Below are positions 1-64,000 of a stretch of 64,000 bases of DNA, piece by piece. The number at the start of each line of letters is the position of its first letter. Position 1 is the first letter of the stretch. The position numbers and the translations under genes were made by a program. The DNA lies in contig CACCQD010000001.1 in assembly GCA_902547925.1 (NCBI GenBank), positions 26,557 to 90,556 of the forward strand, in the 5' to 3' direction. The stretch comes from an uncultured SAR116 cluster alpha proteobacterium. Lineage in GTDB: Bacteria > Pseudomonadota > Alphaproteobacteria > Puniceispirillales > Puniceispirillaceae. The notes beneath the pieces were generated by a model. That model made no database searches. It was not told the DNA's origin and was given only the letters and a program-made list of their open reading frames with translations.

Positions 1-2207
1 ACATCGCCCGCACCAAACGGCTGGACTTGCCATTTCGGCAAGGCGCGCCGGGCGGTAAAACCGGTGATCTGCGCCACAAGTGGAGCAAGAAGCGGCACAT
101 GCCGCCAAACGGATTGCAACAGATTGGCAAATGGTGCAATACGCGCCGCATATGGTGCATAGTCAGGCAGAAAAGCGATCAGTCTGTCATGCAGGGACAA
201 GCCCCTCGCAGCCGAACGCAAGGCCGTTACCTCCACTTTCATGCGCGCCATGTCAACACCTACTGGACATTCGCGTTTGCACGCCTTGCAGGACACACAC
301 AACTTCATGGTGTCCGCCATTTCATCACTGATCAGCGCGTCTGGTCCAATTTGACCAGATAATGCAAGACGAAGGCTGTTGGCCCGACCGCGCGTCACAT
401 CCCGCTCGTCACGTGTGGCGCGATATGACGGACACATCACACCCCCCTCAAGCTTGCGACAGGCACCATTATTATTGCACATCTCGACAGCGCCTTGCAG
501 GCCGCCTGCCTTTCCCGGAAAAGCCCGCCAGTTAAGCTGTGTAGGAAAATCATCAACATGATAGGACGGCGCAAAGCGAAACAACGCGCGATCATCCATT
601 TTTGGTGCATCAACGATTTTGCCCGGATTAAACAGATTGTCCGGATCAAACATTGCCTTGATCTGCCGGAACAAGCCGGGCAGTACCGGCCCAAACATAA
701 TGTCATTGAATTCAGAGCGCACGATGCCGTCACCATGTTCGCCCGAGTGTGAGCCGCCAAAATTGCGCACCAGCGCAAACGCCTCCTCAGCGATGGCCCG
801 CATGGTGGCAACGTCATCCTGTTTTTTCATATCCAACACAGGCCGGACATGCAAACACCCCACCGATGCATGCGCGTACCAGGTTCCCTTTGCACCATGC
901 TTGTCAAAAATGCGGATCAACTGGTCCGTGTATTCGGCAAGATCAGACAGCTCGACGGCACAATCCTCTAGAAAGGAAACAGGCTTTGCCGAGTCTTTCA
1001 TGCTCATCATGATGTTGAGGCCAGATTTGCGCATTTCTGCAATACGCCCCTGCATCGCCGGGTCGATGGCGTCAACCACGCCGCCGCACCATTCATCTGT
1101 CTTGTCCCAGCCAAATCCAAGGTTGGCCATCATCTCATGCAGCTGCGCCAGACTGCGATGGTTATTATCCATATCATCCTCGGCAAACTCAACCACCAGC
1201 AGTGCTGCGGGGTCACCCTTTACCGCTTCTTCGACAATGGGCCGGAAAATAGCAATGGAACGCGCCAAGTCGATCATCGTATTGTCGATCAGCTCGACAG
1301 CCACCGGATCAAGGGTGACAAGATGCTGGGCTGCATCCATCGCTTTGTAAAAACTAGGAAAATGGCAGATACCCATGAGCTTTTTTGCGGGTAGCGGCCA
1401 TAATTTCAGGGTAATGGCTGTTGAATAGGCAAGTGTACCCTCAGACCCAACAAGCAAATGCGCCAGATTGATTCCATCACCAGCCGCGCCGCCCGGGCGA
1501 AGTGCCATGGCATCAGGCATCAGGGCATCAATGTTGTAACCACCGACACGCCGCAATACCTTTGGAAAGCCGGCCAGAATATCCGCTGCACGATCGGTTC
1601 CCATCGCCAGCAGATCCGGCAACAACCGGCCAAGCTGGCCCGCCGGTTTGGTGCCAGGCGTCAACGGTCCGAAATGGGCCTCACTGCCGTTCGCCATGAT
1701 GGCATCAATGCCCAGCACATTGTCACGCATCATTCCATATCGAATGGACCTGCCGCCACAGCTGTTATTGCCGGCCATGCCGCCAATGGTCGCCCGGCTG
1801 GAGGTCGACACATCAACCGGAAACCAAAGCCCATGCGGCTGTAACTGGCGGTTCAGGTCATCCAGCACGATACCCGGTTCAACGACACAGGTTTTGTTTT
1901 CAACATCGAGATCGATGATCCGGTTCAGATGCTTGCTGTTGTCGATCACGATGGCGTGGTTGACTGTCTGGCCACATTGCGATGTTCCACCGCCGCGTGG
2001 CAGCACCGCAATGCCCTCGCGCCGGGCAAACGCAAGGGTCCAGCGAACGTCATCCAGATTTTCCGGAATGACGACGGCATGCGGCATCATCTGATAGATC
2101 GATGCATCAGTGGCATAGCGGCCACGAGACAGCGCGTCATCCAAAACTGCCCCACTTAGTCCCGCCTTTAATGAGGAAAGTTGTTGCGGTTTGGTATCAT
2201 TGTGCAT
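1..2207 (-). CDS. FAD-binding (GlcD-like) plus Fe-S cluster-binding oxidoreductase, YdiJ-like; 3' end lies beyond the window edge
   Basis: Not in the ORF track because it runs off the edge. Manual minus-strand translation from ATG at 2207 gives MHNDTKPQQLSSLKAGLSGAVLDDALSRGRYATDASIYQMMPHAVVIPENLDD...LPRGGGTSQCGQ (FAD-binding domain), then later MCPSYRATRDERDVTRGRAN and KLCVSCKACKRECPVGVDM (Cys-rich Fe-S motif). The frame is open to position 1. The plus-strand ORFs here are antisense shadows. Confidence 0.85.
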   Translation of the reverse strand, partial: MHNDTKPQQLSSLKAGLSGAVLDDALSRGRYATDASIYQMMPHAVVIPENLDDVRWTLAFARREGIAVLPRGGGTSQCGQTVNHAIVIDNSKHLNRIIDLDVENKTCVVEPGIVLDDLNRQLQPHGLWFPVDVSTSSRATIGGMAGNNSCGGRSIRYGMMRDNVLGIDAIMANGSEAHFGPLTPGTKPAGQLGRLLPDLLAMGTDRAADILAGFPKVLRRVGGYNIDALMPDAMALRPGGAAGDGINLAHLLVGSEGTLAYSTAITLKLWPLPAKKLMGICHFPSFYKAMDAAQHLVTLDPVAVELIDNTMIDLARSIAIFRPIVEEAVKGDPAALLVVEFAEDDMDNNHRSLAQLHEMMANLGFGWDKTDEWCGGVVDAIDPAMQGRIAEMRKSGLNIMMSMKDSAKPVSFLEDCAVELSDLAEYTDQLIRIFDKHGAKGTWYAHASVGCLHVRPVLDMKKQDDVATMRAIAEEAFALVRNFGGSHSGEHGDGIVRSEFNDIMFGPVLPGLFRQIKAMFDPDNLFNPGKIVDAPKMDDRALFRFAPSYHVDDFPTQLNWRAFPGKAGGLQGAVEMCNNNGACRKLEGGVMCPSYRATRDERDVTRGRANSLRLALSGQIGPDALISDEMADTMKLCVSCKACKRECPVGVDMARMKVEVTALRSAARGLSLHDRLIAFLPDYAPYAARIAPFANLLQSVWRHVPLLAPLVAQITGFTARRALPKWQVQPFGAGD

Positions 2208-2250
2208 AATTTCGCCAAGAAGCCTTAGATGGTTAAGAAGACGAGGAGAG

Positions 2251-2273
2251 TAAAAACCTCAGGCTGCCTGAGG
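2251..2273 (-). terminator. Rho-independent-terminator-like hairpin read on the minus strand
   Basis: Perfect 7-bp GC-rich stem CCTCAGG (2257-2263) / CCTGAGG (2267-2273) with a 3-nt loop, followed on the minus strand by TTTTT (2256-2252). It lies downstream of the TRAP/TIM-barrel operon and 45 nt upstream of the FAD/Fe-S gene start. Confidence 0.45.
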
Positions 2274-2588
2274 CGTGCTAGAAGCAATATACACCGTTTT
2301 TTAAAGTCCCACATAAATTTTGCGCCATTTAAACCCGCTAAATTGAAGCACAATTAATATAGTCCCGCCCGCTTTAAATCAGACAATTGTGGCTCGGTTT
2401 TAACAATAGCAATGGCTTGAAAAACATCTAGCCGCTCAGCCCGCTAACTGCGCTTTCCAGCGACACAGGCGAGTCTGCTAAAAGAAACCGGGAAATTTGT
2501 AAATGTCAAATTAGCCAAGCTGCGATAATAGGTTCAGTCTACAGCCGTTTGATCTCCCCATGACTCGAATGCGCCTTTCTAAGAACAC

Positions 2589-3395
2589 TCATATCGGCAA
2601 GAATTTTTCCTGAAATTTGATCCCGGCCAGCATATCGTCAAGTGATCCAAACGCGTTCATATAATGACCCTTGTACCCAGTGTCCTCGATCAATTGAAAC
2701 ATCTCTTTCCAGTCAATCATGCCAGTTCCGGGTTGCAAATGCAGTTCATATTCCCCGTTGCTATCTGCCATTCGAACCTCGCCCAATCTCTTGATTGGCC
2801 CACCTCGCACAAATCCTTCGATACCTTCTGGTACCAAAGTGGCGTGATTGATCGTGAACGACCAACCCAAATTGGGGGAGTCAATTCTATCAAAATAGTA
2901 ATTCACTTCCTCAAGATTGTGAGCAAGGTAGTGCACTTCGGCTCTGTCTGGTTCCCAATTTGTATTCTCCAAGAGCAAATGAGCACCTTTTTTTTCTGCG
3001 TAATCAACAATTCGCTTCAATCTCTCCAGACCAGCGTCCCTCCTCTTCTCAAAATCATCGGAGAAATGATAGCCCGCGTGCACAACGATCCACTTGGCGT
3101 CCAGTCTGACAAAAGCATCGATGTAAGCCTTCAGGTAATCATCGACAGCGTCATCCACAAACGGTGAAAACTCGGCGATGTTCACTGACGAAAGTGTGTG
3201 CAGGCCTATATTAATATCATTCTTGCTGCAATATTCCCTGATCGGAGCGCATCTCTTTTCATCGAAGGATTTGAGTTCATTAGGAGCAACGTCAATTTGA
3301 CAGTCTATGTATTTGATACCGTTGTATATCGCCCATTCAACCGCATTCTCAACTGATAGTTTACGCCCAATATCTACACCAATACGTTCTTTCAT
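2589..3395 (-). CDS. Xylose-isomerase-like TIM-barrel enzyme (sugar phosphate isomerase/epimerase family), copy A
   Basis: ORF 2589..3422. Preferred start is ATG 3395 (MKERIGVDIGR), preceded by GGGAGAGG. Motif blocks are GLHTLSSVNIAEFSPF, WIVVHAGYHF, LLLENTNWEP and GYKGHYMNAF. Clear paralog of 17639..18484. Confidence 0.85.
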   Translation of the reverse strand: MKERIGVDIGRKLSVENAVEWAIYNGIKYIDCQIDVAPNELKSFDEKRCAPIREYCSKNDINIGLHTLSSVNIAEFSPFVDDAVDDYLKAYIDAFVRLDAKWIVVHAGYHFSDDFEKRRDAGLERLKRIVDYAEKKGAHLLLENTNWEPDRAEVHYLAHNLEEVNYYFDRIDSPNLGWSFTINHATLVPEGIEGFVRGGPIKRLGEVRMADSNGEYELHLQPGTGMIDWKEMFQLIEDTGYKGHYMNAFGSLDDMLAGIKFQEKFLPI

Positions 3396-3411
3396 ATCAC
3401 GCCTCTCCCGT

Positions 3412-4698
3412 TCATCTTGCAACGCTAGGCAGCCATGTAGCCAAGCTTGGAACGCCTATAATAATCAGCAAAAAACCGAGTATACCGAGTAAAAACGGTA
3501 AGTTTGCCCTCAACACCTGAATTTGGTCCACCTTTGCTATTCGGCCCGCAATGATAAGGGCGATCGCCATCGGTGGGGTGACCTGTCCAACGACAACTGC
3601 AATCACCATCAACACACCGAAATGGATCAAATCAATATCAAATGCCAACAGTGTTGGCAGAATTATTGGCAGCAAAACTGGGATTAATGGGTCAAGGATC
3701 ATACCCGCCAATATGGCCAATCCAACCAAGACAAGGATCCTGAAATATTCACTGTCAATAGTCACCAAACCATCAATCATGCCAACCAGAAACTCTGGAA
3801 CATGCGCGTTTGTTAATCCGGCTCCCAAAGCAAAGGAGAGCCCTACAATGATCAGCAATTCGCCAGATAATTGGACGGCATTTACCAAAACTCGATACAA
3901 GCCTTTGAGGTCCAAGGCTCTGTGAACAAGCATGGCAAGAACGAGCGCATATACAACGGCGAATGCGCCAGCCTCTGAAGGGGTAAACACACCAAGAACC
4001 ATCCCCCCTACAATTATTAACGGCAAGCCAAATGATAGGATGGCCCGTTTACCTGTCCTTAAAACCTCCGGCAAATCAAATGCAGAATAGGGCAACCACC
4101 CCTTTTTCCTCGCAAGGTACGCAACAATCAGCATTTGCAACAACCCAAGCAACAAACCGGGAATCAGGCCAGCGAGGAACAGCGCACCTAAAGACACTCC
4201 TGTCACAGCTGAATAAAGTATCATTGGCGAACTGGGCGGTATCATCGGTCCAATGCCGGCAGATGATGCCGTCAATGCCGCTGAGAAATCTGCTGGATAT
4301 TTTGCATCCTTCATTGCCGGTATGACAATGGAGCCTGTTCCCGCTAAATCAGCTGTCGATGAACCGATCATGCCACCAAAAAACATGCTGGTCACAACAT
4401 TAACATGCGCTAATCCACCACGAAGGGAGCCAACGATTGCTCTTGCAAAATCAAATAAACGCCCGGATATCCCACCCGAGTTCATCAAACCCCCTGCCAA
4501 GACAAAAAGTGGCAATGCAATCAGAACAAATCTACCCAGCCCGGACATCATAGTTTGAGGCAAGCTCAAAGCCCACGCTCCAGAGAAATAGATGTTTAAA
4601 AATACAGCTGCGGTTACTGAAATAAGCATTGGGATTCTTATGATCAGTAAAAAACACAGCAGCAACACGGCGGCACCTGCTCCCATAAGTGGTGTCAT
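3412..4698 (-). CDS. dctM: TRAP transporter large permease subunit (DctM family)
   Basis: 428 aa, strongly hydrophobic multi-TM protein of DctM length. It has a 4-nt overlap with the small-subunit gene upstream and a DctP-type binding protein further upstream. Confidence 0.9.
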   Translation of the reverse strand: MTPLMGAGAAVLLLCFLLIIRIPMLISVTAAVFLNIYFSGAWALSLPQTMMSGLGRFVLIALPLFVLAGGLMNSGGISGRLFDFARAIVGSLRGGLAHVNVVTSMFFGGMIGSSTADLAGTGSIVIPAMKDAKYPADFSAALTASSAGIGPMIPPSSPMILYSAVTGVSLGALFLAGLIPGLLLGLLQMLIVAYLARKKGWLPYSAFDLPEVLRTGKRAILSFGLPLIIVGGMVLGVFTPSEAGAFAVVYALVLAMLVHRALDLKGLYRVLVNAVQLSGELLIIVGLSFALGAGLTNAHVPEFLVGMIDGLVTIDSEYFRILVLVGLAILAGMILDPLIPVLLPIILPTLLAFDIDLIHFGVLMVIAVVVGQVTPPMAIALIIAGRIAKVDQIQVLRANLPFLLGILGFLLIIIGVPSLATWLPSVAR

Positions 4699-5261
4699 GT
4701 TTCTGCATCCCCTCTTTTGAGACTGAGTTGTTTATTTCGCCATAAAACAAAAAATTCTGCAGCGTAGGCCATCGCTGCACCGGCTGCGCCACAAACAAGC
4801 GCAGACGTAGACCATCCTGTCGGCATCTCGACATACAAAGCCACGTCACCCCCAAACAGCATCACAAAATCAAGTGACACGTAGGCCAAACCGAGAAGAA
4901 TAGCGATATTCATCATGTAACCAAAAATGGCGACTGCAGCTTGAAACCTCTGGGGAATTTTTTCAAAAAAGTAATCTATCCTGATCATCGCACCGCGACG
5001 AACAGACAGGAAAACTCCTGTCATAGCGAGCCAAGGCATCGACATTTGAACGAATTCTTCGGCCCACGGAAAACTGAAATTCAGTGCATAACGGGCTACC
5101 GCATTCACAAAAACAACCACGACGATTGAGGATAACACAGTGACCCCAACTATTTCCACGATGGAATTCACCACCCTGTTAATCAGGGACAAATCCGCAT
5201 CCGGATTCGCAAGCTCCATACTTTTGGAAGCCTCAGTTATTTTTTTTGCTAGCTCGTCCAA
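4695..5261 (-). CDS. dctQ: TRAP transporter small permease subunit (DctQ family)
   Basis: 188 aa with about 4 hydrophobic segments. Positioned between the dctP-like and dctM-like genes, with an ATGA-type overlap with dctM. Confidence 0.8.
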   Translation of the reverse strand: MDELAKKITEASKSMELANPDADLSLINRVVNSIVEIVGVTVLSSIVVVVFVNAVARYALNFSFPWAEEFVQMSMPWLAMTGVFLSVRRGAMIRIDYFFEKIPQRFQAAVAIFGYMMNIAILLGLAYVSLDFVMLFGGDVALYVEMPTGWSTSALVCGAAGAAMAYAAEFFVLWRNKQLSLKRGDAET

Positions 5262-5352
5262 TTTACCACACGCCCATTTCTAACCTGCTCCCAAAACCAT
5301 CTTTTTTTGGAAACTCATTAAACTGATAGAGAGTTTTTCAATCAACGAAAGA

Positions 5353-5378
5353 GGGAAGGCGGACATCTCCACCTTCCC
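5353..5378 (-). terminator. Intercistronic hairpin between dctP and dctQ (possible partial terminator or mRNA stabiliser)
   Basis: GGGAAGG (5353-5359) pairs with CCTTCCC (5372-5378) across a 12-nt loop. It starts 9 nt after the dctP stop and is followed by a T-containing stretch on the minus strand. Confidence 0.35.
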
Positions 5379-5386
5379 TGAAAGAT

Positions 5387-6385
5387 TTACCCACCTTGGG
5401 CAGCAGCCACAAATTTAGCTGTGAAATCTTTGCCAGCAATTCCTGCAATTTCATTCGCGATAGGCCCCGCAGCGGCCTTGAACGACGCTGCGTCGATGTC
5501 ATTGAACTGAACGTCGGGAGCCTTTTTCCGAATCTCAGCTTCCAGGTTCGCGTCATTTTCCGCGCCATAATTACGGCTCATTTCGACGGCTTTCCGAGCG
5601 GCATTGTGAACTTGTTGTTTCTGAGCATCAGATAGCCCGTTATACCGCTTGAGGTTCATAACAAAGGTGATCGGCGTATAAACGTGGCGAGACACAGAAA
5701 TGTACTTCTGGACCTCGTACCATGATTTTTTGACAATGTTTCCATATGGATTTTCCTGTCCATCGATCACGCCCTGCTGAAGTGCCAAATATATTTCACC
5801 CATATTCATCTTGATTGGTGAGGCACCTAGCATTTTGAAGGACAAAATCCTTGTCTTACTTCCGGGTGTTCTCAATTTGAGGCCCTTCAAATCCGCCGGC
5901 GTCACGACAGGCCGAACATTGTTCGTAATCTGCCGGAAACCAATTTCCCCAAATCCAAGAACTTTCAGTCCCGCGCTTTTCTGGAAGGACTTGTCCAACT
6001 CGTCACCGATAGGTCCATCCAACAAAGCTGAGACCTGCTCGCGCGAAGAGAACAGGAAGGGAATGTCAAACACTGCAAATTTGGAATCAAGTTGTACAGC
6101 ATCGGAGCCGATCGGGATCACATCAAGCTGACCCGTCCTTACCTGCTGCATATGAACAATTTCGTCACCCAGTGTCCCACTATCGAAATATTCGATATCC
6201 ACATCATTACCCATTTCCTGCTTCAAAGCATCGCGAAAGGAGGCAAGCATATGTTGGGTTGACGCACCCGGGGTGCTCTCCACGGATAACCTTAGTTTCA
6301 AAGGTTCAGCAACAGCTATTCCAGCTACCAACATACAAACAGTAGCGAGAGCGGACGCGCCGAACTTCGTTATTGATCTACGCAT
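5387..6385 (-). CDS. dctP: TRAP transporter substrate-binding protein (DctP family)
   Basis: ORF 5387..6445. Start moved to ATG 6385 (MRRSITKFGASALATVCMLVAGIAVA, signal-peptide-like) with GGAGGA 6 nt upstream. Size and operon context match DctP-type periplasmic binding proteins. Confidence 0.85.
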   Translation of the reverse strand: MRRSITKFGASALATVCMLVAGIAVAEPLKLRLSVESTPGASTQHMLASFRDALKQEMGNDVDIEYFDSGTLGDEIVHMQQVRTGQLDVIPIGSDAVQLDSKFAVFDIPFLFSSREQVSALLDGPIGDELDKSFQKSAGLKVLGFGEIGFRQITNNVRPVVTPADLKGLKLRTPGSKTRILSFKMLGASPIKMNMGEIYLALQQGVIDGQENPYGNIVKKSWYEVQKYISVSRHVYTPITFVMNLKRYNGLSDAQKQQVHNAARKAVEMSRNYGAENDANLEAEIRKKAPDVQFNDIDAASFKAAAGPIANEIAGIAGKDFTAKFVAAAQGG

Positions 6386-6478
6386 TATTTCCTCCATTTT
6401 TAATGTTATGTCACCATGTTTTGCTTTTTTCTGCAGTTGAGTCAAATCAAGGCAATACTTTTGAGAGTTGTACTCGTC

Positions 6479-7612
6479 CTACATATCACGGAAGTCATAC
6501 CGATATTTGTCGACCGTTAACCAGTCCAAGGTCACACCAAGACCCGGTCCTGTGGGGATCTCCATATAGCCGGCTTCTCTCCTCAAACTTTCCGCAATCA
6601 GATCATCTTTTACGCCTATTGGCCCAAGAGATCCAATTTCATTAACACATCTTATCTCATCGCAGCTGGCCGCTAAATGAGCCTCAGCCACCGCTCCCAA
6701 ACCTGTCTGGAACACGTGCCCAAGAATCACCTCAAGGCCGGCTGCTCTCGCCATTTTGGCAATTGCTCTTGCGTCTGTCAGCCCATGCTTGGTGACTTTG
6801 ACTTTGATCCTATCAGTGGCATCCAGCCGAATTACATTCATAGCATCCTCAACTGATGCGACCATGTCATCGGTGGTAATTGGGATATTGACTTTTTTTC
6901 TCAGATTTTTCATTCCAAGCAGGTCAAAACGGCCAATGGGCTGCTCGACATGCTCAATCATACATTCTTCGATTTTGTTTATTAGCGAGACCGCTTCAGC
7001 GACCACATAATGATCGTTCGCGTCCACCCGGATGGAAACATCATCCCCGACAGCCTGTCGCACCGCTCTGACCCTGTCAACATCAGCGGCAACTGTCTCG
7101 CCAACCTTAATCTTAAGGGTCTTGATCCCCTCTCCAACTTGGTGAGCTGCGACCTTTGCCATTGCATCAGGCGACATAATGCCAATCACATCCCCAATGA
7201 CGGGTATGCGGGATTTTACCTCTCCACCAAGCATCGTCAGCAATGATTGTTTTTGCGACTTGGCCCACAAATCGTGCAAAGCAACATTTGTAGCGGCTTT
7301 CGTCCAATTTTTACCCTTTATTGATTTCTGCAACTTTTGCATCGCTTGATTGAGATGGGTTGCGTTTGTTCCGATCAAAGCAGGCCCAATGTAATTCTCG
7401 ATGGCACTGACTATCTCGCCGGGAATCTCCTCCGGTTTTCCGGGCGGTGCACAGGCGATTTCAGAAAAGCCATAAATGTTTTCATCATCTGTTCTCAAAA
7501 TGAGAAGGACTGCAAAATGCGCGTTGGCGCGACCCTCCGATATTGCAAAATGAGTATCTCCAGAAATTTTTAACGGTATAGCCTCAAAGGCGCTAATAAC
7601 CAAGTCACTCAT
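6479..7612 (-). CDS. Enolase-superfamily enzyme, mandelate racemase / muconate-lactonizing (MLE-like) subgroup
   Basis: 377 aa. Contains the KxK motif (LKIKVG), metal-ligand contexts RVDAND, EQP and ITTDD, and a second lysine block KVKVTKHG. GGAG lies upstream of the ATG. Confidence 0.85.
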   Translation of the reverse strand: MSDLVISAFEAIPLKISGDTHFAISEGRANAHFAVLLILRTDDENIYGFSEIACAPPGKPEEIPGEIVSAIENYIGPALIGTNATHLNQAMQKLQKSIKGKNWTKAATNVALHDLWAKSQKQSLLTMLGGEVKSRIPVIGDVIGIMSPDAMAKVAAHQVGEGIKTLKIKVGETVAADVDRVRAVRQAVGDDVSIRVDANDHYVVAEAVSLINKIEECMIEHVEQPIGRFDLLGMKNLRKKVNIPITTDDMVASVEDAMNVIRLDATDRIKVKVTKHGLTDARAIAKMARAAGLEVILGHVFQTGLGAVAEAHLAASCDEIRCVNEIGSLGPIGVKDDLIAESLRREAGYMEIPTGPGLGVTLDWLTVDKYRYDFRDM

Positions 7613-7893
7613 GGAAACACTCCGAAATAAATGTACATGTGGATCAAGATAGCGATGCTAGAGACGCTTTACTAATCAATTAAAAGTAACCTTCTGAATT
7701 TCGTAACCGGATCGGCGAAAAGGTTTCTGAGCTTATATTTAAAATGCGTAAATTTTTACTTAGACACTAAAGTTGAAAGACTTGATAACACCTGATCATT
7801 ATGTTCATTGATTATCCATCAGATTTCGTACTGCAAAACTTAAGGTTGAAGATTTTCATCCACAATCACACACTAAATACGTGAGGACAAATT

Positions 7894-9090
7894 ATGCCGA
7901 ACAGAGATTACAGTGCCGGTCGCCATTTCCTTCAGATCCCCGGCCCAACAAATGTTCCTGATCGTGTTCTGCGGGCGATGGACCATCCAACGATTGATCA
8001 TCGCGGACCCGCCTTCACCGAGTTGGGAAAGCGCTGTCTTGATGGCATGAAGACCATCTTCAAAACAGACACGCATGTGGTGATATATCCGGCCTCAGGA
8101 ACAGGTGCATGGGAGGCGGCGCTGGTCAATCTGCTCTGTGAAGGTGACACGGTCCTCATGGTCGAGACCGGCCATTTCGCCTCACTTTGGCAGAAAATGG
8201 CGACAAACCTCGGGATCAAAACTGAGTTTCTGGAAACTGACTGGCGGCGTGGCGTTGACCCGCAGGCCGTTGAGGACAGGCTTCGTGCCGATAGCGCTGG
8301 AGAAATCCGGGCCGTCTGCGTGGTTCATAACGAGACCTCCACCGGATCGCGCTCGCGTATTGGCGAGGTTCGCAAGGCTATGGATGCAGCCGGCCACACA
8401 GCCCTGTTGATGGTCGACACCATTTCCTCGCTAGCATCAATCGATTATCGGCATGATGAGTGGGGCGTCGATGTGACCGTCTCTGGCTCGCAGAAAGGAC
8501 TGATGATGCCCCCAGGGCTTTCTTTCAATGCCCTTTCAGAGCGCGCTATTGCCGAGTCTGGGAACGGTGGAATGAACCGCTCCTATTGGGATTGGCATGA
8601 TCAGATTGCCGCCAACGCTTCCGGTGCCTTTCCGTTCACGCCAGCAACAAACCTGCTTTATGGTCTCGCCGAGGCGATCGACATGCTGCATGAAGAAGGG
8701 CTGGATAATGTCTTTGCGCGTCATGACCGCCACGCCGAAGCAACGCGGCGCGCCGTGCAGGCATGGGGTCTGGAGGTTCTGTGTCAGGAGCCGCAGGATT
8801 ACTCAAGCTCGCTGACGGCGGTTTTGTTGCCTGAAGGACATGATGCTGATGCCTTGCGGGCGACAATATTGCGGCATTTCGATATGTCGCTTGGCAATGG
8901 GCTGTCGCGCCTTGCGGGTAAGGTTTTCCGCATCGGGCATTTGGGTGATTTCAATGATCTGATGCTGATGGGAACGTTGAGCGGTGTCGAGATGGGCTTG
9001 AAACTTGCCGATATACCGCATCAGTCAGGTGGCGCCGCCACCGCAATGCAATATCTAGCACAAACGGCTTATGTCGGGAGCGCTTCATGA
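7894..9090 (+). CDS. Class V pyridoxal-phosphate aminotransferase (serine-glyoxylate / alanine-glyoxylate aminotransferase type)
   Basis: 398 aa. N-terminus GRHFLQIPGPTNVPDRVLRAM and PLP-lysine context SGSQKGLMMPPGLSF. GAGGA lies upstream of the ATG. Confidence 0.88.
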   Translation: MPNRDYSAGRHFLQIPGPTNVPDRVLRAMDHPTIDHRGPAFTELGKRCLDGMKTIFKTDTHVVIYPASGTGAWEAALVNLLCEGDTVLMVETGHFASLWQKMATNLGIKTEFLETDWRRGVDPQAVEDRLRADSAGEIRAVCVVHNETSTGSRSRIGEVRKAMDAAGHTALLMVDTISSLASIDYRHDEWGVDVTVSGSQKGLMMPPGLSFNALSERAIAESGNGGMNRSYWDWHDQIAANASGAFPFTPATNLLYGLAEAIDMLHEEGLDNVFARHDRHAEATRRAVQAWGLEVLCQEPQDYSSSLTAVLLPEGHDADALRATILRHFDMSLGNGLSRLAGKVFRIGHLGDFNDLMLMGTLSGVEMGLKLADIPHQSGGAATAMQYLAQTAYVGSAS

Positions 9091-9875
9091 CGGAGGAATT
9101 GCGCTATGAGGTGGAGAACAATATCGGCCGGATCATTCTCAACCGGCCACACCGCCGCAATGCGCTCACCTTTGCCATGTATGACCGGATCAGGGAAATC
9201 TGCCGCATCGCTGGCACGGATGATGACACGGACAAGGTCAAGGTTCTGATCTTTTTGGGTGGCGGCGATATGGCCTTTGCTGCTGGAACGGACATCTCTC
9301 AATTCCGCGATTTCACCGACAAACAGCACGCTATTGATTACGAAGAAAAGATCGAGGTGGTGATGGAGCAGATTGAACAATGCGCCGTGCCAACCATCGC
9401 CGCTCTCAACGGGTTTGTGACAGGCGGCGGTGCCAGTGTCGCCGCGTCTTGTGCAATCCGCATTGCCAGCACTGATGTAAAGATTGGTGTGCCCATTGCA
9501 CGCACTCTGGGAAATTGCCTGTCGATCAGTGGGCTTAAAAGGCTGGTGGCTCTGGTCGGTGAAGCGCGGGCGCGATATATTCTGTTGACCGGACAATTGA
9601 TGGATGCCACCGCAGCGCAATCTGCTGGCTTCATTTCCGAGACACTTGCCGACAAACAGGCGGTTGATGCACGGGCAATGGAACTGGCCCAGATGATGAC
9701 AGGATTTGCCCCGCTGACAATAAAGGCGACAATGGAAGGGTTAGGGCGTCTGCGGGCGGCAACGCCCACACCAAGCGACCATGATTTGATTGAAATGTGC
9801 TTTGGCAGCGAAGATTTCAAAGAGGGTATCTCAGCCTTTTTTGAAAAGCGCAAACCTGACTGGCGAGGCAACTAG
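9087..9875 (+). CDS. Enoyl-CoA hydratase/isomerase (crotonase) family protein, copy A
   Basis: 262 aa. Motifs FAAGTDISQF, NGFVTGGGASVAASC and the C-terminal SEDFKEGISAFFEKRKPDW. ATGA overlap with the aminotransferase gene. Confidence 0.88.
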   Translation: MTEELRYEVENNIGRIILNRPHRRNALTFAMYDRIREICRIAGTDDDTDKVKVLIFLGGGDMAFAAGTDISQFRDFTDKQHAIDYEEKIEVVMEQIEQCAVPTIAALNGFVTGGGASVAASCAIRIASTDVKIGVPIARTLGNCLSISGLKRLVALVGEARARYILLTGQLMDATAAQSAGFISETLADKQAVDARAMELAQMMTGFAPLTIKATMEGLGRLRAATPTPSDHDLIEMCFGSEDFKEGISAFFEKRKPDWRGN

Positions 9876-9952
9876 CAACACCATTGGCAACTGGAAAAAC
9901 CCCCGTTGGCACAGCAGATATTAATCCTTTGCTCTTTGCCTTTTTCTAATTT

Positions 9953-9962
9953 TGGTATACCA
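9953..9962. promoter_or_regulatory. Putative GntR/FadR-type operator, site 1 (TGGTATACCA, exact palindrome)
   Basis: Perfect 10-bp palindrome in non-coding DNA, 133 nt upstream of the aldehyde dehydrogenase ATG. Same motif recurs at 17513, 20583 and 24377. Confidence 0.6.
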
Positions 9963-10094
9963 TATCTCCCAATGGAAACGCCATTGACTGAACACGGGCT
10001 GTAGCTATCCATCGTCTTTGTTGGTAGATTCCGGAAATTCTCCCGGGGGTTCAGCCGGGTTTTAGTGGAATTTTTATTGGGGGACCAATTTTAA

Positions 10095-11519
10095 ATGGCA
10101 TACGCACATTACATTGCTGGAGAGTGGGTCACCGACGACGCCGTTTCCATCAATATCAATCCATCCAATACAGATGACATTGTCGGTGAGTTTTCGCGTG
10201 GTGACGCGGCCCGTGTTGACAAGGCCGTTGCCGCAGCGAACGCCGCACAGCCAGACTGGGCGGCCGCCAGCCCCCAACTGCGCCATGATGTGCTTGAAAA
10301 GGCCAGCAATCTGATTGCCAGCCGCAAGGATGAATTGGGCCGTCTGCTCTCTCGCGAGGAAGGCAAGACACTGGCCGAGGGAATTGGCGAGACAATGCGC
10401 GCTGCACAGGTCTTTAAATTTTTTGCCGGTGAAGCCATTCGCAACATTGGTGACGCTGTCGCCTCAATCCGTCCAGGTATTGATGTAACGGTGGAGCGCG
10501 AGGCTGTCGGCACAATCGGCCTGATTACCCCGTGGAATTTTCCGATTGCGATTCCAGCCTGGAAGCTGGCACCCGCATTGGCCTATGGCAATGCGTTAGT
10601 GATGAAACCAGCAGAGTTAACGCCGGGTTGCGCGTGGGAGCTTACGAAGATTCTTCAAGAGGCAGGCTGTCCGTCGGGTGTGTTTAATCTGGTGATGGGA
10701 CCGGGATCAACCGTTGGTGCGCGGATTGTCGAACATCCGGGCATTGATGCCATCAGCTTCACCGGTTCGGTCGCCACTGGCAACACTATCGCTGTGCAGT
10801 GCGCCTCTACCGGCAAACGCGTGCAGATGGAAATGGGCGGCAAAAACCCACTCGTTGTCGTCGATGATGCCGATCTTGATGTTGCTGTCGCAACAGCCGT
10901 CAATGGTGCGTTCTTCTCAACAGGTCAGCGTTGCACGGCCTCTTCCCGGCTGATTGTGACGGCTGGCATTCATGATGCCTTTCTGGAGAAACTGACAAGT
11001 GCCGCCGCCGATCTGATCGTCGGTGACGCGCTGGATGCGGCAACCCAGATCGGGCCCGTTGTCGATCAGAAACAGCTCGACCAGAATTTGCGCTATCTGA
11101 AACTTGCCAGTGATGAAGGCTGTGACGTTCGCGGTGGCGAGTTGGCAAACGGACCGGGCTTTTTTATGAAACCGGCAATCTTTGCCGGGGCAACAAATCA
11201 GATGACCGTCAGCCGTGAGGAAATTTTCGGTCCAATGGCCTCGGTTATCAAGGTGGCTGACTATGACGAAGCGCTGGCAGTGGCAAATGACACTGAGTTC
11301 GGCCTTTCAGCCGGCATCTGCACCACATCACTGAGATATGCCTCAGACTTTCGCAAAAAGGCACAGGCGGGAATGGTGATGGTCAATCTGCCGACCGCCG
11401 GGGTGGATTATCACGTTCCCTTTGGCGGACGAAAAGGGTCGAGCTATGGTCCACGTGAGCAGGGGAGCTATGCGCGGGAGTTCTACACTATCGTCAAGAC
11501 CAGCTACATAGCCCCCTGA
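10095..11519 (+). CDS. NAD(P)-dependent aldehyde dehydrogenase (2-oxoglutarate-semialdehyde / lactaldehyde dehydrogenase-like)
   Basis: 474 aa. Catalytic Glu context MEMGGKNP and catalytic Cys context FFSTGQRCTASSR. GGGGGA lies upstream of the ATG. Confidence 0.9.
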   Translation: MAYAHYIAGEWVTDDAVSININPSNTDDIVGEFSRGDAARVDKAVAAANAAQPDWAAASPQLRHDVLEKASNLIASRKDELGRLLSREEGKTLAEGIGETMRAAQVFKFFAGEAIRNIGDAVASIRPGIDVTVEREAVGTIGLITPWNFPIAIPAWKLAPALAYGNALVMKPAELTPGCAWELTKILQEAGCPSGVFNLVMGPGSTVGARIVEHPGIDAISFTGSVATGNTIAVQCASTGKRVQMEMGGKNPLVVVDDADLDVAVATAVNGAFFSTGQRCTASSRLIVTAGIHDAFLEKLTSAAADLIVGDALDAATQIGPVVDQKQLDQNLRYLKLASDEGCDVRGGELANGPGFFMKPAIFAGATNQMTVSREEIFGPMASVIKVADYDEALAVANDTEFGLSAGICTTSLRYASDFRKKAQAGMVMVNLPTAGVDYHVPFGGRKGSSYGPREQGSYAREFYTIVKTSYIAP

Positions 11520-11566
11520 CCAACTACCCAGTCCCTGATAAGACACGATCCTCGAGCGAGCGAGCA

Positions 11567-12484
11567 ATGACAGCAAAATCCTATTCCGGCATTTGGCCCG
11601 TGGCCCCGACTCCGTTTCACGACAATGGCGTGGTGGATGACGATGGCATGCGCAACGTTCTTGATTGCATGATTGATCAGGGCGTTGACGGCATTTGCAT
11701 TCTGGCAAATTTTTCCGAACAATTCCTGATCTCCGATGCCGAGCGCGATCATCTGATGAGGTTGTGCCTAGCGCATGTCGATGGCCGTGTTCCGGTGATT
11801 GTGACGATCAGCCATTTTGCCACACAGATTGCCGTGGAACGAGCGCGCCTTGCCAAGAAGTTGGGTGCGGCTATTGTCATGATGATGGCACCCTATCACG
11901 GTGCCTTACTGAAAGGCACCGCCGACCAGACATTTGAGCAGGTCAAAGCTGTTGGCGAGGTTGGCATTCCCATCATGATCCAGGATGCCCCGCTCTCAGG
12001 GGTCGAATTGCCGGTTCCCGTTCTGGTGCGTATGGCGACCGAGATTGAGATGGTCAAACTTTTCAAGATCGAGTCCGTTGGTGTTGCGGGCAAACTCCGT
12101 CAGTTGCTTGCTGCCGGTGGTAGTGCCATCGAAGGACCGTTCGATGGCGAGGAAGCAATCACCCTTCTTGCAGATCTGGATGCCGGGGCAACCGGATCGA
12201 TGACCTCGGCGCTAATCCCTGATCTGATTGGACAGGTAATCACGGCGCATGCCGCCAGCAACAGGCGAGAAGCCATTGCTGGTTACACACGAATTCTGCC
12301 AGTGATCAATCACGAGAACAGGCAATGCGGCTTCCGGGCGGCGAAGGCTGCCATGGTTGCGGGCAAAGTCATCAAATCCGATTTCTGTCGCCATCCGATC
12401 CCGCCGCTTCATCCAGAAACCAAGGCTGGTCTTCTCGAATTGCTAACCCCTCTTGACCCGATTGTATTAAATTGGGGACATTAA
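11567..12484 (+). CDS. Dihydrodipicolinate synthase / N-acetylneuraminate lyase (DHDPS/NAL) family protein, divergent
   Basis: 305 aa. Family-like N-terminus GIWPVAPTPFHDNGVVDDDGMRNVLDCMIDQGVDGI and probable Schiff-base Lys in VKLFKIES. The usual GTTGE and Y-N-xP motifs are replaced (ANFSEQ, IQDAP). Confidence 0.75.
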   Translation: MTAKSYSGIWPVAPTPFHDNGVVDDDGMRNVLDCMIDQGVDGICILANFSEQFLISDAERDHLMRLCLAHVDGRVPVIVTISHFATQIAVERARLAKKLGAAIVMMMAPYHGALLKGTADQTFEQVKAVGEVGIPIMIQDAPLSGVELPVPVLVRMATEIEMVKLFKIESVGVAGKLRQLLAAGGSAIEGPFDGEEAITLLADLDAGATGSMTSALIPDLIGQVITAHAASNRREAIAGYTRILPVINHENRQCGFRAAKAAMVAGKVIKSDFCRHPIPPLHPETKAGLLELLTPLDPIVLNWGH

Positions 12485-12487
12485 TGG

Positions 12488-13186
12488 ATGGCTAAGCAGA
12501 ACATCCTTTCAGCATTGATGAATGATGGCCCCATCATCGCCAACGAGCATAGATCGCTCAGTGCCGAGACGGCAGAAAAGCTGCGCGAGTTGATCCTGCT
12601 TGAAAAGCTCCCACCGGGCATGCATATCCCTGAGCGTGATCTGGCCGAAGCGCTCGGCATAAGCCGGACCCCAATGCGCGAGGCATTGCGAACCCTAGCA
12701 ATTGAAGGGCTGGTCGAATTCACCGCAACACGGCGTTCACGCGTGGCCAATCCCTCCATCGACGAGCTTCGTGAAAGTATGACAGTCCTTGCAACATTGG
12801 AAGCACTTGGCGGCGAGCTTGCCTGTGCGATCGCCACGGACAGAGAAATCACAGCGATCGCTGACCTCAATCAGAAAATGATTGAGTGCACCGATAAATT
12901 CTCAGCGATCAATTTCTTTAACACCGATATGGCGTTTCACAGCAGCATCATTACCTCCACCCATAATCAGGCGCTGATCGACACACACCGGCAATATAAT
13001 GCAAAGCTATGGCGGGCGCGCTTCATGTCATCGAAGCGCAAACAGGGGCGTGCCAAAACCTTGCAACAGCATCAGGATATCACCAATGCGTTGGTTTCCC
13101 GGAATGCGTCCAAGATGGCGCAAGTCATGCGCAGTCATATCGAGACGGCGATTGACAATCTTAGCATCCAGCAAAACGAAACATAG
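12488..13186 (+). CDS. GntR-family transcriptional regulator, FCD (FadR-like) C-terminal domain
   Basis: 232 aa. Winged-HTH block LPPGMHIPERDLAEALGISRTPMREALRTLAIEGLVE followed by a helical C-terminal domain of about 140 aa. Starts 4 nt after the DHDPS-like stop. Confidence 0.88.
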   Translation: MAKQNILSALMNDGPIIANEHRSLSAETAEKLRELILLEKLPPGMHIPERDLAEALGISRTPMREALRTLAIEGLVEFTATRRSRVANPSIDELRESMTVLATLEALGGELACAIATDREITAIADLNQKMIECTDKFSAINFFNTDMAFHSSIITSTHNQALIDTHRQYNAKLWRARFMSSKRKQGRAKTLQQHQDITNALVSRNASKMAQVMRSHIETAIDNLSIQQNET

Positions 13187-13228
13187 TTAAGTGCGCCAAA
13201 AAAAAGTTACAACAAGTAGGAGTTTGGC

Positions 13229-14236
13229 ATGAAACCACGCATTGGCATTATTCCGGGAGAACCGGGCGGCATCGGCCCGGAGCTGATTGCAAAATTGCTG
13301 AATGATACCGAGACATGCGCGAAGGCAGATATTCTGTTGATCGGCGATCAGCATTTGTTTGAACAGGGTCAGACGCAGGCCGGCATGGATTTTGCCATGA
13401 CCCGTTGTGATGGCTGGAAAGATGAGTGGACAACGCTGCCAGGCTTTGCGTTGCATCCAATGGATACGATCAACCCGGACGATGTCACCATGTCCGAGGT
13501 CACATATGCCGGTGGTCACTCAGCACTGTCCAATCTGAATTGCGCTTTGGAAATGGCTCGCGATGGCATCATTGACGCGATCATGTTTGGCCCTTTCAAC
13601 AAGGTGGGTTTGATCGAGGCCGGGCTTGGTCACGAGGACGAACTGCATTACATGGCTGAGTTTCTGGGTGTCGAGAGCTATATCTCTGAATTGAATACTC
13701 TGAACGGCATCTGGACGAGCCGCGTTTCCAGCCATATTCCGCTAAAGGATGTTCATTCTTTCATCAACGAGCATCGTATTTCAGAGGCGGTGGATCTGCT
13801 CGACAAAACATTGCGGCGCTCTGGTGTCGAACGTCCACGCCTATCAGTTGCAGCGCTCAATCCTCATGCCGGTGACAATGGAAATTTTGGCATGGAGGAG
13901 ATCGAGGTGATCATCCCGGCCGTCAAAAAGTTGCAGCACAAGCAGGTCAATGTCGACGGCCCGTGGCCATCAGACACTGTTTTTCTAAAGGCTAAGGCTG
14001 GCGAGGTTGACGGCATAATCACCATGTATCACGACCAGGGCCAGATTGCGCTGAAACTGATGGGATTTGATCGCGGTGTAACGGTTCAGGGGGGCATTCC
14101 CTTCCCGGTGACAACACCGGCGCATGGCACCGCCTTTGACATCGCCGGCAGTGGTACCGCCGATGTCGGGGCCACACGCGAAGCCTTTTTGATTGCCTGT
14201 GACATGGTCAGCCATTGGGAAAAAGCAGCACAGTAG
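13229..14236 (+). CDS. PdxA-family NAD-dependent dehydrogenase (4-hydroxythreonine-4-phosphate dehydrogenase-like paralog)
   Basis: 335 aa. Family motifs GEPGGIGPE, NPHAGDNG, MYHDQG and TTPAHGTAFDIAG. AGGAG lies upstream of the ATG. Confidence 0.85.
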   Translation: MKPRIGIIPGEPGGIGPELIAKLLNDTETCAKADILLIGDQHLFEQGQTQAGMDFAMTRCDGWKDEWTTLPGFALHPMDTINPDDVTMSEVTYAGGHSALSNLNCALEMARDGIIDAIMFGPFNKVGLIEAGLGHEDELHYMAEFLGVESYISELNTLNGIWTSRVSSHIPLKDVHSFINEHRISEAVDLLDKTLRRSGVERPRLSVAALNPHAGDNGNFGMEEIEVIIPAVKKLQHKQVNVDGPWPSDTVFLKAKAGEVDGIITMYHDQGQIALKLMGFDRGVTVQGGIPFPVTTPAHGTAFDIAGSGTADVGATREAFLIACDMVSHWEKAAQ

Positions 14237-14352
14237 ACCCGGCATTCAGGACTGCCAGCAGACGCCAGCCGACAGAAATAGGCAATGAAACTGACCTATG
14301 AAACTTGGCAATAAAAGCGGCAAATAAAGCCGCCCAATAAGCCATGAGTTTA

Positions 14353-15837
14353 TCAGGAGTTCTTCTGCTTTGTGATCATTTTCACAATCTGTGAGCCGAA
14401 CAAGCCAAGGAATGACAGCACGAGGAACAACAACGCCAATGGTTGCGCCGCAATCAGCCACCAGGCTCCATCAAACATCTTCAGTGAATTCTGCAGATTG
14501 ACTTCGACCATATGGCCAAGGATCAGACCAACAGCGATCGGTGCAACCGAGAATCCATGGCGACGGGCAAAGAAGCCAACAACCCCAAAAATCAAGGCAA
14601 TCCAAACATCGAGCAATGACGCGCTGAGCGAATAGGCACCAATCACCGACAAGGCAAAGACAATGGGCCACAGTATCGAGGTTGGCACCATGGAGATGCG
14701 TGCAAACAACTTGGCCGCATAGAGGCCCATCGCCAGAAAGATGATGTTGGCGACCAGCATTGCTCCAAAAATCTGGTAAACCGTATCAACCTGCTCGGTA
14801 AACAGATATGGTCCCGGGCGCAGTCCATGTACCATCAACCCGACAAGAATGATCGCAGTTGTGCCGCTCCCCGGGATACCAAGGACCATTGTTGGTACCA
14901 TCGCCCCACCCGTTGCCGCATTGTTGGCAGCCTCTGCACCGGCGATCCCCTCGACCGCGCCCTTACCAAATTCTTCCTTGTTCTTTGACCAGCGCCGGGC
15001 TTCAGAATAGCCAATCATCGAAGCGACAGTCGCACCCTCTGCCGGCAGAATGCCGATGAAGGTGCCAATGCCCGACGACCGCGCAATGGTTCGCCATATC
15101 CGTTTATAGTCCTCTTTTGAAGGGAGCTTGACTGCCTTGAGGCTGATCACCTCGGCCACGAGATGTGCCTTTTTCGACTGCACAAGCAGTTCCGAAATGG
15201 CAAACAGGCCTATCATCACCGGGACAAAGGAGAGGCCCTCATACAATTCGTAATTACCGAACATGAAGCGCTCAATCGAGGTCACGCGCTCTGCCCCGAT
15301 TGTTGCCAACCAGACGCCAAAGATGCCGCCAATCAGATTGCGCACAGCACCCCCTGCTCCCACGCTGGCAAGCATCGACAAGCCAAAGATCGTGAGGGCG
15401 AAATATTCTGGTGGTCTGAATTCATAGGCAACACGGGCCAGCATAGGCGCGGCAAAACACAGCACAATAATCGAGAAAATGCCGCCAATCGTGCTGGCAA
15501 CAACGGCAATGCCGAGCGCCCTTCCAGCCTCACCACGTTGGGCGAGGGGAAAGCCGTCAAAGGTGGTCGCCGCAGCCGCCGAGGTGCCAGGCGTATTGAT
15601 AAGGATTGCCGTGATCGACCCGGCAAAGGTTGCCGACACATAGAGCGTCGCCAAAACGGCAATGGCATGTACAGGCGACATCGTCAGAGTAAATGGCAAC
15701 AGCAGCGCTGCGCCGGTTGTGGCGCCAAGCCCGGGCAATACGCCAATCACGATGCCACCAATAGTGGTGACAAAGATCAGCATCAGCAGATAAGGGTCCA
15801 ACATAACCGAACCAATGGCCGCGAGTGCCTCATACAT
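14353..15837 (-). CDS. tctA: Tripartite tricarboxylate transporter large permease (TctA family)
   Basis: 494 aa polytopic membrane protein downstream of the tctB-like and tctC-like genes. Confidence 0.9.
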   Translation of the reverse strand: MYEALAAIGSVMLDPYLLMLIFVTTIGGIVIGVLPGLGATTGAALLLPFTLTMSPVHAIAVLATLYVSATFAGSITAILINTPGTSAAAATTFDGFPLAQRGEAGRALGIAVVASTIGGIFSIIVLCFAAPMLARVAYEFRPPEYFALTIFGLSMLASVGAGGAVRNLIGGIFGVWLATIGAERVTSIERFMFGNYELYEGLSFVPVMIGLFAISELLVQSKKAHLVAEVISLKAVKLPSKEDYKRIWRTIARSSGIGTFIGILPAEGATVASMIGYSEARRWSKNKEEFGKGAVEGIAGAEAANNAATGGAMVPTMVLGIPGSGTTAIILVGLMVHGLRPGPYLFTEQVDTVYQIFGAMLVANIIFLAMGLYAAKLFARISMVPTSILWPIVFALSVIGAYSLSASLLDVWIALIFGVVGFFARRHGFSVAPIAVGLILGHMVEVNLQNSLKMFDGAWWLIAAQPLALLFLVLSFLGLFGSQIVKMITKQKNS

Positions 15838-15849
15838 TGCGTATTTCCC

Positions 15850-16305
15850 CTAACCGTAATACCAGTTTGTGATCAGCCCACGCGGGAACCTGATCTTCAG
15901 CACTTCGTCAAAAATCAAAAACAAGGTCAGCGGCACGGTCAGCGCGACAAGTCCGGCAACAAGCAGCCGGCGCTCCCCCCATGACACGCTTAGCAAAAAC
16001 ACAACGGCGGCAATCGCAATGAAAAAATCCGCATAGGTGGTCAGCATATAGAACAGGGCGAACAGACCAATGCTGATCCAGGTGGTAGGGCCTTCCATCT
16101 TTACCGGTTCAGGCGGATTTTTCAGATTCTGCCAGATCATGATGCCAACCAACAACAGATTGATCACCATCAGGAAAATGGGAAAGGATCGCGGCTGCAT
16201 ACTGGCCCCGACAATCAATGGCGGCGACGTTCTGAGCTGAAGAGCGAGGTAAATGATCACCACCGAGAACAGGGCAATGATACCTGGAATAACTAACGAT
16301 CGCAT
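15850..16305 (-). CDS. tctB: Tripartite tricarboxylate transporter small subunit (TctB family)
   Basis: 151 aa with about 4 TM segments, located between tctC and tctA. Confidence 0.8.
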   Translation of the reverse strand: MRSLVIPGIIALFSVVIIYLALQLRTSPPLIVGASMQPRSFPIFLMVINLLLVGIMIWQNLKNPPEPVKMEGPTTWISIGLFALFYMLTTYADFFIAIAAVVFLLSVSWGERRLLVAGLVALTVPLTLFLIFDEVLKIRFPRGLITNWYYG

Positions 16306-16378
16306 GGTGATTGGCCCCTGTTACAAAATCGGTGAGCAGCATAAAAACACTGCCCACCAAAAAGTTTGGACAGAAGTC

Positions 16379-17353
16379 CTATTCAATCAGACCCATTTCC
16401 TTGAGGGCTGGACCAAATTCGCCGACCATCATCTTGATCTGCTCACCCCAAGCGCCAGATTCCATCGGCGAGGTGTTATCAAGGCCAGAATTCATCAGAT
16501 AGGCCTGATAGAGTGAGTGACCCATAGCCTTCATCATCGCTGCTTCCATCTCAGCGCGGCGCTCTTCAGAGACACCAGCATGAGTGACAAAACCGCGGGT
16601 TGTTGACAGAACCAGATCGATGCCCATTTCCTTGGCGGTCTTTGCAGCTGGGATCGGGTCCATGCGGTTCTCACCAAGAATAACCAGTGGACACAGATCG
16701 CCTGCCTCGATTGGGGCTGATGCCTCAGACAGGTTCAGTGTGCCAACATCGACAGCACCAGCGACAACCTGTGTTGCCAGCTCGCCGCCACCACCAAATG
16801 GAATGTAAGTCGGCATCGGCTGACCCATGCGCTTGGCCCACAGATAAACAGTCAAATGGTCAATTGTACCTGATGATGTGCCACCGAATTTCATGGCATC
16901 GCCATTCTTCATGCCAGCAACAAACTCCTCGGGGGTCTTGTAGGGGCTGGTCTTACAGTTGACCATTAGGATCTGCGGGTCATTGGTGCCACGAGCGATT
17001 GGTGCCATTTCCTCAACTTTCAGATCGGTCATGCCTTTAGCCATGGCAATGGCGTGACCAACGGTGAAGGTCAGGATTGTATTGCCATCAGCTGGGCGGC
17101 TGTGAAAATACTGCATCGCCGCAGCACCGCCGCCGCCACGTTTGTTGACGACAACCATATCTTGCTTGAGATGCCGACGTGTCCGGATCATCATCATTCT
17201 TGAGTTGACGTCGGTACCACCACCGGCACCAGCGTGGGTGACAACCTCGATAGTACCCTCAGCTGCAACTGCGGGCGCTGTTGTTATGGCCATAACACCG
17301 GCCATTGATGCGATACCGACACCGGCCGCAAGAATCTGCTTTGTATTGAACAT
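16379..17353 (-). CDS. tctC: Tripartite tricarboxylate transporter substrate-binding protein (TctC / Bug family)
   Basis: 324 aa. Signal-peptide-like N-terminus MFNTKQILAAGVGIASMAGVMAITTAPAVAA. Bug-family-like blocks VVNKRGGGGAAA and FGGGGE. Confidence 0.88.
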   Translation of the reverse strand: MFNTKQILAAGVGIASMAGVMAITTAPAVAAEGTIEVVTHAGAGGGTDVNSRMMMIRTRRHLKQDMVVVNKRGGGGAAAMQYFHSRPADGNTILTFTVGHAIAMAKGMTDLKVEEMAPIARGTNDPQILMVNCKTSPYKTPEEFVAGMKNGDAMKFGGTSSGTIDHLTVYLWAKRMGQPMPTYIPFGGGGELATQVVAGAVDVGTLNLSEASAPIEAGDLCPLVILGENRMDPIPAAKTAKEMGIDLVLSTTRGFVTHAGVSEERRAEMEAAMMKAMGHSLYQAYLMNSGLDNTSPMESGAWGEQIKMMVGEFGPALKEMGLIE

Positions 17354-17512
17354 TTGGTTCCTCCCAGAACTTAAAAATCAGAATGTTTTACTCACTCAGT
17401 TTGACCAGTGTTATCCGGCCGTTTATTTGTTGTTGCCCCGGCCAATACCGACACGGCATTCACCCGAACCTTCGCTGCAAAACGGCATCATACATGTACC
17501 GCTACATTATTA

Positions 17513-17522
17513 TGGTATACCA
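17513..17522. promoter_or_regulatory. Putative GntR/FadR-type operator, site 2 (TGGTATACCA, exact palindrome)
   Basis: Perfect palindrome in the 285-nt non-coding gap, 160 nt upstream of the tctC start. Confidence 0.6.
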
Positions 17523-17638
17523 AAATTTCTGGCGAAACAACGCTCAATTACGCAAAAGGAACATTGTCTGAAATGTGTCTGTACTGTCGTTTAACTTATT
17601 GATTTATATGCCTACAAAGTTAAACACCATCAAGCGGA

Positions 17639-18484
17639 TCAATCGACAACAAGACCTGCCTCACTGGCGCGTGCCACCAGATAATCCCGCCCCGTCAGCA
17701 TATCCTCGATACTGGCAAAGCCATTCATATAATGTCCCTGGTAACCCAAACCTTCGATCTTGGCGAACATCGCGCCAAAATCGATTGTGCCCTCACCGGG
17801 TATCTGATGGATCTCGTAGGAGCCATTATTGTCGGCAAGCCGTACCTCATGGCACAGGGAAAAATCCATTGAATCGATAAAGCTATCAATGCCAACACCC
17901 GGCAGAAAATGCGCGTGGTTGGCCGTAAAAGACCATCGCAATGCCGGGCTTTCGATCTGACGGAAGAAATATATGCATTCTGCCGGTGTCACCGGCATGT
18001 AATTGACTTCAGCCAGCACCGGCTCCCAGTTCAGATTTTCGAGGAGCAGAAGCACATTCTTGCTTTCAGCGTAATCCGCAATGCGCCGCAACCTGTCGAT
18101 TGACGCCTGCATGCGCAACTCACGGCAGGCGGTAAAATGATAGCCTCCATGGACGACGATCCACCCGGCACCAACCTTGCCAGCAAGATCTATGTAGGCA
18201 CGCATATATTGATCAACAGCATCCCGGCAGAATGGCGAAATTTCGGCAACATTCACACCGGACAGGGTGTGCAATCCCAGTTTGACGCCATGGGTATCGG
18301 TCAGGCTACGAACCTGCAGACAGCGTTCATCATCGAAGGACTCAAGCTGGTTTGGCGCTATGTCGGTCTGCGCATCAATGAAATGCACATCATTGGCCGC
18401 AGCCCAGACAATTCCTTCCTCGACCGGAACACGCCGTCCAAGATCAATACCTATTCGCTGTTTCAGATTGAGCTGTGCCATCAT
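17639..18484 (-). CDS. Xylose-isomerase-like TIM-barrel enzyme (sugar phosphate isomerase/epimerase family), copy B
   Basis: 281 aa. Blocks RIGIDLGR, GLHTLSGVNVAEISPF, WIVVHGGYHF, LLLENLNWEP and GYQGHYMNGF are collinear with copy A at 2589..3395. Confidence 0.85.
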   Translation of the reverse strand: MMAQLNLKQRIGIDLGRRVPVEEGIVWAAANDVHFIDAQTDIAPNQLESFDDERCLQVRSLTDTHGVKLGLHTLSGVNVAEISPFCRDAVDQYMRAYIDLAGKVGAGWIVVHGGYHFTACRELRMQASIDRLRRIADYAESKNVLLLLENLNWEPVLAEVNYMPVTPAECIYFFRQIESPALRWSFTANHAHFLPGVGIDSFIDSMDFSLCHEVRLADNNGSYEIHQIPGEGTIDFGAMFAKIEGLGYQGHYMNGFASIEDMLTGRDYLVARASEAGLVVD

Positions 18485-18525
18485 TCCTCCTTGTGCCCAA
18501 AATCCACCTTTAACCTCAAAGGCGT

Positions 18526-19338
18526 CTAGCGACCCTTAAAGGCGGGCTTTCGCTTTTCCATGAAGGCGCGTCGGCCCTCAACATAGTCCTCACTCTCAAA
18601 ACAGCCTGTCACCATAGTCTCGATACGGGCCAGATCACGATTGCTGTCAGGTTTATGCAACTCATGGGTTATAGCCTTGATCGATGCCATGGTGAGCGGG
18701 GCGTTCTCGGCAATGCGCGTGGCATAATCGGCAACATAGGCGGACAGCATGTGCCCCGGCATGATCCGATTCACCAAGCCCATTTCACGCGCTTCATCGG
18801 CGGTAAACTGACGTGCCGTAAAAAATATCTCTTTGACCATGGACGGACCGACCAGATCAGCAAGCCGTTTAACCCCCTCAAATCCATAGCCAACACCTAG
18901 CTTGGCGGCTGGCACGGCAAATCGGCTTCGGTCCTCGCAGATGCGCAGATCACAGGCAACTGCCAATCCCATACCCCCGCCAATACAATAGCCTTGGATC
19001 ATTGCAATGGTCGGCTTGGGAAAGCCAAAAACAGCATCGTAGAATGTCTTTGTGGCGGTGCTGTATGTGGCAACATCGTCGCTGCTTGACCGTTCCTTTT
19101 CGAATTTGGAGATATCGGCACCAGAGGCAAAGGCCTTGCCGCCTGCCCCCTGAATGACCAGCAACCGCGCCGACGGATCGGCTGCCATCGCAGCCACCCG
19201 GGCGGCACCAGCCTCATACATTGCCAGCGAAATGGCATTATGTCGTTCTGGATTGTTGATCACCAGATAGCCAATATTGGCCACCACACCAGCTAGAATT
19301 TTGCCGTCGGCGATTGCGTCAAGGTCGGAAAATTTCAT
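18526..19338 (-). CDS. Enoyl-CoA hydratase/isomerase (crotonase) family protein, copy B
   Basis: 270 aa. Motifs FASGADISKF, QGYCIGGGMGLAVACD and SEDYVEGRRAFMEKRKPAF. 4-nt overlap with the CoA-transferase gene. Confidence 0.88.
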   Translation of the reverse strand: MKFSDLDAIADGKILAGVVANIGYLVINNPERHNAISLAMYEAGAARVAAMAADPSARLLVIQGAGGKAFASGADISKFEKERSSSDDVATYSTATKTFYDAVFGFPKPTIAMIQGYCIGGGMGLAVACDLRICEDRSRFAVPAAKLGVGYGFEGVKRLADLVGPSMVKEIFFTARQFTADEAREMGLVNRIMPGHMLSAYVADYATRIAENAPLTMASIKAITHELHKPDSNRDLARIETMVTGCFESEDYVEGRRAFMEKRKPAFKGR

Positions 19339-20519
19339 ATGGCGCCCGCCTCCTCAAAGGCTGCTATTTCAGCCTCGCTATACTCACATTCAGCCAAAAT
19401 TTCGCGCGTATGCTGGCCCAGCTTTGGCGGTGGGCGGCGGATGGTGGGTTCGGACTCGCTCATGATAATGGGTTGTCCGACGATCTGAGTTGCGCCGCGT
19501 TCCTGGCTGTTCATATCCCGGGCAATGCCCAGATGCACGACCTGAGGGCTGGAAAAAACCTTGTCGATGCTGTTGATCTCCCCGCATGGCACGCCGACCT
19601 TGTTGAGGCGGGATATCCAATTATCAGACGTGTCAGCGCGGGTGTTCTCACTGATAAGTGCATTCAGCGTGTCGCGGTGCTCACTACGGGACTCGGCTTG
19701 GGCATAGATATCCGCGTCCAATCGTGGATCACCAATCTCGTCTTTCAAACGCAGCCAGATATGTTGCCCCGCGGCAGCGATATTAATATGACCGTCAGAT
19801 GTCTCGAACACACCGGTTGGGATTGATTTGGGATGGTTGTTGCCAGCCTGATGCGGCACCTCACCATCCATCAGCCAGCGTGTGGCCTGAAAATCAAGCA
19901 TGGCGATCTGCGCCTGCAAAAGCGAGGTTTGCACCCATTGACCAGTGCCCGTTTTTTCCCGGCCAAGCAAGGCCAGCAGCACACCCTGCGCCGCAAAACC
20001 ACCAGCCGTCAGATCCGCGATTGGAATGCCGACGCGCATTGGCCCCTCACCCGGCGCACCGGTGATCGACATCAATCCGCCCATGCCCTGGGCGATCTGA
20101 TCAAATCCGGGACGTGTGGCAAGTGGTCCATCCTGGCCAAAACCAGAGATTGACGCATAAACGATGCGGGGATTGATCGCCTTGATCGTCTCATAATCAA
20201 GGCCGAGGCGGAATTTTACGTCCGGCCTGTAATTCTCGACTATGACATCGGCGTTGGTCGCCAAACGCTTGAAAATGGCCACACCGGATTCATGTTTCAG
20301 ATTAAGAACGACCGAACGCTTGTTGCGATGCAGGTTCTGGAAATCCGAGCCATCACGTGACCCACCCATATCCGCACCCGCCGCATTTGGCGCCTCAATC
20401 TTGATTACATTCGCGCCCCAATCAGCAAGCTGCCGCACACAGGTCGGCCCGGAGCGAACACGTGTCAGGTCAAGAACGGTGATGTGTGACAGGATATCGC
20501 CAGCAGGTTCAAACGCCAT
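19335..20519 (-). CDS. Family III CoA-transferase (CaiB/BaiF type)
   Basis: 394 aa. N-terminus VLDLTRVRSGPTCVRQLADWGANVIKIE and block VIVENYRPDV are typical of family III CoA-transferases. Confidence 0.88.
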   Translation of the reverse strand: MAFEPAGDILSHITVLDLTRVRSGPTCVRQLADWGANVIKIEAPNAAGADMGGSRDGSDFQNLHRNKRSVVLNLKHESGVAIFKRLATNADVIVENYRPDVKFRLGLDYETIKAINPRIVYASISGFGQDGPLATRPGFDQIAQGMGGLMSITGAPGEGPMRVGIPIADLTAGGFAAQGVLLALLGREKTGTGQWVQTSLLQAQIAMLDFQATRWLMDGEVPHQAGNNHPKSIPTGVFETSDGHINIAAAGQHIWLRLKDEIGDPRLDADIYAQAESRSEHRDTLNALISENTRADTSDNWISRLNKVGVPCGEINSIDKVFSSPQVVHLGIARDMNSQERGATQIVGQPIIMSESEPTIRRPPPKLGQHTREILAECEYSEAEIAAFEEAGAI

Positions 20520-20582
20520 TTTTTCCTCGGTAACTGTTCAGATTCTGTCTCTGAAATCCAGCGACACCTCTGACTGTAAAAA

Positions 20583-20592
20583 TTGTATACCA
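20583..20592. promoter_or_regulatory. Putative GntR/FadR-type operator, site 3 (TTGTATACCA, 9/10 match)
   Basis: Lies in the divergent promoter region, 64 nt from the CoA-transferase start and about 105-125 nt from the MatB-like start. Confidence 0.5.
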
Positions 20593-20697
20593 AATTAAGA
20601 AGCTATAGCCCGGCCTGTCAATCGCCTTTGCCCGCGGCCTTTTGGAAGCATTGAAATTGATCTACGTTGTGAAACAGGGTAAATCTGCTGCCGTAAA

Positions 20698-22221
20698 ATG
20701 CTTGGGATGGGTTCAATGACAAATACTCTTTATGATGGGGTTTTCGCGCCCCATGCCGTTAGCAAGAAGGTTTTTTTGTTCACACCCAAAGGTGAGGTCA
20801 GTTTCGCCGCCTTCACCCAGATGACAAACCGTTTGGCCAACTGCCTTGTCGAAAATGGCATGCAACCCGGTGACAGGGTGGCGGTGCAGGCGGAAAAATC
20901 AGTCACACAGCTGGCGCTCTATGCCGCCACTATCAAGGCGGGCGGTGTTTATTTGCCGCTCAACACCGGGTATACACCACATGAGCTAGAGTATTTTGTT
21001 GGTGATGCAAAGCCGACGATTGTCGTTTCTGCCAATGGTGTCAGCGCGGCTATTGCGCCGCTGACGGAGGGCATTGGGGCATCATTATTGACGTTGAATG
21101 CCGATGAGACCGGAAGCCTCACCCAGCAAGCAGACACGGCCTCGCCAGAGTTTGTGACCGTTGCGCGTGGCAGTGAGGATCTGGGGGCTATTCTCTATAC
21201 TTCAGGAACAACTGGGCGATCCAAGGGGGCAAAGTTGTGCCACCGCAATCTGTTGTCAAATGCCGAGATATTGGCCAAGAGCTGGCAATTTAGCAGCGAT
21301 GATGTGTTGCTGCACATGTTGCCAATCTATCACACCCACGGGCTGTTCGTCGCCAGCAACCTACTCTGTATGGTGGGCGGCAGCATGATCTTCCTACCAA
21401 AATTCTCCGCTACTGATGCGCTGGACTGGATGCCGCAAGCCACCAGCATGATGGGGGTTCCGACCTTTTACACGCGGCTCCTCGATGCCCCCGAATTTAC
21501 CCGCGAGGCTGCGAGCCATATGCGGCTGTTCATTTCCGGTTCTGCGCCCATGTTGGCCGAGACACATGTCCAGTTTGAGGAACGCACCGGCAACAGGATT
21601 CTCGAACGCTACGGTATGACCGAGACCAATATGAGCATTTCAAACCCTTATGAGGGCGCACGCGTCGCCGGCACCGTGGGCAAACCTCTGCCCGGGGTCG
21701 AGATTCGCATTGCTGATGCCAAAACAGGCGCGCCCGTTGCAGCTGGCGAAATTGGAGTCATTGAACAACGCGGCGACAACGTGTTTTTAGGGTATTGGGA
21801 AATGCCTGAAAAGACAGCTGAGTCTTTCCGTGATGATGGGTTTTTTATCACTGGCGATATGGCGCAACAGAATGCGGATGGCTACATCACCATCGTTGGC
21901 CGGGACAAGGATTTGATCATTTCTGGCGGTCTGAACGTCTATCCAAAAGAGATCGAGGGTCTGATTGATGAATTTGATGGCGTTCTGGAATCAGCGGTAA
22001 TCGGCGTCCCCCACCGAGATTTTGGTGAGGCCGTGGTTGCTGTTATCGTATCGTCCGATAGCCCTCTTGATATCGATGCCATCCGTGCCTCACTCGCCGG
22101 CAGGATTGCAAAATTCAAACAACCAAAGGCGATCATACTGGCAGACGCCTTGCCAAGAAATACCATGGGCAAGGTGCAAAAGGCTGAATTGCGGAAAACC
22201 CATGCAGATCTGTTTGCCTGA
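20698..22221 (+). CDS. AMP-dependent acyl-CoA synthetase, malonyl-CoA synthetase (MatB)-like
   Basis: 507 aa. AMP-binding motif ILYTSGTTGRSKGA and MatB-like N-terminal region GDRVAVQAEKS...GGVYLPLNTGYT. The true start may be ATG 20716 (MTNTLYDGVF). Confidence 0.85.
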   Translation: MLGMGSMTNTLYDGVFAPHAVSKKVFLFTPKGEVSFAAFTQMTNRLANCLVENGMQPGDRVAVQAEKSVTQLALYAATIKAGGVYLPLNTGYTPHELEYFVGDAKPTIVVSANGVSAAIAPLTEGIGASLLTLNADETGSLTQQADTASPEFVTVARGSEDLGAILYTSGTTGRSKGAKLCHRNLLSNAEILAKSWQFSSDDVLLHMLPIYHTHGLFVASNLLCMVGGSMIFLPKFSATDALDWMPQATSMMGVPTFYTRLLDAPEFTREAASHMRLFISGSAPMLAETHVQFEERTGNRILERYGMTETNMSISNPYEGARVAGTVGKPLPGVEIRIADAKTGAPVAAGEIGVIEQRGDNVFLGYWEMPEKTAESFRDDGFFITGDMAQQNADGYITIVGRDKDLIISGGLNVYPKEIEGLIDEFDGVLESAVIGVPHRDFGEAVVAVIVSSDSPLDIDAIRASLAGRIAKFKQPKAIILADALPRNTMGKVQKAELRKTHADLFA

Positions 22222-22225
22222 CAGT

Positions 22226-23131
22226 TTATCCAACAAAGTGTTGGCTTTTCTCACGCCATAGGATGAACACTGACGAGAGCACAATGACGATGCTGCCGAC
22301 AAAAATTTCAAAAGTCAGAATTTCACCAAAGACCATTATCCCGGCGATGATGCCGAACGGAACCGAGAGATAGCGAAACGGCGCGAGCAGGCTGGCCGGG
22401 GCAAGCCGGTGGCTGAGTGCAATGAAAAACTGCTGAAAGCTTGACAGAGCGCCAATCAGCACGAGTATGACAAGACTGGTCTGATCCATCGGCATCCTTT
22501 CACCTTGCCAGACAAAGAGCAGCGCAAACAGCATTGCGCCAGCGCCATTGTACCAGATGGCGGTGCTTGCTGGGTTCTCACTGCGGCCTAGCTTGCGCAG
22601 CATCACCAGCATCAGAGCCCCAAAAAAGGGAGCCCCAAATCCCAGCATCACACCCAATGGCGACCAGCCGTCAGCACCCGGGCTGATGACCACAATCGCG
22701 CCCCCAAAACCGACAATCACCGCCGTCCACCGGCGCCACCCAACATGTTCACCAAGCAGAAATGGCGCAAGGAAAGTGATAAACAAAGTCAATGTCTGAA
22801 ACAGCGTTGTGACCTTGGCCAGCGCCATCAGATCGAGCGCCGCATAGAAACAGGTCAGGCTACTCAGCCCCGCGATAATCCGTGCGGCCAAAATGCGATA
22901 TTGGGAGACAGCGAATGCGGAATGCCCATGCTGAAAAATCGCGACAAGGATCAAAAGTGGCAGACACAGCGCATAGCGGAACATCAGAATGGTGATGATT
23001 GAGAAATCTGGAGTGATAAATTTCACCAGCACTGAAATACCCACAGTCAGCAGGATTTCAGCGATTCCAATGGAGACTCCGAGGGAAATGTTGGGATGGC
23101 GATCAGACTGTTCTGCAGCATCCACCATCAC
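22226..23131 (-). CDS. DMT-superfamily (EamA-like) permease
   Basis: 301 aa with about 10 hydrophobic segments in a two-EamA-repeat architecture. Lies downstream of the dehydratase gene on the same strand. Confidence 0.8.
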   Translation of the reverse strand: MMVDAAEQSDRHPNISLGVSIGIAEILLTVGISVLVKFITPDFSIITILMFRYALCLPLLILVAIFQHGHSAFAVSQYRILAARIIAGLSSLTCFYAALDLMALAKVTTLFQTLTLFITFLAPFLLGEHVGWRRWTAVIVGFGGAIVVISPGADGWSPLGVMLGFGAPFFGALMLVMLRKLGRSENPASTAIWYNGAGAMLFALLFVWQGERMPMDQTSLVILVLIGALSSFQQFFIALSHRLAPASLLAPFRYLSVPFGIIAGIMVFGEILTFEIFVGSIVIVLSSVFILWREKSQHFVG

Positions 23132-23161
23132 AATGAACCAGAACGAGGAGTGGGTGTCACA

Positions 23162-24334
23162 TCAGCCCTCAATGTCGAATTGATCGACATATTTATCTGA
23201 AATGCTGGTCCCAAGACCCGGCAGCGTATCATCCAGATCGAGGTAACCATCAACAGCGTCCGGATCACCATCGAAGATATAGTAGAAGAGTTCATTGCCA
23301 ACCTCGACATCAAAGACCGGGAAATACTCGCTGATCGGGCAATTGAAATTGGCCATCGTAAGGTGATAATTATGCATTTGTCCGGCATGTGGAATCACCG
23401 GAATCTGATGCGCCTCGGCAACCGCGTTAATCTTCTGGGCGGCGGTAATGCCACCGACACGGTTGGTGTCATATTGCAGAACGCTGACGGCCTTTTCCTG
23501 CAACAGCTGTGCACAGCCAAGCAGCGAGAATTCATGCTCGCCACCGGAAATCGGTATAGGCCCGCGGTTGAGTTCGGCATAGCCCCGCAAATCATCGGCG
23601 ATCACAGGTTCCTCGAGCCAACGCGGCTCAAATTTTTCAAGCTTGGGAAGCATGCGACGGGTGTAATCAAGGTTCCAGCCCATATAAGCCTCAAGCATGA
23701 TATCGGTATCATAGCCGATCACCTCGCGCACCGCCTCGACGCGCTTCAGATTTTCCCGCATCCCAGTCATTCCGTCTCTCGGTCCGTAGCCAAAGCGTGT
23801 CTTGAAACCAGTATAGCCATTTTTCAACGCCTCTTCGGCTTCTGCCTGCATGGCCTCGATCGGCCCCGCATAAAGCTTCGAATAATAGACTGGGATTTTT
23901 TCCTTGGTACGCCCCCCGAGAAGTTTGAAAACCGGCTTGCTAGCCAGCTTTCCCATGAGATCCCAGATGGCAATATCTATGGCTGAAATAGCAACCATGC
24001 CAACACCCTTGCGCCCCCACGCATGGGTGCGGCGGTACATTTTTTCCCAGAGATAGGCGTAATCAAACGGATCCTCGTCAATCACCAGCGGTGCATAGAA
24101 TTCGTCAATGGCTTTTTTCGTCAATGATGGGGCAAGCGCCGCATTGCCGATGCCAACAGTGCCGCAATCGGTCGTGATCTCACAGGTGAGCCACTGGTGA
24201 AAGCGGAAGGAACTCATCGCATCACCCCTCTCCCAAAGCGCGTCTGATGCATTGGTACAGAAATTTCCCTGTGGCGGAACGGTTGGCCCTTTCCAGTTCC
24301 AGACGCGTGCCCTGACCGACATTATTTTTGCCAT
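23162..24334 (-). CDS. Enolase-superfamily acid-sugar dehydratase, L-rhamnonate dehydratase-like
   Basis: ORF 23162..24355 has a TTG start. Preferred start is ATG 24334 ([12 protein letters not shown]) with AGGA upstream. Blocks [27 protein letters not shown] and EEPV; long N-terminal capping region as in the RhamD group. Confidence 0.82.
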
Positions 24335-24376
24335 ATTCCTGTCACTCCCCCCCAATACGATCGTCCGTCCTAAATT

Positions 24377-24386
24377 TGGTATACCG
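24377..24386. promoter_or_regulatory. Putative GntR/FadR-type operator, site 4 (TGGTATACCG, 9/10 match)
   Basis: 43 nt upstream of the dehydratase ATG at 24334, in non-coding DNA between that gene and tRNA-Leu. Confidence 0.5.
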
Positions 24387-24469
24387 TTTTCGCAGGCGGC
24401 AAATCAAGATTAAATCTTGGTAGGCATTTTGTGGTCGCTGTGATATGCACTTTTTACTCTACAGGCTCG

Positions 24470-24554
24470 GCGGGCGTGATGGAATGGTAGACATAACGGA
24501 CTTAAAATCCGTGGGCCCTAGGCCGTGGGGGTTCAAGTCCCCCCGCCCGCACCA
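24470..24554 (+). tRNA. tRNA-Leu, anticodon UAA
   Basis: Hand-folded cloverleaf. Acceptor stem GCGGGCG/CGCCCGC. Anticodon stem ACGGA/TCCGT with loop CTTAAAA (anticodon TAA). Long variable arm typical of Leu. T-arm GGGGG-TTCAAGT-CCCCC. Encoded 3' ACCA. Confidence 0.92.
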
Positions 24555-24708
24555 CCCAGCAGATGGGCCGACGGGGTTCGGCATCAATTTCCTCTTGGTG
24601 AAACGCCATAGCGCCCATATTAATATTGCTGCTCATGCGCAAAATGGCCTAGCGTGATGTCGGGATATCAGGACGAAGTTAAATGTTTATTCAGGGAATT
24701 TAGAGATT

Positions 24709-25416
24709 ATGAAAATTACAGGTAAGAAAGCCATCGTCATTGGCGGCACCTCAGGAATTGGTTTGGCGACAAGCATCAGGCTTGTCGAGATGGGAGCAAG
24801 CGTTGTTGCCGTCAGCCGCGACCCCAGCAAAGCTGGCGAAGTGGCTGCCGGCATTCGCCTCGCCGCGCTGGACACTCGTAACGAGAGCGATGTGCAGGCC
24901 TTCTTCGGGGCAGAGGGCAAGATTGACATTCTGGTTAATTCGGCAACAGGTGGCTCACGCGCCTTCGGCCCTTTTTTGGAAATGGATATGCAAGGCTTTA
25001 AAGGATCATTCGACAAGCTTTGGGGCTATGCCAATGTTGTTCGCCATGGTGCTCCACATATCGCAGATGATGGTGCCATTATTCTGGTGAGTGGCAGCCC
25101 GGCACGCAGGCCAAAGCCCGGCCAGATTGCCCTGTCTGCTGTTGGCGGTGCTGTCGAGGCGCTAACACGGGCACTGTCTGCAGAAATTGCACCAAAACGG
25201 ATCAATGTTGTTTCACCCGGGATTATTGATACGCCGATGGTCGCGCTGAGCGGTGAGGAACGCGATAAGCATTATCAGAACGTTACCAAGTCGCATTTGA
25301 TCGAGCGGGCTGGCACTTCTCAGGAAATCGCCAGCGCGATTATCTTCGCCATCGAAAACGACTATGTTACAGGGACGACAATCGATGTCGATGGCGGTTG
25401 GCTGACGGCGCAATAG
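24709..25416 (+). CDS. Short-chain dehydrogenase/reductase (SDR) family oxidoreductase
   Basis: 235 aa. N-terminal Rossmann motif VIGGTSGIGLAT and C-terminal GTTIDVDGGW, both typical of SDRs. Confidence 0.85.
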   Translation: MKITGKKAIVIGGTSGIGLATSIRLVEMGASVVAVSRDPSKAGEVAAGIRLAALDTRNESDVQAFFGAEGKIDILVNSATGGSRAFGPFLEMDMQGFKGSFDKLWGYANVVRHGAPHIADDGAIILVSGSPARRPKPGQIALSAVGGAVEALTRALSAEIAPKRINVVSPGIIDTPMVALSGEERDKHYQNVTKSHLIERAGTSQEIASAIIFAIENDYVTGTTIDVDGGWLTAQ

Positions 25417-25423
25417 CCACCAT

Positions 25424-26617
25424 CTATTGGTCGCGCAGATAGGTGATAGTGACACCAAGCTGTTCCAGCGCCAAATCGGGCATGATCAGAAAGCCCAGGA
25501 AATTAGACAAGATAACCGGCTGCTGGGGACGCACTGAAACCTCCAGTCCTCCGCCCTGTTTCAAAAGGGTTTCCAATGGCCTGGCCATGCGCCGCCCATT
25601 GCGCGGCAATATCCCTTCCAGGGTCTGTGCCAGCATCAACCGCAAACTGCTCCGCATCTCGGCTGGGCTGACATTTTGCTCCGCCGCCATCACGTCAACC
25701 AAAGTGTCGACCAGCCCGTCATCAAGGTAGGTCGCATTTAAACTGGCCAGTTCAATGCCGCCAATCAGATTGAGCATCTCACTTTCTTTTGCCCTGCCCT
25801 GCGCTGCCATGCTATCAAGCGCGACAAGGGTGGCCAGCTTGACCTCAAAACCTGAGACCAACTCCAGGGAAGCCATTTCATCCATTATCAGATTAAACGC
25901 GTGTTCAGTGCGCAGCTCACCACCTGCAAAATTGGCAATTTGTGACACCGCAAAATCAAACTCTGCCGCGCGCAAGCCGCGCGCCCCCAGGGTGTCGGCA
26001 AGCTCTTTGAACTCCGGTTTGACCGTGCCAAGGTCAAAACGCAAATCATCAATCAACAGCCCGCCATTTCTGGCATAACGCTCGCCCGTCGGGAGTTGGT
26101 CAAAGACAAAGTCCAGCGTCTCTACATTGCCGACAGTGACCGTGGCCAACTCATCGGTGAATTCGATCCCCCGAACCTGCAGAAAACTGTCATCAAAAAA
26201 GCCGGTTGCACCAGCGTCAAAGGAGGCGTTCCTGACCGGACTATGCCCGCCAAGCAACACGCCAAAATCCACATTTCGAGCAATTGCGCTGGAAAAACGT
26301 AGATCCTTGCCGGAAATCTCTGCATTGATTACCTCAAGGGATTTGACAAAAAAACTGCCTTCATCGGGCTGACCGTCGGTTTCCAGATCAATATGATCAG
26401 CTGTCATCACCAACTTATTATCGACGAAATAGGAGACTCCCTGCATCTCACCGCTGTACCGCCTGATGTCAAAATTGCCTGATTCGAAGGAAATCCTCTG
26501 CGTCTCATCAATATCGATGGATATCTGCGCCGCTACACCGGTCGCAAGAAAGCAAGCAAGCATAGCGCCGGATCCTAGAAACAATGGTCGCCAGCAGCGA
26601 GACACACACCCTGTCAT
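25424..26617 (-). CDS. Hypothetical exported protein
   Basis: ORF 25424..26710. Preferred start is ATG 26617 (MTGCVSRCWRPLFLGSGAMLACFLATGVAAQ, signal-peptide-like) with GAGGAG 9 nt upstream. I recognise no family motif. Confidence 0.65.
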   Translation of the reverse strand: MTGCVSRCWRPLFLGSGAMLACFLATGVAAQISIDIDETQRISFESGNFDIRRYSGEMQGVSYFVDNKLVMTADHIDLETDGQPDEGSFFVKSLEVINAEISGKDLRFSSAIARNVDFGVLLGGHSPVRNASFDAGATGFFDDSFLQVRGIEFTDELATVTVGNVETLDFVFDQLPTGERYARNGGLLIDDLRFDLGTVKPEFKELADTLGARGLRAAEFDFAVSQIANFAGGELRTEHAFNLIMDEMASLELVSGFEVKLATLVALDSMAAQGRAKESEMLNLIGGIELASLNATYLDDGLVDTLVDVMAAEQNVSPAEMRSSLRLMLAQTLEGILPRNGRRMARPLETLLKQGGGLEVSVRPQQPVILSNFLGFLIMPDLALEQLGVTITYLRDQ

Positions 26618-26778
26618 TATCAACATCTCCTCTCTCAAACCTTGCCGATAAGTAAAACGGCCTTTGGGGCTGCGATGATCACAACGAATTCCAAACACTT
26701 GGTCTTCCATTTAGGCGAAATTGTAATCATATATAAGTTTGTCTAAAGTAAGGCATTCGGTACAAGTAAAAAGCCACC

Positions 26779-27717
26779 ATGTTCTTTTTTCCACTCTTTG
26801 ACGATAATCCAACACGGCGCCAGCCCTACGTGTCGTGGCTGATTATTGCCAGCTGCGTCATTGTCTTTTTCTGGCAGGAATCACTTGATCCCGCGAGTGA
26901 GCGTGAGGCCATATTCCAACTTGGCTTCATTCCAGCCAACGTCAGCGGTATCGCGCCACTTCCAACTGATTTTGCCCTGCTGCCAGCTTGGATGACCATC
27001 TTCACCTCCATGTTTCTGCATGGTGGTTGGATGCATATCGGTGGCAACATGCTTTATCTTTGGATTTTTGGAGACAATGTCGAGGAATCAATGGGGCGGT
27101 TCAAATTCGTCCTGTTTTATGCGCTTTGCGGGATTGCAGCGGCACTTGCGCAATCTGCCGTAGATCCAGCATCGCGGATCCCAATGATCGGCGCATCAGG
27201 GGGCATTGCCGGCATTTTGGGCGCCTATCTGATGCTGCATCCCAAGGCAGCGATTCGGACCTTTGTACTGATAATCATTTTTGTCAGATTCATCAACCTG
27301 CCCGCATGGATCGTTCTCAGCATCTGGATTGGCGGCCAGTTCGTCGCTGTGCCAAATGCACTTGCCAACGATGGTGGGGGCGTAGCTTATTTTGCGCATA
27401 TTGGCGGTTTTGCCGCAGGGATGCTTCTGATTCCATTTTTCAAACGGCGGGTTGTGCCGCTCTTTGGCCGCGATGACACGCCTCCTCAGAACTGGACAGG
27501 ACAACCGATCAGCTTTTCCACCATCAAGGCTGAGGCGCATCACCGGTATCGGTCCGGCCGGGGGCGGGACCAGTTGGGCTCCCGGCGGGTCAACCGGCCA
27601 GCCCCTCCAGTGCAAAACGACAGTAAAACGGACGAAAAACCCACTAAACGGGTAGCGCGTGGATCCGTGCCAACGGTGAGACGACGTCCGGCTGAAAAGC
27701 GTGGTCCCTGGGGCTAG
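26779..27717 (+). CDS. Rhomboid-family intramembrane serine protease
   Basis: 312 aa. Motifs HGGWMHIGGNMLYLWIFG, GASGGIAG (GxSG catalytic Ser) and AHIGGFAAGM (catalytic His), followed by a basic Pro/Arg-rich C-terminal tail. Confidence 0.88.
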   Translation: MFFFPLFDDNPTRRQPYVSWLIIASCVIVFFWQESLDPASEREAIFQLGFIPANVSGIAPLPTDFALLPAWMTIFTSMFLHGGWMHIGGNMLYLWIFGDNVEESMGRFKFVLFYALCGIAAALAQSAVDPASRIPMIGASGGIAGILGAYLMLHPKAAIRTFVLIIIFVRFINLPAWIVLSIWIGGQFVAVPNALANDGGGVAYFAHIGGFAAGMLLIPFFKRRVVPLFGRDDTPPQNWTGQPISFSTIKAEAHHRYRSGRGRDQLGSRRVNRPAPPVQNDSKTDEKPTKRVARGSVPTVRRRPAEKRGPWG

Positions 27718-28493
27718 GCAGTATCACCGGCAGCAACAATGAACGCATCAACACCTGTTGCTTTCACCGCCGTAGCGACCGCCTCAGCCGCCTGCCCAAC
27801 AACAGCCTCATCAAGCCCGCTGATTACAACAGCCGTGCCAAAATTTCCCGGTTTGAACCAGGGATAACTACCGATGGAGATGCCCTTGTGCGCGGCCTGT
27901 ACATTGGCAAGAAAAGTGGCAATTGTACCCTCACCTGTGGCGCATTGAACGGTAATCCGGGTCATCATAACGCCACCCGGAAGGCGGGAGGCCAAACCCT
28001 CGAACATCGCCTGCAGGATTGACGGCACACCCGGCATAACATGCACATTCTCGAGAATGAACCCCGGTGCAGCACTCAGCGGATTGTCAATCAGCATGGC
28101 ATCCATTGGTATGTCGGCCATCTTCTTTCGTGCGGCGTTGAATTCCAGATCTGTATTCTGGTAGTGCTTTTGCAGCACCGCCTCAGCCTCGGGATGTCGG
28201 ATCACCTGTTTGTCAAAGGCCGCTGCAATGGCATCAGTCGTGATGTCATCATGAGTAGGCCCTATCCCGCCACTGGTGAAGACAAGGTCAAACCGCGCCG
28301 ACAAATCGCGAACCGTATCAATAATCACCTGTTTAATGTCGGGAATGATCCGCGCTTCGTGCAACGTGATACCCATTGCGCCAAACTGTTCGGCCAGCCA
28401 CCCGATGTTTTTGTCTTTTGTGCGGCCTGACAGGATCTCATCACCAATCACAATGATCGCAGCTGTCGGGTTCGGTTTTGCAAGCTGAGACAT
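27714..28493 (-). CDS. CinA-like molybdopterin-binding (MoCF biosynthesis) domain protein, without a PncC deamidase domain
   Basis: 259 aa. N-terminus AAIIVIGDEILSGRTKDKN and block FTSGGIGPTHDDIT are typical of the CinA N-terminal domain. Confidence 0.8.
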   Translation of the reverse strand: MSQLAKPNPTAAIIVIGDEILSGRTKDKNIGWLAEQFGAMGITLHEARIIPDIKQVIIDTVRDLSARFDLVFTSGGIGPTHDDITTDAIAAAFDKQVIRHPEAEAVLQKHYQNTDLEFNAARKKMADIPMDAMLIDNPLSAAPGFILENVHVMPGVPSILQAMFEGLASRLPGGVMMTRITVQCATGEGTIATFLANVQAAHKGISIGSYPWFKPGNFGTAVVISGLDEAVVGQAAEAVATAVKATGVDAFIVAAGDTA

Positions 28494-28680
28494 CTATACT
28501 CTTTTCTGTAATTTTGCGACTGCGATCATATTTAGTGCCATTGGGGGCCAGCAAAAAGGGTGCACAACCATTTCTGCCCTAAATACCGTTAAAATACCCC
28601 AGCGGGGGCTTGGCAGGACAACCGTTTGGCTTTAGTGCTATGCGCTGGCTGACATCAACCCTACCACAGCAGGAAAGACA

Positions 28681-29469
28681 ATGCGAAACGAAGCAGTTAT
28701 GCGCCACACAGAAGATGGTTTTGCCGGTATGCGCGCGGCCGGAAAGCTGGCCGCAGAGGTGCTGGATATGATCGCGCCGCATGTTGTGGCCGGGGTAATA
28801 ACAGAAGAACTCGACAGGCGCTGCCATGATTACATCCTTGCGCATGGTGCCATGCCGGCTCCGCTGAATTACAAGGGCTTTCCAAAATCCACCTGCATCT
28901 CTCTCAACCATGTTGTCTGTCACGGCATTCCAGGTCCAAAAACCCTGCGCACCGGCGACATTCTGAATATCGACGTTACGGTGATTCTGGACAGCTGGTA
29001 TGGTGATACGTCACGGATGTTTTTTGTCGGAACGCCATCGATCAAGGCCAAATTGCTGAGCGAGGTTACCTATGAGTGCCTGATGCGCGGCATTGCCGCC
29101 GCGCGTGCCGGAAACACCCTTGGCGATATTGGCCATGCAATCCAAAGCTATGCTGAGGCAATGCGGTTTTCCGTTGTGCGTGATTTTACCGGTCATGGTT
29201 TGGGACAGACGTTTCACTGCGCACCCACGGTGTTGCACTACGGCAACCCTGGAACAGGACTGACGCTGGAACCCGGCATGATCTTCACCATTGAACCGAT
29301 GATCAACGCTGGCAAGGCTGAGACCAAGATTCTTGGCGACGGATGGACCGCGGTCACCCGTGACAAATCCCTGTCTGCGCAGTTTGAACATTCTATTGGG
29401 ATCACCGAGGGCGACCCGGAGATTTTCACCCTGTCACCTGCCGGGCACACACAACCGCCTTACAGGTGA
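28681..29469 (+). CDS. map: Type I methionine aminopeptidase
   Basis: 262 aa. Blocks NYKGFPKSTCISLNHVVCHGIP, DILNIDVTV, FTGHGLG, FTIEPM and QFEHSIGIT carry the metal-ligand contexts. Confidence 0.93.
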   Translation: MRNEAVMRHTEDGFAGMRAAGKLAAEVLDMIAPHVVAGVITEELDRRCHDYILAHGAMPAPLNYKGFPKSTCISLNHVVCHGIPGPKTLRTGDILNIDVTVILDSWYGDTSRMFFVGTPSIKAKLLSEVTYECLMRGIAAARAGNTLGDIGHAIQSYAEAMRFSVVRDFTGHGLGQTFHCAPTVLHYGNPGTGLTLEPGMIFTIEPMINAGKAETKILGDGWTAVTRDKSLSAQFEHSIGITEGDPEIFTLSPAGHTQPPYR

Positions 29470-29523
29470 TCATTTCCTGTGATCTGTAAACTATTTTTTA
29501 GGATAACTGCTGTACCAAAAGGT

Positions 29524-30184
29524 ATGGCAGACCATCACACAAAAGGACATCGCCAGCGCATGCGTGAGAGGTTGCTGAGCAAAGGCGCCGAAACGCTGAC
29601 CGAGTTGGAGATACTCGAAATGCTTTTGTTTGACGGGCCGCCGCGCGGTGACACAAAACCCATTGCCAAAAGTCTGATACGGCAATCCGGGTCGCTTGCT
29701 GCTTTGCTACGAGCGCGTAAAGCGTCTGACCGAACAGCGTTGGCTCGGTGACGCGTCCATTAGTGCGCTGAAACTCCGTGACGCAGCCAGCCTAAATCTG
29801 GCGCATTCCGATATCCACAACCGTCCGGTACTAAACAGTTGGGGGGCGGTCAAACATTATTGCATCAACCGACTTGTGCATGAACCGATCGAGTATGTGA
29901 TCATGCTTTGTCTTGATAACCGCAATCGCCTGATTGCCGAGGAAACATTGTCAAAGGGCACCGTTGACCAAACCCCGGTATATTTGCGTGAGGTGATCAA
30001 TGCCGCGCTGAAACATCATACCTAGGCCGTGATCCTTGCTCACAATCATCCGAGTGGAGAGACAACACCATCGCCCACCGATATCGAGATGACCGAGGAA
30101 TTGCAACGTGCGCTCAGCCTGGTGACGTTTGATCTGCATGACCATTTGATTGTCGCCGTTACACAATGTATCAGTTTCAAGTGA
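29524..30184 (+). pseudogene. radC: radC (JAMM-motif DNA repair protein RadC family), disrupted by one frameshift and one in-frame TAG
   Basis: Frame 1 reads MADHHTKGHRQRMRERLLSKGAETLTELEILEMLLF...GSLAALL. Homology continues in the next frame from about 29706-29712 (ERVKRLTEQRWLGDASISALKL...PVYLREVINAALKHHT). A TAG lies at 30023-30025. The same frame then continues AVILAHNHPSGETTPSPTDIEMT...HDHLIV to TGA at 30184. Confidence 0.85.
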
Positions 30185-30216
30185 ATAGGCCAGCTATGAT
30201 ATAGGCGTTGTCGCAG

Positions 30217-30405
30217 CTATTTGTCAGATGACGTGACCTTGTCCTTGGCTTGGCGGGTCAACTCCCCAGCACGTCGACTCGCCCGCAACAGACCTGGTTT
30301 CGCCGCCTTTAACGCCTTGTCAGCTGCCTCACCAGCTTTTTTCTGAACAGTTGGATTCCGCGCAGCTTGCATTAAGGCACCAAAAATGATCCGACGTAAC
30401 AGCAT
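30217..30405 (-). CDS. Small basic hypothetical protein (62 aa)
   Basis: ORF 30217..30435. Preferred start is ATG 30405 (MLLRRIIFGALMQAARNPTVQKKAGEAADKALKAAKPG...) with GAGGA about 10 nt upstream. No recognisable family. Confidence 0.45.
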   Translation of the reverse strand: MLLRRIIFGALMQAARNPTVQKKAGEAADKALKAAKPGLLRASRRAGELTRQAKDKVTSSDK

Positions 30406-30513
30406 CTTGTGGTTATCCTCGCATTGCAGCCACAAATTGTAGGTTCAGCACTGGTTTTTACCCTTCCGTAATGATACAACTTGTGCCTATCCAACGCAAA
30501 GGAAATTGACCAC

Positions 30514-31830
30514 ATGATCCCGCGATATTCCCGGCCAGAAATGAGTGTCATCTGGTCGGAGGAAAGTAAGTTTCAAATCTGGTTCGAAATTGAGGCTCAT
30601 GCCTGTGACGCGCAAGCCGCACTTGGCGTGATCCCTGCCGAAGCGGCGCAAACAGTTTGGGAAAAAGGCGCTTTTGACATCGACCGCATCAACGAGATTG
30701 AGCGCGAGACAAAACATGATGTGATCGCTTTTCTGACAAATCTTGCCGAACATGTTGGCCCGGAGGCGCGCTTTATTCACCAAGGGATGACTTCCTCAGA
30801 CCTTCTTGACACCACCCTTGCGGTGCAGATGACGCGAGCCAGCGCCCTCATGCTTGAGGGAATTGAGCGTCTGCTGACCGCATTGCGCAGTCGCGCTTAC
30901 GAGTTCAAGCGCACACCAATCATTGGCCGCAGCCATGGCATCCACGCCGAACCAACCACATTTGGCCTGAAGCTTGCCACATTCTACGCCGAATTTGCCC
31001 GCTGTTACCGCCGCCTGCAGGCAGCGCGTGACGAAATTGCCACTTGTGCCATTTCCGGAGCTGTGGGCACCTTTGCCCATATCGATCCTGCTGTGGAGTT
31101 CCATGTCGCAGCAAAGATGGGGCTTACAATCGAACCTGTCTCGACACAAATCATCCCTCGTGACCGGCACGCGATGTTCTTTGCCACACTCGGGGTGATC
31201 GCAAGTTCAGTTGAGCGTCTGGCAACCGAGATTCGTCATATGCAACGCACCGAGGTTCGGGAGGCGGAGGAATTCTTTTCTGCGGGACAGAAGGGTTCAT
31301 CGGCAATGCCGCACAAGCGCAACCCTGTATTGACCGAAAATCTGACAGGCATCGCACGAATCGTGCGAGCCGCTGTTATTCCGGCACTGGAAAATGTGGC
31401 GCTCTGGCATGAACGTGATATCTCGCACTCATCCGTGGAGCGTGTGTTCGGTCCAGATGCTACAATTAGCCTTGATTTTGCCCTGCACCGGCTCGCTGGC
31501 GTGATGGAAAATCTGCTGGTCTACCCAAAGCAAATGCAGGCCAATCTTGATCAGCTTGGTGGACTCGTTCATTCTCAGCAGGTCCTGTTGGCGCTCACCC
31601 AAGCCGGAGTGAGCCGGGAGGACGCCTACAAATATGTCCAGCGAAATGCGATGCGGGTATGGCAGGAGTGTGGCAGCTACCTTGATCTGCTGAAATCCGA
31701 CGAAGATGTGCGGGCCCACCTCGATGATGCAGCGCTGGAATCACTGTTCGATCTGGACCAGCATTTTCACCATGTCGATACAATCTTTGAGCGTGTTTTT
31801 ACCGATCAGCCAGCAACAGATGCCGCATAG
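30514..31830 (+). CDS. purB: Adenylosuccinate lyase
   Basis: ORF 30481..31830. Start at ATG 30514 (MIPRYSRPEMSVIWSEE). Signature GSSAMPHKRNP. AAGGAA lies upstream. Confidence 0.93.
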   Translation: MIPRYSRPEMSVIWSEESKFQIWFEIEAHACDAQAALGVIPAEAAQTVWEKGAFDIDRINEIERETKHDVIAFLTNLAEHVGPEARFIHQGMTSSDLLDTTLAVQMTRASALMLEGIERLLTALRSRAYEFKRTPIIGRSHGIHAEPTTFGLKLATFYAEFARCYRRLQAARDEIATCAISGAVGTFAHIDPAVEFHVAAKMGLTIEPVSTQIIPRDRHAMFFATLGVIASSVERLATEIRHMQRTEVREAEEFFSAGQKGSSAMPHKRNPVLTENLTGIARIVRAAVIPALENVALWHERDISHSSVERVFGPDATISLDFALHRLAGVMENLLVYPKQMQANLDQLGGLVHSQQVLLALTQAGVSREDAYKYVQRNAMRVWQECGSYLDLLKSDEDVRAHLDDAALESLFDLDQHFHHVDTIFERVFTDQPATDAA

Positions 31831-31845
31831 GGGGCTGACGCACAA

Positions 31846-32580
31846 ATGACTGACAGACAGCAGCTTTATGAAGGCAAGGCAAAGGTCATTTTTGAGGGGC
31901 CAGAGGACGGTACACTCGTTCAATATTTCAAAGATGACGCGACCGCTTTCAACGCACAGAAGAAAGACGTGATCACCGGCAAGGGGGTGCTGAACAATTA
32001 TATCAGCGAACACATCATGCAGGCGGTGGAGCAGATCGGCATTCCCACGCATTTTCTTGAACGGCTGAATGACAGGGAACAACTGATCCGCAAGCTCAAG
32101 ATAATTCCGGTTGAAATTGTAGTGCGCAATGTGGCTGCTGGCTCGATCTGTCCCCGGCTGGGGCTTGAGGAAGGGTCTGCCCTGCCCAACACGCTGGTGG
32201 AGTTCTGCCTTAAGGATGATGCGCTGGGTGATCCGATCATCGCCGCCGAACATATCACAACATTTGGCTGGGCCAGTCCGGATGAGCTGGATGTCATCTA
32301 TGATGACACGCTGCGGATCAACGACTTTCTGACAGGATTGTTTCACGGCATCGGTGTGAGGCTGGTTGATTTCAAGCTGGAATTCGGCCGCGAGCAGAGA
32401 AAAGATGGGGTAAGGGTGATTCTTGCTGACGAAATTAGCCCGGATAACTGCCGCCTGTGGGACGCTCAAACGAATGAGAAAATGGACAAGGATAGGTTTC
32501 GGCGCGACCTTGGCGGCCTGATTGATGCCTATCAGGAGATTGCCCGTCGCCTCGGCGTCCCGGTACCGGATCTGTCCTAG
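31846..32580 (+). CDS. purC: Phosphoribosylaminoimidazole-succinocarboxamide (SAICAR) synthase
   Basis: 244 aa. N-terminus [30 protein letters not shown] and block [13 protein letters not shown]. Confidence 0.93.
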
Positions 32581-32628
32581 CGACAATCACAACAGACAAA
32601 CTGGCAGCAACACACCAAAGGTAGACAC

Positions 32629-32877
32629 ATGCAAGTCATCGTCAATATTTCACTCAAAGAAGGGGTTCTGGACCCCCAGGGTTTGGCCATCGCACGGTCA
32701 TTGAATGATTTGGGATTTCAGGAAGTTGACGGAATTCGTGTCGGCAAGAGAATTGTCCTTGAAGTGGACGAAACCGATGAGGCAAGGCTCCACCAGCGTG
32801 TTGCTAAAATGTGCGAGACGTTGCTGTCAAACACAGTGATCGAAGATTACGACATCGACATTCCAGACGGACAATAA
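32629..32877 (+). CDS. purS: Phosphoribosylformylglycinamidine synthase subunit PurS
   Basis: 82 aa. Block VNISLKEGVLDPQGLAIARSL is typical of PurS. Its TAA stop overlaps the purQ ATG (TAATG). Confidence 0.9.
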   Translation: MQVIVNISLKEGVLDPQGLAIARSLNDLGFQEVDGIRVGKRIVLEVDETDEARLHQRVAKMCETLLSNTVIEDYDIDIPDGQ

Positions 32878-33584
32878 TGATGAGCCTCACCTCAATGCGA
32901 ATTGCCATTCTTGTTTTCCCCGGATCAAATTGTGATCGGGACATGATGGTGGCCATAGAAAGGCTGACAGGCCGACGCCCCTCGCTCGTCTGGCACAAGG
33001 AAAGTAGCCTTGATTCGATTGATCTTGCGATCATTCCAGGTGGCTTCTCATTTGGCGACTATCTGCGCTGTGGCGCGCTAGCGGCGCGCGCGCCGGTGAT
33101 TGACGCGGTACTTGACCATGCTGCGCGTGGCGGGGCTATCATGGGCGTCTGCAACGGGTTTCAGATTCTCCTTGAAACCGGTCTTCTGCCCGGTGTTCTG
33201 GTAAAGAATGCGGGGCTAAAATATATTTGCCGCAACGTTACCGTGGACGTTTGCGACACCATCGACTCACCCTTCACCCAAAATCTTGAGACCGGAACAC
33301 GGCTGACCATGCCGGTCGCACATAATGAGGGGAATTATTTTGTTGACGAGGATAAGCTTGCGCGGTTGAACGACAATGGGCAAATTGCCTTTCGCTATAC
33401 AGACGGGTCTGCCCATGGGCCAGCCAATCCAAATGGATCATCGCTCAACATCGCCGGTATCGTCTCCGCCAATGGTCGTGTGATGGGCATGATGCCACAT
33501 CCTGAAAGAGCCATATCGCCCGAGTTGGGCGGCTCTGACGGTGCCACATTGTTGCAGGGATGTCTGGAGGCATTGGCATCATGA
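32877..33584 (+). CDS. purQ: Phosphoribosylformylglycinamidine synthase glutaminase subunit PurQ
   Basis: ORF 32811..33584. Start moved to ATG 32877 ([22 protein letters not shown]). Blocks [17 protein letters not shown] (nucleophile Cys) and MMPHPER. Confidence 0.92.
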
Positions 33585-35785
33585 GTGAACCGGAAATAAC
33601 CTTTGAGAATGCAGCGTCCATGGGATTGTCAGAGGCTGAATGGGACCTGATCCTGAAACGCCTCAAACGGACGCCAAACCTCTGTGAGCTCGGAATTTTC
33701 TCGGCAATGTGGTCAGAGCATTGCTCATACAAATCATCAAAAAAATGGCTGAAAACCCTTCCCGTAGATGGCCCACAGGTGATCGAGGGGCCGGGCGAAA
33801 ATGCCGGCGCCGTCGCTATTGGTGACGGTCTTGCCGCCATCTTCAAGATCGAGAGCCACAATCACCCCTCTTACATCGAGCCTTATCAGGGTGCGGCGAC
33901 AGGTGTTGGCGGCATCCTCCGCGACGTATTCACCATGGGAGCGCGGCCAGTGGCATTGTTGAATGCCTTGCGCTTTGGGGCCGCCGATCACGAGAAAACC
34001 AGGCATTTACTTGGTGGTGTTGTCTCGGGAATTGGTGGATATGGCAATTGTATTGGCATTCCAACCGTTGGGGGCGAAGTCAATTTCGATGCCTCCTACA
34101 ATGGCAACATTCTGGTAAACGCAATGGCTGTCGGGCTGGCCAACAGCGATCGTATTTTCCAATCTGCTGCCACTGGCCCGGGAAACCCGGTTATTTACGT
34201 TGGCGCAAAGACAGGGCGTGACGGTATCCATGGGGCAACCATGGCATCAGCCGAATTTTCTGATGAGAACGAGTCGAAGCGACCAACCGTGCAGGTGGGC
34301 GACCCATTCACTGGCAAATTGCTGATGGAGGCTTGTCTGGAACTCATGGCCTCTGATTCCGTCCTCTCAATTCAGGATATGGGGGCAGCCGGTCTCACCT
34401 CCTCATCGGTGGAGATGGCATCAAAGGGTGGATTGGGTATGGAGATCGACCTCGATCTTGTGCCCGTCCGCGAACAGGGTATGAGCGCCTATGAATTGAT
34501 GCTCTCGGAAAGCCAAGAGCGCATGCTCATGGTTCTGAAACCCGATGCAACACAGACTGCCCGCGAAATCTTTGATAAATGGGATCTCGATTTCATGCCA
34601 ATCGGTCAGGTCACCGAAACAAGCAGACTGGTCCTGCTCAAGGATGGCATCAAGGCCTGTGATATTCCGCTTGATCCCCTCGTTGATGACGCCCCCGAAT
34701 ATGACAGGCCGCAGGCCGAATTTGTTCCGCACCCTGTTATTGCAAGCAAAACGATCACATCGGATGCGCCAATAAGCCACATCCTGATGCAATTGCTCGG
34801 AACAGTTGATCTTGCCAGTCGCAGATGGGTTTACGAACAATACGACAGTCAAGTCATGGCGGATACCCTGCAAGGGCCCGGGGGCGACGCTGGTCTGATC
34901 CGGGTTCATGGCACCCAGCGCGGTTTGGCAATGTCGACAGATTGCACGCCGCGCTATGTCGAGGCCGATCCGCGCACCGGTGGTGCGCAGGCGGTAGCCG
35001 AGTCCTATCGCAACATCTGCGCCGTCGGTGCGCACCCGTTGGCAATCACCAACAATTTGAATTTTGGCAACCCGGAGAAGCCAGAAATCATGACACAGAT
35101 GGCTCAAACGGTGATGGGAATAGGTGAAGCAGCGCTGGCCCTCGACACGCCCGTGGTATCAGGCAATGTGTCGCTCTACAACGAGACCGATGGGCGGGCA
35201 ATCAGTCCCTGCCCAGTGGTTGGCATGGTTGGCGTTATTGATGATATTGCCAAAGCTGTTGGGATCGCCCCAACGGCATCTGGTCAGACGCTGATAGTTA
35301 TTGGGCAGGATGAAACCTGCAATGATGGTTGGCTTGGCGCCTCACTATACGCCCGCCATTTGGCCGGGGAACCGCAGGCGGCACCCCCTCCTGTCAGGCT
35401 TGATTCTGAGCGCAGGACCGGCGAGTTCCTGCAAGCACAGATAGGCGCTGGCAACATCATCGCGGCGCATGATGTCAGCGATGGTGGTCTGGCCGTAACC
35501 ATTGCCGAGATGTGCATGGCAGTTGGGCTTGGAGCGTCTATAGCAACACCGGATGGAGGCAACGCCCATGGGTGGGCCTTTGGTGAGGATCAAGGCCGCT
35601 ATGTGATTGCTACAGATAATGCAGAGGCACTAATTAACGCCGCCAAAACTGCCGGTGTCAGCATTTGTGTCCTTGGTATGATCTCAGCCAAAGATGAATT
35701 GAAATTTGGCGAAGGTGATGCCATATCAGTCGTGAAGATGAAAACCAGTGTCGAGGCAACAATCCCGGCATTGATGAATGGCTGA
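33581..35785 (+). CDS. purL: Phosphoribosylformylglycinamidine synthase subunit PurL (FGAM synthase II)
   Basis: ORF 33560..35785. Start at ATG 33581 overlaps the purQ TGA (ATGA). Blocks [16 protein letters not shown] and [27 protein letters not shown]. Confidence 0.93.
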
Positions 35786-35806
35786 ACAGATACCGGAGAC
35801 AGCACC

Positions 35807-36046
35807 ATGGCGATGCATGCATCAGAAATCGAGAGCCTGATCCAGGCGGCCTTTCCCGATGCGACCATCACGATCGAGGATTTGCGCGGCGATGGTGATC
35901 ACTATGCCTGCAATGTCGTGTCATCAGCATTCGTCGGCAAGACACGGGTCCAGCAACATCAAATGGTCTATCAGGCGCTTGATGGACGAATGGGGGGGGA
36001 ATTGCATGCCCTCGCCCTGCAAACCTCAACGCCAAAGGGCGCGTGA
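35807..36046 (+). CDS. bolA: BolA-family protein
   Basis: 79 aa. Blocks ITIEDLRGDGDHY and QQHQMVYQAL...ELHALALQT. Directly upstream of a monothiol glutaredoxin gene. Confidence 0.85.
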   Translation: MAMHASEIESLIQAAFPDATITIEDLRGDGDHYACNVVSSAFVGKTRVQQHQMVYQALDGRMGGELHALALQTSTPKGA

Positions 36047-36108
36047 CTGATCGCAAACGCCAACCCAGATGTCAGCGCCACGGTTAAACCAATAAAAGGA
36101 GTTTTTAA

Positions 36109-36447
36109 ATGTTGGATGACGCAACAAAAGAACGGATCGACGCCGATGTCGCCAGTGAGGACGTGGTTCTCTTCATGAAAGGAACACCTGTGTTTCCGCA
36201 GTGCGGGTTTTCAGCCGCTGTCGTGGGCGTGTTGACGCATCTCGGCGTTCCTTTCAGGGGCATCAATGTGCTTGAAGATGACAGCATCCGTGAGGGCATC
36301 AAAGCCTATTCAGACTGGCCAACAATCCCACAGCTCTATGTGAAGCGGGAATTTGTCGGTGGCTGCGATATCATCCGTGAAATGTATGAAACAGGTGAAT
36401 TGACCGAGATGTTCCAGACGCAAGGAATTGACGCAAAACCGTCCTGA
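36109..36447 (+). CDS. grxD: Grx4-family monothiol glutaredoxin
   Basis: 112 aa. Active site CGFS in VVLFMKGTPVFPQCGFS, plus WPTIPQLYV and FVGGCDI. Confidence 0.92.
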   Translation: MLDDATKERIDADVASEDVVLFMKGTPVFPQCGFSAAVVGVLTHLGVPFRGINVLEDDSIREGIKAYSDWPTIPQLYVKREFVGGCDIIREMYETGELTEMFQTQGIDAKPS

Positions 36448-36843
36448 TCACGCCTCAGGATTGCGTCCCGCGTCCGAATCAAGGCTAACATCAAAGGTAC
36501 GGTGACCAACAATCTCGGCAATGCGGACATGGTACCAATCGTAAAATTCCTTGCGGCCCATTTGCTGCGCGGCAAGGTGTTCGGCATTAATCTGCCAATT
36601 GCGAATTGACTCGCGGTCCTGCCAATAGGACACGGTTATCCCGAGGCCATCGTCACCGCGCACTGACTCAACCCCAAGAAATCCTTGTTGCCGCTGTGCC
36701 AGCGTAACCATTCTGTCGGCGGTAATCTGATACATATTTTCGTCCGACATGGTACGTTGCGCTGTAAAAATCACGGCGAAATAGGTGCCTGGCCACCCGG
36801 CTCTCATTGGTACCGGTGCTTGCTGCACCTCATCCTCAGCCAT
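36448..36843 (-). CDS. Antibiotic-biosynthesis-monooxygenase (ABM) domain protein
   Basis: ORF 36448..36849 has a GTG start. Preferred start is ATG 36843 (MAEDEVQQ...). The ferredoxin-like ABM pattern is YFAVIFTAQR...GFLGVESVRGDDGLGITVSYWQDRESIRNW. Confidence 0.75.
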   Translation of the reverse strand: MAEDEVQQAPVPMRAGWPGTYFAVIFTAQRTMSDENMYQITADRMVTLAQRQQGFLGVESVRGDDGLGITVSYWQDRESIRNWQINAEHLAAQQMGRKEFYDWYHVRIAEIVGHRTFDVSLDSDAGRNPEA

Positions 36844-37355
36844 TAACACCTCCCATTACAATCAACCCTTTTAGGCACCATTTCTTTTATAAAACAAATC
36901 CTCAAGAACCCATCTTCAAGACGGCGAGCCATCTCAACGAAACCAATCTCAGGATACCAGGTCAAGTTCTGTTCCATGGCCCCATTCATGTAAAGATGAT
37001 AATGCTAAACACCCCGCTTTAGCAAAAATGTCTCGCAGGCCGCAATTTAGGCCGAGCCAACGCCTCGTCCCTGCGCCTCTGGGCTTGCCGCAATATTGTC
37101 GAGGAGCCATTCTCCATTCCTTTGAAGAACGAAGGCATAGCCCATAACAGAGCCCTGCTTCTTCTCACTTTGTGCAATAAAAACAGTATCCTTTAAAACA
37201 TGTCCTGAAAAATCTGCGTTCATCGATGCTGGCGGTTTGCCAATCAATGGGACATAACGTTCGAAAGACTTTCGGGCAATCAGTTTGATTGCCGCCACCT
37301 CAGTGGTCATGGCCAGTCCGAAAAAAGGCCGTTTCTTCTCATCATCTGGTGTCAT
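36843..37355 (-). pseudogene. GNAT-family N-acetyltransferase interrupted by two in-frame stop codons (TAA, TAG)
   Basis: The N-terminal ORF (102 aa) ends ...NIAASPEAQGRGVGSA at TAA (37049-37047), inside the acetyl-CoA-binding Q/RxxGxG/A motif. The same frame continues IAACETFLLKRGV, then TAG (37007-37005), then HYHLYMNGAMEQNLTWYPEIGFVEMARRLEDGFLRICFIK. The final TAA overlaps the ABM ATG (TAATG). Confidence 0.8.
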
Positions 37356-37451
37356 GGTTCATCACCGCTTACAATAAAAGAGGCAGCACCTATGGCACCG
37401 CCCCCTAACAAATCAGCGATAGCAACGCTTAGATCACTAGCGGAGCCCTAT

Positions 37452-38078
37452 CTAGCGTGAGTAATACTCGACAACCAGATTTGGTTCCATCTGAACCGGA
37501 TAAGGCACCTCATCCAACGTCGGCACGCGGACGAAGGTTGCGGTAAATTTATTGTGATCAGCCTCAACATATTCGGGCACATCACGCTCAACAGAAGCAA
37601 CCGCTTCAAGCACGGCGGGAATGTTCTTCGCCTTTTCCTTGAGAGCAATCTGATCCCCCGGCTTCAGCAGCACCGAGCCGATGTTGCAACGTTTGCCATT
37701 CAGCATCACATGCCCGTGGCTGATAATCTGGCGGGCAGCAAAAACAGTTGGAACCATCTTCGCGCGGTACAGAACAGCATCGAGGCGCGTTTCGAGAATA
37801 CCGACCAAATTCTGGCCAGTGTCACCTTTGCCAGATGCGGCCTTGGTGTAATATTTTTTGAATTGCTTTTCACCAATATTGCCGTAATAGCCTTTTAGCT
37901 TCTGCTTGGCCATCAACTGCACACCGAAGTCAGTTGGCTTCTTGCGGCGCTGACCGTGCTGACCGGGGCCATATTCACGTGAATTGAGAGGAGATTTTGG
38001 ACGACCCCAAAGGTTTACACCCAGACGACGGTCGATTTTGTGCTTGGCGGAATGCCGCTTGTGATCAGACTTTGCCAT
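37452..38078 (-). CDS. rpsD: 30S ribosomal protein S4
   Basis: 208 aa. Blocks [45 protein letters not shown] and the S4 RNA-binding domain [18 protein letters not shown] lies upstream of the ATG. Confidence 0.95.
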
Positions 38079-38199
38079 AATTGGCTCCTTTTATGTTGCC
38101 CCGGTAGGGTTTTGGCTTTCGCCGCAACCGGCATCACACCCCGCTGGTGCAATCCACGTTCCCGAGAGTAGCGGAAACTACGTATCCCACCGGTTATTG

Positions 38200-38964
38200 T
38201 CAACCTGATTCATTCCCGCCATCACGGCGTTTTGTCAGCGCCTGGATGATCCCGTGAAGGGTACTGATTTCCTGGCTTGATGGAGCAGCACGGTTGAACA
38301 ACGCACGGATGTTTCTTTTGACAACAGGAGCCATCTCTGTCGACAGGAAAAATCCGCCCGCATCCAGTTCATTTTCAAGCCGTTGATAGAGATAATCCCG
38401 CTCGGCAATGGGCGCCGGTAAGGTGGCTGCGGGTGGGGTGGCGGGTGATGCGGCATCTGTCGACACTGCAAGCATTGCGACCCGCCATTCCCACGCCAGC
38501 AACAAAACAGCCTGCGCTAGATTAAGTGACGGATAGTCGGGATTGAGGGCAGCGGTAACAATCACATCCGCCTGCACGACCTCATCATTATCGAGGCCCG
38601 ATGCCTCGGGGCCAAACAGCAACGCTGCCTTGCCCTTATGCGCCAGAATCTCACCGGCGACACCCCGCGGATCTGTCTCGCGCATTGGCATGTCGCGCCG
38701 GCGTGCGGATGCCGCAGCGATGAAGCTCACATCATGGGCCGCGGCGGCGATATCATCATAAACCATTGCATTTTCAATTATCTGCGCACCACCAGCGGCC
38801 ATCGGAACAGCAACAGGATTGGGCCAGCCATCACGCGGCGCAACAAGCCTTAACTCACTCAGATCACAATTCATCATGGCACGCGCCGTTGCGCCAATGT
38901 TTTCAGCCATTTGCGGTCGTGCCAAAATAACGATGGGAGGCGCGTGACAAGACAGAGCGTGCAC
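38200..38964 (-). CDS. SpoU/TrmH-class RNA 2'-O-methyltransferase (TrmJ-like)
   Basis: 254 aa with a GTG start. Blocks VILARPQMAENIGATARAMMN and LLFGPEASGL. Starts 2 nt after the cimA-like stop. Confidence 0.8.
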   Translation of the reverse strand: MHALSCHAPPIVILARPQMAENIGATARAMMNCDLSELRLVAPRDGWPNPVAVPMAAGGAQIIENAMVYDDIAAAAHDVSFIAAASARRRDMPMRETDPRGVAGEILAHKGKAALLFGPEASGLDNDEVVQADVIVTAALNPDYPSLNLAQAVLLLAWEWRVAMLAVSTDAASPATPPAATLPAPIAERDYLYQRLENELDAGGFFLSTEMAPVVKRNIRALFNRAAPSSQEISTLHGIIQALTKRRDGGNESG

Positions 38965-38966
38965 GT

Positions 38967-40589
38967 CTACCCCGTCACTTTTGGTCCAGGGACACCATCA
39001 TGCTGGAGCTTCCAGATCATGCCATCGCCAAGCGCGGCAACAGACGCATCGATAATGTTCGTGGACAAACCGACAGTGCGCCAAACCGGGCCGCCCGGCA
39101 CCCTGAATTCAATCATCACCCTGGTAATTGCCCCTGTGCCCGACTGCCCGTCGCGGGCATCGAGAATGCGCACCTTGTAATCCACCAGCTCAACATCCTC
39201 GAGGCTGGGATAAGCCGCAATCAGCGCCTTGCGCATCGCGGTGTCAACCGCATTGACCGGGCCATTGCCAATCGCCGCCTCGTGATAGGATGCGTCGCCG
39301 ACAGTGATTGTCGTCGTTGCCTCGGATTCGACGACAAGCTCACCCTTGGCGTTGAAACGGCGCTCATCCATTACCCGAAAGCGACCAATGGAGAAATAAT
39401 CTGGCACCTCGCCAAGCGCACGCCGCGCCATCAACTCAAAGCTGGCTTCCGCTGAATCAAAAGACCAGCCCTCAAATTCACGTTCCTTGACAAGCCGGAT
39501 CAATTTGTCGATCCGAGGGTCATCAGCAGCCACCTTGATCCCAAAATCGGCAAACCGAGCCATCATGTTTGACTTACCTGCCTGATCCGAGACTAGATAT
39601 TGACGCTTGTTGCCGACCTTTTCAGGTGGAACATGCTCATAGGTCTTCGGATCCTTCTGCGCTGCCGAGGCGTGCAAGCCCCCCTTGTGGGCAAACGCAG
39701 CCTCGCCAACATAGGGCGCATGCGCATTGGGCGCTCTATTAAGGCGCTCATCCAGCATCCGTGACAACGTCATTAGCCGGGGCAAGTTGGCCTCGGTGAT
39801 TGAGGTGCTGTAACCCGATTTCAGCATCAGATTGGGAATCAAGGTAATTAGGTCTGCATTGCCACATCTCTCGCCAATGCCATTGATGGTGCCCTGCACC
39901 TGGCGTGCGCCTGCCGCAACTGCGGCTATGGAATTGGCCACAGCGACACCCGCGTCATTGTGGCAATGAATGCCCAGATTAGCATCGGGAAGATGCGCAC
40001 GAACGGTCGAGACGATCTCAAACACATCATCCGGCAACGCGCCACCATTGGTGTCACATAGGACCACCCACGCCGCGCCGCCATCAACCGCCGCCTTTGC
40101 ACAGGAAAGCGCATAATCCGCATTATTCTTGAATCCGTCAAAAAAATGCTCGCAGTCAAACATCGACTCGCGGCCCCGCTTTTTAGCGGCGGCAACGGAT
40201 TGGCTGATCATCTCCAGATTTTCCGTCAATGTTGTCTTGATCGCTGTCTCAACATGAAAATCCCATGTCTTGCCGACAAGACATGTCGCCGGAACGTCAC
40301 AATCAATCACCGCATTCAGCCCCGGGTCATTGGCGGTGCTGCGCCCACCACGTCGGGTCATTCCAAAGGCAACGATCTTGGCAGCTTTCAGGGCAGGAGG
40401 TGTCGCAAAAAAAGCATCATCCGTCGGGTTGGCGCCGGGCCAACCAGCCTCGACATAATCCATACCAATCTCGTCAAGCGCGGTCGCAATCGCCAGTTTG
40501 TCGGCGTGTGTGAAGTCAACGCCGCGCGTTTGGCCACCATCGCGCAGGGTTGTATCAAACAGCCAAATCTTTTCACCACTCATTCTCAA
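38967..40589 (-). CDS. cimA: Citramalate synthase / 2-isopropylmalate synthase family (long CimA-type with LeuA-dimer regulatory domain)
   Basis: 540 aa. Blocks [12 protein letters not shown] and [13 protein letters not shown], with a C-terminal regulatory domain. The CimA versus LeuA distinction is inferred only from N-terminal sequence style. Confidence 0.8.
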
Positions 40590-40655
40590 GCTCTCCCGAA
40601 TGTGCAGTCAAACCGCCTGCCACAGGGTCTGGTTAGCAAAATTGATACCGTCTGG

Positions 40656-42065
40656 CTAGGCGCGCCGCCAAATCGTGCCATCTGGCCCATCCTCAAGAAC
40701 GATACCACCGGCCGCCAATTCATCACGGATTGCATCAGCAGCCGCAAAATCTCGATCAGCGCGGGCCTGATTACGGGCAGATATCTGTCGGTCAATCTCC
40801 TCTGTCACCACCTCTATATTGGCCTGCATTGAGCTACTGGCTGATAAATCTGCGGCAAGATTAACCACACCTTTTGCCCATTGATCTGTCGTCTGGCCAA
40901 GAAGCCCAAGCAGCCCGGCATTTGTCTTGAGCGCGGTTGCAGCATCGCCATCCCCCTTGTTTGCGGCCCCCGCCAGCTCATGCAGACGAGCCATTGCCGC
41001 TGGTGTATTCAGATCATCGCACAGCGCCGCAACAAGGTCGCTGTCAATCGCATCGGCATCAACAGCAGCATTACCAGCAGCCCGGTACAGTCGGTCAAGG
41101 ACATTACGAGCCTCGATCATTGCGCTGTCAGGCAGTGCCGCTGGCGCACGGTAATGCGCCGCTAGCAACGCCGCACGGACAGTCTCACCGCGATGCGTCT
41201 TGATGGCGTCACACGCCATCACAAGATTCCCAAGCGATTTTGACATTTTCTCATCACCCATCGTGACAAAACCATTATGCACCCAATATTTAGCCATGAT
41301 ATCAGTACCATGTGCACAGCATGACTGGGCTATCTCATTCTCATGATGGGGAAAAACCAGATCAATGCCACCCGCATGAATGTCGAATGTTTCGCCAAGA
41401 TAATGACGAGCCATCGCCGAACATTCGATATGCCAGCCAGGACGCCCCCTTGATGTGGAAAAGGGATTCTCCCACCCGGGCTGATCATCATCGCTTGGTT
41501 TCCACAGCACGAAATCAGCCGGATCACGTTTATAGGGCGCAACCTCTACCCTTGCACCGGCAATCATGTTACCCAGGGAGCGTCCTGACAATTTGCCATA
41601 GGCTGGCATTGTCGCCACAGAAAACAGGACATGCCCGTCGGCCACATAGGCGTGCCCTTTTTCGATCAGATGACCGATCATCTGGATCATGTCGGCGATG
41701 AAGTCGGTTGCGCGCGGTTCATGATCCGGCGGCAACGCGCCAAGCGCGGCAACATCATCCTGAAAATTCGCAATCGTATCGTTACAAAGCTGCTCAATGC
41801 CAATGTTTTTGTCGCGTGCCCGATTGATGATTTTGTCATCAACATCAGTGATATTGCGGACATAGGTAACGCGGGGATAAAGATGGCGCAGCAACCGTAC
41901 CAGAACGTCAAAAACAACAATGGGGCGGGCATTGCCGATATGGACGCTGTCATAGACTGTAGGGCCGCAGGCATAAACACGGATATGTGACGAGTCCAGC
42001 GGCACGAACAGCTCTTTAGTGCCGCTTAGAGTGTTATGAAGTCGAAGTTCAGGCATGTCAGTCAT
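40656..42065 (-). CDS. cysS: Cysteine--tRNA ligase
   Basis: 469 aa. HIGH motif as VHIGNARP and KMSKS motif as KMSKSLGN. Block GWHIECSAM. Its ATG overlaps the gltX TGA. Confidence 0.95.
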   Translation of the reverse strand: MTDMPELRLHNTLSGTKELFVPLDSSHIRVYACGPTVYDSVHIGNARPIVVFDVLVRLLRHLYPRVTYVRNITDVDDKIINRARDKNIGIEQLCNDTIANFQDDVAALGALPPDHEPRATDFIADMIQMIGHLIEKGHAYVADGHVLFSVATMPAYGKLSGRSLGNMIAGARVEVAPYKRDPADFVLWKPSDDDQPGWENPFSTSRGRPGWHIECSAMARHYLGETFDIHAGGIDLVFPHHENEIAQSCCAHGTDIMAKYWVHNGFVTMGDEKMSKSLGNLVMACDAIKTHRGETVRAALLAAHYRAPAALPDSAMIEARNVLDRLYRAAGNAAVDADAIDSDLVAALCDDLNTPAAMARLHELAGAANKGDGDAATALKTNAGLLGLLGQTTDQWAKGVVNLAADLSASSSMQANIEVVTEEIDRQISARNQARADRDFAAADAIRDELAAGGIVLEDGPDGTIWRRA

Positions 42066-43402
42066 ACGGTCTCTCCGCGCAGCCGCGCAAGGACTCGCTC
42101 ACGCCCCATAAACGCCAGCAGGGGAGCAATTTCAGGCCCCTTTTCACGGCCAGTCAGCGCCAGTCGAAGCGGCATGAACAGACCCCTGCCCTTGGCACCG
42201 GACACCGCACCGACCGCCCTCGTCCAATCCTGCCATATCGAGGCTTCCAAATCGCCATCAGGAAGCAGATCAGCCGCTGCAGTGGTTACATTCGCACTGT
42301 CGATCACCGGTGTGATCGGCTGGGTACAAATCTGCCACCAGTCAGCCGCCTCAGCGACGCCTGAAAGATTATCACGCACCGCCATCCAGAACGGCTCACC
42401 TCCACCTACAGCAACTGCATCCAACCGTTCAGCTACCGCGGAAAAGGTCAGCTCCTGAACAACTTTTGCGTTCACCTGTGCAAGGTCAGCGGGATCAAAT
42501 TTCGCCGTCGCCCGGCCAAAACGCGTGATGTCAAAACCATCGATGATTCTTGCCATTTCAGCCGTCGGCACCACCGGATCAGACGTGCCGATGCGCGCCA
42601 GCAAGCTGGTAATGGACATTGCCTCTATATCATTATTGCGCAGTTCGGCGATCGACAAACTACCCAAACGTTTCGACAGTCCCTCTCCATCAGCGCCGGC
42701 AAGCATGGCCAGATGGCCCATCGTTGGTGCGTGTGCGCCCAACGCCTCGAACAGCTGGATTTGAGCGGCAGAGTTGGTTACGTGGTCCTCGCCGCGCAAA
42801 ATATGGCTGATGCCATGGTCAATATCGTCAACGACCGATGCCAGTGTATAGATGACCCGTCCATCTGCTCGCATCAGCACCGGATCCGACAGGCTGGACA
42901 TATTATAGGCGACATCACCGCGCACCATATCATGCCAACGCACCTCCGCATCCTCTAACTGAAACCGCCAATGCGGCTGACGGCCCTCGGCCTCAAAGAC
43001 GGCAACCTGTTCCGCTGTCAATTTCAGCGCGGCTCTGTCATAAACAGGTGGGCGCCCGGCTGAGAGCTGCGCCTTGCGTTTGAGGGCTAACTCCTCGGGT
43101 GTTTCATAGCAAGCATAAGCCCGTCCGTCGGCGTGCAATTGCGCCAGCACTGCATCATAACGGTCCAGCCGCTCAGATTGTCGGTCCTCGACATCCCAGG
43201 CCATCCCCATCCAAGTCAGATCAGCCCGAATACCCTCCTCAAAGGTGGCGGTCGACCGTTCGGCGTCTGTATCATCAATGCGCAGCATGAACTGCCCGCC
43301 TGCTTTGCGGGCAAAGAGAAAATTGACCAGCGCCGTGCGCAGATTTCCGACATGCAGATTGCCTGTCGGACTGGGGGCAAAGCGAACCTTGATTTGGCTC
43401 AT
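42062..43402 (-). CDS. gltX: Glutamate--tRNA ligase
   Basis: 446 aa. N-terminus VRFAPSPTGNLHVGNLRTAL and an LSKR variant of KMSKS (GLSKRLGS). 4-nt overlaps at both ends, with nadE and cysS. Confidence 0.92.
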   Translation of the reverse strand: MSQIKVRFAPSPTGNLHVGNLRTALVNFLFARKAGGQFMLRIDDTDAERSTATFEEGIRADLTWMGMAWDVEDRQSERLDRYDAVLAQLHADGRAYACYETPEELALKRKAQLSAGRPPVYDRAALKLTAEQVAVFEAEGRQPHWRFQLEDAEVRWHDMVRGDVAYNMSSLSDPVLMRADGRVIYTLASVVDDIDHGISHILRGEDHVTNSAAQIQLFEALGAHAPTMGHLAMLAGADGEGLSKRLGSLSIAELRNNDIEAMSITSLLARIGTSDPVVPTAEMARIIDGFDITRFGRATAKFDPADLAQVNAKVVQELTFSAVAERLDAVAVGGGEPFWMAVRDNLSGVAEAADWWQICTQPITPVIDSANVTTAAADLLPDGDLEASIWQDWTRAVGAVSGAKGRGLFMPLRLALTGREKGPEIAPLLAFMGRERVLARLRGETV

Positions 43403-45081
43403 GAGGACTCCTTGCTGCCTGATAGATGCAGCGGGTTAAACCCTGAGGTTAGCGGCAGACGCCGGTCTCGACCAAAGGCAAGCGGCGTCATTTTTGGCCC
43501 AGGCGCAGCCTGAAAGCGCTTATATTCAGCCCGGAATAACAGCTGGCTGGTCCGCGCAACCTCCTCCCGGTCATACCCGCGTGCGACTATCGTCTCAATA
43601 TCCGACATTTCCTCACAGATCGCCATCATGATGGCATCAAGACGTTCATAGGGCGGCAGTGAATCCGTGTCCTTTTGATCCGGACGAAGTTCTGCTGAGG
43701 GAGGCTTGTCGATGATACGCGGTGGTATCACCTCACCCGCAGGGCCGGCAGCGCCGCGTGGCAAATTCTGGTTGCGCCAGCGACACAGGTCGAAAACCTG
43801 AACCTTCCAGACATCTTTCAATGGCGCAAACCCACCACACATATCACCATATAGGGTCGAATAGCCCGCCGCATATTCGGATTTGTTACCGGTCGCAAGC
43901 ACCATCGGGCCATGTTTATTGGACAGCGCCATTAGAACAAGGCCACGCAGACGCGACTGGATGTTTTCCTCAGCAATGTCTGCCTCAGTGCCAGAAAACT
44001 GGCTGGCCAACATGGTATCCAGCGCCTCCATGGCAGGGCCGATATTGATCGTGTCGAGCGGGATGCCGTAGCGCGTTGCCAAATCGGCAGCATCATCAAG
44101 ACTGTCTTGACTGGTATAAGGTGACGGCATCATCACCGCATGGACTTTTTCAGGACCGATGGCATCAGCCGCAATGGCCGCCACCAACGCCGAGTCAATA
44201 CCACCCGAAAGGCCAAGACCAACGCCCGGGAATCCATTTTTTTCAACATAGTCACGAAGGCCGAGCATCAAACCGCGATATAGCGCCTCGGCGCCCTCAT
44301 CAGGTGGCGTGATCTGACCGGTCAGATGAAGATCACCTAATTGATCTATCACCTCAACGAGGGTAACAGACTCAGAAAAGCTCGGCAGATGACAGGCCAG
44401 CTTGCCCCCCATATTAATAGCAAACGATCCACCATCATAGACAAGCTCATCCTGGCCACCGATCATGTTCACATAAATCACCGGCAAGCCAGCCTCAACG
44501 GCACGCGCCACAGCATGCAGCATTCGCTGATCTGTTTTGCCTGTCTCAAAGGGAGACGCGTTCAGTGCGATAATCATCTGCGCGCCCGACTCCGCCATGC
44601 ATTCAATCACATCGGGCGTCCACATATCCTCGCAGATAGGAAGGCCAAGTCGTAGGCCGCGCACCATAATCGGACCGGGCATTGCGCCCGCCACAAAATT
44701 CCGCTTGTCGTCAAAGACGCCATAGTTGGGCAGGTTGACCTTGTCACGACGCCCGATAAGCTCGCCGCCATCAAGCACAAAAACACTGTTATAAATCAAT
44801 CCATCTTCGGCATAGGGCGCGCCAACGATGATCGCCGGGCCACCGTCTTTGGTAAGTGCTGTCAACTCGTCAATAGCAGCCGCCACCTCATCCATGAAGT
44901 CGCTGCGCAGAACCAGATCGTCGCACGGGTAGCCAGCCAGATACATCTCCGGCGTCACAATCACCGCAGCACCGCTCTGTGCTGCCTTTGCGCGGGCATC
45001 GGCCAGCCTGTCAAGATTGGCCCGGACATTGCCGAGATGCGGGTTCAACTGCGCGAGCGCGATGGAAAGAGGTGGGTGCAT
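43399..45081 (-). CDS. nadE: Glutamine-dependent NAD+ synthetase (CN-hydrolase domain plus NAD synthase domain)
   Basis: 560 aa. The N-terminal nitrilase-like domain has PEMYLAGYP and LPICEDMW. The C-terminal domain has the PP-loop LGLSGGIDSA. Confidence 0.92.
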   Translation of the reverse strand: MHPPLSIALAQLNPHLGNVRANLDRLADARAKAAQSGAAVIVTPEMYLAGYPCDDLVLRSDFMDEVAAAIDELTALTKDGGPAIIVGAPYAEDGLIYNSVFVLDGGELIGRRDKVNLPNYGVFDDKRNFVAGAMPGPIMVRGLRLGLPICEDMWTPDVIECMAESGAQMIIALNASPFETGKTDQRMLHAVARAVEAGLPVIYVNMIGGQDELVYDGGSFAINMGGKLACHLPSFSESVTLVEVIDQLGDLHLTGQITPPDEGAEALYRGLMLGLRDYVEKNGFPGVGLGLSGGIDSALVAAIAADAIGPEKVHAVMMPSPYTSQDSLDDAADLATRYGIPLDTINIGPAMEALDTMLASQFSGTEADIAEENIQSRLRGLVLMALSNKHGPMVLATGNKSEYAAGYSTLYGDMCGGFAPLKDVWKVQVFDLCRWRNQNLPRGAAGPAGEVIPPRIIDKPPSAELRPDQKDTDSLPPYERLDAIMMAICEEMSDIETIVARGYDREEVARTSQLLFRAEYKRFQAAPGPKMTPLAFGRDRRLPLTSGFNPLHLSGSKESS

Positions 45082-45092
45082 GTATCTTCGAT

Positions 45093-46229
45093 CTATTTGC
45101 GAAACAGAAACTCTCGACCAGCCTTTACCATGTACCGGCCATCATAGGAAATAACATCAGCAGTTGCATAGGTTTCCGACCAGATCTGTGGCAGGAATGA
45201 TCCGGTGCCAATCACATCAACCGGCGCATCGGCAAAGGCAAAAACACGGCATTTGTCAGGGCCAAATCCGCTCGAGGCGACAATCCGCACCTTGTCAAAA
45301 CCGTTCTCATCCAGTTTTTCACGCATATGCCAAACCGCAGCAGCACTAACCCCTGTTCCCATCAGGAATTTCAGCTCCGAATCATTTCTGTAGCCACGAA
45401 TGGCCTGTGGCACACTTCGTTCCAGAACCGCATATGAGGATTGGGTGTCCAACCCCTCGACAAACCGGCCACCGTGCGTATCCAGGCGAACCGCAAGGCG
45501 TCCCTCCGCCGCTAGTTCAGGAAAGCGCCGCGCCACTGCCAGCGCGTCAGTGATTTCCTGGCCGAAGTAATCAACCAGAACGGTCAATGGCGCATTGGGA
45601 ACCGTTTGATGAAACATCTCTGCTGCCCGCACCGTAGAGCCCGCATACCCAATCAACGCGTGCGGCATGGTACCAGCACCGCGTTCCCTGCCAAAAAAAT
45701 GTGCTGTCGCATCAGCCGCACAACCGATGAAGCCAATCGCACCCGTCTTGGAGCGGGCTTTCTCGGAGCCAACGGAGGCCCCATAGGCCATCAGATCAGC
45801 CATTTCCGAACCGGCACAATGGCGCGCGTCCATCGCCAGAAACGAAACATCTGGCAATTCAACGCACATGTTGTAGGCGTTGTAAGCAGCAACGCAGGCC
45901 GCGCCCAGCCGCTGCAACAGGATCGTTTCCAGGTCGACAAGAACAGAAAACGGTCCCGTAATATAACACATTGGCTCACCGGCACCGACCCAGGCACCCT
46001 CCGGATAGGCCAGATCGATCTTTATCTTCTTGCCACGCGACTCCGCCATCGCCTGCAACCAGTCAAAGGCAAGGCGACCGGCAAACGTCACTGGCCGTCG
46101 CATAAAAACGGCATAGACAACCTCGACATCCCCATGCTCCTGAACGATGGTGCGGGTGTGACGAAAATATGTGTCTGTAAGGCTCGGTTGAGCTTCCGGC
46201 GACGGACCTTTACTGACGAAGTCTGCCAT
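45093..46229 (-). CDS. Nicotinate phosphoribosyltransferase-like protein (type II PRTase family)
   Basis: ORF 45093..46280. Preferred start is ATG 46229 (MADFVSKGPS...LTDTYFRHT) with GAGGAG 8 nt upstream. Its stop lies 11 nt upstream of the nadE start codon. Family assignment comes from N-terminal TDxYF-type and barrel-region similarity recalled from memory. Confidence 0.75.
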   Translation of the reverse strand: MADFVSKGPSPEAQPSLTDTYFRHTRTIVQEHGDVEVVYAVFMRRPVTFAGRLAFDWLQAMAESRGKKIKIDLAYPEGAWVGAGEPMCYITGPFSVLVDLETILLQRLGAACVAAYNAYNMCVELPDVSFLAMDARHCAGSEMADLMAYGASVGSEKARSKTGAIGFIGCAADATAHFFGRERGAGTMPHALIGYAGSTVRAAEMFHQTVPNAPLTVLVDYFGQEITDALAVARRFPELAAEGRLAVRLDTHGGRFVEGLDTQSSYAVLERSVPQAIRGYRNDSELKFLMGTGVSAAAVWHMREKLDENGFDKVRIVASSGFGPDKCRVFAFADAPVDVIGTGSFLPQIWSETYATADVISYDGRYMVKAGREFLFRK

Positions 46230-46304
46230 GAGTGCGCTCCTCTGAAAGGCGGCGGCTAGTTGGCAACAAATTGCCGTCACACGCGCGCCACTGACGTTGG
46301 CCGG

Positions 46305-47684
46305 TCAGACCGCTTCGGATAGTGAAAGCCCAGTATCACGGCGCTTTTTCAGCAAATGGGCAATCAGGAATGCCAGTTCCAGAGCCTGCCCACCATTCAA
46401 TCGCGGGTCACAATGAGTGTGATAACGATCGCCAAGACGCGCCTCGGTCACATCTACGACACCACCAACACACTCAGTCACATTCTGACCCGTCATCTCG
46501 AAATGCACACCACCCGGATGGGAGCCTATTTCGTCATGAACTTCAAAAAACCCTCGCACTTCAGCCATGATGTCATCGACACGACGCGTCTTGAAACCAG
46601 TGCTTGCCTTGATTGTATTGCCATGCATCGGGTCACAACACCACACGACTTTCGCGCCGGATTTCTGCACCGCCTTGACCAATGGTGGCAGACCAGTCCG
46701 CACTTTATCAGCCCCCATACGGGCAATCAGCGTCAGGCGACCCGGTGTGTTGTCCGGATTCAGAACGTCAATCAGACGCGACAATTCATCCGGGTCCAGT
46801 GAAGGTCCACATTTCAACCCGATCGGATTTGCAATGCCCTTCATATATTCTACATGCGCTCCGTGTGGCTGGCGCGTTCTGTCTCCAATCCAGATCATGT
46901 GCGCCGAAGTGGCGTACCAGCCCTGCTCATCGGTGATCGTGTCACGCCGCGTCAGTGCTTGCTCATAATTGAGCAGCAGCGCCTCATGGCTGGTGTAGAA
47001 ATCAGTTTCAGCCAGCGGGCGCGCCGTTTCCGGGGTCACACCACAAGCGCGCATGAATTCGAGGCTTTCCTGAATGCGGCCAGCCAACTCTTCAAATCGG
47101 GCCGCCTCTGGCGTATCACGCAAAAACCCAACGACCCAGCTATGCACCTTTGTCAAGTCGGCAAGACCTCCTTGAGCAAACGCCCGAAGCAAATTGAGCG
47201 TTGCGGCGGATTGTTCATAGACGCGGAGCAACCGCTTGGGATCAGGCGTGCGCTCTTCATCGGTAAACCCCATGGCATTGACCATGTCCCCACGATAGCT
47301 CGGCAGCTCAATTCCATCAATTACTTCGGTTGGCGCTGAGCGTGGTTTGGCGAATTGCCCGGCAAGCCGGCCGATTTTGACCACAGGCATTGCCGCACCA
47401 AAGGTCAGAACAACCGCCATCTGCAAAAGCACGCGAAAACTGTCACGAATGTTATTGGCAGAAAATTCAGCAAAACTCTCGGCGCAATCACCACCTTGCA
47501 GCAAGAAGGCCTTGCCTTCTGCCACCGCGCCCAATTGGTCACGCAGGCGCTGTGCTTCGCCTGCAAACACCAATGGCGGCATTGCCGCCAGCTTGGCCTC
47601 AACCGACGCGACTTTGTCCTCATTCGGGTAGTCCGGCACCTGTAAAATAGGCCGGTCACGCCAACTATTTGGCTGCCAAGTCAT
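46305..47684 (-). CDS. Class II 3-deoxy-7-phosphoheptulonate (DAHP) synthase
   Basis: 459 aa. N-terminus [18 protein letters not shown] and blocks [24 protein letters not shown] and [10 protein letters not shown] are typical of class II DAHPS. Confidence 0.92.
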
Positions 47685-47827
47685 GCAAATTCACCTTTGA
47701 TTCGTCGATAGCGGCAAAAACTTCAAGGCAGAGTCTCACCACGGGATCCTGTCCTAAACCCCTATAATGGTCAAATTCCCTGCTTTTTCAACTAAATTCA
47801 CACAGTGACAAAAGACAAAAAAGCAAG

Positions 47828-49180
47828 TTACGAGCGCGGCGAGCGCATGGTCACAAATTCCTCTGCTGCAGTGGGGTGGATGCCAATGGTCGCATCAAAA
47901 TCTGCTTTCGTAGCCCCCATTTTGACGGCGATCGCAATCCCCTGCATGATTTCACCACTGTCTGGCCCCATCATGTGAACCCCAACAACCCTGTTGGACG
48001 CCGTTTCGACAATCAGCTTCATGTAACTTTTTTCAGCGCGGCCCGAGATGGTGTTTTTCAGCGCACGGAAGCGGCTCTCAAAAACCGTTATTCCGGCATA
48101 TTTCTCAGCTGCCTCTTCCTCACTCAGCCCAACGGTGGCAATGGGCGGTTGGCTGAAAACGGCCGAGGCAACTTTATCGTGGCTGGCACCCCGGTTCATC
48201 CCACCATAGGTGCTGTCGGCAAATGCATGCCCTTCGGCAATCGCAACAGGTGTCAGATTGATGCGATCAGTGACATCGCCGACCGCATAGATCGATGGCA
48301 CCGACGTACGAGAGGTTTCATCCACAATCACCTCGCCGCGCCCACCCATTTCAACACCAGTTTCATCCAGCCTCAACCCGCCTGTATTCGGGCTCCGTCC
48401 GGTTGCGGCCATCACTTGGGAGGCGGTGACCACAGCGCCATCGCTCAGGCTGACCTGTTTGCCATTATCATCATCCGTAATCGCTGATATCGTTGTTTCG
48501 GGATGTAGGATGATGCCACGTCCCTCAAGGGCTGTGGCAATCTCGCGGCGAATATCCGCGTCAAAGCCGCGCAATGGCAGGTCACTTCGATAGACAAGAT
48601 GCGTTTTCGCACCAAAGCCATTGAAAATACCAGCAAATTCAAGCGCGATGTAACCGCTGCCATAGATTACGATTTCATCGGGAAATATTTCGAGATCCAG
48701 CGCCTCATTCGAGGTGATGGCATGCTCTGCCATGCCCGGAACATCAAGCAATTGCGGCGCGCCGCCAGCCGCAATCAAAATTCGTTCAGCTGTCAATTCC
48801 TGTTTATTGACAGTGACTTGATTAGGACCTGTTACAATTGCCCACCCGTCAATCAACTCGGCGCCAACATTTTTCAGCAAAGAGCGATAGATACCCTCCA
48901 GCCGGTCGAGCTCGGCGTTTTTTTCAGCAATCAGATTTGACCAGCTGTGACCCTCAACCTTGACATTCCACCCAAAACCACGAGCATCCTCAGCGTCAGC
49001 TGAAAAGGCGGCACCATACATCAACAGCTTTTTGGGAACGCAACCGCGAATGACGCAAGTGCCTCCCGGCCTGTCACCCTCAATGACCGCCACCTTTGCA
49101 CCATGGCCAGCCGATATACGGGCAGCCCGGACGCCGCCGGAACCAGCGCCAATCACAATCAGATCATAATCATATGTCAC
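47828..49180 (-). CDS. gor: Glutathione-disulfide reductase
   Basis: ORF 47828..49249 has a TTG start. The more likely start is GTG 49180, giving (M)TYDYDLIVIGAGSGG. Redox-active disulfide GGTCVIRGCVPKK. C-terminal HPTAAEEF. Confidence 0.9.
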   Translation of the reverse strand: MTYDYDLIVIGAGSGGVRAARISAGHGAKVAVIEGDRPGGTCVIRGCVPKKLLMYGAAFSADAEDARGFGWNVKVEGHSWSNLIAEKNAELDRLEGIYRSLLKNVGAELIDGWAIVTGPNQVTVNKQELTAERILIAAGGAPQLLDVPGMAEHAITSNEALDLEIFPDEIVIYGSGYIALEFAGIFNGFGAKTHLVYRSDLPLRGFDADIRREIATALEGRGIILHPETTISAITDDDNGKQVSLSDGAVVTASQVMAATGRSPNTGGLRLDETGVEMGGRGEVIVDETSRTSVPSIYAVGDVTDRINLTPVAIAEGHAFADSTYGGMNRGASHDKVASAVFSQPPIATVGLSEEEAAEKYAGITVFESRFRALKNTISGRAEKSYMKLIVETASNRVVGVHMMGPDSGEIMQGIAIAVKMGATKADFDATIGIHPTAAEEFVTMRSPRS

Positions 49181-49310
49181 AAGTCTTGCCCATGATAAAC
49201 TAGTGTGAATGGCCGTCCCACGGATACGGGAGCACACAATAGTGAACAATGGCCAGCATTTTCACCTGGCCATTGCACCTACTGCCTATACCTAGTCATC
49301 ATGTCAGGAA

Positions 49311-49595
49311 TTACAACAAAAACCCTAAGACGGCGCTATCAGCAATCTCGGAACAGGCGAGCGTTAAGTCGTCGAGATAGTCACCATGGACCACCTCAGC
49401 AAGATGGGCAAAATTTGGCGGCAAGCGGGCCATCTGTTCCTTGGGCACCTCCTCCAGATCAACATAGCGGTAGATCGTTACCGACGCCTCACCAGAACAG
49501 ACACCAAAGGGCTCATGCGCTGTTGCAATCGTATCCTCTTGGAGAAGCATTGTGAGGAAAGACACACACAAAGGGCCACTGCCGTCGCGCGCCAT
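49311..49595 (-). CDS. Hypothetical protein; probably the 3' portion of a longer gene interrupted by an in-frame TGA (see findings)
   Basis: 94-aa ORF with no Shine-Dalgarno sequence upstream of ATG 49595. The same frame is open upstream to ATG 49748/49745, which is preceded by AAGGAA, with a single TGA at 49613-49611. Confidence 0.5.
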   Translation of the reverse strand: MARDGSGPLCVSFLTMLLQEDTIATAHEPFGVCSGEASVTIYRYVDLEEVPKEQMARLPPNFAHLAEVVHGDYLDDLTLACSEIADSAVLGFLL

Positions 49596-49888
49596 AATCG
49601 AGAAAATAATTCACCGTCTGTTGTCATCGAGCAATTCAAGCTGAACGATAGGAACATCATCCGATCCCGCCCTCCATCTGCGCTTTACCAACTCCGATAC
49701 CTTAAATGGTAGCGAGGCCTGCGGGGCGTCAACAAATTGTTTCATCATTTCCTTGATTCGTGCATGCATGTCCAAGATCCATTCGCATCAGCCCCCACCC
49801 CGAGGGCTAATGTCACGTCATTTGGTTCCCACCATCGCCACCATGATACCAACAGACGAAGAATCAGCTCCCACAAACTTTAACTCAT

Positions 49889-49905
49889 GTTAACCATTGG
49901 TTAAC
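49889..49905. promoter_or_regulatory. Perfect 8-1-8 inverted repeat GTTAACCA-T-TGGTTAAC (operator-like)
   Basis: Arms at 49889-49896 and 49898-49905 are exact reverse complements. Located in the 480-nt non-coding region between the divergent small gene (start about 49748) and the acetoacetyl-CoA synthetase gene (ATG 50230). Confidence 0.5.
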
Positions 49906-49982
49906 AATTATATTAAGAAACCGTTTAAAAAACTCTACTGACGGATAGGCCCTTCGTCTGATCCCCGGTGGAAAGCGCCACC

Positions 49983-50002
49983 CCGAGCCGAGCCGAGCCG
50001 AA
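49983..50002. repeat. Pentanucleotide tandem repeat (CCGAG)x3 plus the degenerate unit CCGAA
   Basis: Read directly from the sequence: ccgag ccgag ccgag ccgaa. Confidence 0.9.
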
Positions 50003-50207
50003 CCAAGCTAAATCAAGCCAGTCCACAGACTAAACCAGAGACTAACAATATGACACTCTGGCCAACCCAAAACAGCCAAATATTCGCTTGGCACCTGCCA
50101 TATGCGCTCGAAATTCGTTGTCGTGATGCCGGCCAAACCCTATGCTGTACACGCGCTCTTTACTTAATTCTAAGGGGCACCAGTGAACGGAGTTGGCAGG
50201 ACCAACC

Positions 50208-50222
50208 AAGGCAAGGCAAGGC
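50208..50222. repeat. Pentanucleotide tandem repeat (AAGGC)x3 immediately upstream of the aacS start codon
   Basis: Read directly from the sequence: aaggc aaggc aaggc, followed by aaaattc ATG (50230). Confidence 0.9.
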
Positions 50223-50229
50223 AAAATTC

Positions 50230-52215
50230 ATGACGCGCACCCCCGCCATTTCAACCAAGCAGGACGCAAGAATTTTATGGCAACCAACCGAACAGCAGAT
50301 CAGCGACAGCAATCTGTACGATTTTGCCACGATGGTTGCGGCGCGGCAAAACAATCAACAGGGTTGGAGCGGTGACTATCATGAGCTGTGGCAATGGTCG
50401 ATTGATGACAGCCCTGCTTTCTGGGACGCATTATGGGAATGGCAGGGCATAATCGGCGAGAAGGGCGCGCGAAGAATTGTTAATGAGAGCGCGATGCCGG
50501 GCGCACGCTTCTTTCCCGACGGGCGGCTGTGTTTTGCCGAGAACATTCTGGCAGAAGCTGATAACCGGCCTGCAATTTCTGCATATGGTGAGGATGGCCG
50601 TCATACGTCACTGACCCGGCGCGAGTTGAAAGACCGGGTAATGGCACTTGCCGGCTGGATGAGGAATCAAGGCGTGGGCCCTGGTGACCGCGTGGCGGCT
50701 TATGTGCCAAACATCGCCGAGACAATCATCATCATGCTGGCGACGTCGACACTTGGCGGCGTATTTTCCAGCTGTTCACCGGATTTCGGCATTGGCGGTG
50801 CCTGCGACCGATTCAGCCAGATCGAACCAAAGCTGCTGTTTGCCTGCGATGGCTATCACTATGCCGGCAAGGCATTGGACCGCCGGGATGTTGTTGCGAA
50901 GCTGGCGGCTGGACTGCCCTCCCTTTGCGCCATTGTTATCATACCCTATCTGGACGACACCCCGGATTTATCAGGACTTGCCGGCGCGGTGTTGTTTGAT
51001 CAAGCCCTAACCGCACCGCCACTGGAAAATTTCATCCGTGTCGGCTTTAACGACCCGCTCTTTATCCTTTTTTCGAGCGGGACAACAGGTGCCCCTAAAT
51101 GCATCGTCCATGGCGTCGGTGGAACGACATTGCAGCATGCCAAGGAGTTAAGCCTGCAATCCGATGTGAAACAAGGTGATGCGCTGTTCTTTTTTACCAC
51201 CTGTGGCTGGATGATGTGGAACTGGATGGTCTCAACCCTGATGGTCAATGCGCGGATTGTGCTGTTCGAAGGCAACCCGTTTCATCCGGGTCCGGGCAGG
51301 CTCTGGCAGATCGCCGCGCGAGAGCAGCTTAGCCATTTCGGTGTTTCGGCGAAATATATCGATGCGGTGCGCAACACCGGCTACCGGCCAATGGATGACG
51401 TCGATTTGCAAAAACTGCGACTGGTGATGACCACAGGCTCGCCGCTTTCAGTTGACGGGTTTGATTTCGTCTATCAGGCAATCAGCCCCGGCGTGCAGCT
51501 CTGCTCAATCTCTGGCGGCACCGATATAGTCTCCTGCTTCGTTCTCGGATGCCCCACCTTGCCAGTGATTGCCGGTGAGATACAGGTGCGCGGCCTTGGC
51601 ATGGCCGTTGCCATTCTTGATGAGACCGGCACCCCGGTGACAGGTGAACAGGGTGAGCTGTGCTGTGTTGCTCCCTTCCCCTCAATGCCGATTAAATTCT
51701 GGAACGATCCGGGCGATGCCAAATACAAAGCCGCCTATTTTGAGCATTTTCCGGGTGTCTGGCGACATGGTGACTGGGCGACGCTGACCGAGCGCAGCGG
51801 TATCATCATTCATGGTCGCTCCGATGCAACTCTGAATCCCGGCGGTGTGAGGATTGGCACGGCCGAGATTTACCGGCAGGTTGAGGCCTTCGATGAGATT
51901 GCCGAGGCGCTTGTTGTCGGTCAGTCATGGGACAATGATGTGCGGGTGATATTGTTTGTTCGTCTTGGCGAAGCTTGCGTCCTCAATGCTGATCTTATCA
52001 CTGCGATCAAAGCCGCCATCCGGTGTGGTGCAACGCCGCGGCATGTTCCAGCAAGAATTATCGCCGTTCCAGACATTCCCAGAACCCGATCAGGCAAAAT
52101 CACCGAACTGGCTGTTCGCGACATCATCCATGGTCGCCCAGTCAAAAACACAGAAGCGTTGGCCAATGCGGATGCACTCGCATTTTTTCATAACCTACCT
52201 GAACTGGCAGAATAG
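50230..52215 (+). CDS. aacS: Acetoacetyl-CoA synthetase
   Basis: ORF 50050..52215. Start moved to ATG 50230 (MTRTPAISTKQDARILWQPTEQQISDSNLYDF), because the 60-aa extension has no family resemblance. Blocks FWDALWEW, RFFPDGRLCFAENIL and FSSGTTGAPKCIVH. Confidence 0.9.
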   Translation: MTRTPAISTKQDARILWQPTEQQISDSNLYDFATMVAARQNNQQGWSGDYHELWQWSIDDSPAFWDALWEWQGIIGEKGARRIVNESAMPGARFFPDGRLCFAENILAEADNRPAISAYGEDGRHTSLTRRELKDRVMALAGWMRNQGVGPGDRVAAYVPNIAETIIIMLATSTLGGVFSSCSPDFGIGGACDRFSQIEPKLLFACDGYHYAGKALDRRDVVAKLAAGLPSLCAIVIIPYLDDTPDLSGLAGAVLFDQALTAPPLENFIRVGFNDPLFILFSSGTTGAPKCIVHGVGGTTLQHAKELSLQSDVKQGDALFFFTTCGWMMWNWMVSTLMVNARIVLFEGNPFHPGPGRLWQIAAREQLSHFGVSAKYIDAVRNTGYRPMDDVDLQKLRLVMTTGSPLSVDGFDFVYQAISPGVQLCSISGGTDIVSCFVLGCPTLPVIAGEIQVRGLGMAVAILDETGTPVTGEQGELCCVAPFPSMPIKFWNDPGDAKYKAAYFEHFPGVWRHGDWATLTERSGIIIHGRSDATLNPGGVRIGTAEIYRQVEAFDEIAEALVVGQSWDNDVRVILFVRLGEACVLNADLITAIKAAIRCGATPRHVPARIIAVPDIPRTRSGKITELAVRDIIHGRPVKNTEALANADALAFFHNLPELAE

Positions 52216-52221
52216 AAACAG

Positions 52222-52743
52222 TTAGGTGCCTTGCCTGATTAAGGTCTGCACGGCACTGCTGTTGGCAAATTGTTTGCGCATCCGGCGAAAATTCGCTAGT
52301 GCCAAACCAAGTTGGCTTGTCTCGGCTTTCTTGAGCGCATCATCATCATTCAAATCATCGACCTTTGCGGGACCACAGGCAATGGCGATATATGTATGTA
52401 ACGCACCAACACGCTCAGCAATTTTCTGGAATTTTGCCTTTGAGCCAACCGGCCATTTTTCTCGCAGGATCGTTAGCAGCATAAAATTGGTTCCATTGGC
52501 GAAGGTGGCACCCATTGTGCCGTTCGCCTGAACCTCTGCGGCGATCGCCGTCATCACCGCCAGATACTCGGGATCAGCAGCCAAGGCCTCGCCTCGGTCC
52601 TGATCCATCCAGTGACCAAGAAGATTAATTTTATCAACCAGATCTAGACCCATCAATTTCGCATTGGCCCCGCCATCATGCGCGTCAACATCAATATCAA
52701 CAACGTCAGTCTCGCCCATCACCCGGATAATCTTTGTCGCCAC
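52222..52743 (-). CDS. Hypothetical protein (173 aa)
   Basis: GTG start at 52743, preceded by AGGAG 7 nt upstream. Acidic, soluble-looking protein with no motif I recognise. Confidence 0.6.
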   Translation of the reverse strand: MATKIIRVMGETDVVDIDVDAHDGGANAKLMGLDLVDKINLLGHWMDQDRGEALAADPEYLAVMTAIAAEVQANGTMGATFANGTNFMLLTILREKWPVGSKAKFQKIAERVGALHTYIAIACGPAKVDDLNDDDALKKAETSQLGLALANFRRMRKQFANSSAVQTLIRQGT

Positions 52744-52860
52744 TTCGCTCTCCTGTTAAACCATTGACGCGCCAGCCCTGTTCTGCATTTGGAGGTTTTA
52801 GGAGAAACAGACACCTGTTGGCAAGTCGCCCTCAACAGGCGCCAAAAGATTTTGTAGGCA

Positions 52861-53763
52861 TCAGCTGTTAAATGACTCTGACGACTGTGCCGCCCTACCC
52901 CGCACCAATTCGCGCCAGACAATCACCAGGCAACTTCCAATAATAATAGCAGCACCTGTAATTTCCGTTGTTGTCATAATTTCGGCGAACATGAAATAGC
53001 CAACGAGTCCAGACAGCGGCATCTGCAGATACCGCATTGAGGAAATGACGACAGCATCGGCATATCGATATGAACTGGTAAGCAGAATTTGCAAAAATGA
53101 TGCAACAACACCGAGCGCAATCAACTGATGGAGGGTTGTACCGCTATAAATGACGAAATTGATGGGAAACAGCATGACAACGACGCTGATCACCAGAAAT
53201 CCCATCAAATTGTACCAAATAGCAACGCTGGCTGGCGCATCGCTTCGACCAAGCCGCCGCAACAAAATGGCTAGCACCGCCCCTGACATTGCCGCCATCA
53301 CCCCAAAGAGCGCATAATGTGTCAAATCACTGGAAAACGGGTCTGTGACGACAATTACCCCCATCATTCCGGTCAAAACCGCAGACCAGCGGTAAATGCC
53401 AACCCGTTCACCCAGCAACAGCGGAGAGAGCAGCGTTACAAAAATGACCGAACTCTGGAATAAAGCTGTCGCCTGGCCCAGCGGCATCGTGCGCACCGAC
53501 AGAAACCAGAAACAGATACCGGAAAACCCGAAAAGCACTCGGAAAAACAAGGTCCTTTTCTGATTGATCTGCATGAACTGCCTACCACGGGTAAGCAGGC
53601 CAAAGCTGATCAACAACGGCAGGCTGAAAAGGAAACGATAGAAAAGGGTCGTGACCACCGACACCTCGCTGCTGACCTCCTTGACCAAAACGCCAGTGGT
53701 GATGCCGAAGCCAACGGTGCAAACGCTCAACAACGCGCCAATAACGGAACGCGGGATCGACAA
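52861..53763 (-). CDS. DMT-superfamily (EamA-like) permease
   Basis: 300 aa with about 10 TM segments in a two-repeat architecture. Second DMT gene in the window. Confidence 0.8.
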   Translation of the reverse strand: MSIPRSVIGALLSVCTVGFGITTGVLVKEVSSEVSVVTTLFYRFLFSLPLLISFGLLTRGRQFMQINQKRTLFFRVLFGFSGICFWFLSVRTMPLGQATALFQSSVIFVTLLSPLLLGERVGIYRWSAVLTGMMGVIVVTDPFSSDLTHYALFGVMAAMSGAVLAILLRRLGRSDAPASVAIWYNLMGFLVISVVVMLFPINFVIYSGTTLHQLIALGVVASFLQILLTSSYRYADAVVISSMRYLQMPLSGLVGYFMFAEIMTTTEITGAAIIIGSCLVIVWRELVRGRAAQSSESFNS

Positions 53764-53833
53764 GAAATCGCCCCTCAGAAAAAAAACTCAGTGACCGTCA
53801 ACCTAGGCCAGAACCGAGTCGAGCGCACCTGTT

Positions 53834-53856
53834 CTTTTGCTGAAAATCAGCAAAAG
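53834..53856. terminator. Perfect 10-bp-stem hairpin CTTTTGCTGA-AAA-TCAGCAAAAG between cytochrome b561 and the DMT gene
   Basis: Stem arms at 53834-53843 and 53847-53856 with a 3-nt loop, 26 nt downstream of the cytochrome b stop on the minus strand. No clean U-tract follows the stem on either strand. Confidence 0.4.
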
Positions 53857-53881
53857 GCTAGCATCGCGCATGTTTGCAACC

Positions 53882-54544
53882 TCACCAGACAGGACGCAGC
53901 AAGGGCAACATCTGGGAAATGGCGACGCACGCAACCATCAACCCAAGACCAAAAAGGGTTTGACGGGTCGAAATGCCACCATCAACACCGGAAATGCGGT
54001 CTGCCGGATCACTGGCCCGGCCATGCACCATCGCAGCGGTCAAACCCTGACGTTTGACAAATTTATAGAACAGAATCGCCACAACATGCAGCCCGACAAG
54101 CGCAAACACGAAATATTGTCCCAAATGGTGGAGGCTTGTCGCCTGTTTGCTTGCCTGCATCGATAGAAGATGCGCCATCGGCCCATCAAAGAGAATGCCG
54201 TCATTGGAGACACTGCCACTGCCCGCCATAAACCCGGCAACACCCAAAAGCGCCAGAACCGAATATGCGGCGAGCGGTGAATGGCCTGCCTGTCGTACGC
54301 TTTTCTCACCGGCCATGAGTAACCAGGAAAGAACAGCGCGGGGTCCGGTGACAAAATTGACAAACCGCGCATGATGCCCCCCAACGAGCCCCCAGATCAG
54401 GCGAAAGATCACCAGCCCCATCACCGTTAAACCCAAGCGCTCATGCGCCCACATCACGCCTGCCTTTGATGACGCAATGGCGCCGATGACAGAAAGCATC
54501 AGAGCCCAGTGAAAAATCCTTAAAGGAAGGTCCCAAATCCGCAT
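53882..54544 (-). CDS. Cytochrome b561-family / Ni-Fe-hydrogenase-type b cytochrome domain protein
   Basis: ORF 53882..54571. Likely start is ATG 54544 (MRIWDLPLRIFHWALMLSVIG). Four TM helices with conserved His (FHW, HERLG, HH, LHV). Confidence 0.8.
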   Translation of the reverse strand: MRIWDLPLRIFHWALMLSVIGAIASSKAGVMWAHERLGLTVMGLVIFRLIWGLVGGHHARFVNFVTGPRAVLSWLLMAGEKSVRQAGHSPLAAYSVLALLGVAGFMAGSGSVSNDGILFDGPMAHLLSMQASKQATSLHHLGQYFVFALVGLHVVAILFYKFVKRQGLTAAMVHGRASDPADRISGVDGGISTRQTLFGLGLMVACVAISQMLPLLRPVW

Positions 54545-54709
54545 GTGACGTACACCCCCGAATATTGGCAAAATGCCCGTTTAATGGCGAAACTATGATG
54601 ACAGAAAAGCGACCTTTTGAACAGCGAGCCACCTCAAAAATCTGTGAGTGCGGTGTGCCAGCACTTCACCAGCCTTGGTCACACGGATATTGCGCGATAT
54701 AGTTTTGGC

Positions 54710-55369
54710 ATGAGTGACATGCATCAAAAACTGTTTATCGATGCCGGCCATGGTGATGGCGGTGCCTTGCAGGGATTGGCCCGGCTTGATGAAGATGTTG
54801 CACGGGCGCTAAAAACATATGGATCACCCCCTGACAGATCACTTCCCGCCAGCTTTGACACGTTGGCACGCGCCATTGTAGGGCAACAGGTCTCGCGCAC
54901 TGCGGCATCATCGATCTGGAACCGGATGGAGGCCGCCAGCCTGACGCATGAGACCGTCATCGCCAACAGCTCGGCAGATGTTATGATGACCGCAGGCCTA
55001 TCACGGCGAAAAGCCGAGTATCTGATCGGCCTTGCCGCGGAGATCACCGCAGGAACACTCGACCTTCCTGGACTGGCGCATCTGCCCGGTGAAAAGGTTC
55101 AGACCCGCCTGATGGAGATTCGCGGCATTGGCAGTTGGACAGCTGATAATTATCGGCTGTTTGCCCTTGCCGATATGGATGCGTGGCCAATCAATGACAT
55201 CGCGCTACAGGAAGGGATGAAACTGCTGAAATCATTGGATTCCCGTCCAACAGCATCAGAGCTGGAGTTAATCGCCGAGCGCTGGCGCCCCTATCGCGGT
55301 GCGGGCGCATTGGTGCTCTGGCACCTTTATGGCATTCTGGTCCGCAAGGTTACGATTGCGGATGTCTGA
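54710..55369 (+). CDS. alkA: DNA-3-methyladenine glycosylase II (AlkA-like, HhH-GPD superfamily)
   Basis: ORF 54617..55369 has a TTG start. The first ATG at 54710 gives MSDMHQKLF. Blocks IVGQQVSRTAASSIWNR and helix-hairpin-helix LMEIRGIGSWTADNYRLFAL, followed by a WPINDIAL Asp. Confidence 0.82.
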   Translation: MSDMHQKLFIDAGHGDGGALQGLARLDEDVARALKTYGSPPDRSLPASFDTLARAIVGQQVSRTAASSIWNRMEAASLTHETVIANSSADVMMTAGLSRRKAEYLIGLAAEITAGTLDLPGLAHLPGEKVQTRLMEIRGIGSWTADNYRLFALADMDAWPINDIALQEGMKLLKSLDSRPTASELELIAERWRPYRGAGALVLWHLYGILVRKVTIADV

Positions 55370-55376
55370 GATGCCC

Positions 55377-56072
55377 TCAGACAAAAAGATCGCCCTGGCC
55401 CGGGGTGCCGCTGGCCTGCTGGGCGCCGCGTTTTTCAGCGGCAAGCGCCGCCTCATCAAGCGGCATTACCAATCGTGGGTGATCCTCGGCCACTTTACCA
55501 ACCGCCGGACCAACGCGGTACCAGTTGAACAGACTGGTTGGCGCGGCTTGAAGATATTGTTCTGCCATTTTGCCATCATTTGTTAACCAGCCGTGCCAGC
55601 TGTTGCGCGGCAGGACCAACGGCTGCCGGTGATGAATGGTCTTCAACTCACCTTCTGCGGCGCTTGTCATCACCGCAAAATGCGGTCTCCCACTGACGGT
55701 AAACAGCAGACCAGCAAACGCCATCAAGCCGCCATCGCCCATCTGTATGTGCCAGGGTTGGCGGGGCGCCGACCATTCGTACCACCCCGTTGCGGCCACA
55801 AGACAGCGCCGCGTCGCAAACGCATCGCGGAAGGTTGGTTTTTCAGTGACCGTCTCCATCCGCGCATTGATCAGGAAACTCTGTTTGCTAGACGCGGGTG
55901 GTAGCCCCCATTTGGCGTAAACAGCCTCGGCATGCAGGCCTGACTGCTGGATGACTAGCGCAGATTGACCGGGCGCAACATTCCATCGCGGTTGGAGATT
56001 TTCGGGTATCGTCAAACCAAAATGCCGCATCAACTCCTCCGGCGAGGCGGCGCTGGTGTATCGTCCACACAT
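55377..56072 (-). CDS. SOS-response-associated peptidase (SRAP / YedK family), abasic-site sensor
   Basis: 231 aa. Hallmark N-terminus MCGRY (Cys2). Blocks NARMETVTEKPTFRDAF and WYEW. Confidence 0.9.
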   Translation of the reverse strand: MCGRYTSAASPEELMRHFGLTIPENLQPRWNVAPGQSALVIQQSGLHAEAVYAKWGLPPASSKQSFLINARMETVTEKPTFRDAFATRRCLVAATGWYEWSAPRQPWHIQMGDGGLMAFAGLLFTVSGRPHFAVMTSAAEGELKTIHHRQPLVLPRNSWHGWLTNDGKMAEQYLQAAPTSLFNWYRVGPAVGKVAEDHPRLVMPLDEAALAAEKRGAQQASGTPGQGDLFV

Positions 56073-56258
56073 CTGTCTGCAACTCCCAAAACCCTATATT
56101 GCGCCACCAGCAGAAGACCCGTTCCAGTGATGTAAGTCGGTATCATGCGACAGCCATCAACTAGAATCCACCAGTTAGATGCCGCAGGCACGACAACACA
56201 TATGATGAATTTTATTCGGCGCAGCCCACTAGGCGCGAAAGACCGGTTAGGCTATGAC

Positions 56259-57239
56259 ATGCGCATGACCGAGCTTTTGCCCCTTTCTGACCTGAGCATT
56301 ACCCGTGCCGCCGCCACTTTGCGCATGGGAGGGCTTGTTGCATTCCCCACTGAGACAGTCTACGGCCTTGGCGCCAATGCCAATAATGCGGCCGCCGTGG
56401 CTGGTATCTTTGCGGCAAAGAACAGACCCGAATTCAACCCCCTGATCAGCCATGTGGCAACACCCGATGCCGCTTTTGCGCTTGGCCACAAGACCCCCAT
56501 GGCGGCAGCGTTGGCCGATGCTTTCTGGCCCGGACCAATGACGCTCGTGCTAACACGTGAGCCGGATTGCCCAATCGCCATGCTGACAAGTGCCGGCCTT
56601 GAAAAAATAGCCCTACGTGTTCCAGCACATCCTGAGGCGCAGCGTCTGTTGGCCGCCTTTGGAGGACCTGTCGCGGCGCCGAGTGCCAATATGTCGGGCA
56701 AGATCAGCCCAAGCAGGGCCGCGCATGTCATGCAGTCACTTGCCGGCAGGATTGACCTCGTCCTTGATGGTGGCGCCTGCGAGAACGGCGTCGAGTCAAC
56801 GATTATTGATTGCACAGGTGCGCAGGCCATTATCCTGCGTCCCGGGGGAGTGACGCGCAACAAGATCGCCCGCGTGCTTATCAAGGCAAATCTTGACCCG
56901 AAGATGGGCAAACCATCTACCTCAGACAATGACAAAGCACCCGTCAGCCCCGGCCAGCTCGCCAGCCATTACGCGCCAAACGCGGCCTTGCGTCTGAACG
57001 CCCTGAGTGCGGCTAAGGACGAAATCCTTGTTGGATTTGGCGAAATAGCCGGTTCTGGCAAACAGCCTATTAACCTGAGCAGAACGGGCAATCTGAATGA
57101 AGCAGCGGCAAATCTATTTGATCTTCTGCATCAGCTTGACGCCTTGAAACTGCCCAAGATCGCCATTGCCCCCATTCCCGACACTGGATTGGGCGAGGCA
57201 ATCAATGACCGCTTGCGCCGCGCCGCCGCACCGCGATAA
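56259..57239 (+). CDS. L-threonylcarbamoyladenylate synthase (TsaC/Sua5, YrdC plus Sua5 domains)
   Basis: ORF 56145..57239. Likely start is ATG 56259/56265 (MRMTELLPL). Blocks GGLVAFPTETVYGLGANA and SANMSGKISPS, with a C-terminal Sua5 domain. Confidence 0.88.
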   Translation: MRMTELLPLSDLSITRAAATLRMGGLVAFPTETVYGLGANANNAAAVAGIFAAKNRPEFNPLISHVATPDAAFALGHKTPMAAALADAFWPGPMTLVLTREPDCPIAMLTSAGLEKIALRVPAHPEAQRLLAAFGGPVAAPSANMSGKISPSRAAHVMQSLAGRIDLVLDGGACENGVESTIIDCTGAQAIILRPGGVTRNKIARVLIKANLDPKMGKPSTSDNDKAPVSPGQLASHYAPNAALRLNALSAAKDEILVGFGEIAGSGKQPINLSRTGNLNEAAANLFDLLHQLDALKLPKIAIAPIPDTGLGEAINDRLRRAAAPR

Positions 57240-57337
57240 CCCTTGGACCCAACAGGATCGTTGGCGAGAGGTCTCAAAATCCCTATAGTTATCTCCGGAT
57301 TAAGTCACACCCATTACTGATTGAGGAGCAGCGTGCA

Positions 57338-58771
57338 GTGACGATGGACATTATTGCTGATTTGACGAGTATAGTCGGGACGGATGCTGTGATGAACGCT
57401 GTTGATGATATGGCTCCTTTTCTGTCGGACTGGCATAGCAGGTTTGTCGGACAGGCACATGCCGTTGTGCTGCCACGGACAACGGCGCAGGTGGCTAAAA
57501 TCATGGAATTCGCCAGCCAGCAAGGCATTGTTGTCGTTCCACAAGGCGGCAACACTGGTTTCGTGGGTGGTGCCACACCCGATACAAAAGGTAACAGCAT
57601 TCTTCTGTCACTGCGTCGGATGAACCAGATTCGTGAAATAGATTCAACCAATATGTCAATGACGGTCGAGGCAGGCTGCATCCTGCAGACCCTGCACGAA
57701 AAAACGGAGGCCCAGAATCTCTATTTCCCACTCAATCTAGCCGCCAAGGGAAGCTGCACAATCGGCGGCAATCTTGGCACCAACGCCGGAGGATTGAATG
57801 TTGTTCGGTATGGCAACACGCGGCAACTCACCTTGGGGCTTGAGGTCGTTTTGATGGGTGGCAAGGTTCTGAACATGCTGAGTGGGCTTCGCAAGGATAA
57901 TACTGGCTATGATCTGCGTGACCTGTTCATCGGCTCTGAGGGAACGCTTGGTGTGATTACAGCCGCAACGATGAAGCTGTTTCCCCTGCCTGTCGCACGC
58001 AGCACCGCCTTTGCCGAGGTGCGCGATGTTGCTGCTGCTGTAGAGCTGCTACATCGCCTGCAGGCTGCCTCTGGCGGCAGTGTTGAGGCCTTTGAGTTGA
58101 TCCCGGCCGATATTCTGCACGTGCTTTTTGAGCATTTTCCTGATATCCAGCAACCACTGGCAAAGCGCGGTGCGATGAATGTGTTGATGGAGATCGCCAG
58201 CACCAATCCCAACAGCGGGGTCGCCGACAGCAGTGGTCAGATCCCGCAGCAGAGAATAATGGAGGATTTCCTTGCCACTGCCTTTGAGGATGGGTTGGTC
58301 ATTGATGCAACCATTGCCACAAATGAGGCGCAGCGCACAGCGTTGTGGGATGTTCGTGAAACAGCACCAGAATCACACAAGCGGTCCGGTGTTGTGGCAC
58401 GCTCTGACATCTCATTGCCGCAATCGGCAATCGCGCCCTTCTATGCCGAGATGGTGAGCGGCATTAAGGCAATTGATCCGACTGTCCGCATCTGTGGTTA
58501 CGGGCATATCGGTGATGGCAACCTGCATTTCAATCTCGTCAGCCATCCGGCCAGCAATACCGAATTTGCTGAAAAAATTCCCTCGCTGTTTGAACTGCTT
58601 TACGAAACGCTTGCCCGCTATGGGGGGTCGATCAGTGCGGAACACGGTATCGGCCAGGTCAAGCGGGACCAGCTCAAAACAGTGAAAAGTGCTGAAATCC
58701 TAGACACCATGCAGGCGATTAAAACAGCTTTGGATCCCCAGAATCTTTTGAATCCAGGTAAAATTCTCTGA
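57338..58771 (+). CDS. FAD-linked oxidase (GlcD / D-2-hydroxyacid dehydrogenase-like)
   Basis: 477 aa. Blocks VVPQGGNTGFVGGATP, GGNLGTNAGG and the C-terminal SAEHGIGQVKR...LDPQNLLNPGK. Confidence 0.88.
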   Translation: MTMDIIADLTSIVGTDAVMNAVDDMAPFLSDWHSRFVGQAHAVVLPRTTAQVAKIMEFASQQGIVVVPQGGNTGFVGGATPDTKGNSILLSLRRMNQIREIDSTNMSMTVEAGCILQTLHEKTEAQNLYFPLNLAAKGSCTIGGNLGTNAGGLNVVRYGNTRQLTLGLEVVLMGGKVLNMLSGLRKDNTGYDLRDLFIGSEGTLGVITAATMKLFPLPVARSTAFAEVRDVAAAVELLHRLQAASGGSVEAFELIPADILHVLFEHFPDIQQPLAKRGAMNVLMEIASTNPNSGVADSSGQIPQQRIMEDFLATAFEDGLVIDATIATNEAQRTALWDVRETAPESHKRSGVVARSDISLPQSAIAPFYAEMVSGIKAIDPTVRICGYGHIGDGNLHFNLVSHPASNTEFAEKIPSLFELLYETLARYGGSISAEHGIGQVKRDQLKTVKSAEILDTMQAIKTALDPQNLLNPGKIL

Positions 58772-58804
58772 ACAGCCAAAAATTGGCCAAAGGAGGCACA
58801 CGTC

Positions 58805-59356
58805 ATGGCAAAGACAGAAAACGCGGATGCAGTGCTGGCTTTCTGGTTTGAGGAGATATCACCAGAGCAGTGGTTCAAGAAAGATGATGTCTTCGATGAA
58901 ACCATCAAAAATCGTTTTGAGCCAACAATCATCAGTAGTTTGAAGGGCGAGAGGGATAGCTGGGCAAACAAAGCCGCGGGATGTCTCGCCCTAATCATCC
59001 TGCTTGACCAATTCACCCGCAACATCTACCGCAACACCCCGCGCGCTTTTTCAGGGGATGAAATGGCGCTGGCATTGTCTCTGCGCTGCCTTGAACGAGG
59101 ATATCTCGACGATGCAGATGCCAATCAGCGGCATTTTATGCTGATGCCCCTGATGCACAGCGAAGATTTGGCTATTCAGGACATGTCATTGCCGTTGTTT
59201 GAGAGACACACAAATGCGCGAACAATGGGCTATGCGCAGCAACACCGGGACATCGTTGCACGGTTTGGCCGGTTTCCCCATCGCAACGCTATTCTGGGGC
59301 GCCCTCACTCACCTGAGGAAATTGAGTTTCTGACCCAGCCCGGATCATCCTTCTAG
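58805..59356 (+). CDS. DUF924-family protein
   Basis: 183 aa. Blocks VLAFWFEE..PEQWFKKD, LDQFTRNIYR and RFGRFPHRNAILGR are characteristic of DUF924. Confidence 0.8.
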   Translation: MAKTENADAVLAFWFEEISPEQWFKKDDVFDETIKNRFEPTIISSLKGERDSWANKAAGCLALIILLDQFTRNIYRNTPRAFSGDEMALALSLRCLERGYLDDADANQRHFMLMPLMHSEDLAIQDMSLPLFERHTNARTMGYAQQHRDIVARFGRFPHRNAILGRPHSPEEIEFLTQPGSSF

Positions 59357-59372
59357 GCAGAGAGGAACACAC

Positions 59373-60299
59373 TCAATAACCGGCTAGTTTGGCGGCTATC
59401 TCCATCACCTCTCCGGCGGTGATGCTGGCGATTGGGTCAGCCTTTACCCACCTGCAACAACTGCCTATAGGCGCGGACATTGCCGGATCGGTATCTGGTC
59501 CCATGACCATTATCGTCCGTGCACCGAGGCGCGCCGCCAAAAATAATGGCCCCGTGTCATTGCCAACCACAAGATCAGCTGAGTGCAGGAGGCGGGCCAA
59601 ACCCGTAAGATCAGTTTTGCCAACAAGATCATGACATCGCGGGGCTGCCGCCATCAAAGTATCTGCGACCGGACGATCCGCTTCGGTGCCAACAATGACC
59701 ACCGTCTGCCCAGATGCCTGCAACGCCAACGCCAGCTCGGCATACCGGTCAGCCGGCCATCTTTTCCGGGGTTTGGCGAGTGAGCAACCCGGAATCAGAA
59801 CTGCAGCCCTGGCCATCGGAGCCGTCCCACTACCAGCCAGCCAGTCCAGATCTACCGCCTCAGGCGCGATTATCCGGCCGCCTGCCATCTTAGCGGCAGT
59901 GAGCATACGTTGATGATTGTTCACCGCAGTGAAATTTGGATAGGGATCACTTGCCCCTTTTACCGTTCCGAACCAACGCACCGCTGGCCGCACAAAATAC
60001 TTTTGATAGCTCGCAGTTCGACCACTGCATTGCAAATCTATGATCGCATCCCACCCGCGCCGAAACACGGAGCGGACCCGCCACGTTGCCGGAACGTCAA
60101 GGAACGATGATCGTGGATCAATCAACACCTCGTCAAACCAGGGCATCATCCTCATGAAACCGGCAAAAGCAGGAGAGGTCAGAACCGCAATATGAGCATC
60201 GGCAAGACCGGCACGAAGGCTTGCATATGCATCGAAGCCCTGCACCACATCACCAAGTGCCCCATGCTTGATCACCAGAACCTGCCGCTGTTGAACCAT
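59373..60299 (-). CDS. Glycosyltransferase family 9 (heptosyltransferase-like)
   Basis: 308 aa. N-terminus VLVIKHGALGDVVQ and C-terminal block VGNDTGPLFLAA are typical of GT9. Confidence 0.85.
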   Translation of the reverse strand: MVQQRQVLVIKHGALGDVVQGFDAYASLRAGLADAHIAVLTSPAFAGFMRMMPWFDEVLIDPRSSFLDVPATWRVRSVFRRGWDAIIDLQCSGRTASYQKYFVRPAVRWFGTVKGASDPYPNFTAVNNHQRMLTAAKMAGGRIIAPEAVDLDWLAGSGTAPMARAAVLIPGCSLAKPRKRWPADRYAELALALQASGQTVVIVGTEADRPVADTLMAAAPRCHDLVGKTDLTGLARLLHSADLVVGNDTGPLFLAARLGARTIMVMGPDTDPAMSAPIGSCCRWVKADPIASITAGEVMEIAAKLAGY

Positions 60300-60426
60300 T
60301 GACGCTTTGCCCCAATTTCTCTGATTTGGTCACCCAATATCGGTGGATGACATTCACCCCGGATATGACATACCATATCGGCGCCTCCGGGCGATGGAAA
60401 AGATCGTCTGCAGATTAACATGATAC

Positions 60427-61620
60427 TTGTTTAACTCCGGGAATCCTCCTGCCTTGTCATCAACAAATGAAACATCATCACCGTCAATCAGCGCACTTCG
60501 CCAGATAACACCGTTGCCATTGATTGACATTCTGCTGCCTGCAAAGGAACGTTTCACCACGGCAAATGCCGGCGCAATTTCAGGCGTGGTGAATGACCTT
60601 GTCGAGGCGAGCCAGAGCCGCGACTGTTTTCGCATCTGTGGTGCGGTGGTTGATGTTCCGCTCAACGATCATAAATTTCTTGGTCTACGGCCACGCGGAC
60701 AATGGTTTAGAGGCACAAATATTGGCTGCGCTGCAGATTATATTGCCAAGATCGAAAAAACTGGTGCGCCCAATCTGGTGGAAGTGCATAGCCGATGCCA
60801 CGTTGCCACCTACATCAAAAAACGCCGCCCAGATTTGCGGGTGAGCCTTTACCTGCACAATGATCCGCGTGACATGAAAGGCGGTAAGAGCGTGAAGGAT
60901 CGACTGGCGCTGCTCCGGGATATGGCCACCATCATCTGTGTCAGCGCCTATATCCGTGAGTGTTTTCTGGATGGTCTTGGCGTCGATAACGCCCTGACCA
61001 AAAAGGTTGGCGTTGCCCGAAACGGTGCGCAGCGCTGGCTTGTCAACCAACCAGTCAAGCAGCCGGTCATTCTGATCGCTGGCCGGATGGTCCCGGAAAA
61101 GGGAATTTTGGAATGTGCAACGGCGCTTGCTGCCATTCTGCCGAAACACCCCGATTGGCAGCTGGTGATTGCTGGCGCAAAACGTTTTGAGGCCGCCGCG
61201 CGTGACAGTTATGAGGCGAAGATTGCAAACGCCATTAAGGACCTTGGCAATCAGGCGTTAATGACCGGCTTCATCCCGATCAATGAAGTCCGAGAATGGC
61301 AGGCCAAAGCGGCCATTTCCGTCTGTCCATCGCTGTGGAATGATCCCATGCCGAAGGCCGTTATCGAGAGTCTTGCCGCCGGATGCGCCCTTCTGACAAC
61401 GCGGCGTGGCGGAATTCCGGAGGCGGCCGAGGGCCGGGCTCATATTGTTGATACCCCTGACATCGCCCATTTCAGCGATGGCTTTGACAAACTGCTCAGC
61501 GATGATGCCTATCGGACAGGTTTGCAGGATGTAGCCTGGCATGATTTTCCCTTTACCGCAAAAGCCATGGCAGATGACGCAGATGCCCTGCGCGCGCAGT
61601 GCCTTCGGGTACCCATCTGA
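60427..61620 (+). CDS. Glycosyltransferase family 4 (group 1)
   Basis: 397 aa as listed, with a TTG start. The true start is uncertain and could be an internal TTG near LIDILLPAKERF. The C-terminal EX7E-type region is PSLWNDPMPKAVIESLAAGCALLTTRRGGIPE. Confidence 0.8.
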   Translation: MFNSGNPPALSSTNETSSPSISALRQITPLPLIDILLPAKERFTTANAGAISGVVNDLVEASQSRDCFRICGAVVDVPLNDHKFLGLRPRGQWFRGTNIGCAADYIAKIEKTGAPNLVEVHSRCHVATYIKKRRPDLRVSLYLHNDPRDMKGGKSVKDRLALLRDMATIICVSAYIRECFLDGLGVDNALTKKVGVARNGAQRWLVNQPVKQPVILIAGRMVPEKGILECATALAAILPKHPDWQLVIAGAKRFEAAARDSYEAKIANAIKDLGNQALMTGFIPINEVREWQAKAAISVCPSLWNDPMPKAVIESLAAGCALLTTRRGGIPEAAEGRAHIVDTPDIAHFSDGFDKLLSDDAYRTGLQDVAWHDFPFTAKAMADDADALRAQCLRVPI

Positions 61621-61725
61621 GTGCGACAGGTGATGACAAAGCCTGACAATTTTTAGCGTATGTCATAGACTTATGAGGTAAAAGGCTATAGCCATTAGGT
61701 CTGTTACCTGCTTTTTGGGGTTGGA

Positions 61726-63885
61726 ATGCAAACGCTTCATCGTCTTTGTTATCTCGGTATCCTTTTGTTGTTTTCGCTAGCAGAATCAGCTCTGGCGGAC
61801 GACCGGCCAATCAGCTTTGAGGCCGATCAGGTCACTGTAAACAAAGAAACCGGCAGCATGTTTGCAACAGGCAATGTTGTACTGCGCCAAAATGATACCG
61901 AGTTGATCGCCGATGAAGTGACCTATGACCAGGAACTGGATAAGGCGGTTGCCCGCGGCAATGTGTTGATGACGTCCAATGATGGCACCGAACGCCGCGC
62001 TGATTTCATGACACTCGACACACAATTCACCCATATTGTTGCGGACAATCTGCGAATACGTTCCACGGACGGTTCATTCTTTATCGCCGATGAAAGTGAC
62101 ACTGTGACCGGTGATCGCTCCGTTTTCTCGCGTTCCCTTTTCAGCCCCTGCAAATGTGATATCGAGAAAGGCGAGAGCCCGAACTGGGATGTGCGGGCCA
62201 CATCATCAATCCACAACGAAAAAACGCAGACGGTCACCCACAAAAATGTTCGCATGCATGTGCTGAATGTGCCGCTGTTCTACCTGCCCTATCTGGCGCA
62301 TCCAGACTGGACCGCTCGCCGGCGCACAGGATTTTTGACTCCTTCGACCTCAATCAGCTCTGACCGTGGAATCACGCCGGAGGTTCCCTATTTCAAAATT
62401 ATTGATGACACGAGCGACGCGCGATTTACCGCCTACAAGTATCAATTTCGTGGCATCGGCCTGCGGACAGATTACCGCAAACGCTGGGACAATGCCGATC
62501 TTGATGTTCAACTCCTCAACGGAAGTGTAAGCACATACAAGAAAGACCGCGAAAATGTTGCGGCCATCAATGCAATTTTCAGAACGTACATCGGCAATGA
62601 CTGGAATATCGAAGCCCGGGTTAATCGGGCGAGCCAGGACACCTTTATGCGCCGCTACATGTTTGATAGTTCGACAACGTTAAAATCTTCTGTTACCGCG
62701 GAGCGTCTCAAAGAAAACCGCTATTATCTTGTCGAGGCGTCTGATCTGCAAGGACTTAATTCAAGTGACACACCAGAGTTGGAGCCAGTGATCCTGCCGT
62801 CAATTTTTTATGAGAAACTGCAACAGGGATGGAGACCCAACCAGAAGCTGCGAACGGAGATAAGCGCAATCCAGCTGGACAATGACGAAGAGCATGATCT
62901 TGCGCGCTGGTCCGGAACAACGGAGGTTGCTGAGGAGTTTCATCAAGGTGCATTTGTCAATTCCTACAAGGCAAATGTGATGGCAAGCTATTATTCTCTG
63001 CATGACAAGCCAGTTGGCGCCACCAGCAAGCTGGACGAGTTCGGCCAGATCAATCCTTCCGTCTCGGTCGGCACACGCCTGCCGCTGGCGGTCAGCGGTT
63101 TTGGCAAAACAGCCATGTTTGAGCCAAAGGCGCAAATCGTCTGGGTGGGTGGCGCAGACCGGACACAGGAAGTGCCAAACCGTGACTCGGCCGACTATCG
63201 GATCGACGAAGCCAATCTGTTCCTACTCAACCGCTATCAGGGTAAAGACTATATCTTGCCGGGAACGCGCGTTGATCTCGGCGTTTCAGGCGTCGCCGAT
63301 GACCAGACCTTTGGCAAGCTGACAGGGTTCATTGGCCTGAGCCGGCGCATATCCGGCAAGCCATCAGAAGGTCTTGCACCGGATCAGGGCAACATCTATT
63401 CCGACTATGTTGCCAGTTTGAGCATCAACCCACCGCAGAATATTGCGCTTTCCTGGTCGGGACGGATGTCATCACATGATTTTTCGCTGAATGAATCAAA
63501 AACAGATGTTTCGACAAAACTCGGCAAAATAAATCTTGCGCTGGAGCACAACCAACTGGCCAAGGCCTATTTTGCTAACAACACCAACGACCGTGAGGAT
63601 TTGATTTTGCGCGGCAGTGTTCCACTCGGCCGAGGATGGAGCGCGTCAGCTGACCAGAATTGGGACCTCTCCGCTGGTCAGGAAACACGGAAGACAACCA
63701 ATGCGGCACTTGTCTGGAATGGTGGTGTGCAAAATTGCATTACCATCCGGTTTGATTACTCACATGACGCCACCAAAGACCGTGATGTGTCACCCATTGA
63801 CGAGATAAAATTTACATTCAATTTCAAATATTTGGGGGCTATTGGCAAGGATGATGTTTCCCGTTTTTCAAGCAGCTCAAAATAA
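61726..63885 (+). CDS. lptD: LPS-assembly outer-membrane protein LptD
   Basis: 719 aa. Signal-peptide-like N-terminus, an OstA-like N-terminal domain (FEADQVTVNKETGSMFATGNVVLRQ) and a long beta-barrel C-terminal region. Confidence 0.9.
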   Translation: MQTLHRLCYLGILLLFSLAESALADDRPISFEADQVTVNKETGSMFATGNVVLRQNDTELIADEVTYDQELDKAVARGNVLMTSNDGTERRADFMTLDTQFTHIVADNLRIRSTDGSFFIADESDTVTGDRSVFSRSLFSPCKCDIEKGESPNWDVRATSSIHNEKTQTVTHKNVRMHVLNVPLFYLPYLAHPDWTARRRTGFLTPSTSISSDRGITPEVPYFKIIDDTSDARFTAYKYQFRGIGLRTDYRKRWDNADLDVQLLNGSVSTYKKDRENVAAINAIFRTYIGNDWNIEARVNRASQDTFMRRYMFDSSTTLKSSVTAERLKENRYYLVEASDLQGLNSSDTPELEPVILPSIFYEKLQQGWRPNQKLRTEISAIQLDNDEEHDLARWSGTTEVAEEFHQGAFVNSYKANVMASYYSLHDKPVGATSKLDEFGQINPSVSVGTRLPLAVSGFGKTAMFEPKAQIVWVGGADRTQEVPNRDSADYRIDEANLFLLNRYQGKDYILPGTRVDLGVSGVADDQTFGKLTGFIGLSRRISGKPSEGLAPDQGNIYSDYVASLSINPPQNIALSWSGRMSSHDFSLNESKTDVSTKLGKINLALEHNQLAKAYFANNTNDREDLILRGSVPLGRGWSASADQNWDLSAGQETRKTTNAALVWNGGVQNCITIRFDYSHDATKDRDVSPIDEIKFTFNFKYLGAIGKDDVSRFSSSSK

Positions 63886-64000
63886 AACATCAAAAAAGCA
63901 ACGCCCAGATCACGATTGCAACAGTGATCAGAATCATTGATCGCGTGAGCAAGAGCGAGCGTGGCACCGCTCTTTGCAACAAGGCACCGCTGGCGCACCA

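Follow-up and report, generated by a model that had tools for sequence, protein, structure and literature searches.

A conserved SAR116 gene cluster pairs a probable variant L-lyxonate pathway with a CoA branch of uncharacterized enzymes

A pathway from L-lyxonate to 2-oxoglutarate was reportedly described by Ghasempur in 2014, and a PdxA-family 2-carboxy-L-lyxonate decarboxylase is said to have been assigned to aerobic L-ascorbate catabolism by Stack in 2020. Genes for a beta-propeller protein, an amidohydrolase, an SMP-30 lactonase and cytochrome b561 reportedly also belong to the published ascorbate pathway. Here we compare these systems with a cluster located in a 64-kb stretch of SAR116 DNA (the window), using families assigned from an open reading frame listing and Pfam scans (Table 1). 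The cluster represents a known pathway in a new form, plus a CoA branch of uncharacterized enzymes. About half of it is the already described pathway for L-lyxonate and other related acids formed in vitamin C breakdown: the dehydratase LyxD, a DHDPS-like protein, an aldehyde dehydrogenase (ALDH) and a PdxA paralog (module A) match the route from L-lyxonate to 2-oxoglutarate and its ascorbate feeder decarboxylase. The published ascorbate pathway has four upstream enzymes, whereas none of these is encoded within the 64-kb window.

All twelve gene families listed in an earlier note on this DNA are present where it placed them, although it missed the GntR/FCD regulator and the FAD/Fe-S oxidase at the left end. 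Its statement that the enzymes fit no nameable pathway applies to the CoA-transferase, crotonase and ligase portion, for which we found no matching characterized pathway, but not to module A.

Organization and conservation of the cluster

Gene order is conserved in a 92%-identical MAG, in SAR116 (Puniceispirillaceae) contigs and in Rhodobiaceae contigs, with proteins 54-91% identical to those of the window; the cluster is thus no chance juxtaposition but a real, conserved catabolic unit for an acid imported by a tripartite tricarboxylate-type (TTT) system, as first proposed. To the left, the conserved unit extends to an ortholog of a 990-aa-type FAD/Fe-S oxidase. Beyond the tRNA on the right lie unrelated or housekeeping genes.

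A TRAP-transporter block of lower GC content (0.46-0.47, versus 0.53-0.55 for the cluster) separates the FAD/Fe-S oxidase from the aminotransferase. This block is absent from that position in relatives' loci L001-L005, where the two genes are adjacent and divergent, and our scan of the window found no GntR operator match within it. Two enolase-superfamily enzymes had been counted previously; the second belongs to this insertion, which relatives lack. The pathway proposed below accounts neither for a cytoplasmic sulfatase carried by relatives nor for the 31%-identical enolase that stands in for LyxD there.

Table 1. Features of the cluster and adjoining DNA (window coordinates)
Feature	Position	Strand	Module	Remarks
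FAD/Fe-S 2-hydroxyacid oxidase	15-2180	-	B	cut by window start; N-terminal ~720 aa present
Low-GC inserted block	2589-7612	-		TIM-barrel paralog, TRAP genes, MLE-subgroup enolase; Pfam
TIM-barrel paralog TIM2	2589-3422	-		51% identity to the TIM barrel of the cluster
TRAP DctM	3412-4698	-		Pfam
TRAP DctQ	4695-5261	-		Pfam
TRAP DctP	5387-6445	-		Pfam
MLE-subgroup enolase	6479-7612	-		enolase superfamily; Pfam
Class V aminotransferase	7894-9090	+	B	Pfam Aminotran_5; glyoxylate/serine type; 4-bp overlap with next gene
Crotonase-fold protein ECH1	9087-9875	+	B	Pfam ECH_1
Predicted GntR operator 1 (ATTTTGGTATACCATATC)	9949-9966			before ALDH-DHDPS-GntR-PdxA; exact TGGTATACCA; 26.2 bits
Aldehyde dehydrogenase (ALDH)	10095-11519	+	A	Pfam Aldedh
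DHDPS/NAL-family enzyme	11567-12484	+	A	
GntR/FCD-family regulator	12488-13186	+		Pfam GntR + FCD; mid plus-strand operon
PdxA-family enzyme	13229-14236	+	A	Pfam PdxA
TctA	14353-15837	-		Pfam; TTT importer, span 14353-17353
TctB	15850-16305	-		Pfam; TTT importer
TctC	16379-17353	-		Pfam; TTT importer
Predicted GntR operator 2 (ATTATGGTATACCAAAAT)	17509-17526			before tctCBA; exact core; 28.2 bits
Xylose-isomerase-like TIM barrel	17639-18484	-		Pfam AP_endonuc_2
Crotonase-fold protein ECH2	18526-19338	-	C	second crotonase; Pfam ECH_1
Family III CoA-transferase (CoAT)	19335-20519	-	C	Pfam CoA_transf_3; 4-bp overlap with ECH2
Predicted GntR operator 3 (AAAATTGTATACCAAATT)	20579-20596			divergent CoAT/MatB promoter region; 1 mismatch to core; 24.5 bits
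MatB-like ligase	20698-22221	+	C	NCBIfam malonyl-CoA synthase subfamily
EamA/DMT permease	22226-23131	-		Pfam EamA; downstream of LyxD
LyxD	23162-24355	-	A	enolase superfamily, mandelate racemase subgroup
Predicted GntR operator 4 (AATTTGGTATACCGTTTT)	24373-24390			before lyxD-eamA; 1 mismatch to core; 22.5 bits
tRNA-Leu(UAA)	24470-24554	+		ARAGORN; right-hand cluster boundary

The probable L-lyxonate module and its importer

The enolase-superfamily dehydratase matches PDB 3STP and 3SQS (769 bits, about 84% identity), keeps the KxR motif (FKTRF) and catalytic His (IPHAGQ), and is 80% identical to an R. pomeroyi gene within a PdxA-LyxD-DHDPS-ALDH operon. We take 3STP to be the L-lyxonate dehydratase LyxD; its chain numbering less a 22-residue tag yields R179 and H316, reportedly the residues mutated in the LyxD paper. 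On this basis, the enzyme is annotated as L-lyxonate dehydratase.

For the DHDPS-like protein, the closest solved structure, at 332 bits and about 52% identity, is L-2-keto-3-deoxyarabonate dehydratase from A. brasilense (3FKK/7C0C); the next scores only 88 bits. Orthologs 50-81% identical adjoin LyxD at about 55 loci. L-2-keto-3-deoxypentonate (L-KDP) dehydratase has been placed in the DHDPS/NAL family (PMC6336799). By homology we assign the protein as an ortholog of this enzyme, acting on 2-keto-3-deoxy-L-lyxonate/arabinonate, and reject a lyase because its sole close solved relative is a dehydratase. The product of L-2-keto-3-deoxyarabonate dehydratase is 2-oxoglutarate semialdehyde. The earlier suggestion that the sugar acid is cleaved to a C3/C4 fragment and then activated with CoA is thereby left without a source for the fragment. 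The ALDH is a probable 2-oxoglutarate semialdehyde dehydrogenase: among NCBIfam models, KGSADH GucD and 2,5-dioxovalerate dehydrogenase match it best (about 505 bits, under the equivalog cut-offs), and the LyxD clusters L030, L044, L050, L064, L067 and L083 contain orthologs 58-72% identical to it.

The PdxA-like protein retains the metal-binding His residues and K274. It falls under every NCBIfam PdxA cut-off, and residues of E. coli PdxA that bind the phosphate-substrate are substituted (H136, T137, N283 and R292, replaced throughout its subgroup), which led us to reject PdxA proper. It is probably a 2-carboxy-L-lyxonate (2-carboxy-L-threo-pentonate) decarboxylase, if, as we assume, the enzymology of the PdxA-family decarboxylase in ascorbate catabolism applies to module A. 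With its counterparts in clusters that have upstream ascorbate genes, the protein shares only 48-58% identity, and its reaction may differ from theirs. The presence of a PdxA paralog beside a dehydratase, a DHDPS-type enzyme and an ALDH, previously considered unusual, is the combination already described for the L-lyxonate pathway with the ascorbate decarboxylase. Taken together, the module A enzyme identities are highly probable.

Among 85 loci seeded on the PdxA-like gene, LyxD adjoins it in about 70, and PdxA-like, LyxD-like and DHDPS-like genes are neighbors in about 55-70, across Alpha-, Beta- and Gammaproteobacteria. The minimal form of the operon has only TctCBA-LyxD-DHDPS-GntR-PdxA; subsets of loci add genes for a beta-propeller protein, an amidohydrolase, an SMP-30 lactonase and cytochrome b561. 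The TIM barrel occurs in 10 PdxA/LyxD loci and the beta-propeller in 17, with none containing both. The importer most resembles those of TIM-PdxA-LyxD-DHDPS clusters L024, L027, L028, L030 and L063 (TctA 83-85%, TctC 70-81% identity), versus only 65% and 52% for Roseobacter-type minimal operons. The EamA/DMT permease, whose arrangement is kept in L001 only (88% identity), is a possible aldonate transporter.

A shared predicted operator

The 64-kb window has four copies of an 18-bp palindrome with the core TGGTATACCA (at most one mismatch), compared with 0.77 expected; each lies in a cluster intergenic region, and they stand in front of cluster operons only. A position weight matrix (PWM) trained only on sites outside the window scores these four at 22-28 bits and the next best window match at 13 bits. 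The same palindrome occupies orthologous positions in relatives and precedes the minimal operons. Operator 1 is found at the same position in L001, L002, L004 and L006; operator 2 is kept in L001 and L004 and is weaker in L002; operator 3 is kept before CoAT in L001, L002, L004 and L008. Operator 2 overlaps a minus-strand promoter-like site (17535-17506) from a promoter scan that was overall not above chance. GntR orthologs 44-67% identical are encoded in TctCBA-LyxD-DHDPS-GntR-PdxA operons bearing the same operator, and the GntR/FCD protein is predicted to be the cluster's regulator. The PWM scan detected no operator at the aminotransferase-ECH1 pair in the window; weaker sites (15-17 bits) in the FAD-oxidase/aminotransferase region appear only on SAR116 contigs L002 and L006.

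A competing view, that separate characterized pathways are merely adjacent, is partly borne out: one part is characterized, and modules B and C each recur independently elsewhere. The shared operator, however, predicts co-regulation of cluster parts beyond mere adjacency, and a single GntR regulon spanning modules A and C is likely.

CoA-dependent enzymes and a proposed route

Module C includes a MatB-type malonyl- or substituted-malonyl-CoA synthetase, an assignment based on matches to the NCBIfam malonyl-CoA synthase subfamily (749 bits, cut-off 558) and Rhodopseudomonas palustris MatB 4FUQ (610 bits); orthologs 55-60% identical adjoin GntR-CoAT-ECH2 in Octadecabacter and Roseivivax. The CoA-transferase is classed as the dicarboxylate type by its best PDB match, SUGCT (239 bits), followed by formyl-CoA transferases and YfdE, and is 62-65% identical to those of module C plasmid loci. 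ECH2, whose orthologs (51-55% identical) follow a CoA-transferase in Roseomonas, Octadecabacter and Roseivivax, has GGGMG and VPAA in place of the catalytic Glu pair. It bears some resemblance to methylmalonyl-CoA decarboxylase (ScpB), retaining a Tyr equivalent to ScpB Tyr140. The TIM barrel, grouped here with module C, has no NCBIfam match above 37 bits, and MJ1311 (35 bits) is its only match in a PDB sequence search. Its AF2 model (pLDDT 83) best matches ketose 3-epimerases, UlaE and YcjR (TM 0.72-0.79), indicating an epimerase or isomerase fold of an uncharacterized subfamily; the gene directly precedes PdxA in L024, L028 and L030 and follows CoAT-ECH2 in Roseomonas.

Module B comprises the FAD/Fe-S oxidase, the aminotransferase and ECH1. 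The oxidase is 76% identical over 722 aa to a SAR116 ortholog (tblastn) and, as in YdiJ, fuses GlcD-like and GlpC/GlcF-like domains; YdiJ is its best NCBIfam match (518 bits, cut-off 1350). The aminotransferase scores 450 against the BhcA cut-off of 650, and orthologs 64-70% identical lie beside the FAD/Fe-S oxidase and GntR in Limimaricola, Tateyamaria and Rhizobium; in Tateyamaria, the BhcABCD genes for glyoxylate assimilation are neighbors of the oxidase and the aminotransferase. ECH1 has GGGAS and VPIA in place of the two catalytic Glu residues and neither ScpB catalytic residue; in Acidiphilium and Limimaricola, its orthologs (49-50% identical) adjoin genes for a CoA-transferase and for a class V aminotransferase. 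Neither crotonase reaches the methylmalonyl-CoA decarboxylase cut-off, and both are without the two glutamates of enoyl-CoA hydratases, making CaiD-type hydration, and with it the CaiB/CaiD/CaiC-type logic of the earlier note, unlikely.

We consider the chances about even that the region forms one regulon under GntR control, built from three gene modules, with which a marine alphaproteobacterium related to SAR116 would use vitamin C oxidation acids. Vitamin C oxidizes spontaneously in seawater. With the four upstream ascorbate enzymes absent, the cell would scavenge already oxidized products, probably brought in by the TTT importer. 2,3-Diketogulonate rearranges to 2-carboxy-L-pentonate and its lactones, and these in turn decay to L-lyxonate and L-xylonate (PMC11066805). 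The imported branched acid would most likely be 2-carboxy-L-threo-pentonate or its precursor 2,3-diketo-L-gulonate. The PdxA-family enzyme would strip one of two geminal carboxylates to give L-lyxonate, which LyxD would dehydrate to 2-keto-3-deoxy-L-pentonate; the DHDPS-family dehydratase would then form 2-oxoglutarate semialdehyde, and the ALDH 2-oxoglutarate. Given its ketose 3-epimerase-like fold and presence in PdxA-LyxD operons, the TIM barrel probably epimerizes, isomerizes or rearranges the imported keto-acid ahead of decarboxylation.

Because ECH2 appears not to be a hydratase and accompanies a malonyl-CoA-synthetase ortholog and a dicarboxylate CoA-transferase, module C would most likely follow ScpB/ScpC logic: a malonate-type acid (a gem-dicarboxylate) would be thioesterified at one carboxylate and would release the other as CO2 in the oxyanion hole of the crotonase. 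Module C could thus parallel the PdxA step in a CoA-dependent form or act on a smaller analog such as tartronate. Module B might receive the resulting 2-hydroxyacyl unit, with glycolyl-CoA or glycolate as the simplest case, and convert it to a 2-oxo acid (glyoxylate) and then an amino acid (glycine). These specific chemistries are doubtful; CoA-dependent decarboxylation would be redundant if the same gem-dicarboxylate already loses a carboxylate to PdxA. Alternatively, the substrate may be some other acid, on which the PdxA-like and crotonase enzymes work one after the other, as suggested by a Bradyrhizobium operon in which ECH1 orthologs adjoin CoA-transferase, TTT and PdxA-like genes and LyxD is missing. 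For an ascorbate-derived substrate, as preferred here, we regard the case as evenly balanced.

This pathway variant is abundant in marine SAR116, and marine SAR116-type bacteria appear to have placed CoA-dependent enzymes under the switch that governs module A.

Enzymes of a predicted L-lyxonate route

Every family that the earlier note had listed for the cluster is present where it was placed (ORF listing and Pfam scans), and a GntR/FCD regulator absent from that list also sits among the genes. We group the cluster into module A (importer, PdxA-like protein, enolase, DHDPS-like protein and aldehyde dehydrogenase), module B (fused FAD/Fe-S oxidase, class V aminotransferase and the crotonase ECH1) and module C (MatB-like ligase, family III CoA-transferase, the crotonase ECH2 and a TIM-barrel protein, hereafter TIM). 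An alignment of the PdxA-like proteins, scanned against a single genome from each species, returned 80 loci (46-81% identity), and all window proteins were compared with the PdxA-seeded loci by tblastn. The genes widely conserved beside this PdxA subgroup are those for a RhamD-like enolase (63-86% identical, in about 70 of 85 loci) and a DHDPS-like protein (50-81% identical, in about 55), not the CoA genes. Often these loci also have a GntR regulator, an aldehyde dehydrogenase and a tripartite tricarboxylate-type (TTT) or TRAP transporter.

The window enolase has the two-domain fold of its superfamily (Pfam MR_MLE_N and MR_MLE_C), matches PDB entries 3STP and 3SQS at 769 bits and about 84% identity, and conserves the KxR motif (FKTRF) and the catalytic His (IPHAGQ) when aligned to 3STP. 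We take 3STP to be the L-lyxonate dehydratase LyxD of Labrenzia aggregata. Ghasempur reportedly described LyxD in 2014 with the L-lyxonate pathway of Pseudomonas aeruginosa, mutating R179 and H316. The numbering of the 3STP chain minus its tag yields precisely these two residues, which supports the identification of 3STP as LyxD, and both are kept in the window protein. Homology establishes the window enolase as a predicted LyxD orthologue that would dehydrate L-lyxonate. This protein, a RhamD-like dehydratase in the earlier note, scores 180 bits against the NCBIfam rhamnonate dehydratase model, far under the cut-off of 393.

The DHDPS-like protein matches L-2-keto-3-deoxyarabonate (L-KDA) dehydratase of A. 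brasilense (3FKK/7C0C) at 332 bits, the next solved structure reaching at most 88. Its FKIE lysine, presumably the catalytic Schiff-base Lys, aligns with that of 3FKK/7C0C. L-Lyxonate and L-arabinonate give the identical 2-keto-3-deoxy-L-pentonate (L-KDP), because only the C4 configuration remains after dehydration. L-KDP dehydratase belongs to the DHDPS/NAL superfamily and feeds 2-oxoglutarate semialdehyde dehydrogenase (PMC6336799). The DHDPS-like gene travels with LyxD and with dehydrogenases of the 2-oxoglutarate semialdehyde type, and the best NCBIfam models for the window aldehyde dehydrogenase are 2-oxoglutarate semialdehyde dehydrogenases (about 505 bits, under the equivalog cut-offs). 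Hydroxyproline-betaine, uronate/aldarate and 3,6-anhydrogalactose routes were dropped once LyxD and L-KDA dehydratase had been identified. By homology, LyxD, L-KDP dehydratase and the aldehyde dehydrogenase are thus predicted to carry L-lyxonate to 2-oxoglutarate.

The corresponding route of P. aeruginosa PAO1, also described by Ghasempur in 2014, is said to consist of LyxD, 2-keto-3-deoxy-L-lyxonate dehydratase and 2-oxoglutarate semialdehyde dehydrogenase. The window has the same three enzyme families and the same logic. It differs from PAO1 in using a TTT system and a DMT permease in place of an MFS transporter and porin, in having a GntR protein as regulator, and in keeping LyxD in a separate operon, 9 kb away from the genes of the other two enzymes and under its own predicted operator. 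The CoA-dependent genes that surround the pathway here have no counterpart in the Pseudomonas cluster. PA2214 has been named as a putative L-lyxonate transporter in an open-access paper.

In the RefSeq records of five related loci (L086, L087, L088, L089 and L090), 'L-rhamnonate dehydratase' is the name given to LyxD orthologues and 'PdxA' that given to the PdxA-like decarboxylases. Names of this style conceal a characterized pathway, and even a careful reader could therefore not recognize the L-lyxonate/ascorbate route.

The PdxA-like protein and products of ascorbate oxidation

The PdxA-like protein scores 251 bits against the NCBIfam PdxA model (cut-off 290) and falls under every other PdxA model too. 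Residues H136, T137, N283 and R292 of E. coli PdxA, which we take to bind the phosphorylated substrate, are replaced throughout the subgroup and are E, L, T and V in the window protein; the equivalents of the metal-binding His166, His211 and His266, together with K274, are invariant across the subgroup, window protein included. On these sub-cut-off scores and replaced residues we rejected a housekeeping PdxA (4-hydroxythreonine-4-phosphate dehydrogenase). The protein shares 48-52% identity with homologues from Burkholderia and Cupriavidus loci in which beta-propeller and amidohydrolase genes also occur, and in the window its gene and LyxD have the same predicted operator motif.

These neighbors recall an aerobic ascorbate pathway that Stack reportedly described in 2020 for Cupriavidus necator H16. 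There, a cytochrome b561 enzyme is said to oxidize L-ascorbate, a gluconolactonase to open the lactone ring to give 2,3-diketogulonate, a WD40-like protein to catalyze a benzilic rearrangement to 2-carboxy-L-lyxonolactone, and an amidohydrolase lactonase to hydrolyze that lactone. A PdxA-family 2-carboxy-L-lyxonate decarboxylase then reportedly yields L-lyxonate, which enters the LyxD pathway. Members of the upstream families flank PdxA-LyxD in several genomes: a beta-propeller gene and an SMP-30 lactonase in Ruegeria pomeroyi and Phaeobacter inhibens, SMP-30, YncE and amidohydrolase genes in Paraburkholderia graminis, and a cytochrome b561 gene in Variovorax. The window shares with C. necator H16 the same non-PdxA subgroup enzyme beside LyxD-pathway genes, and instead of the upstream enzymes it has a TTT importer, a TIM-barrel protein and a CoA module. 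Searching with representatives of each of the four upstream families (tblastn), we found none in the 64-kb window. A C. necator A5-1 locus (L080), which has TctC-PdxA-LyxD without the upstream ascorbate genes, was unsuitable as a reference.

Operons reduced to TctCBA-LyxD-DHDPS-GntR-PdxA occur in Qingshengfaniella and in many Roseobacter or Oceanospirillaceae genomes. These minimal operons imply direct import of the decarboxylase substrate by a TTT system. By homology, TTT import followed by a PdxA-family decarboxylase would then deliver L-lyxonate to the enzymes described in the preceding section. Such a substrate agrees with the statement that 2,3-diketogulonate is converted non-enzymatically to 2-carboxy-L-pentonate and its lactones, which decay to L-lyxonate and L-xylonate (PMC11066805, a plant-science review). 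Given the absence of the upstream ascorbate enzymes, the entry compound is probably 2,3-diketogulonate or 2-carboxy-L-pentonate, not ascorbate; the imported substrate would in either case be an oxidized-ascorbate acid. A literature search found no published description of this cluster, and a Vibrio preprint does not describe the aerobic ascorbate pathway.

Members of the PdxA subgroup also occur elsewhere. At three Bradyrhizobium loci (L054, L065 and L085), a GntR gene is divergent from a self-contained operon that lacks LyxD and DHDPS and comprises genes for an ECH1-like crotonase, a CoA-transferase, TctCBA and a PdxA-like protein. This operon links the PdxA subgroup to a crotonase without the catalytic Glu pair in another pathway, distinct from the L-lyxonate route.

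A predicted operator and the layout of the cluster

A palindrome, TGGTATACCA, occurs with at most one mismatch in four longer intergenic regions of the cluster, and these predicted operators are its only matches within the 64 kb (0.77 expected). They precede ALDH-DHDPS-GntR-PdxA, tctCBA, the divergent region between CoAT-ECH2-TIM and MatB, and lyxD-eamA. Palindromes of this form are typical of operators bound by FadR/FCD-type GntR proteins. The same palindrome stands at orthologous positions in three related contigs (L001, L002 and L004), 5' of TctC in minimal Roseobacter-type operons, and in the TctC/GntR region of clusters with a TIM gene. Under a weight matrix built solely from 23 sites outside the window, the four window sites reach 22-28 bits and the next best window match 13. 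With this matrix, the oxidase/aminotransferase region of SAR116 contigs has weaker sites (15-17 bits), and the window counterpart, which an insertion interrupts, has none. A promoter/terminator scan gave 16 promoter-like sites against 13.3 expected, not above chance.

The common predicted operator implies that module C has come under control of the regulator to which module A answers in simpler genomes. The operators of module C argue against mere adjacency of the modules, and module B is tied into the regulon less firmly than module C.

Features in the window and on related sequences
Sequence	Feature	Position	Remark
Window	FAD/Fe-S oxidase	15-2180	truncated by the window edge
Window	Low-GC block	2181-7893	5.7 kb, GC 0.46-0.47; parts the oxidase from the aminotransferase
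Window	TIM-barrel paralogue	2589-3422	in the low-GC block; 51% identical to the cluster TIM protein
Window	TRAP DctMQP		in the low-GC block
Window	Eno1, MLE-subgroup enolase	6479-7612	in the low-GC block
Window	GntR/FCD regulator	12488-13186	in the cluster
Window	tRNA-Leu(UAA)	24470-24554	directly past LyxD and its operator; right-hand cluster border
Window	ORF of 428 aa	25424-26710 (-)	just outside the cluster, flanked by SDR and rhomboid-family genes; no Pfam match
Window	Housekeeping genes	27-64 kb	purine synthesis, rpsD, aminoacyl-tRNA synthetases, DAHP synthase
L002, relative	Sulfatase-family gene	19465-20982	divergent from the CoA-transferase
L004, relative	Sulfatase-family gene	18461-19957	divergent from the CoA-transferase
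L028, relative	Sulfatase-family gene	3365-4867	directly 3' of TctA, same strand
L030, relative	Sulfatase-family gene	17704-19203	directly 3' of TctA, same strand
L002, relative	Enolase in place of LyxD	11045-12172	directly 3' of PdxA
L004, relative	Enolase in place of LyxD	11020-12144	directly 3' of PdxA
L063, relative	Enolase in place of LyxD	5097-6209	adjoins TTT and TIM genes
L097, Tateyamaria omphalii plasmid	MatB, GntR, oxidase, aminotransferase, TRAP and GlcG-like genes	256-14647	beside a complete beta-hydroxyaspartate cycle operon

The oxidase and aminotransferase genes are adjacent in relatives, and the low-GC block that parts them in the window appears to be a small, recently inserted unit of transporter, enolase and TIM-barrel genes; no GntR operator was found in it. 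Eno1, which lies in this block that relatives lack, was rejected as a member of the conserved cluster.

The closest relatives of the PdxA-like protein come from marine alphaproteobacterial metagenome-assembled genomes (MAGs), with 92% identity in one uncultured Alphaproteobacterium and 76-83% in Puniceispirillaceae (SAR116) and Rhodobiaceae; an exact-sequence look-up of the window protein returned no record. Their contigs share a gene order, in which the FAD/Fe-S oxidase is divergent from a group of aminotransferase, crotonase 1, aldehyde dehydrogenase, DHDPS, GntR and PdxA (with an enolase in some). TctABC, TIM, crotonase 2 and CoA-transferase follow on the opposite strand, and a sulfatase and/or a MatB-like ligase stands at the end. 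For a SAR116 PdxA-like protein (P0073), the collection has 101 indexed blocks, with 25 contigs read; TIM orthologues occupy all of the best 120 matches listed, and their clusters comprise up to 683 sequences. Ocean metagenomes commonly contain the composite cluster, which is widespread in them. When the whole cluster was compared with plasmids by megablast, only short gene-level matches appeared.

Relatives differ from the window in two further genes. The sulfatase-family gene has no counterpart in the window; the L028 and L030 copies encode a cytoplasmic Cys-type sulfatase, and the L002 protein has a CMPAR (CxPxR) formylglycine motif and no signal peptide. The presence of this gene may indicate that the substrate has a sulfated form, of which ascorbate 2-sulfate would be a guess. 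In SAR116, Rhodobiaceae and one other MAG, LyxD is replaced by a different enolase-superfamily gene, whose product shares 31% identity with LyxD and 23% with Eno1. The swap could be a non-orthologous replacement or reflect an altered substrate, for example L-xylonate. Extra genes around L030 and L063 were assigned to other clusters.

The CoA and oxidase modules and their possible roles

In both crotonases the catalytic Glu pair (E144 and E164 of rat enoyl-CoA hydratase) is replaced, the motifs reading GGGAS and VPIA in ECH1 and GGGMG and VPAA in ECH2, by ungapped comparison with the active-site segment of the rat enzyme. Both motifs are in register in an alignment with E. coli ScpB, and the orthologues of ECH1 and ECH2 carry identical replacements. 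On these grounds we rejected CaiD-type hydration, a part of the logic to which the earlier note had compared the CoA trio. Against the methylmalonyl-CoA decarboxylase (ScpB/YgfG) model the two reach 167 and 114 bits (cut-off 257); the equivalent of ScpB Tyr140 is kept in the ECH2 family only and that of His66 in neither. The ligase scores 749 bits against the NCBIfam malonyl-CoA synthase subfamily (cut-off 558) and 610 bits against MatB of Rhodopseudomonas palustris (4FUQ), and is by these scores a predicted MatB malonyl-CoA synthetase. The CoA-transferase is closest to SUGCT, then to formyl-CoA and oxalate transferases. We rejected oxalate breakdown by the CoA module because the window has no ThDP oxalyl-CoA decarboxylase and a crotonase is not known to decarboxylate oxalyl-CoA.

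Like E. coli scpB-scpC, the cluster pairs a crotonase lacking the hydratase Glu pair with a CoA-transferase. It departs from that system in that the transferase belongs to family III and not to the ScpC type, and in that neither crotonase reaches the decarboxylase cut-off or has His66. From MatB malonyl-CoA synthetase systems it differs in having no MatA or MatC.

For TIM we found no characterized sequence relative: its top NCBIfam match reaches 37 bits, far from the cut-off of 305, and the sole PDB sequence match has 35 bits. Its AlphaFold model (pLDDT 83) best matches the folds of ketose 3-epimerases, UlaE and YcjR (TM 0.72-0.79, sequence identity 13-19%), and it has conserved acidic and His residues typical of a metal site. 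It thus resembles ketose 3-epimerases and UlaE/SgbU in predicted fold, whereas no characterized family model fits it and its gene neighbors encode enzymes for acid sugars and CoA compounds instead of ketoses or sugar phosphates. In Rhodospirillales and other MAGs, the TIM gene lies directly 5' of PdxA in TIM-PdxA-LyxD-(ALDH)-DHDPS operons, whose TTT proteins are close orthologues of those in the window (TctA 83-85%). The PdxA/LyxD loci with TIM (10) and those with a beta-propeller gene (17) do not overlap.

The oxidase combines GlcD-like and GlcF/GlpC-like domains in a single fusion of 990 aa with YdiJ architecture. A full-length SAR116 orthologue falls under every equivalog cut-off (YdiJ, 518 against 1350; GlcD, 202 against 568), and the oxidase appears to share only architecture with YdiJ D-2-hydroxyglutarate dehydrogenase and GlcDEF. 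The aminotransferase is closest to the BhcA model (450 bits, cut-off 650), which points to another subfamily related to BhcA L-aspartate:glyoxylate aminotransferase. Unlike in the closest known systems, glycolate utilization (GlcC/GlcDEF/GlcG) and glyoxylate aminotransferases (BhcA, serine- or alanine-glyoxylate aminotransferase), the pair is here coupled to a crotonase.

A search of annotated plasmids and chromids showed the genes of modules B and C to recur as two independent modules. Module B appears in Limimaricola (GntR and FAD/Fe-S oxidase divergent from aminotransferase-TRAP-ECH1-CoAT), Acidiphilium (CoAT-ECH1-BASS transporter-aminotransferase), Rhizobium (oxidase-GntR divergent from aminotransferase) and Tateyamaria, where MatB, GntR, oxidase, aminotransferase, TRAP and a GlcG-like gene adjoin BhcABCD. 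The BhcABCD context suggests that the oxidase and aminotransferase pair may handle glycolate and glyoxylate. Module C appears in Roseomonas marmotae (TctABC-GntR divergent from CoAT-ECH2-TIM) and in Octadecabacter and Roseivivax (MatB-GntR divergent from CoAT-ECH2-PaaI thioesterase, near a TTT system, an Ldh_2 oxidoreductase, an enolase and a distant DHDPS-family gene).

We infer that MatB, the CoA-transferase and the Glu-less crotonases would decarboxylate a malonate-type (gem-dicarboxylate) acid in the manner of ScpB/ScpC, with aldonyl-CoA epimerization or retro-aldol cleavage as less likely alternatives. TIM may epimerize, isomerize or rearrange the imported keto-acid, and the oxidase and aminotransferase may turn a 2-hydroxy acid, in the simplest case glycolate, into the corresponding amino acid.

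The prospect that the genes belong to separate, merely adjacent pathways, already raised in the earlier note, takes its most concrete form as three unrelated pathways without a common substrate: L-lyxonate in module A, glycolate-glyoxylate-glycine in module B and, in module C, malonate or methylmalonate, used by MatB with a CoA-transferase and a decarboxylase of the crotonase type. Each module does occur alone elsewhere: A in Roseobacter-type operons, B with its own GntR and TRAP transporter (Limimaricola, Tateyamaria, Rhizobium), and C with its own GntR and TTT (Roseomonas, Octadecabacter, Roseivivax). MatB is moreover a close orthologue of a proven malonyl-CoA synthetase, and no strong operator stands 5' of the window aminotransferase. 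Against this, one regulator and one TTT transporter serve all modules in the window and all close relatives, the modules are interleaved and not juxtaposed, the composite order is retained across SAR116 and Rhodobiaceae, TIM is common to the contexts of modules A and C, and the predicted operator of module A also precedes CoAT-ECH2-TIM / MatB in the window and in relatives. We regard three independent pathways as unlikely.

A second alternative has the CoA module act on an aldonyl-CoA without decarboxylation. Epimerization at C2 would turn L-xylonate into L-lyxonate via the thioester, and both products of spontaneous decarboxylation of the ascorbate-derived diacid would then feed LyxD; retro-aldol cleavage would split a pentonyl-CoA into glycolyl-CoA and glyceraldehyde, and the glycolate would become glycine through the FAD oxidase and aminotransferase. 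Crotonases without hydratase residues still have the fold that stabilizes thioester enolates, the branched diacid yields L-xylonate besides L-lyxonate (PMC11066805), the module B enzymes suit a glycolate, glyoxylate, glycine sequence, and ECH1 and a CoA-transferase accompany them with a TRAP or BASS transporter in Limimaricola and Acidiphilium. Against this, a MatB orthologue, a malonate-type ligase, is unexpected for aldonates, and no base was identified for epimerization or retro-aldol cleavage. The proposal is purely inferential and, in our judgment, rather improbable. The earlier scheme, in which an imported sugar acid or polycarboxylate is dehydrated and split by the DHDPS-type enzyme into pyruvate and a C3/C4 acid or aldehyde for the ligase, CoA-transferase, crotonase, TIM barrel and aminotransferase, is very improbable: DHDPS/NAL aldolases for 2-keto-3-deoxy sugar acids exist and the cluster does hold an aldehyde dehydrogenase and a glyoxylate-type aminotransferase, but we rejected an aldolase because the protein is a clear L-KDA dehydratase orthologue (332 bits, against about 58 for YagE, one of its weak matches), and the LyxD/2-oxoglutarate semialdehyde dehydrogenase route finishes at 2-oxoglutarate and yields no fragment.

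Returning to ScpB/ScpC-style decarboxylation, we speculate that abundant marine SAR116-type bacteria harvest oxidized vitamin C by new enzymology, a proposal that we ourselves consider a long shot. TIM would replace the WD40-like protein and lactonase pair, rearranging 2,3-diketogulonate or a related keto-acid to a gem-dicarboxylate. MatB, the CoA-transferase and a Glu-less crotonase would decarboxylate hydroxymalonate-type acids (2-carboxy-aldonates, tartronate) in a CoA-dependent manner, and the resulting glycolyl unit would become glycine via the fused oxidase and class V aminotransferase.

The cluster had been thought to match no nameable pathway. This stands for the CoA branch, which is uncharacterized, and fails for the L-lyxonate/ascorbate half, which is known from its LyxD and L-KDA dehydratase orthologues. 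The whole appears to be a known L-lyxonate pathway joined to an uncharacterized CoA branch, seemingly co-regulated, and no categorically new system. It gives a genetic context, in the form of a predicted operator and a predicted regulator, to three enzyme groups in which no protein has been characterized: a subfamily of TIM-barrel proteins with an epimerase fold, two subfamilies of crotonases that lack the hydratase residues, and a fused FAD/Fe-S 2-hydroxyacid oxidase that is paired with a class V aminotransferase. The cluster merits experimental follow-up, and it points to acids from ascorbate breakdown as a source of carbon, and perhaps also of glycine, that had gone unrecognized for a major clade of bacterioplankton.

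Follow-up and report, generated by a model that had tools for sequence, protein, structure and literature searches.

The closest described relatives of the locus presented here include a sugar-acid pathway and a sugar-acid regulator. A pathway for L-lyxonate was reportedly described in Pseudomonas aeruginosa PAO1 by Ghasempur and co-workers in 2014, and Stack and co-workers are said to have extended it in 2020 to the catabolism of L-ascorbate in Cupriavidus necator H16; 2-carboxy-L-lyxonate is a breakdown product of ascorbate or 2,3-diketogulonate. In the literature we found no description of a regulator and operator for the L-lyxonate pathway. Rearrangement of diketogulonate gives 2-carboxy-L-pentonates, and these in turn decay to L-lyxonate and L-xylonate (PMC11066805); an ascorbate pathway requiring an enzyme of the L-lyxonate dehydratase (LyxD) type is cited in PMC10444878. 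On the regulatory side, the operator of E. coli UxuR, AAATTGGTATACCAATTT, has been used as a repressible operator (PMC8092373). We analysed a 64-kb stretch of DNA (the window) from the SAR116 group, abundant marine bacteria that are hard to culture, in which four palindromic boxes are likely, judging from sequence comparisons, to be the operators through which a local FCD-subfamily GntR regulator controls about a dozen genes.

Four palindromic boxes and their conservation

A pattern scan of the whole 64 kb located exact TGGTATACCA at two positions, against 0.02 expected (two or more were reached in 0 of 100 dinucleotide shuffles). Allowing up to one mismatch added only two further copies, giving four observed against 0.77 expected, a number reached in one of 100 shuffles, whereas at two mismatches the count (18 observed, 15 expected) was at background level. 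These are the same two exact and two one-mismatch palindromes that a sequence-only reading of this DNA had listed, and the scan returned no others.

9953..9962, candidate operator box 1: TGGTATACCA, extended taatttTGGTATACCAtatctc; exact match, 26.4 bits
17513..17522, candidate operator box 2: TGGTATACCA; exact match, 26.4 bits
20583..20592, candidate operator box 3: TTGTATACCA; one mismatch, 25.0 bits
24377..24386, candidate operator box 4: TGGTATACCG, or CGGTATACCA in lyxD orientation; one mismatch, 21.6 bits

The bit scores were obtained with a PWM derived from 36 sites, all in other genomes and with the window's own sites left out; the four boxes scored 21.6-26.4 bits, the shuffle maximum was 19.8 and the runner-up position in the window reached 11.7 bits. 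Across the PWM scans the boxes scored 21.6-28 bits and the runner-up, inside tctA, 11.7-13. The exhaustive scan proposed by the sequence-only reading thus leaves a wide gap between the four boxes and the remainder of the window, and the promoter of the TRAP cluster (7613-7893) is free of sites, as that reading had reported. AT-rich flanks, absent from that reading, lengthen the motif to ~18-20 bp with the consensus AAATTTGGTATACCAAATTT; beyond ~20 bp the flanks are unrelated between sites. All four copies are intergenic, in agreement with the earlier placement in non-coding DNA and with gene calls backed by Pfam, and the non-coding share of the window is ~14%. The genes around them are as follows.

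10095..11519, plus strand, aldehyde dehydrogenase (aldH; Pfam Aldedh)
11567..12484, plus strand, predicted DHDPS-family L-2-keto-3-deoxypentonate (KDP) dehydratase (similarity to PDB 7C0C/3FKK)
12488..13186, plus strand, FCD-subfamily GntR regulator, candidate box-binding protein (Pfam GntR and FCD)
13229..14236, plus strand, PdxA-family enzyme (Pfam PdxA)
14353..17353, minus strand, tctCBA tripartite tricarboxylate-type transporter (TTT; Pfam TctA, TctB, TctC)
17639..20519, minus strand, CoA-transferase III, crotonase and xylose-isomerase-like TIM barrel (Pfam, NCBIfam)
20698..22221, plus strand, MatB-like acyl/malonyl-CoA synthetase (NCBIfam malonyl-CoA synthase subfamily)
22226..23131, minus strand, EamA/DMT transporter, co-transcribed with lyxD (Pfam EamA)
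23162..24334, minus strand, lyxD, predicted L-lyxonate dehydratase of the enolase superfamily (similarity to PDB 3STP/3SQS/3SSZ)
24470-24554, tRNA-Leu(UAA) gene, between box 4 and an SDR gene

The tRNA gene did not figure in the earlier reading. The distances given there stand, apart from a small correction at box 4 (~41 nt, previously 43).

Box 1 lies 133 nt upstream of the aldH ATG (10095) and heads aldH, the KDP dehydratase gene, gntR and the pdxA-like gene; syntenic counterparts occur upstream of aldH, DHDPS or pdxA in L001, L002, L004, L080, L171, L173 and L175. Box 2, 160 nt upstream of the tctC ATG (17353) within the 285 bp that separate tctC from the TIM-barrel gene, forms a conserved island in alignment A3, and a tctC-upstream box is present in L001, L004, L005, L007-L009, L011-L014, L080, L081, L162, L163, L169, L171, L173 and L175. 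Box 3 is 64 nt from the CoA-transferase start (20519) and 106 nt from the start of the divergent MatB-like ligase ORF (20698), and six relatives (L001, L004, L080, L081, L173 and L175) keep a box of the same TTGTATACCA variant upstream of their CoA-transferase modules; L162, L163 and L171 have only a weak box there or none. Box 4 lies upstream of the lyxD ATG (24334-24336), and in L162-L168 CGGTATACCA is found 45-55 nt upstream of lyxD, with AAACGGTATACCAAAT standing as an invariant island while the rest of the alignment has diverged. The 'mismatches' of boxes 3 and 4 are themselves conserved, each at its own gene.

Boxes were found upstream of orthologous operons in ~21 of the 22 evaluable genomes that carry an ortholog of the regulator; the most divergent ortholog locus, L015, showed no upstream box. 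The check on conservation proposed at the outset came out in favour of the motif, which is kept in Puniceispirillaceae/SAR116, Rhodobiaceae, Kiloniellaceae, Paracoccaceae, Hyphomicrobiales and Rhizobiaceae, with exact boxes in two cultured strains, Qingshengfaniella alkalisoli (plasmid NZ_CP042264) and Shinella sp. PSBB067. The concern that the motif might be equally dense in unrelated DNA is answered by its density at up to one mismatch, which is 6.9-16 per 100 kb in ortholog-bearing loci, against 0.4-0.6 per 100 kb across control loci that total 1.9 Mb. In addition, the box is absent from L082 and from 77 CoA-transferase loci (L083-L159), in which we saw no ortholog of the local regulator (no gntR match among the loci listed), and it persists in L006, where a TRAP system stands in for the TTT. 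This distribution suggests that the box tracks the regulator rather than the target genes.

The four palindromes are confirmed as genuine copies of one motif. Intergenic DNA is richer in short AT-rich palindromes, and one shuffle in a hundred did produce four matches at up to one mismatch, so that chance might be invoked, or a dispersed repeat whose copies play no part in regulation. However, this is extremely improbable given the excess of exact copies, the confinement of all four to the small non-coding part of the window, the unrelated outer flanks, the PWM score gap and positions strongly conserved in many genomes. The comparative data effectively refute such an origin.

The local GntR protein and the mode of control

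The protein encoded at 12488-13186 has an N-terminal GntR wHTH domain (PF00392, 54.8 bits, cut-off 27) and a C-terminal FCD domain (PF07729, 79.9 bits, cut-off 24.3), in which D147, H151, H195 and H217, invariant in 25 homologs, are by analogy the putative FCD metal ligands. A GT...AC palindromic core lies in the promoters of the adjacent catabolic genes and of gntR's own operon, as expected of the FadR/FCD subfamily; the earlier assignment of the boxes to this operator type gains from the published E. coli UxuR operator, which shares the core. Orthologs of the regulator (44-69% identity) adjoin box-preceded operons, and in essentially every locus gntR itself belongs to an operon headed by a box, which supports the autoregulation that had been read from its position. 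The boxes are presumably bound by this protein.

They might instead be real operators for some other FCD/GntR regulator encoded elsewhere, for example a UxuR/ExuR-like hexuronate regulator, with the local gntR a mere passenger: the E. coli UxuR site contains an identical core TGGTATACCA, similar boxes go with related FCD regulators, and our scan covers 64 kb of the genome. We regard this as improbable, as the box co-occurs with orthologs of the local regulator in ~21 genomes with varied gene orders and transporter types, is missing where that ortholog is missing, and precedes the operon containing gntR, whereas hexuronate genes are absent from the regulon and the local protein reached just 45 bits with the Uxu regulator model, whose cut-off is 442. 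Orthology of the local protein with UxuR was likewise rejected (NF007588, 45.4 bits).

The position of the boxes relative to promoters bears on the direction of control. At box 4 a putative lyxD promoter can be drawn, as follows.

24378..24408, minus strand, putative lyxD promoter: CTTGAT (24408-24403), 19 nt, TATACC (24383-24378, within box 4)

CTTGAT and its exact N19 spacing to TATACC are conserved upstream of lyxD in the window, L162 and L163; a consensus promoter scanner gave no match at this position. At tctC a promoter-like match contains the box in its spacer. The promoter scanners returned no convincing sigma-70 promoter at three of the four box sites, and no clear promoter overlap was found at box 1. 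Boxes 1 and 2 are set back from their start codons by 133 and 160 nt, so that repression by occlusion is only putative there. These distances, and the lack of a clear promoter overlap at box 1, would suit activation or dual regulation at some boxes, chiefly 1 and 2, and the FadR subfamily does include some dual regulators. Set against this are the overlap of the lyxD box with the −10-like TATACC, which is conserved and keeps a constant distance from CTTGAT, the box within the tctC spacer, and the fact that most catabolic FCD regulators, UxuR among them, are repressors; we consider anything other than a simple repressor unlikely.

We hold it to be probable that the boxes are operators of the FCD GntR protein, acting to repress four units around a pathway from L-lyxonate to 2-oxoglutarate. 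The regulator would bind each 18-20 bp box as a dimer; at lyxD and tctC at least, the box would overlap the −10 region, and binding is proposed to repress transcription. The repressed units would be aldH, the KDP dehydratase gene, gntR and the pdxA-like gene (so that the regulator is autoregulated); tctCBA; the CoA-transferase, crotonase and TIM-barrel genes; and lyxD with EamA. A sugar-acid effector at the FCD metal site would then release the repressor. The comparisons establish the sites with their specificity and conservation, their co-occurrence with the regulator and the families to which the enzymes belong. What we infer is that this protein binds the boxes, that it represses rather than activates, which effector it answers to, which reaction the PdxA-like protein carries out and what the CoA module does.

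Predicted functions of the box-linked genes

LyxD is ~83% identical (768 bits) to PDB 3STP/3SQS/3SSZ. Its K-x-R motif and catalytic His are conserved, K-T-R and the His of IPVIPHAG aligning with chain residues K199/R201/H338, of which R201/H338 reportedly correspond to native R179/H316. One source calls a homolog L-lyxonate dehydratase. The gene first read as RhamD-like is accordingly labelled here a predicted L-lyxonate dehydratase; its box-linked unit with the DMT gene stands as originally proposed, and the lyxD-EamA pairing is kept in L162-L168.

The DHDPS-like protein matches L-2-keto-3-deoxyarabonate dehydratase (PDB 7C0C/3FKK) with E = 2.5e-98 and is a predicted KDP dehydratase. The top NCBIfam models for aldH are alpha-ketoglutarate semialdehyde (alpha-KGSA) and 2,5-dioxovalerate dehydrogenase, at 505 bits and below their cut-offs (equivalog 770); it is probably an alpha-KGSA dehydrogenase, a specificity suggested by these models. 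Both genes are co-located with lyxD, as expected of a pathway from L-lyxonate to 2-oxoglutarate. The PdxA-like protein scores under the cut-off of every true-PdxA model, and in almost every locus its gene is found linked with gntR; following Stack and co-workers (2020), we take it to be a candidate 2-carboxy-L-lyxonate decarboxylase. The tctCBA genes lie within a box-preceded operon in most orthologous loci.

The core regulon (TTT, LyxD, KDP dehydratase, aldH, PdxA-like) fits, from its predicted enzymes, the catabolism of L-lyxonate or 2-carboxy-L-lyxonate to 2-oxoglutarate. The TTT transporter would take up a (di)carboxylic sugar acid, 2-carboxy-L-lyxonate would probably be decarboxylated to L-lyxonate by the PdxA-family enzyme, dehydration by LyxD and then by the KDP dehydratase would follow, and alpha-KGSA dehydrogenase would oxidize the product to 2-oxoglutarate. 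Pfam annotation of the window from 2.5 to 36 kb yielded none of the upstream genes of the ascorbate route (cytochrome b561 oxidase, lactonase, rearrangement enzyme and amidohydrolase). The sequence-only reading had not recognized the pathway.

That reading had also grouped all box-linked units as one. Its transporter, gntR, KDP dehydratase and pdxA-like genes hold as core members together with lyxD, whereas the CoA-transferase, crotonase and TIM-barrel genes appear to be clade-specific members and the MatB-like ligase (749 bits, malonyl-CoA synthase subfamily cut-off 558) is the weakest candidate, as it merely shares the intergenic region with box 3. In L163 and L171 the ligase is present, yet no box lies between it and the CoA-transferase; in L173 and L175 the box stays with the CoA-transferase even though the gene diverging from it encodes a sulfatase.

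The known L-lyxonate pathway has no step to which the CoA-dependent genes could be assigned. Tentatively, and with considerable doubt, we suggest that in SAR116 and its relatives an undescribed CoA-dependent branch (family III CoA-transferase, two crotonases and TIM barrel, possibly with a BhcA-like aminotransferase and the MatB-like ligase) might be tied by the repressor to the L-lyxonate route and act on another breakdown product of ascorbate or diketogulonate. Candidate substrates are 2-carboxy-L-xylonate or the L-xylonate epimer, or a derived dicarboxylate. Were this true, the regulon would define a new marine route for scavenging vitamin C decay products via a TTT transporter.

Significance and comparison with known systems

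The system appears to be a well-supported gene switch of an ordinary kind. It supplies a regulator together with an operator, and a coherent class of substrate, for about a dozen genes that are generically or wrongly labelled in databases, predicts that the TTT transporter imports ascorbate-derived L-lyxonate-type acids, and draws attention to a co-regulated CoA-dependent gene set. Among such database labels are 'L-rhamnonate dehydratase', 'PdxA' and 'dihydrodipicolinate synthase family'. A further use of the regulator and box could be as a component of biosensors for L-lyxonate-type sugar acids, for which UxuR provides a precedent.

With E. coli UxuR/ExuR the local system shares the GntR wHTH and FCD architecture, the core TGGTATACCA with AT-rich flanks, a sugar-acid catabolic regulon and, probably, a metal-mediated effector site. 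It differs in flank register (AATTTGGTA versus AAATTGGTA) and in its targets, which are L-lyxonate, TTT and CoA-module genes rather than uxu/exu; the shared core thus reflects a resemblance of mechanism and not membership of an orthologous group. A paralogous FCD-GntR, ~35% identical and of the same family, adjoins a class-V aminotransferase/crotonase/CoA-transferase module in Bradyrhizobium, Burkholderiales and Pseudomonas (L016-L079). It too has an AT-flanked 10-bp palindrome in a divergent promoter and target families in common (AT5, crotonase, CoA-transferase), but its conserved box is TTGnATnCAA and not TGGTATACCA, and its loci are without lyxD, KDP dehydratase and pdxA. The L-lyxonate pathway of PAO1 and C. 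necator H16 has in common with the window LyxD, a DHDPS-family KDP dehydratase, an alpha-KGSA-type dehydrogenase and a PdxA-family enzyme. In contrast, the window uses a TTT, has no ascorbate-oxidizing, lactonase or rearrangement genes nearby, and adds a CoA-transferase, two crotonases, a TIM barrel and a BhcA-like aminotransferase.

Palindromic boxes and the genes around them

The 64-kb window holds two exact copies of the 10-bp palindrome TGGTATACCA, at 9953 and 17513 (boxes 1 and 2), against 0.02 expected, and none of 100 shuffles reached two. Allowing up to one mismatch added only 20583 (TTGTATACCA, box 3) and 24377 (TGGTATACCG, box 4), a total of four against 0.77 expected, and with up to two mismatches the 18 matches (15 expected) are background. 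These window-wide counts bear out the four exact and one-mismatch sites picked out by the sequence-only reading, which had also placed them all in non-coding DNA; all four are indeed intergenic, in a window with a non-coding share of ~14%. Its distances to start codons are correct (133 nt to aldH, 160 nt to tctC, 64 nt to the CoA-transferase and about 105–125 nt to the MatB-like ligase, 43 nt to lyxD), and Pfam agrees with its gene calls.

Genes around the boxes (window coordinates)
7894–9875, aminotransferase-crotonase pair, without a box in the window
10095–11519, aldehyde dehydrogenase (aldH), Pfam
11567–12484, DHDPS-like, Pfam
12488–13186, GntR+FCD regulator (gntR), Pfam
13229–14236, PdxA-like, Pfam
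14353–17353, minus, tctABC, Pfam
17639–20519, minus, xylose-isomerase-like TIM barrel, crotonase and family III CoA-transferase, Pfam
20698–22221, AMP-ligase (MatB-like), Pfam
22226–23131, minus, EamA, Pfam
23162–24334, minus, enolase-superfamily gene (lyxD), Pfam

The flanks of the boxes are AT-rich and alike (taatttTGG..., ttattaTGG..., ...CCAaaattt and ...CCAaattaa), and the real element is therefore ~18–20 bp long. We then scanned the window exhaustively, as the sequence-only reading had proposed, with a symmetric weight matrix trained on 36 boxes, all from genomes other than the window's. Boxes 1–4 scored 26.4, 26.4, 25.0 and 21.6 bits, the runner-up position (14774, within tctA) scored 11.7 bits, and the maxima of 200 shuffles averaged 10.3 bits, with none above 19.8; a matrix that included the window's own sites gave the same score picture. 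Chance occurrence and membership of a repeat family are ruled out by the shuffles, the gap in matrix scores and the unrelated flanks.

The sub-threshold box-like sequence within tctA (TGGTAAACCG, 14774–14783, 12–13 bits) probably reflects coding-sequence conservation, and weaker box-like sequences also lie within tctA of two comparison loci, L004 (4649) and L171 (11269). Between box 1 and aldH, a GC hairpin that resembles a terminator and has TTTTAG after it (10042–10059, +) is probably not a conserved attenuator, because the leader is much shorter in relatives such as L001. The gap between box 4 and an SDR gene at 24709, treated at first reading as plain promoter DNA, contains a tRNA-Leu(UAA) gene (24470–24554, +), at which the catabolic cluster ends; tRNA genes are common island boundaries. 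An Rfam search returned this tRNA only, with no leader RNA. Just outside the regulon, a 428-aa ORF (25424–26710, minus) adjoining the SDR gene had no Pfam or NCBIfam match. A second sugar-acid-like cluster without a box also adjoins (2589–7612, minus). It comprises TRAP dctPQM, a TIM barrel and a muconate-cycloisomerase/epimerase-type member of the enolase superfamily, and the genes annotated up to ~36 kb of the window include no identified regulator of this cluster. ‘ORF619’ (619–1350, +), considered as a conserved unknown module protein, has no family matches and was rejected as an antisense shadow of a large minus-strand FAD/Fe-S oxidase gene. The minus-strand open frame that overlaps it (>750 codons, 1–2258, extending beyond the window start) corresponds to a FAD-oxidase/Fe-S (CCG) protein of ~970–990 aa adjoining the aminotransferase in relatives.

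Conservation of the boxes and their link to the regulator

A database protein is identical to the window's regulator, and its 90%-identity cluster mates are labelled SAR116 cluster bacterium or Puniceispirillaceae. Orthologs with 44–69% identity were taken from reference genomes, metagenome contigs and two plasmid-database records (cultured strains); the contigs were found via CoA-transferase, LyxD and the regulator, and genes and boxes were then mapped. The suggested check of conservation had a clear outcome, in that a box of at least 15 bits precedes the orthologous operons at the expected place in ~21 of the 22 distinct genomes with upstream regions on the contig. In Paracoccaceae, Kiloniellaceae and Hyphomicrobiales the genes form a single operon, tctCBA-lyxD-DHDPS-gntR-pdxA, with one box (aatttTGGTAT[A/G/T]CCAaaat) upstream of tctC. 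An exact box lies 87 nt upstream of tctC on the Qingshengfaniella alkalisoli plasmid NZ_CP042264 and 33 nt upstream of lyxD-gntR in Shinella sp. PSBB067. The second layout matches the window, box positions at the promoters included, and is found in SAR116/Rhodobiaceae-type loci (L001, L004, L080, L081, L162–L168 and L171–L176).

The box 3 form TTGTATACCA is kept upstream of the CoA-transferase in L001, L004, L080, L081, L173 and L175, and CGGTATACCA, which is box 4 in the lyxD direction, is kept 45–55 nt upstream of lyxD in L162–L168; AAACGGTATACCAAAT is an invariant island in a three-way lyxD-upstream alignment with a mean identity of 69%. Boxes 3 and 4 are thus conserved forms and not degenerate copies. 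As a separate observation, an extra enolase-superfamily gene, ~30% identical to LyxD, directly follows pdxA in L001 (11727–12851), L002, L004, L080–L082, L173 and L175; the window is without it, and pdxA is there followed by the convergent tctA.

Membership varies at the edges. The CoA-transferase/crotonase/TIM-barrel operon has a box in the window and six relatives, and the box is missing or weak in L162, L163 and L171. A sulfatase is the divergent neighbour of this operon in L173 and L175, where the box is retained, so box 3 serves the CoA-transferase operon. Of the grouping first proposed, the aldH, tct, CoA-transferase and lyxD units are preceded by boxes in relatives, and the MatB-like ligase is the least secure member. 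The aminotransferase-crotonase pair, boxless in the window, has a crotonase inside the regulated operon in L171, and in L002 and L173, unlike the window, a box lies upstream of the aminotransferase.

Three observations link the box with the local regulator and not with the genes it targets. In L006, where a TRAP transporter replaces the tripartite tricarboxylate-type (TTT) transporter, it still lies between dctP and gntR, and L082 and 77 CoA-transferase loci (L083–L159), in which no regulator ortholog was found, have no such box. At up to one mismatch, its density is 0.4 per 100 kb in these loci versus 6.9–16 in ortholog-holding loci. In addition, Bradyrhizobium, Burkholderiales, Pseudomonas and others carry a paralogous FCD-GntR (~35% identity) in divergent orientation to a BhcA-like class-V aminotransferase. 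The conserved box of this paralog is a different one, aTTTTGnATnCAAAAt, at ~9700–9990 of each locus (L024, L030–L032, L036, L045, L052, L057–L059, L067, L071 and L076–L079). This points to a second, widespread regulon of aminotransferase, crotonase, CoA-transferase and FAD/Fe-S oxidase. The TRAP/aminotransferase promoter at 7613–7893, already read as lacking a site, had none in the matrix scans and contains neither box type.

Core enzymes and the probable substrate

LyxD, the ‘RhamD-like’ protein of the sequence-only reading, matched at 768 bits and has ~83% identity to PDB entries 3STP, 3SQS and 3SSZ, of which 3STP is reportedly the L-lyxonate dehydratase that Ghasempur et al. 2014 described from Labrenzia aggregata. 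Its K-x-R motif and catalytic His pair with residues 199/201/338 of the PDB chain, which, after subtraction of a 22-residue tag offset, match the R179 and H316 reportedly named in that study. A LyxD homolog is named ‘L-lyxonate dehydratase’ in one source versus ‘L-rhamnonate dehydratase’ at NCBI. RefSeq uses the latter name for LyxD orthologs (including L169, NZ_CP042264, 6865–8040) and ‘4-hydroxythreonine-4-phosphate dehydrogenase PdxA’ for the PdxA-like enzyme, and both names are probably wrong; the PdxA-like protein falls below every true-PdxA cut-off.

The DHDPS-like protein matches L-2-keto-3-deoxyarabonate dehydratase (2.5e-98), and L-lyxonate and L-arabinonate yield the same 2-keto-3-deoxy-L-pentonate. 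The aldehyde dehydrogenase fits models of alpha-ketoglutarate semialdehyde dehydrogenase best, with scores short of their cut-offs. In nearly all loci the PdxA-like gene accompanies gntR, and in L171 it comes first (pdxA-aldH-crotonase-DHDPS-gntR). In ascorbate catabolism a PdxA-family enzyme, that of Stack et al. 2020, reportedly decarboxylates 2-carboxy-L-lyxonate to L-lyxonate. Diketogulonate is converted non-enzymatically into 2-carboxy-L-pentonate and lactones, which decay to L-lyxonate and L-xylonate (PMC11066805). The TTT transporter would suit a dicarboxylate substrate. Given these enzyme matches, reactions and transporter, the core genes most likely serve to take up L-lyxonate or 2-carboxy-L-lyxonate and convert it to 2-oxoglutarate.

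No upstream ascorbate genes were seen near the cluster among Pfam-annotated genes at 2.5–36 kb of the window, and searches of NCBIfam and PDB gave no specific function for the TIM barrel, crotonases and CoA-transferase. Our literature searches turned up no named or described regulator of the L-lyxonate pathway. These assignments improve the annotation of a catabolic island in SAR116, offer a link to vitamin C decay products that can be tested and place a CoA module under putative co-regulation with the L-lyxonate genes.

Mode of regulation and comparison with UxuR

The four-box observation is confirmed and its interpretation as a GntR regulon is supported. The regulator has GntR and FCD domains, and its residues D147, H151, H195 and H217 do not vary among 25 homologs, which fits an FCD metal/effector site. 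Upstream of lyxD, in three diverged genomes, CTTGAT lies exactly 19 nt before a TATACC inside the box. At tctC the box falls within the spacer of a promoter-like match, and several relatives share, by eye, TTGTnT-N17-TACCnT upstream of this gene; when the four sites were scanned for sigma-70 promoters, the single weak match was at tctC. The E. coli UxuR operator, AAATTGGTATACCAATTT, has served as a repressible operator between -35 and -10 (PMC8092373), and the core of our box is the UxuR operator core. Together, the lyxD spacing, the tctC arrangement and this core suggest that the regulator would repress by promoter occlusion, that a sugar-acid effector would relieve repression, and that the regulator would control its own gene. 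At boxes 1 and 2, which are distal, the regulator might instead activate or act in both ways; this is the less probable reading, and occlusion is preferred. The regulator is rejected as a UxuR ortholog, since it scores 45 bits where the cut-off of the Uxu regulator model is 442, and the regulon is of the typical FCD-GntR type with a UxuR-like operator.
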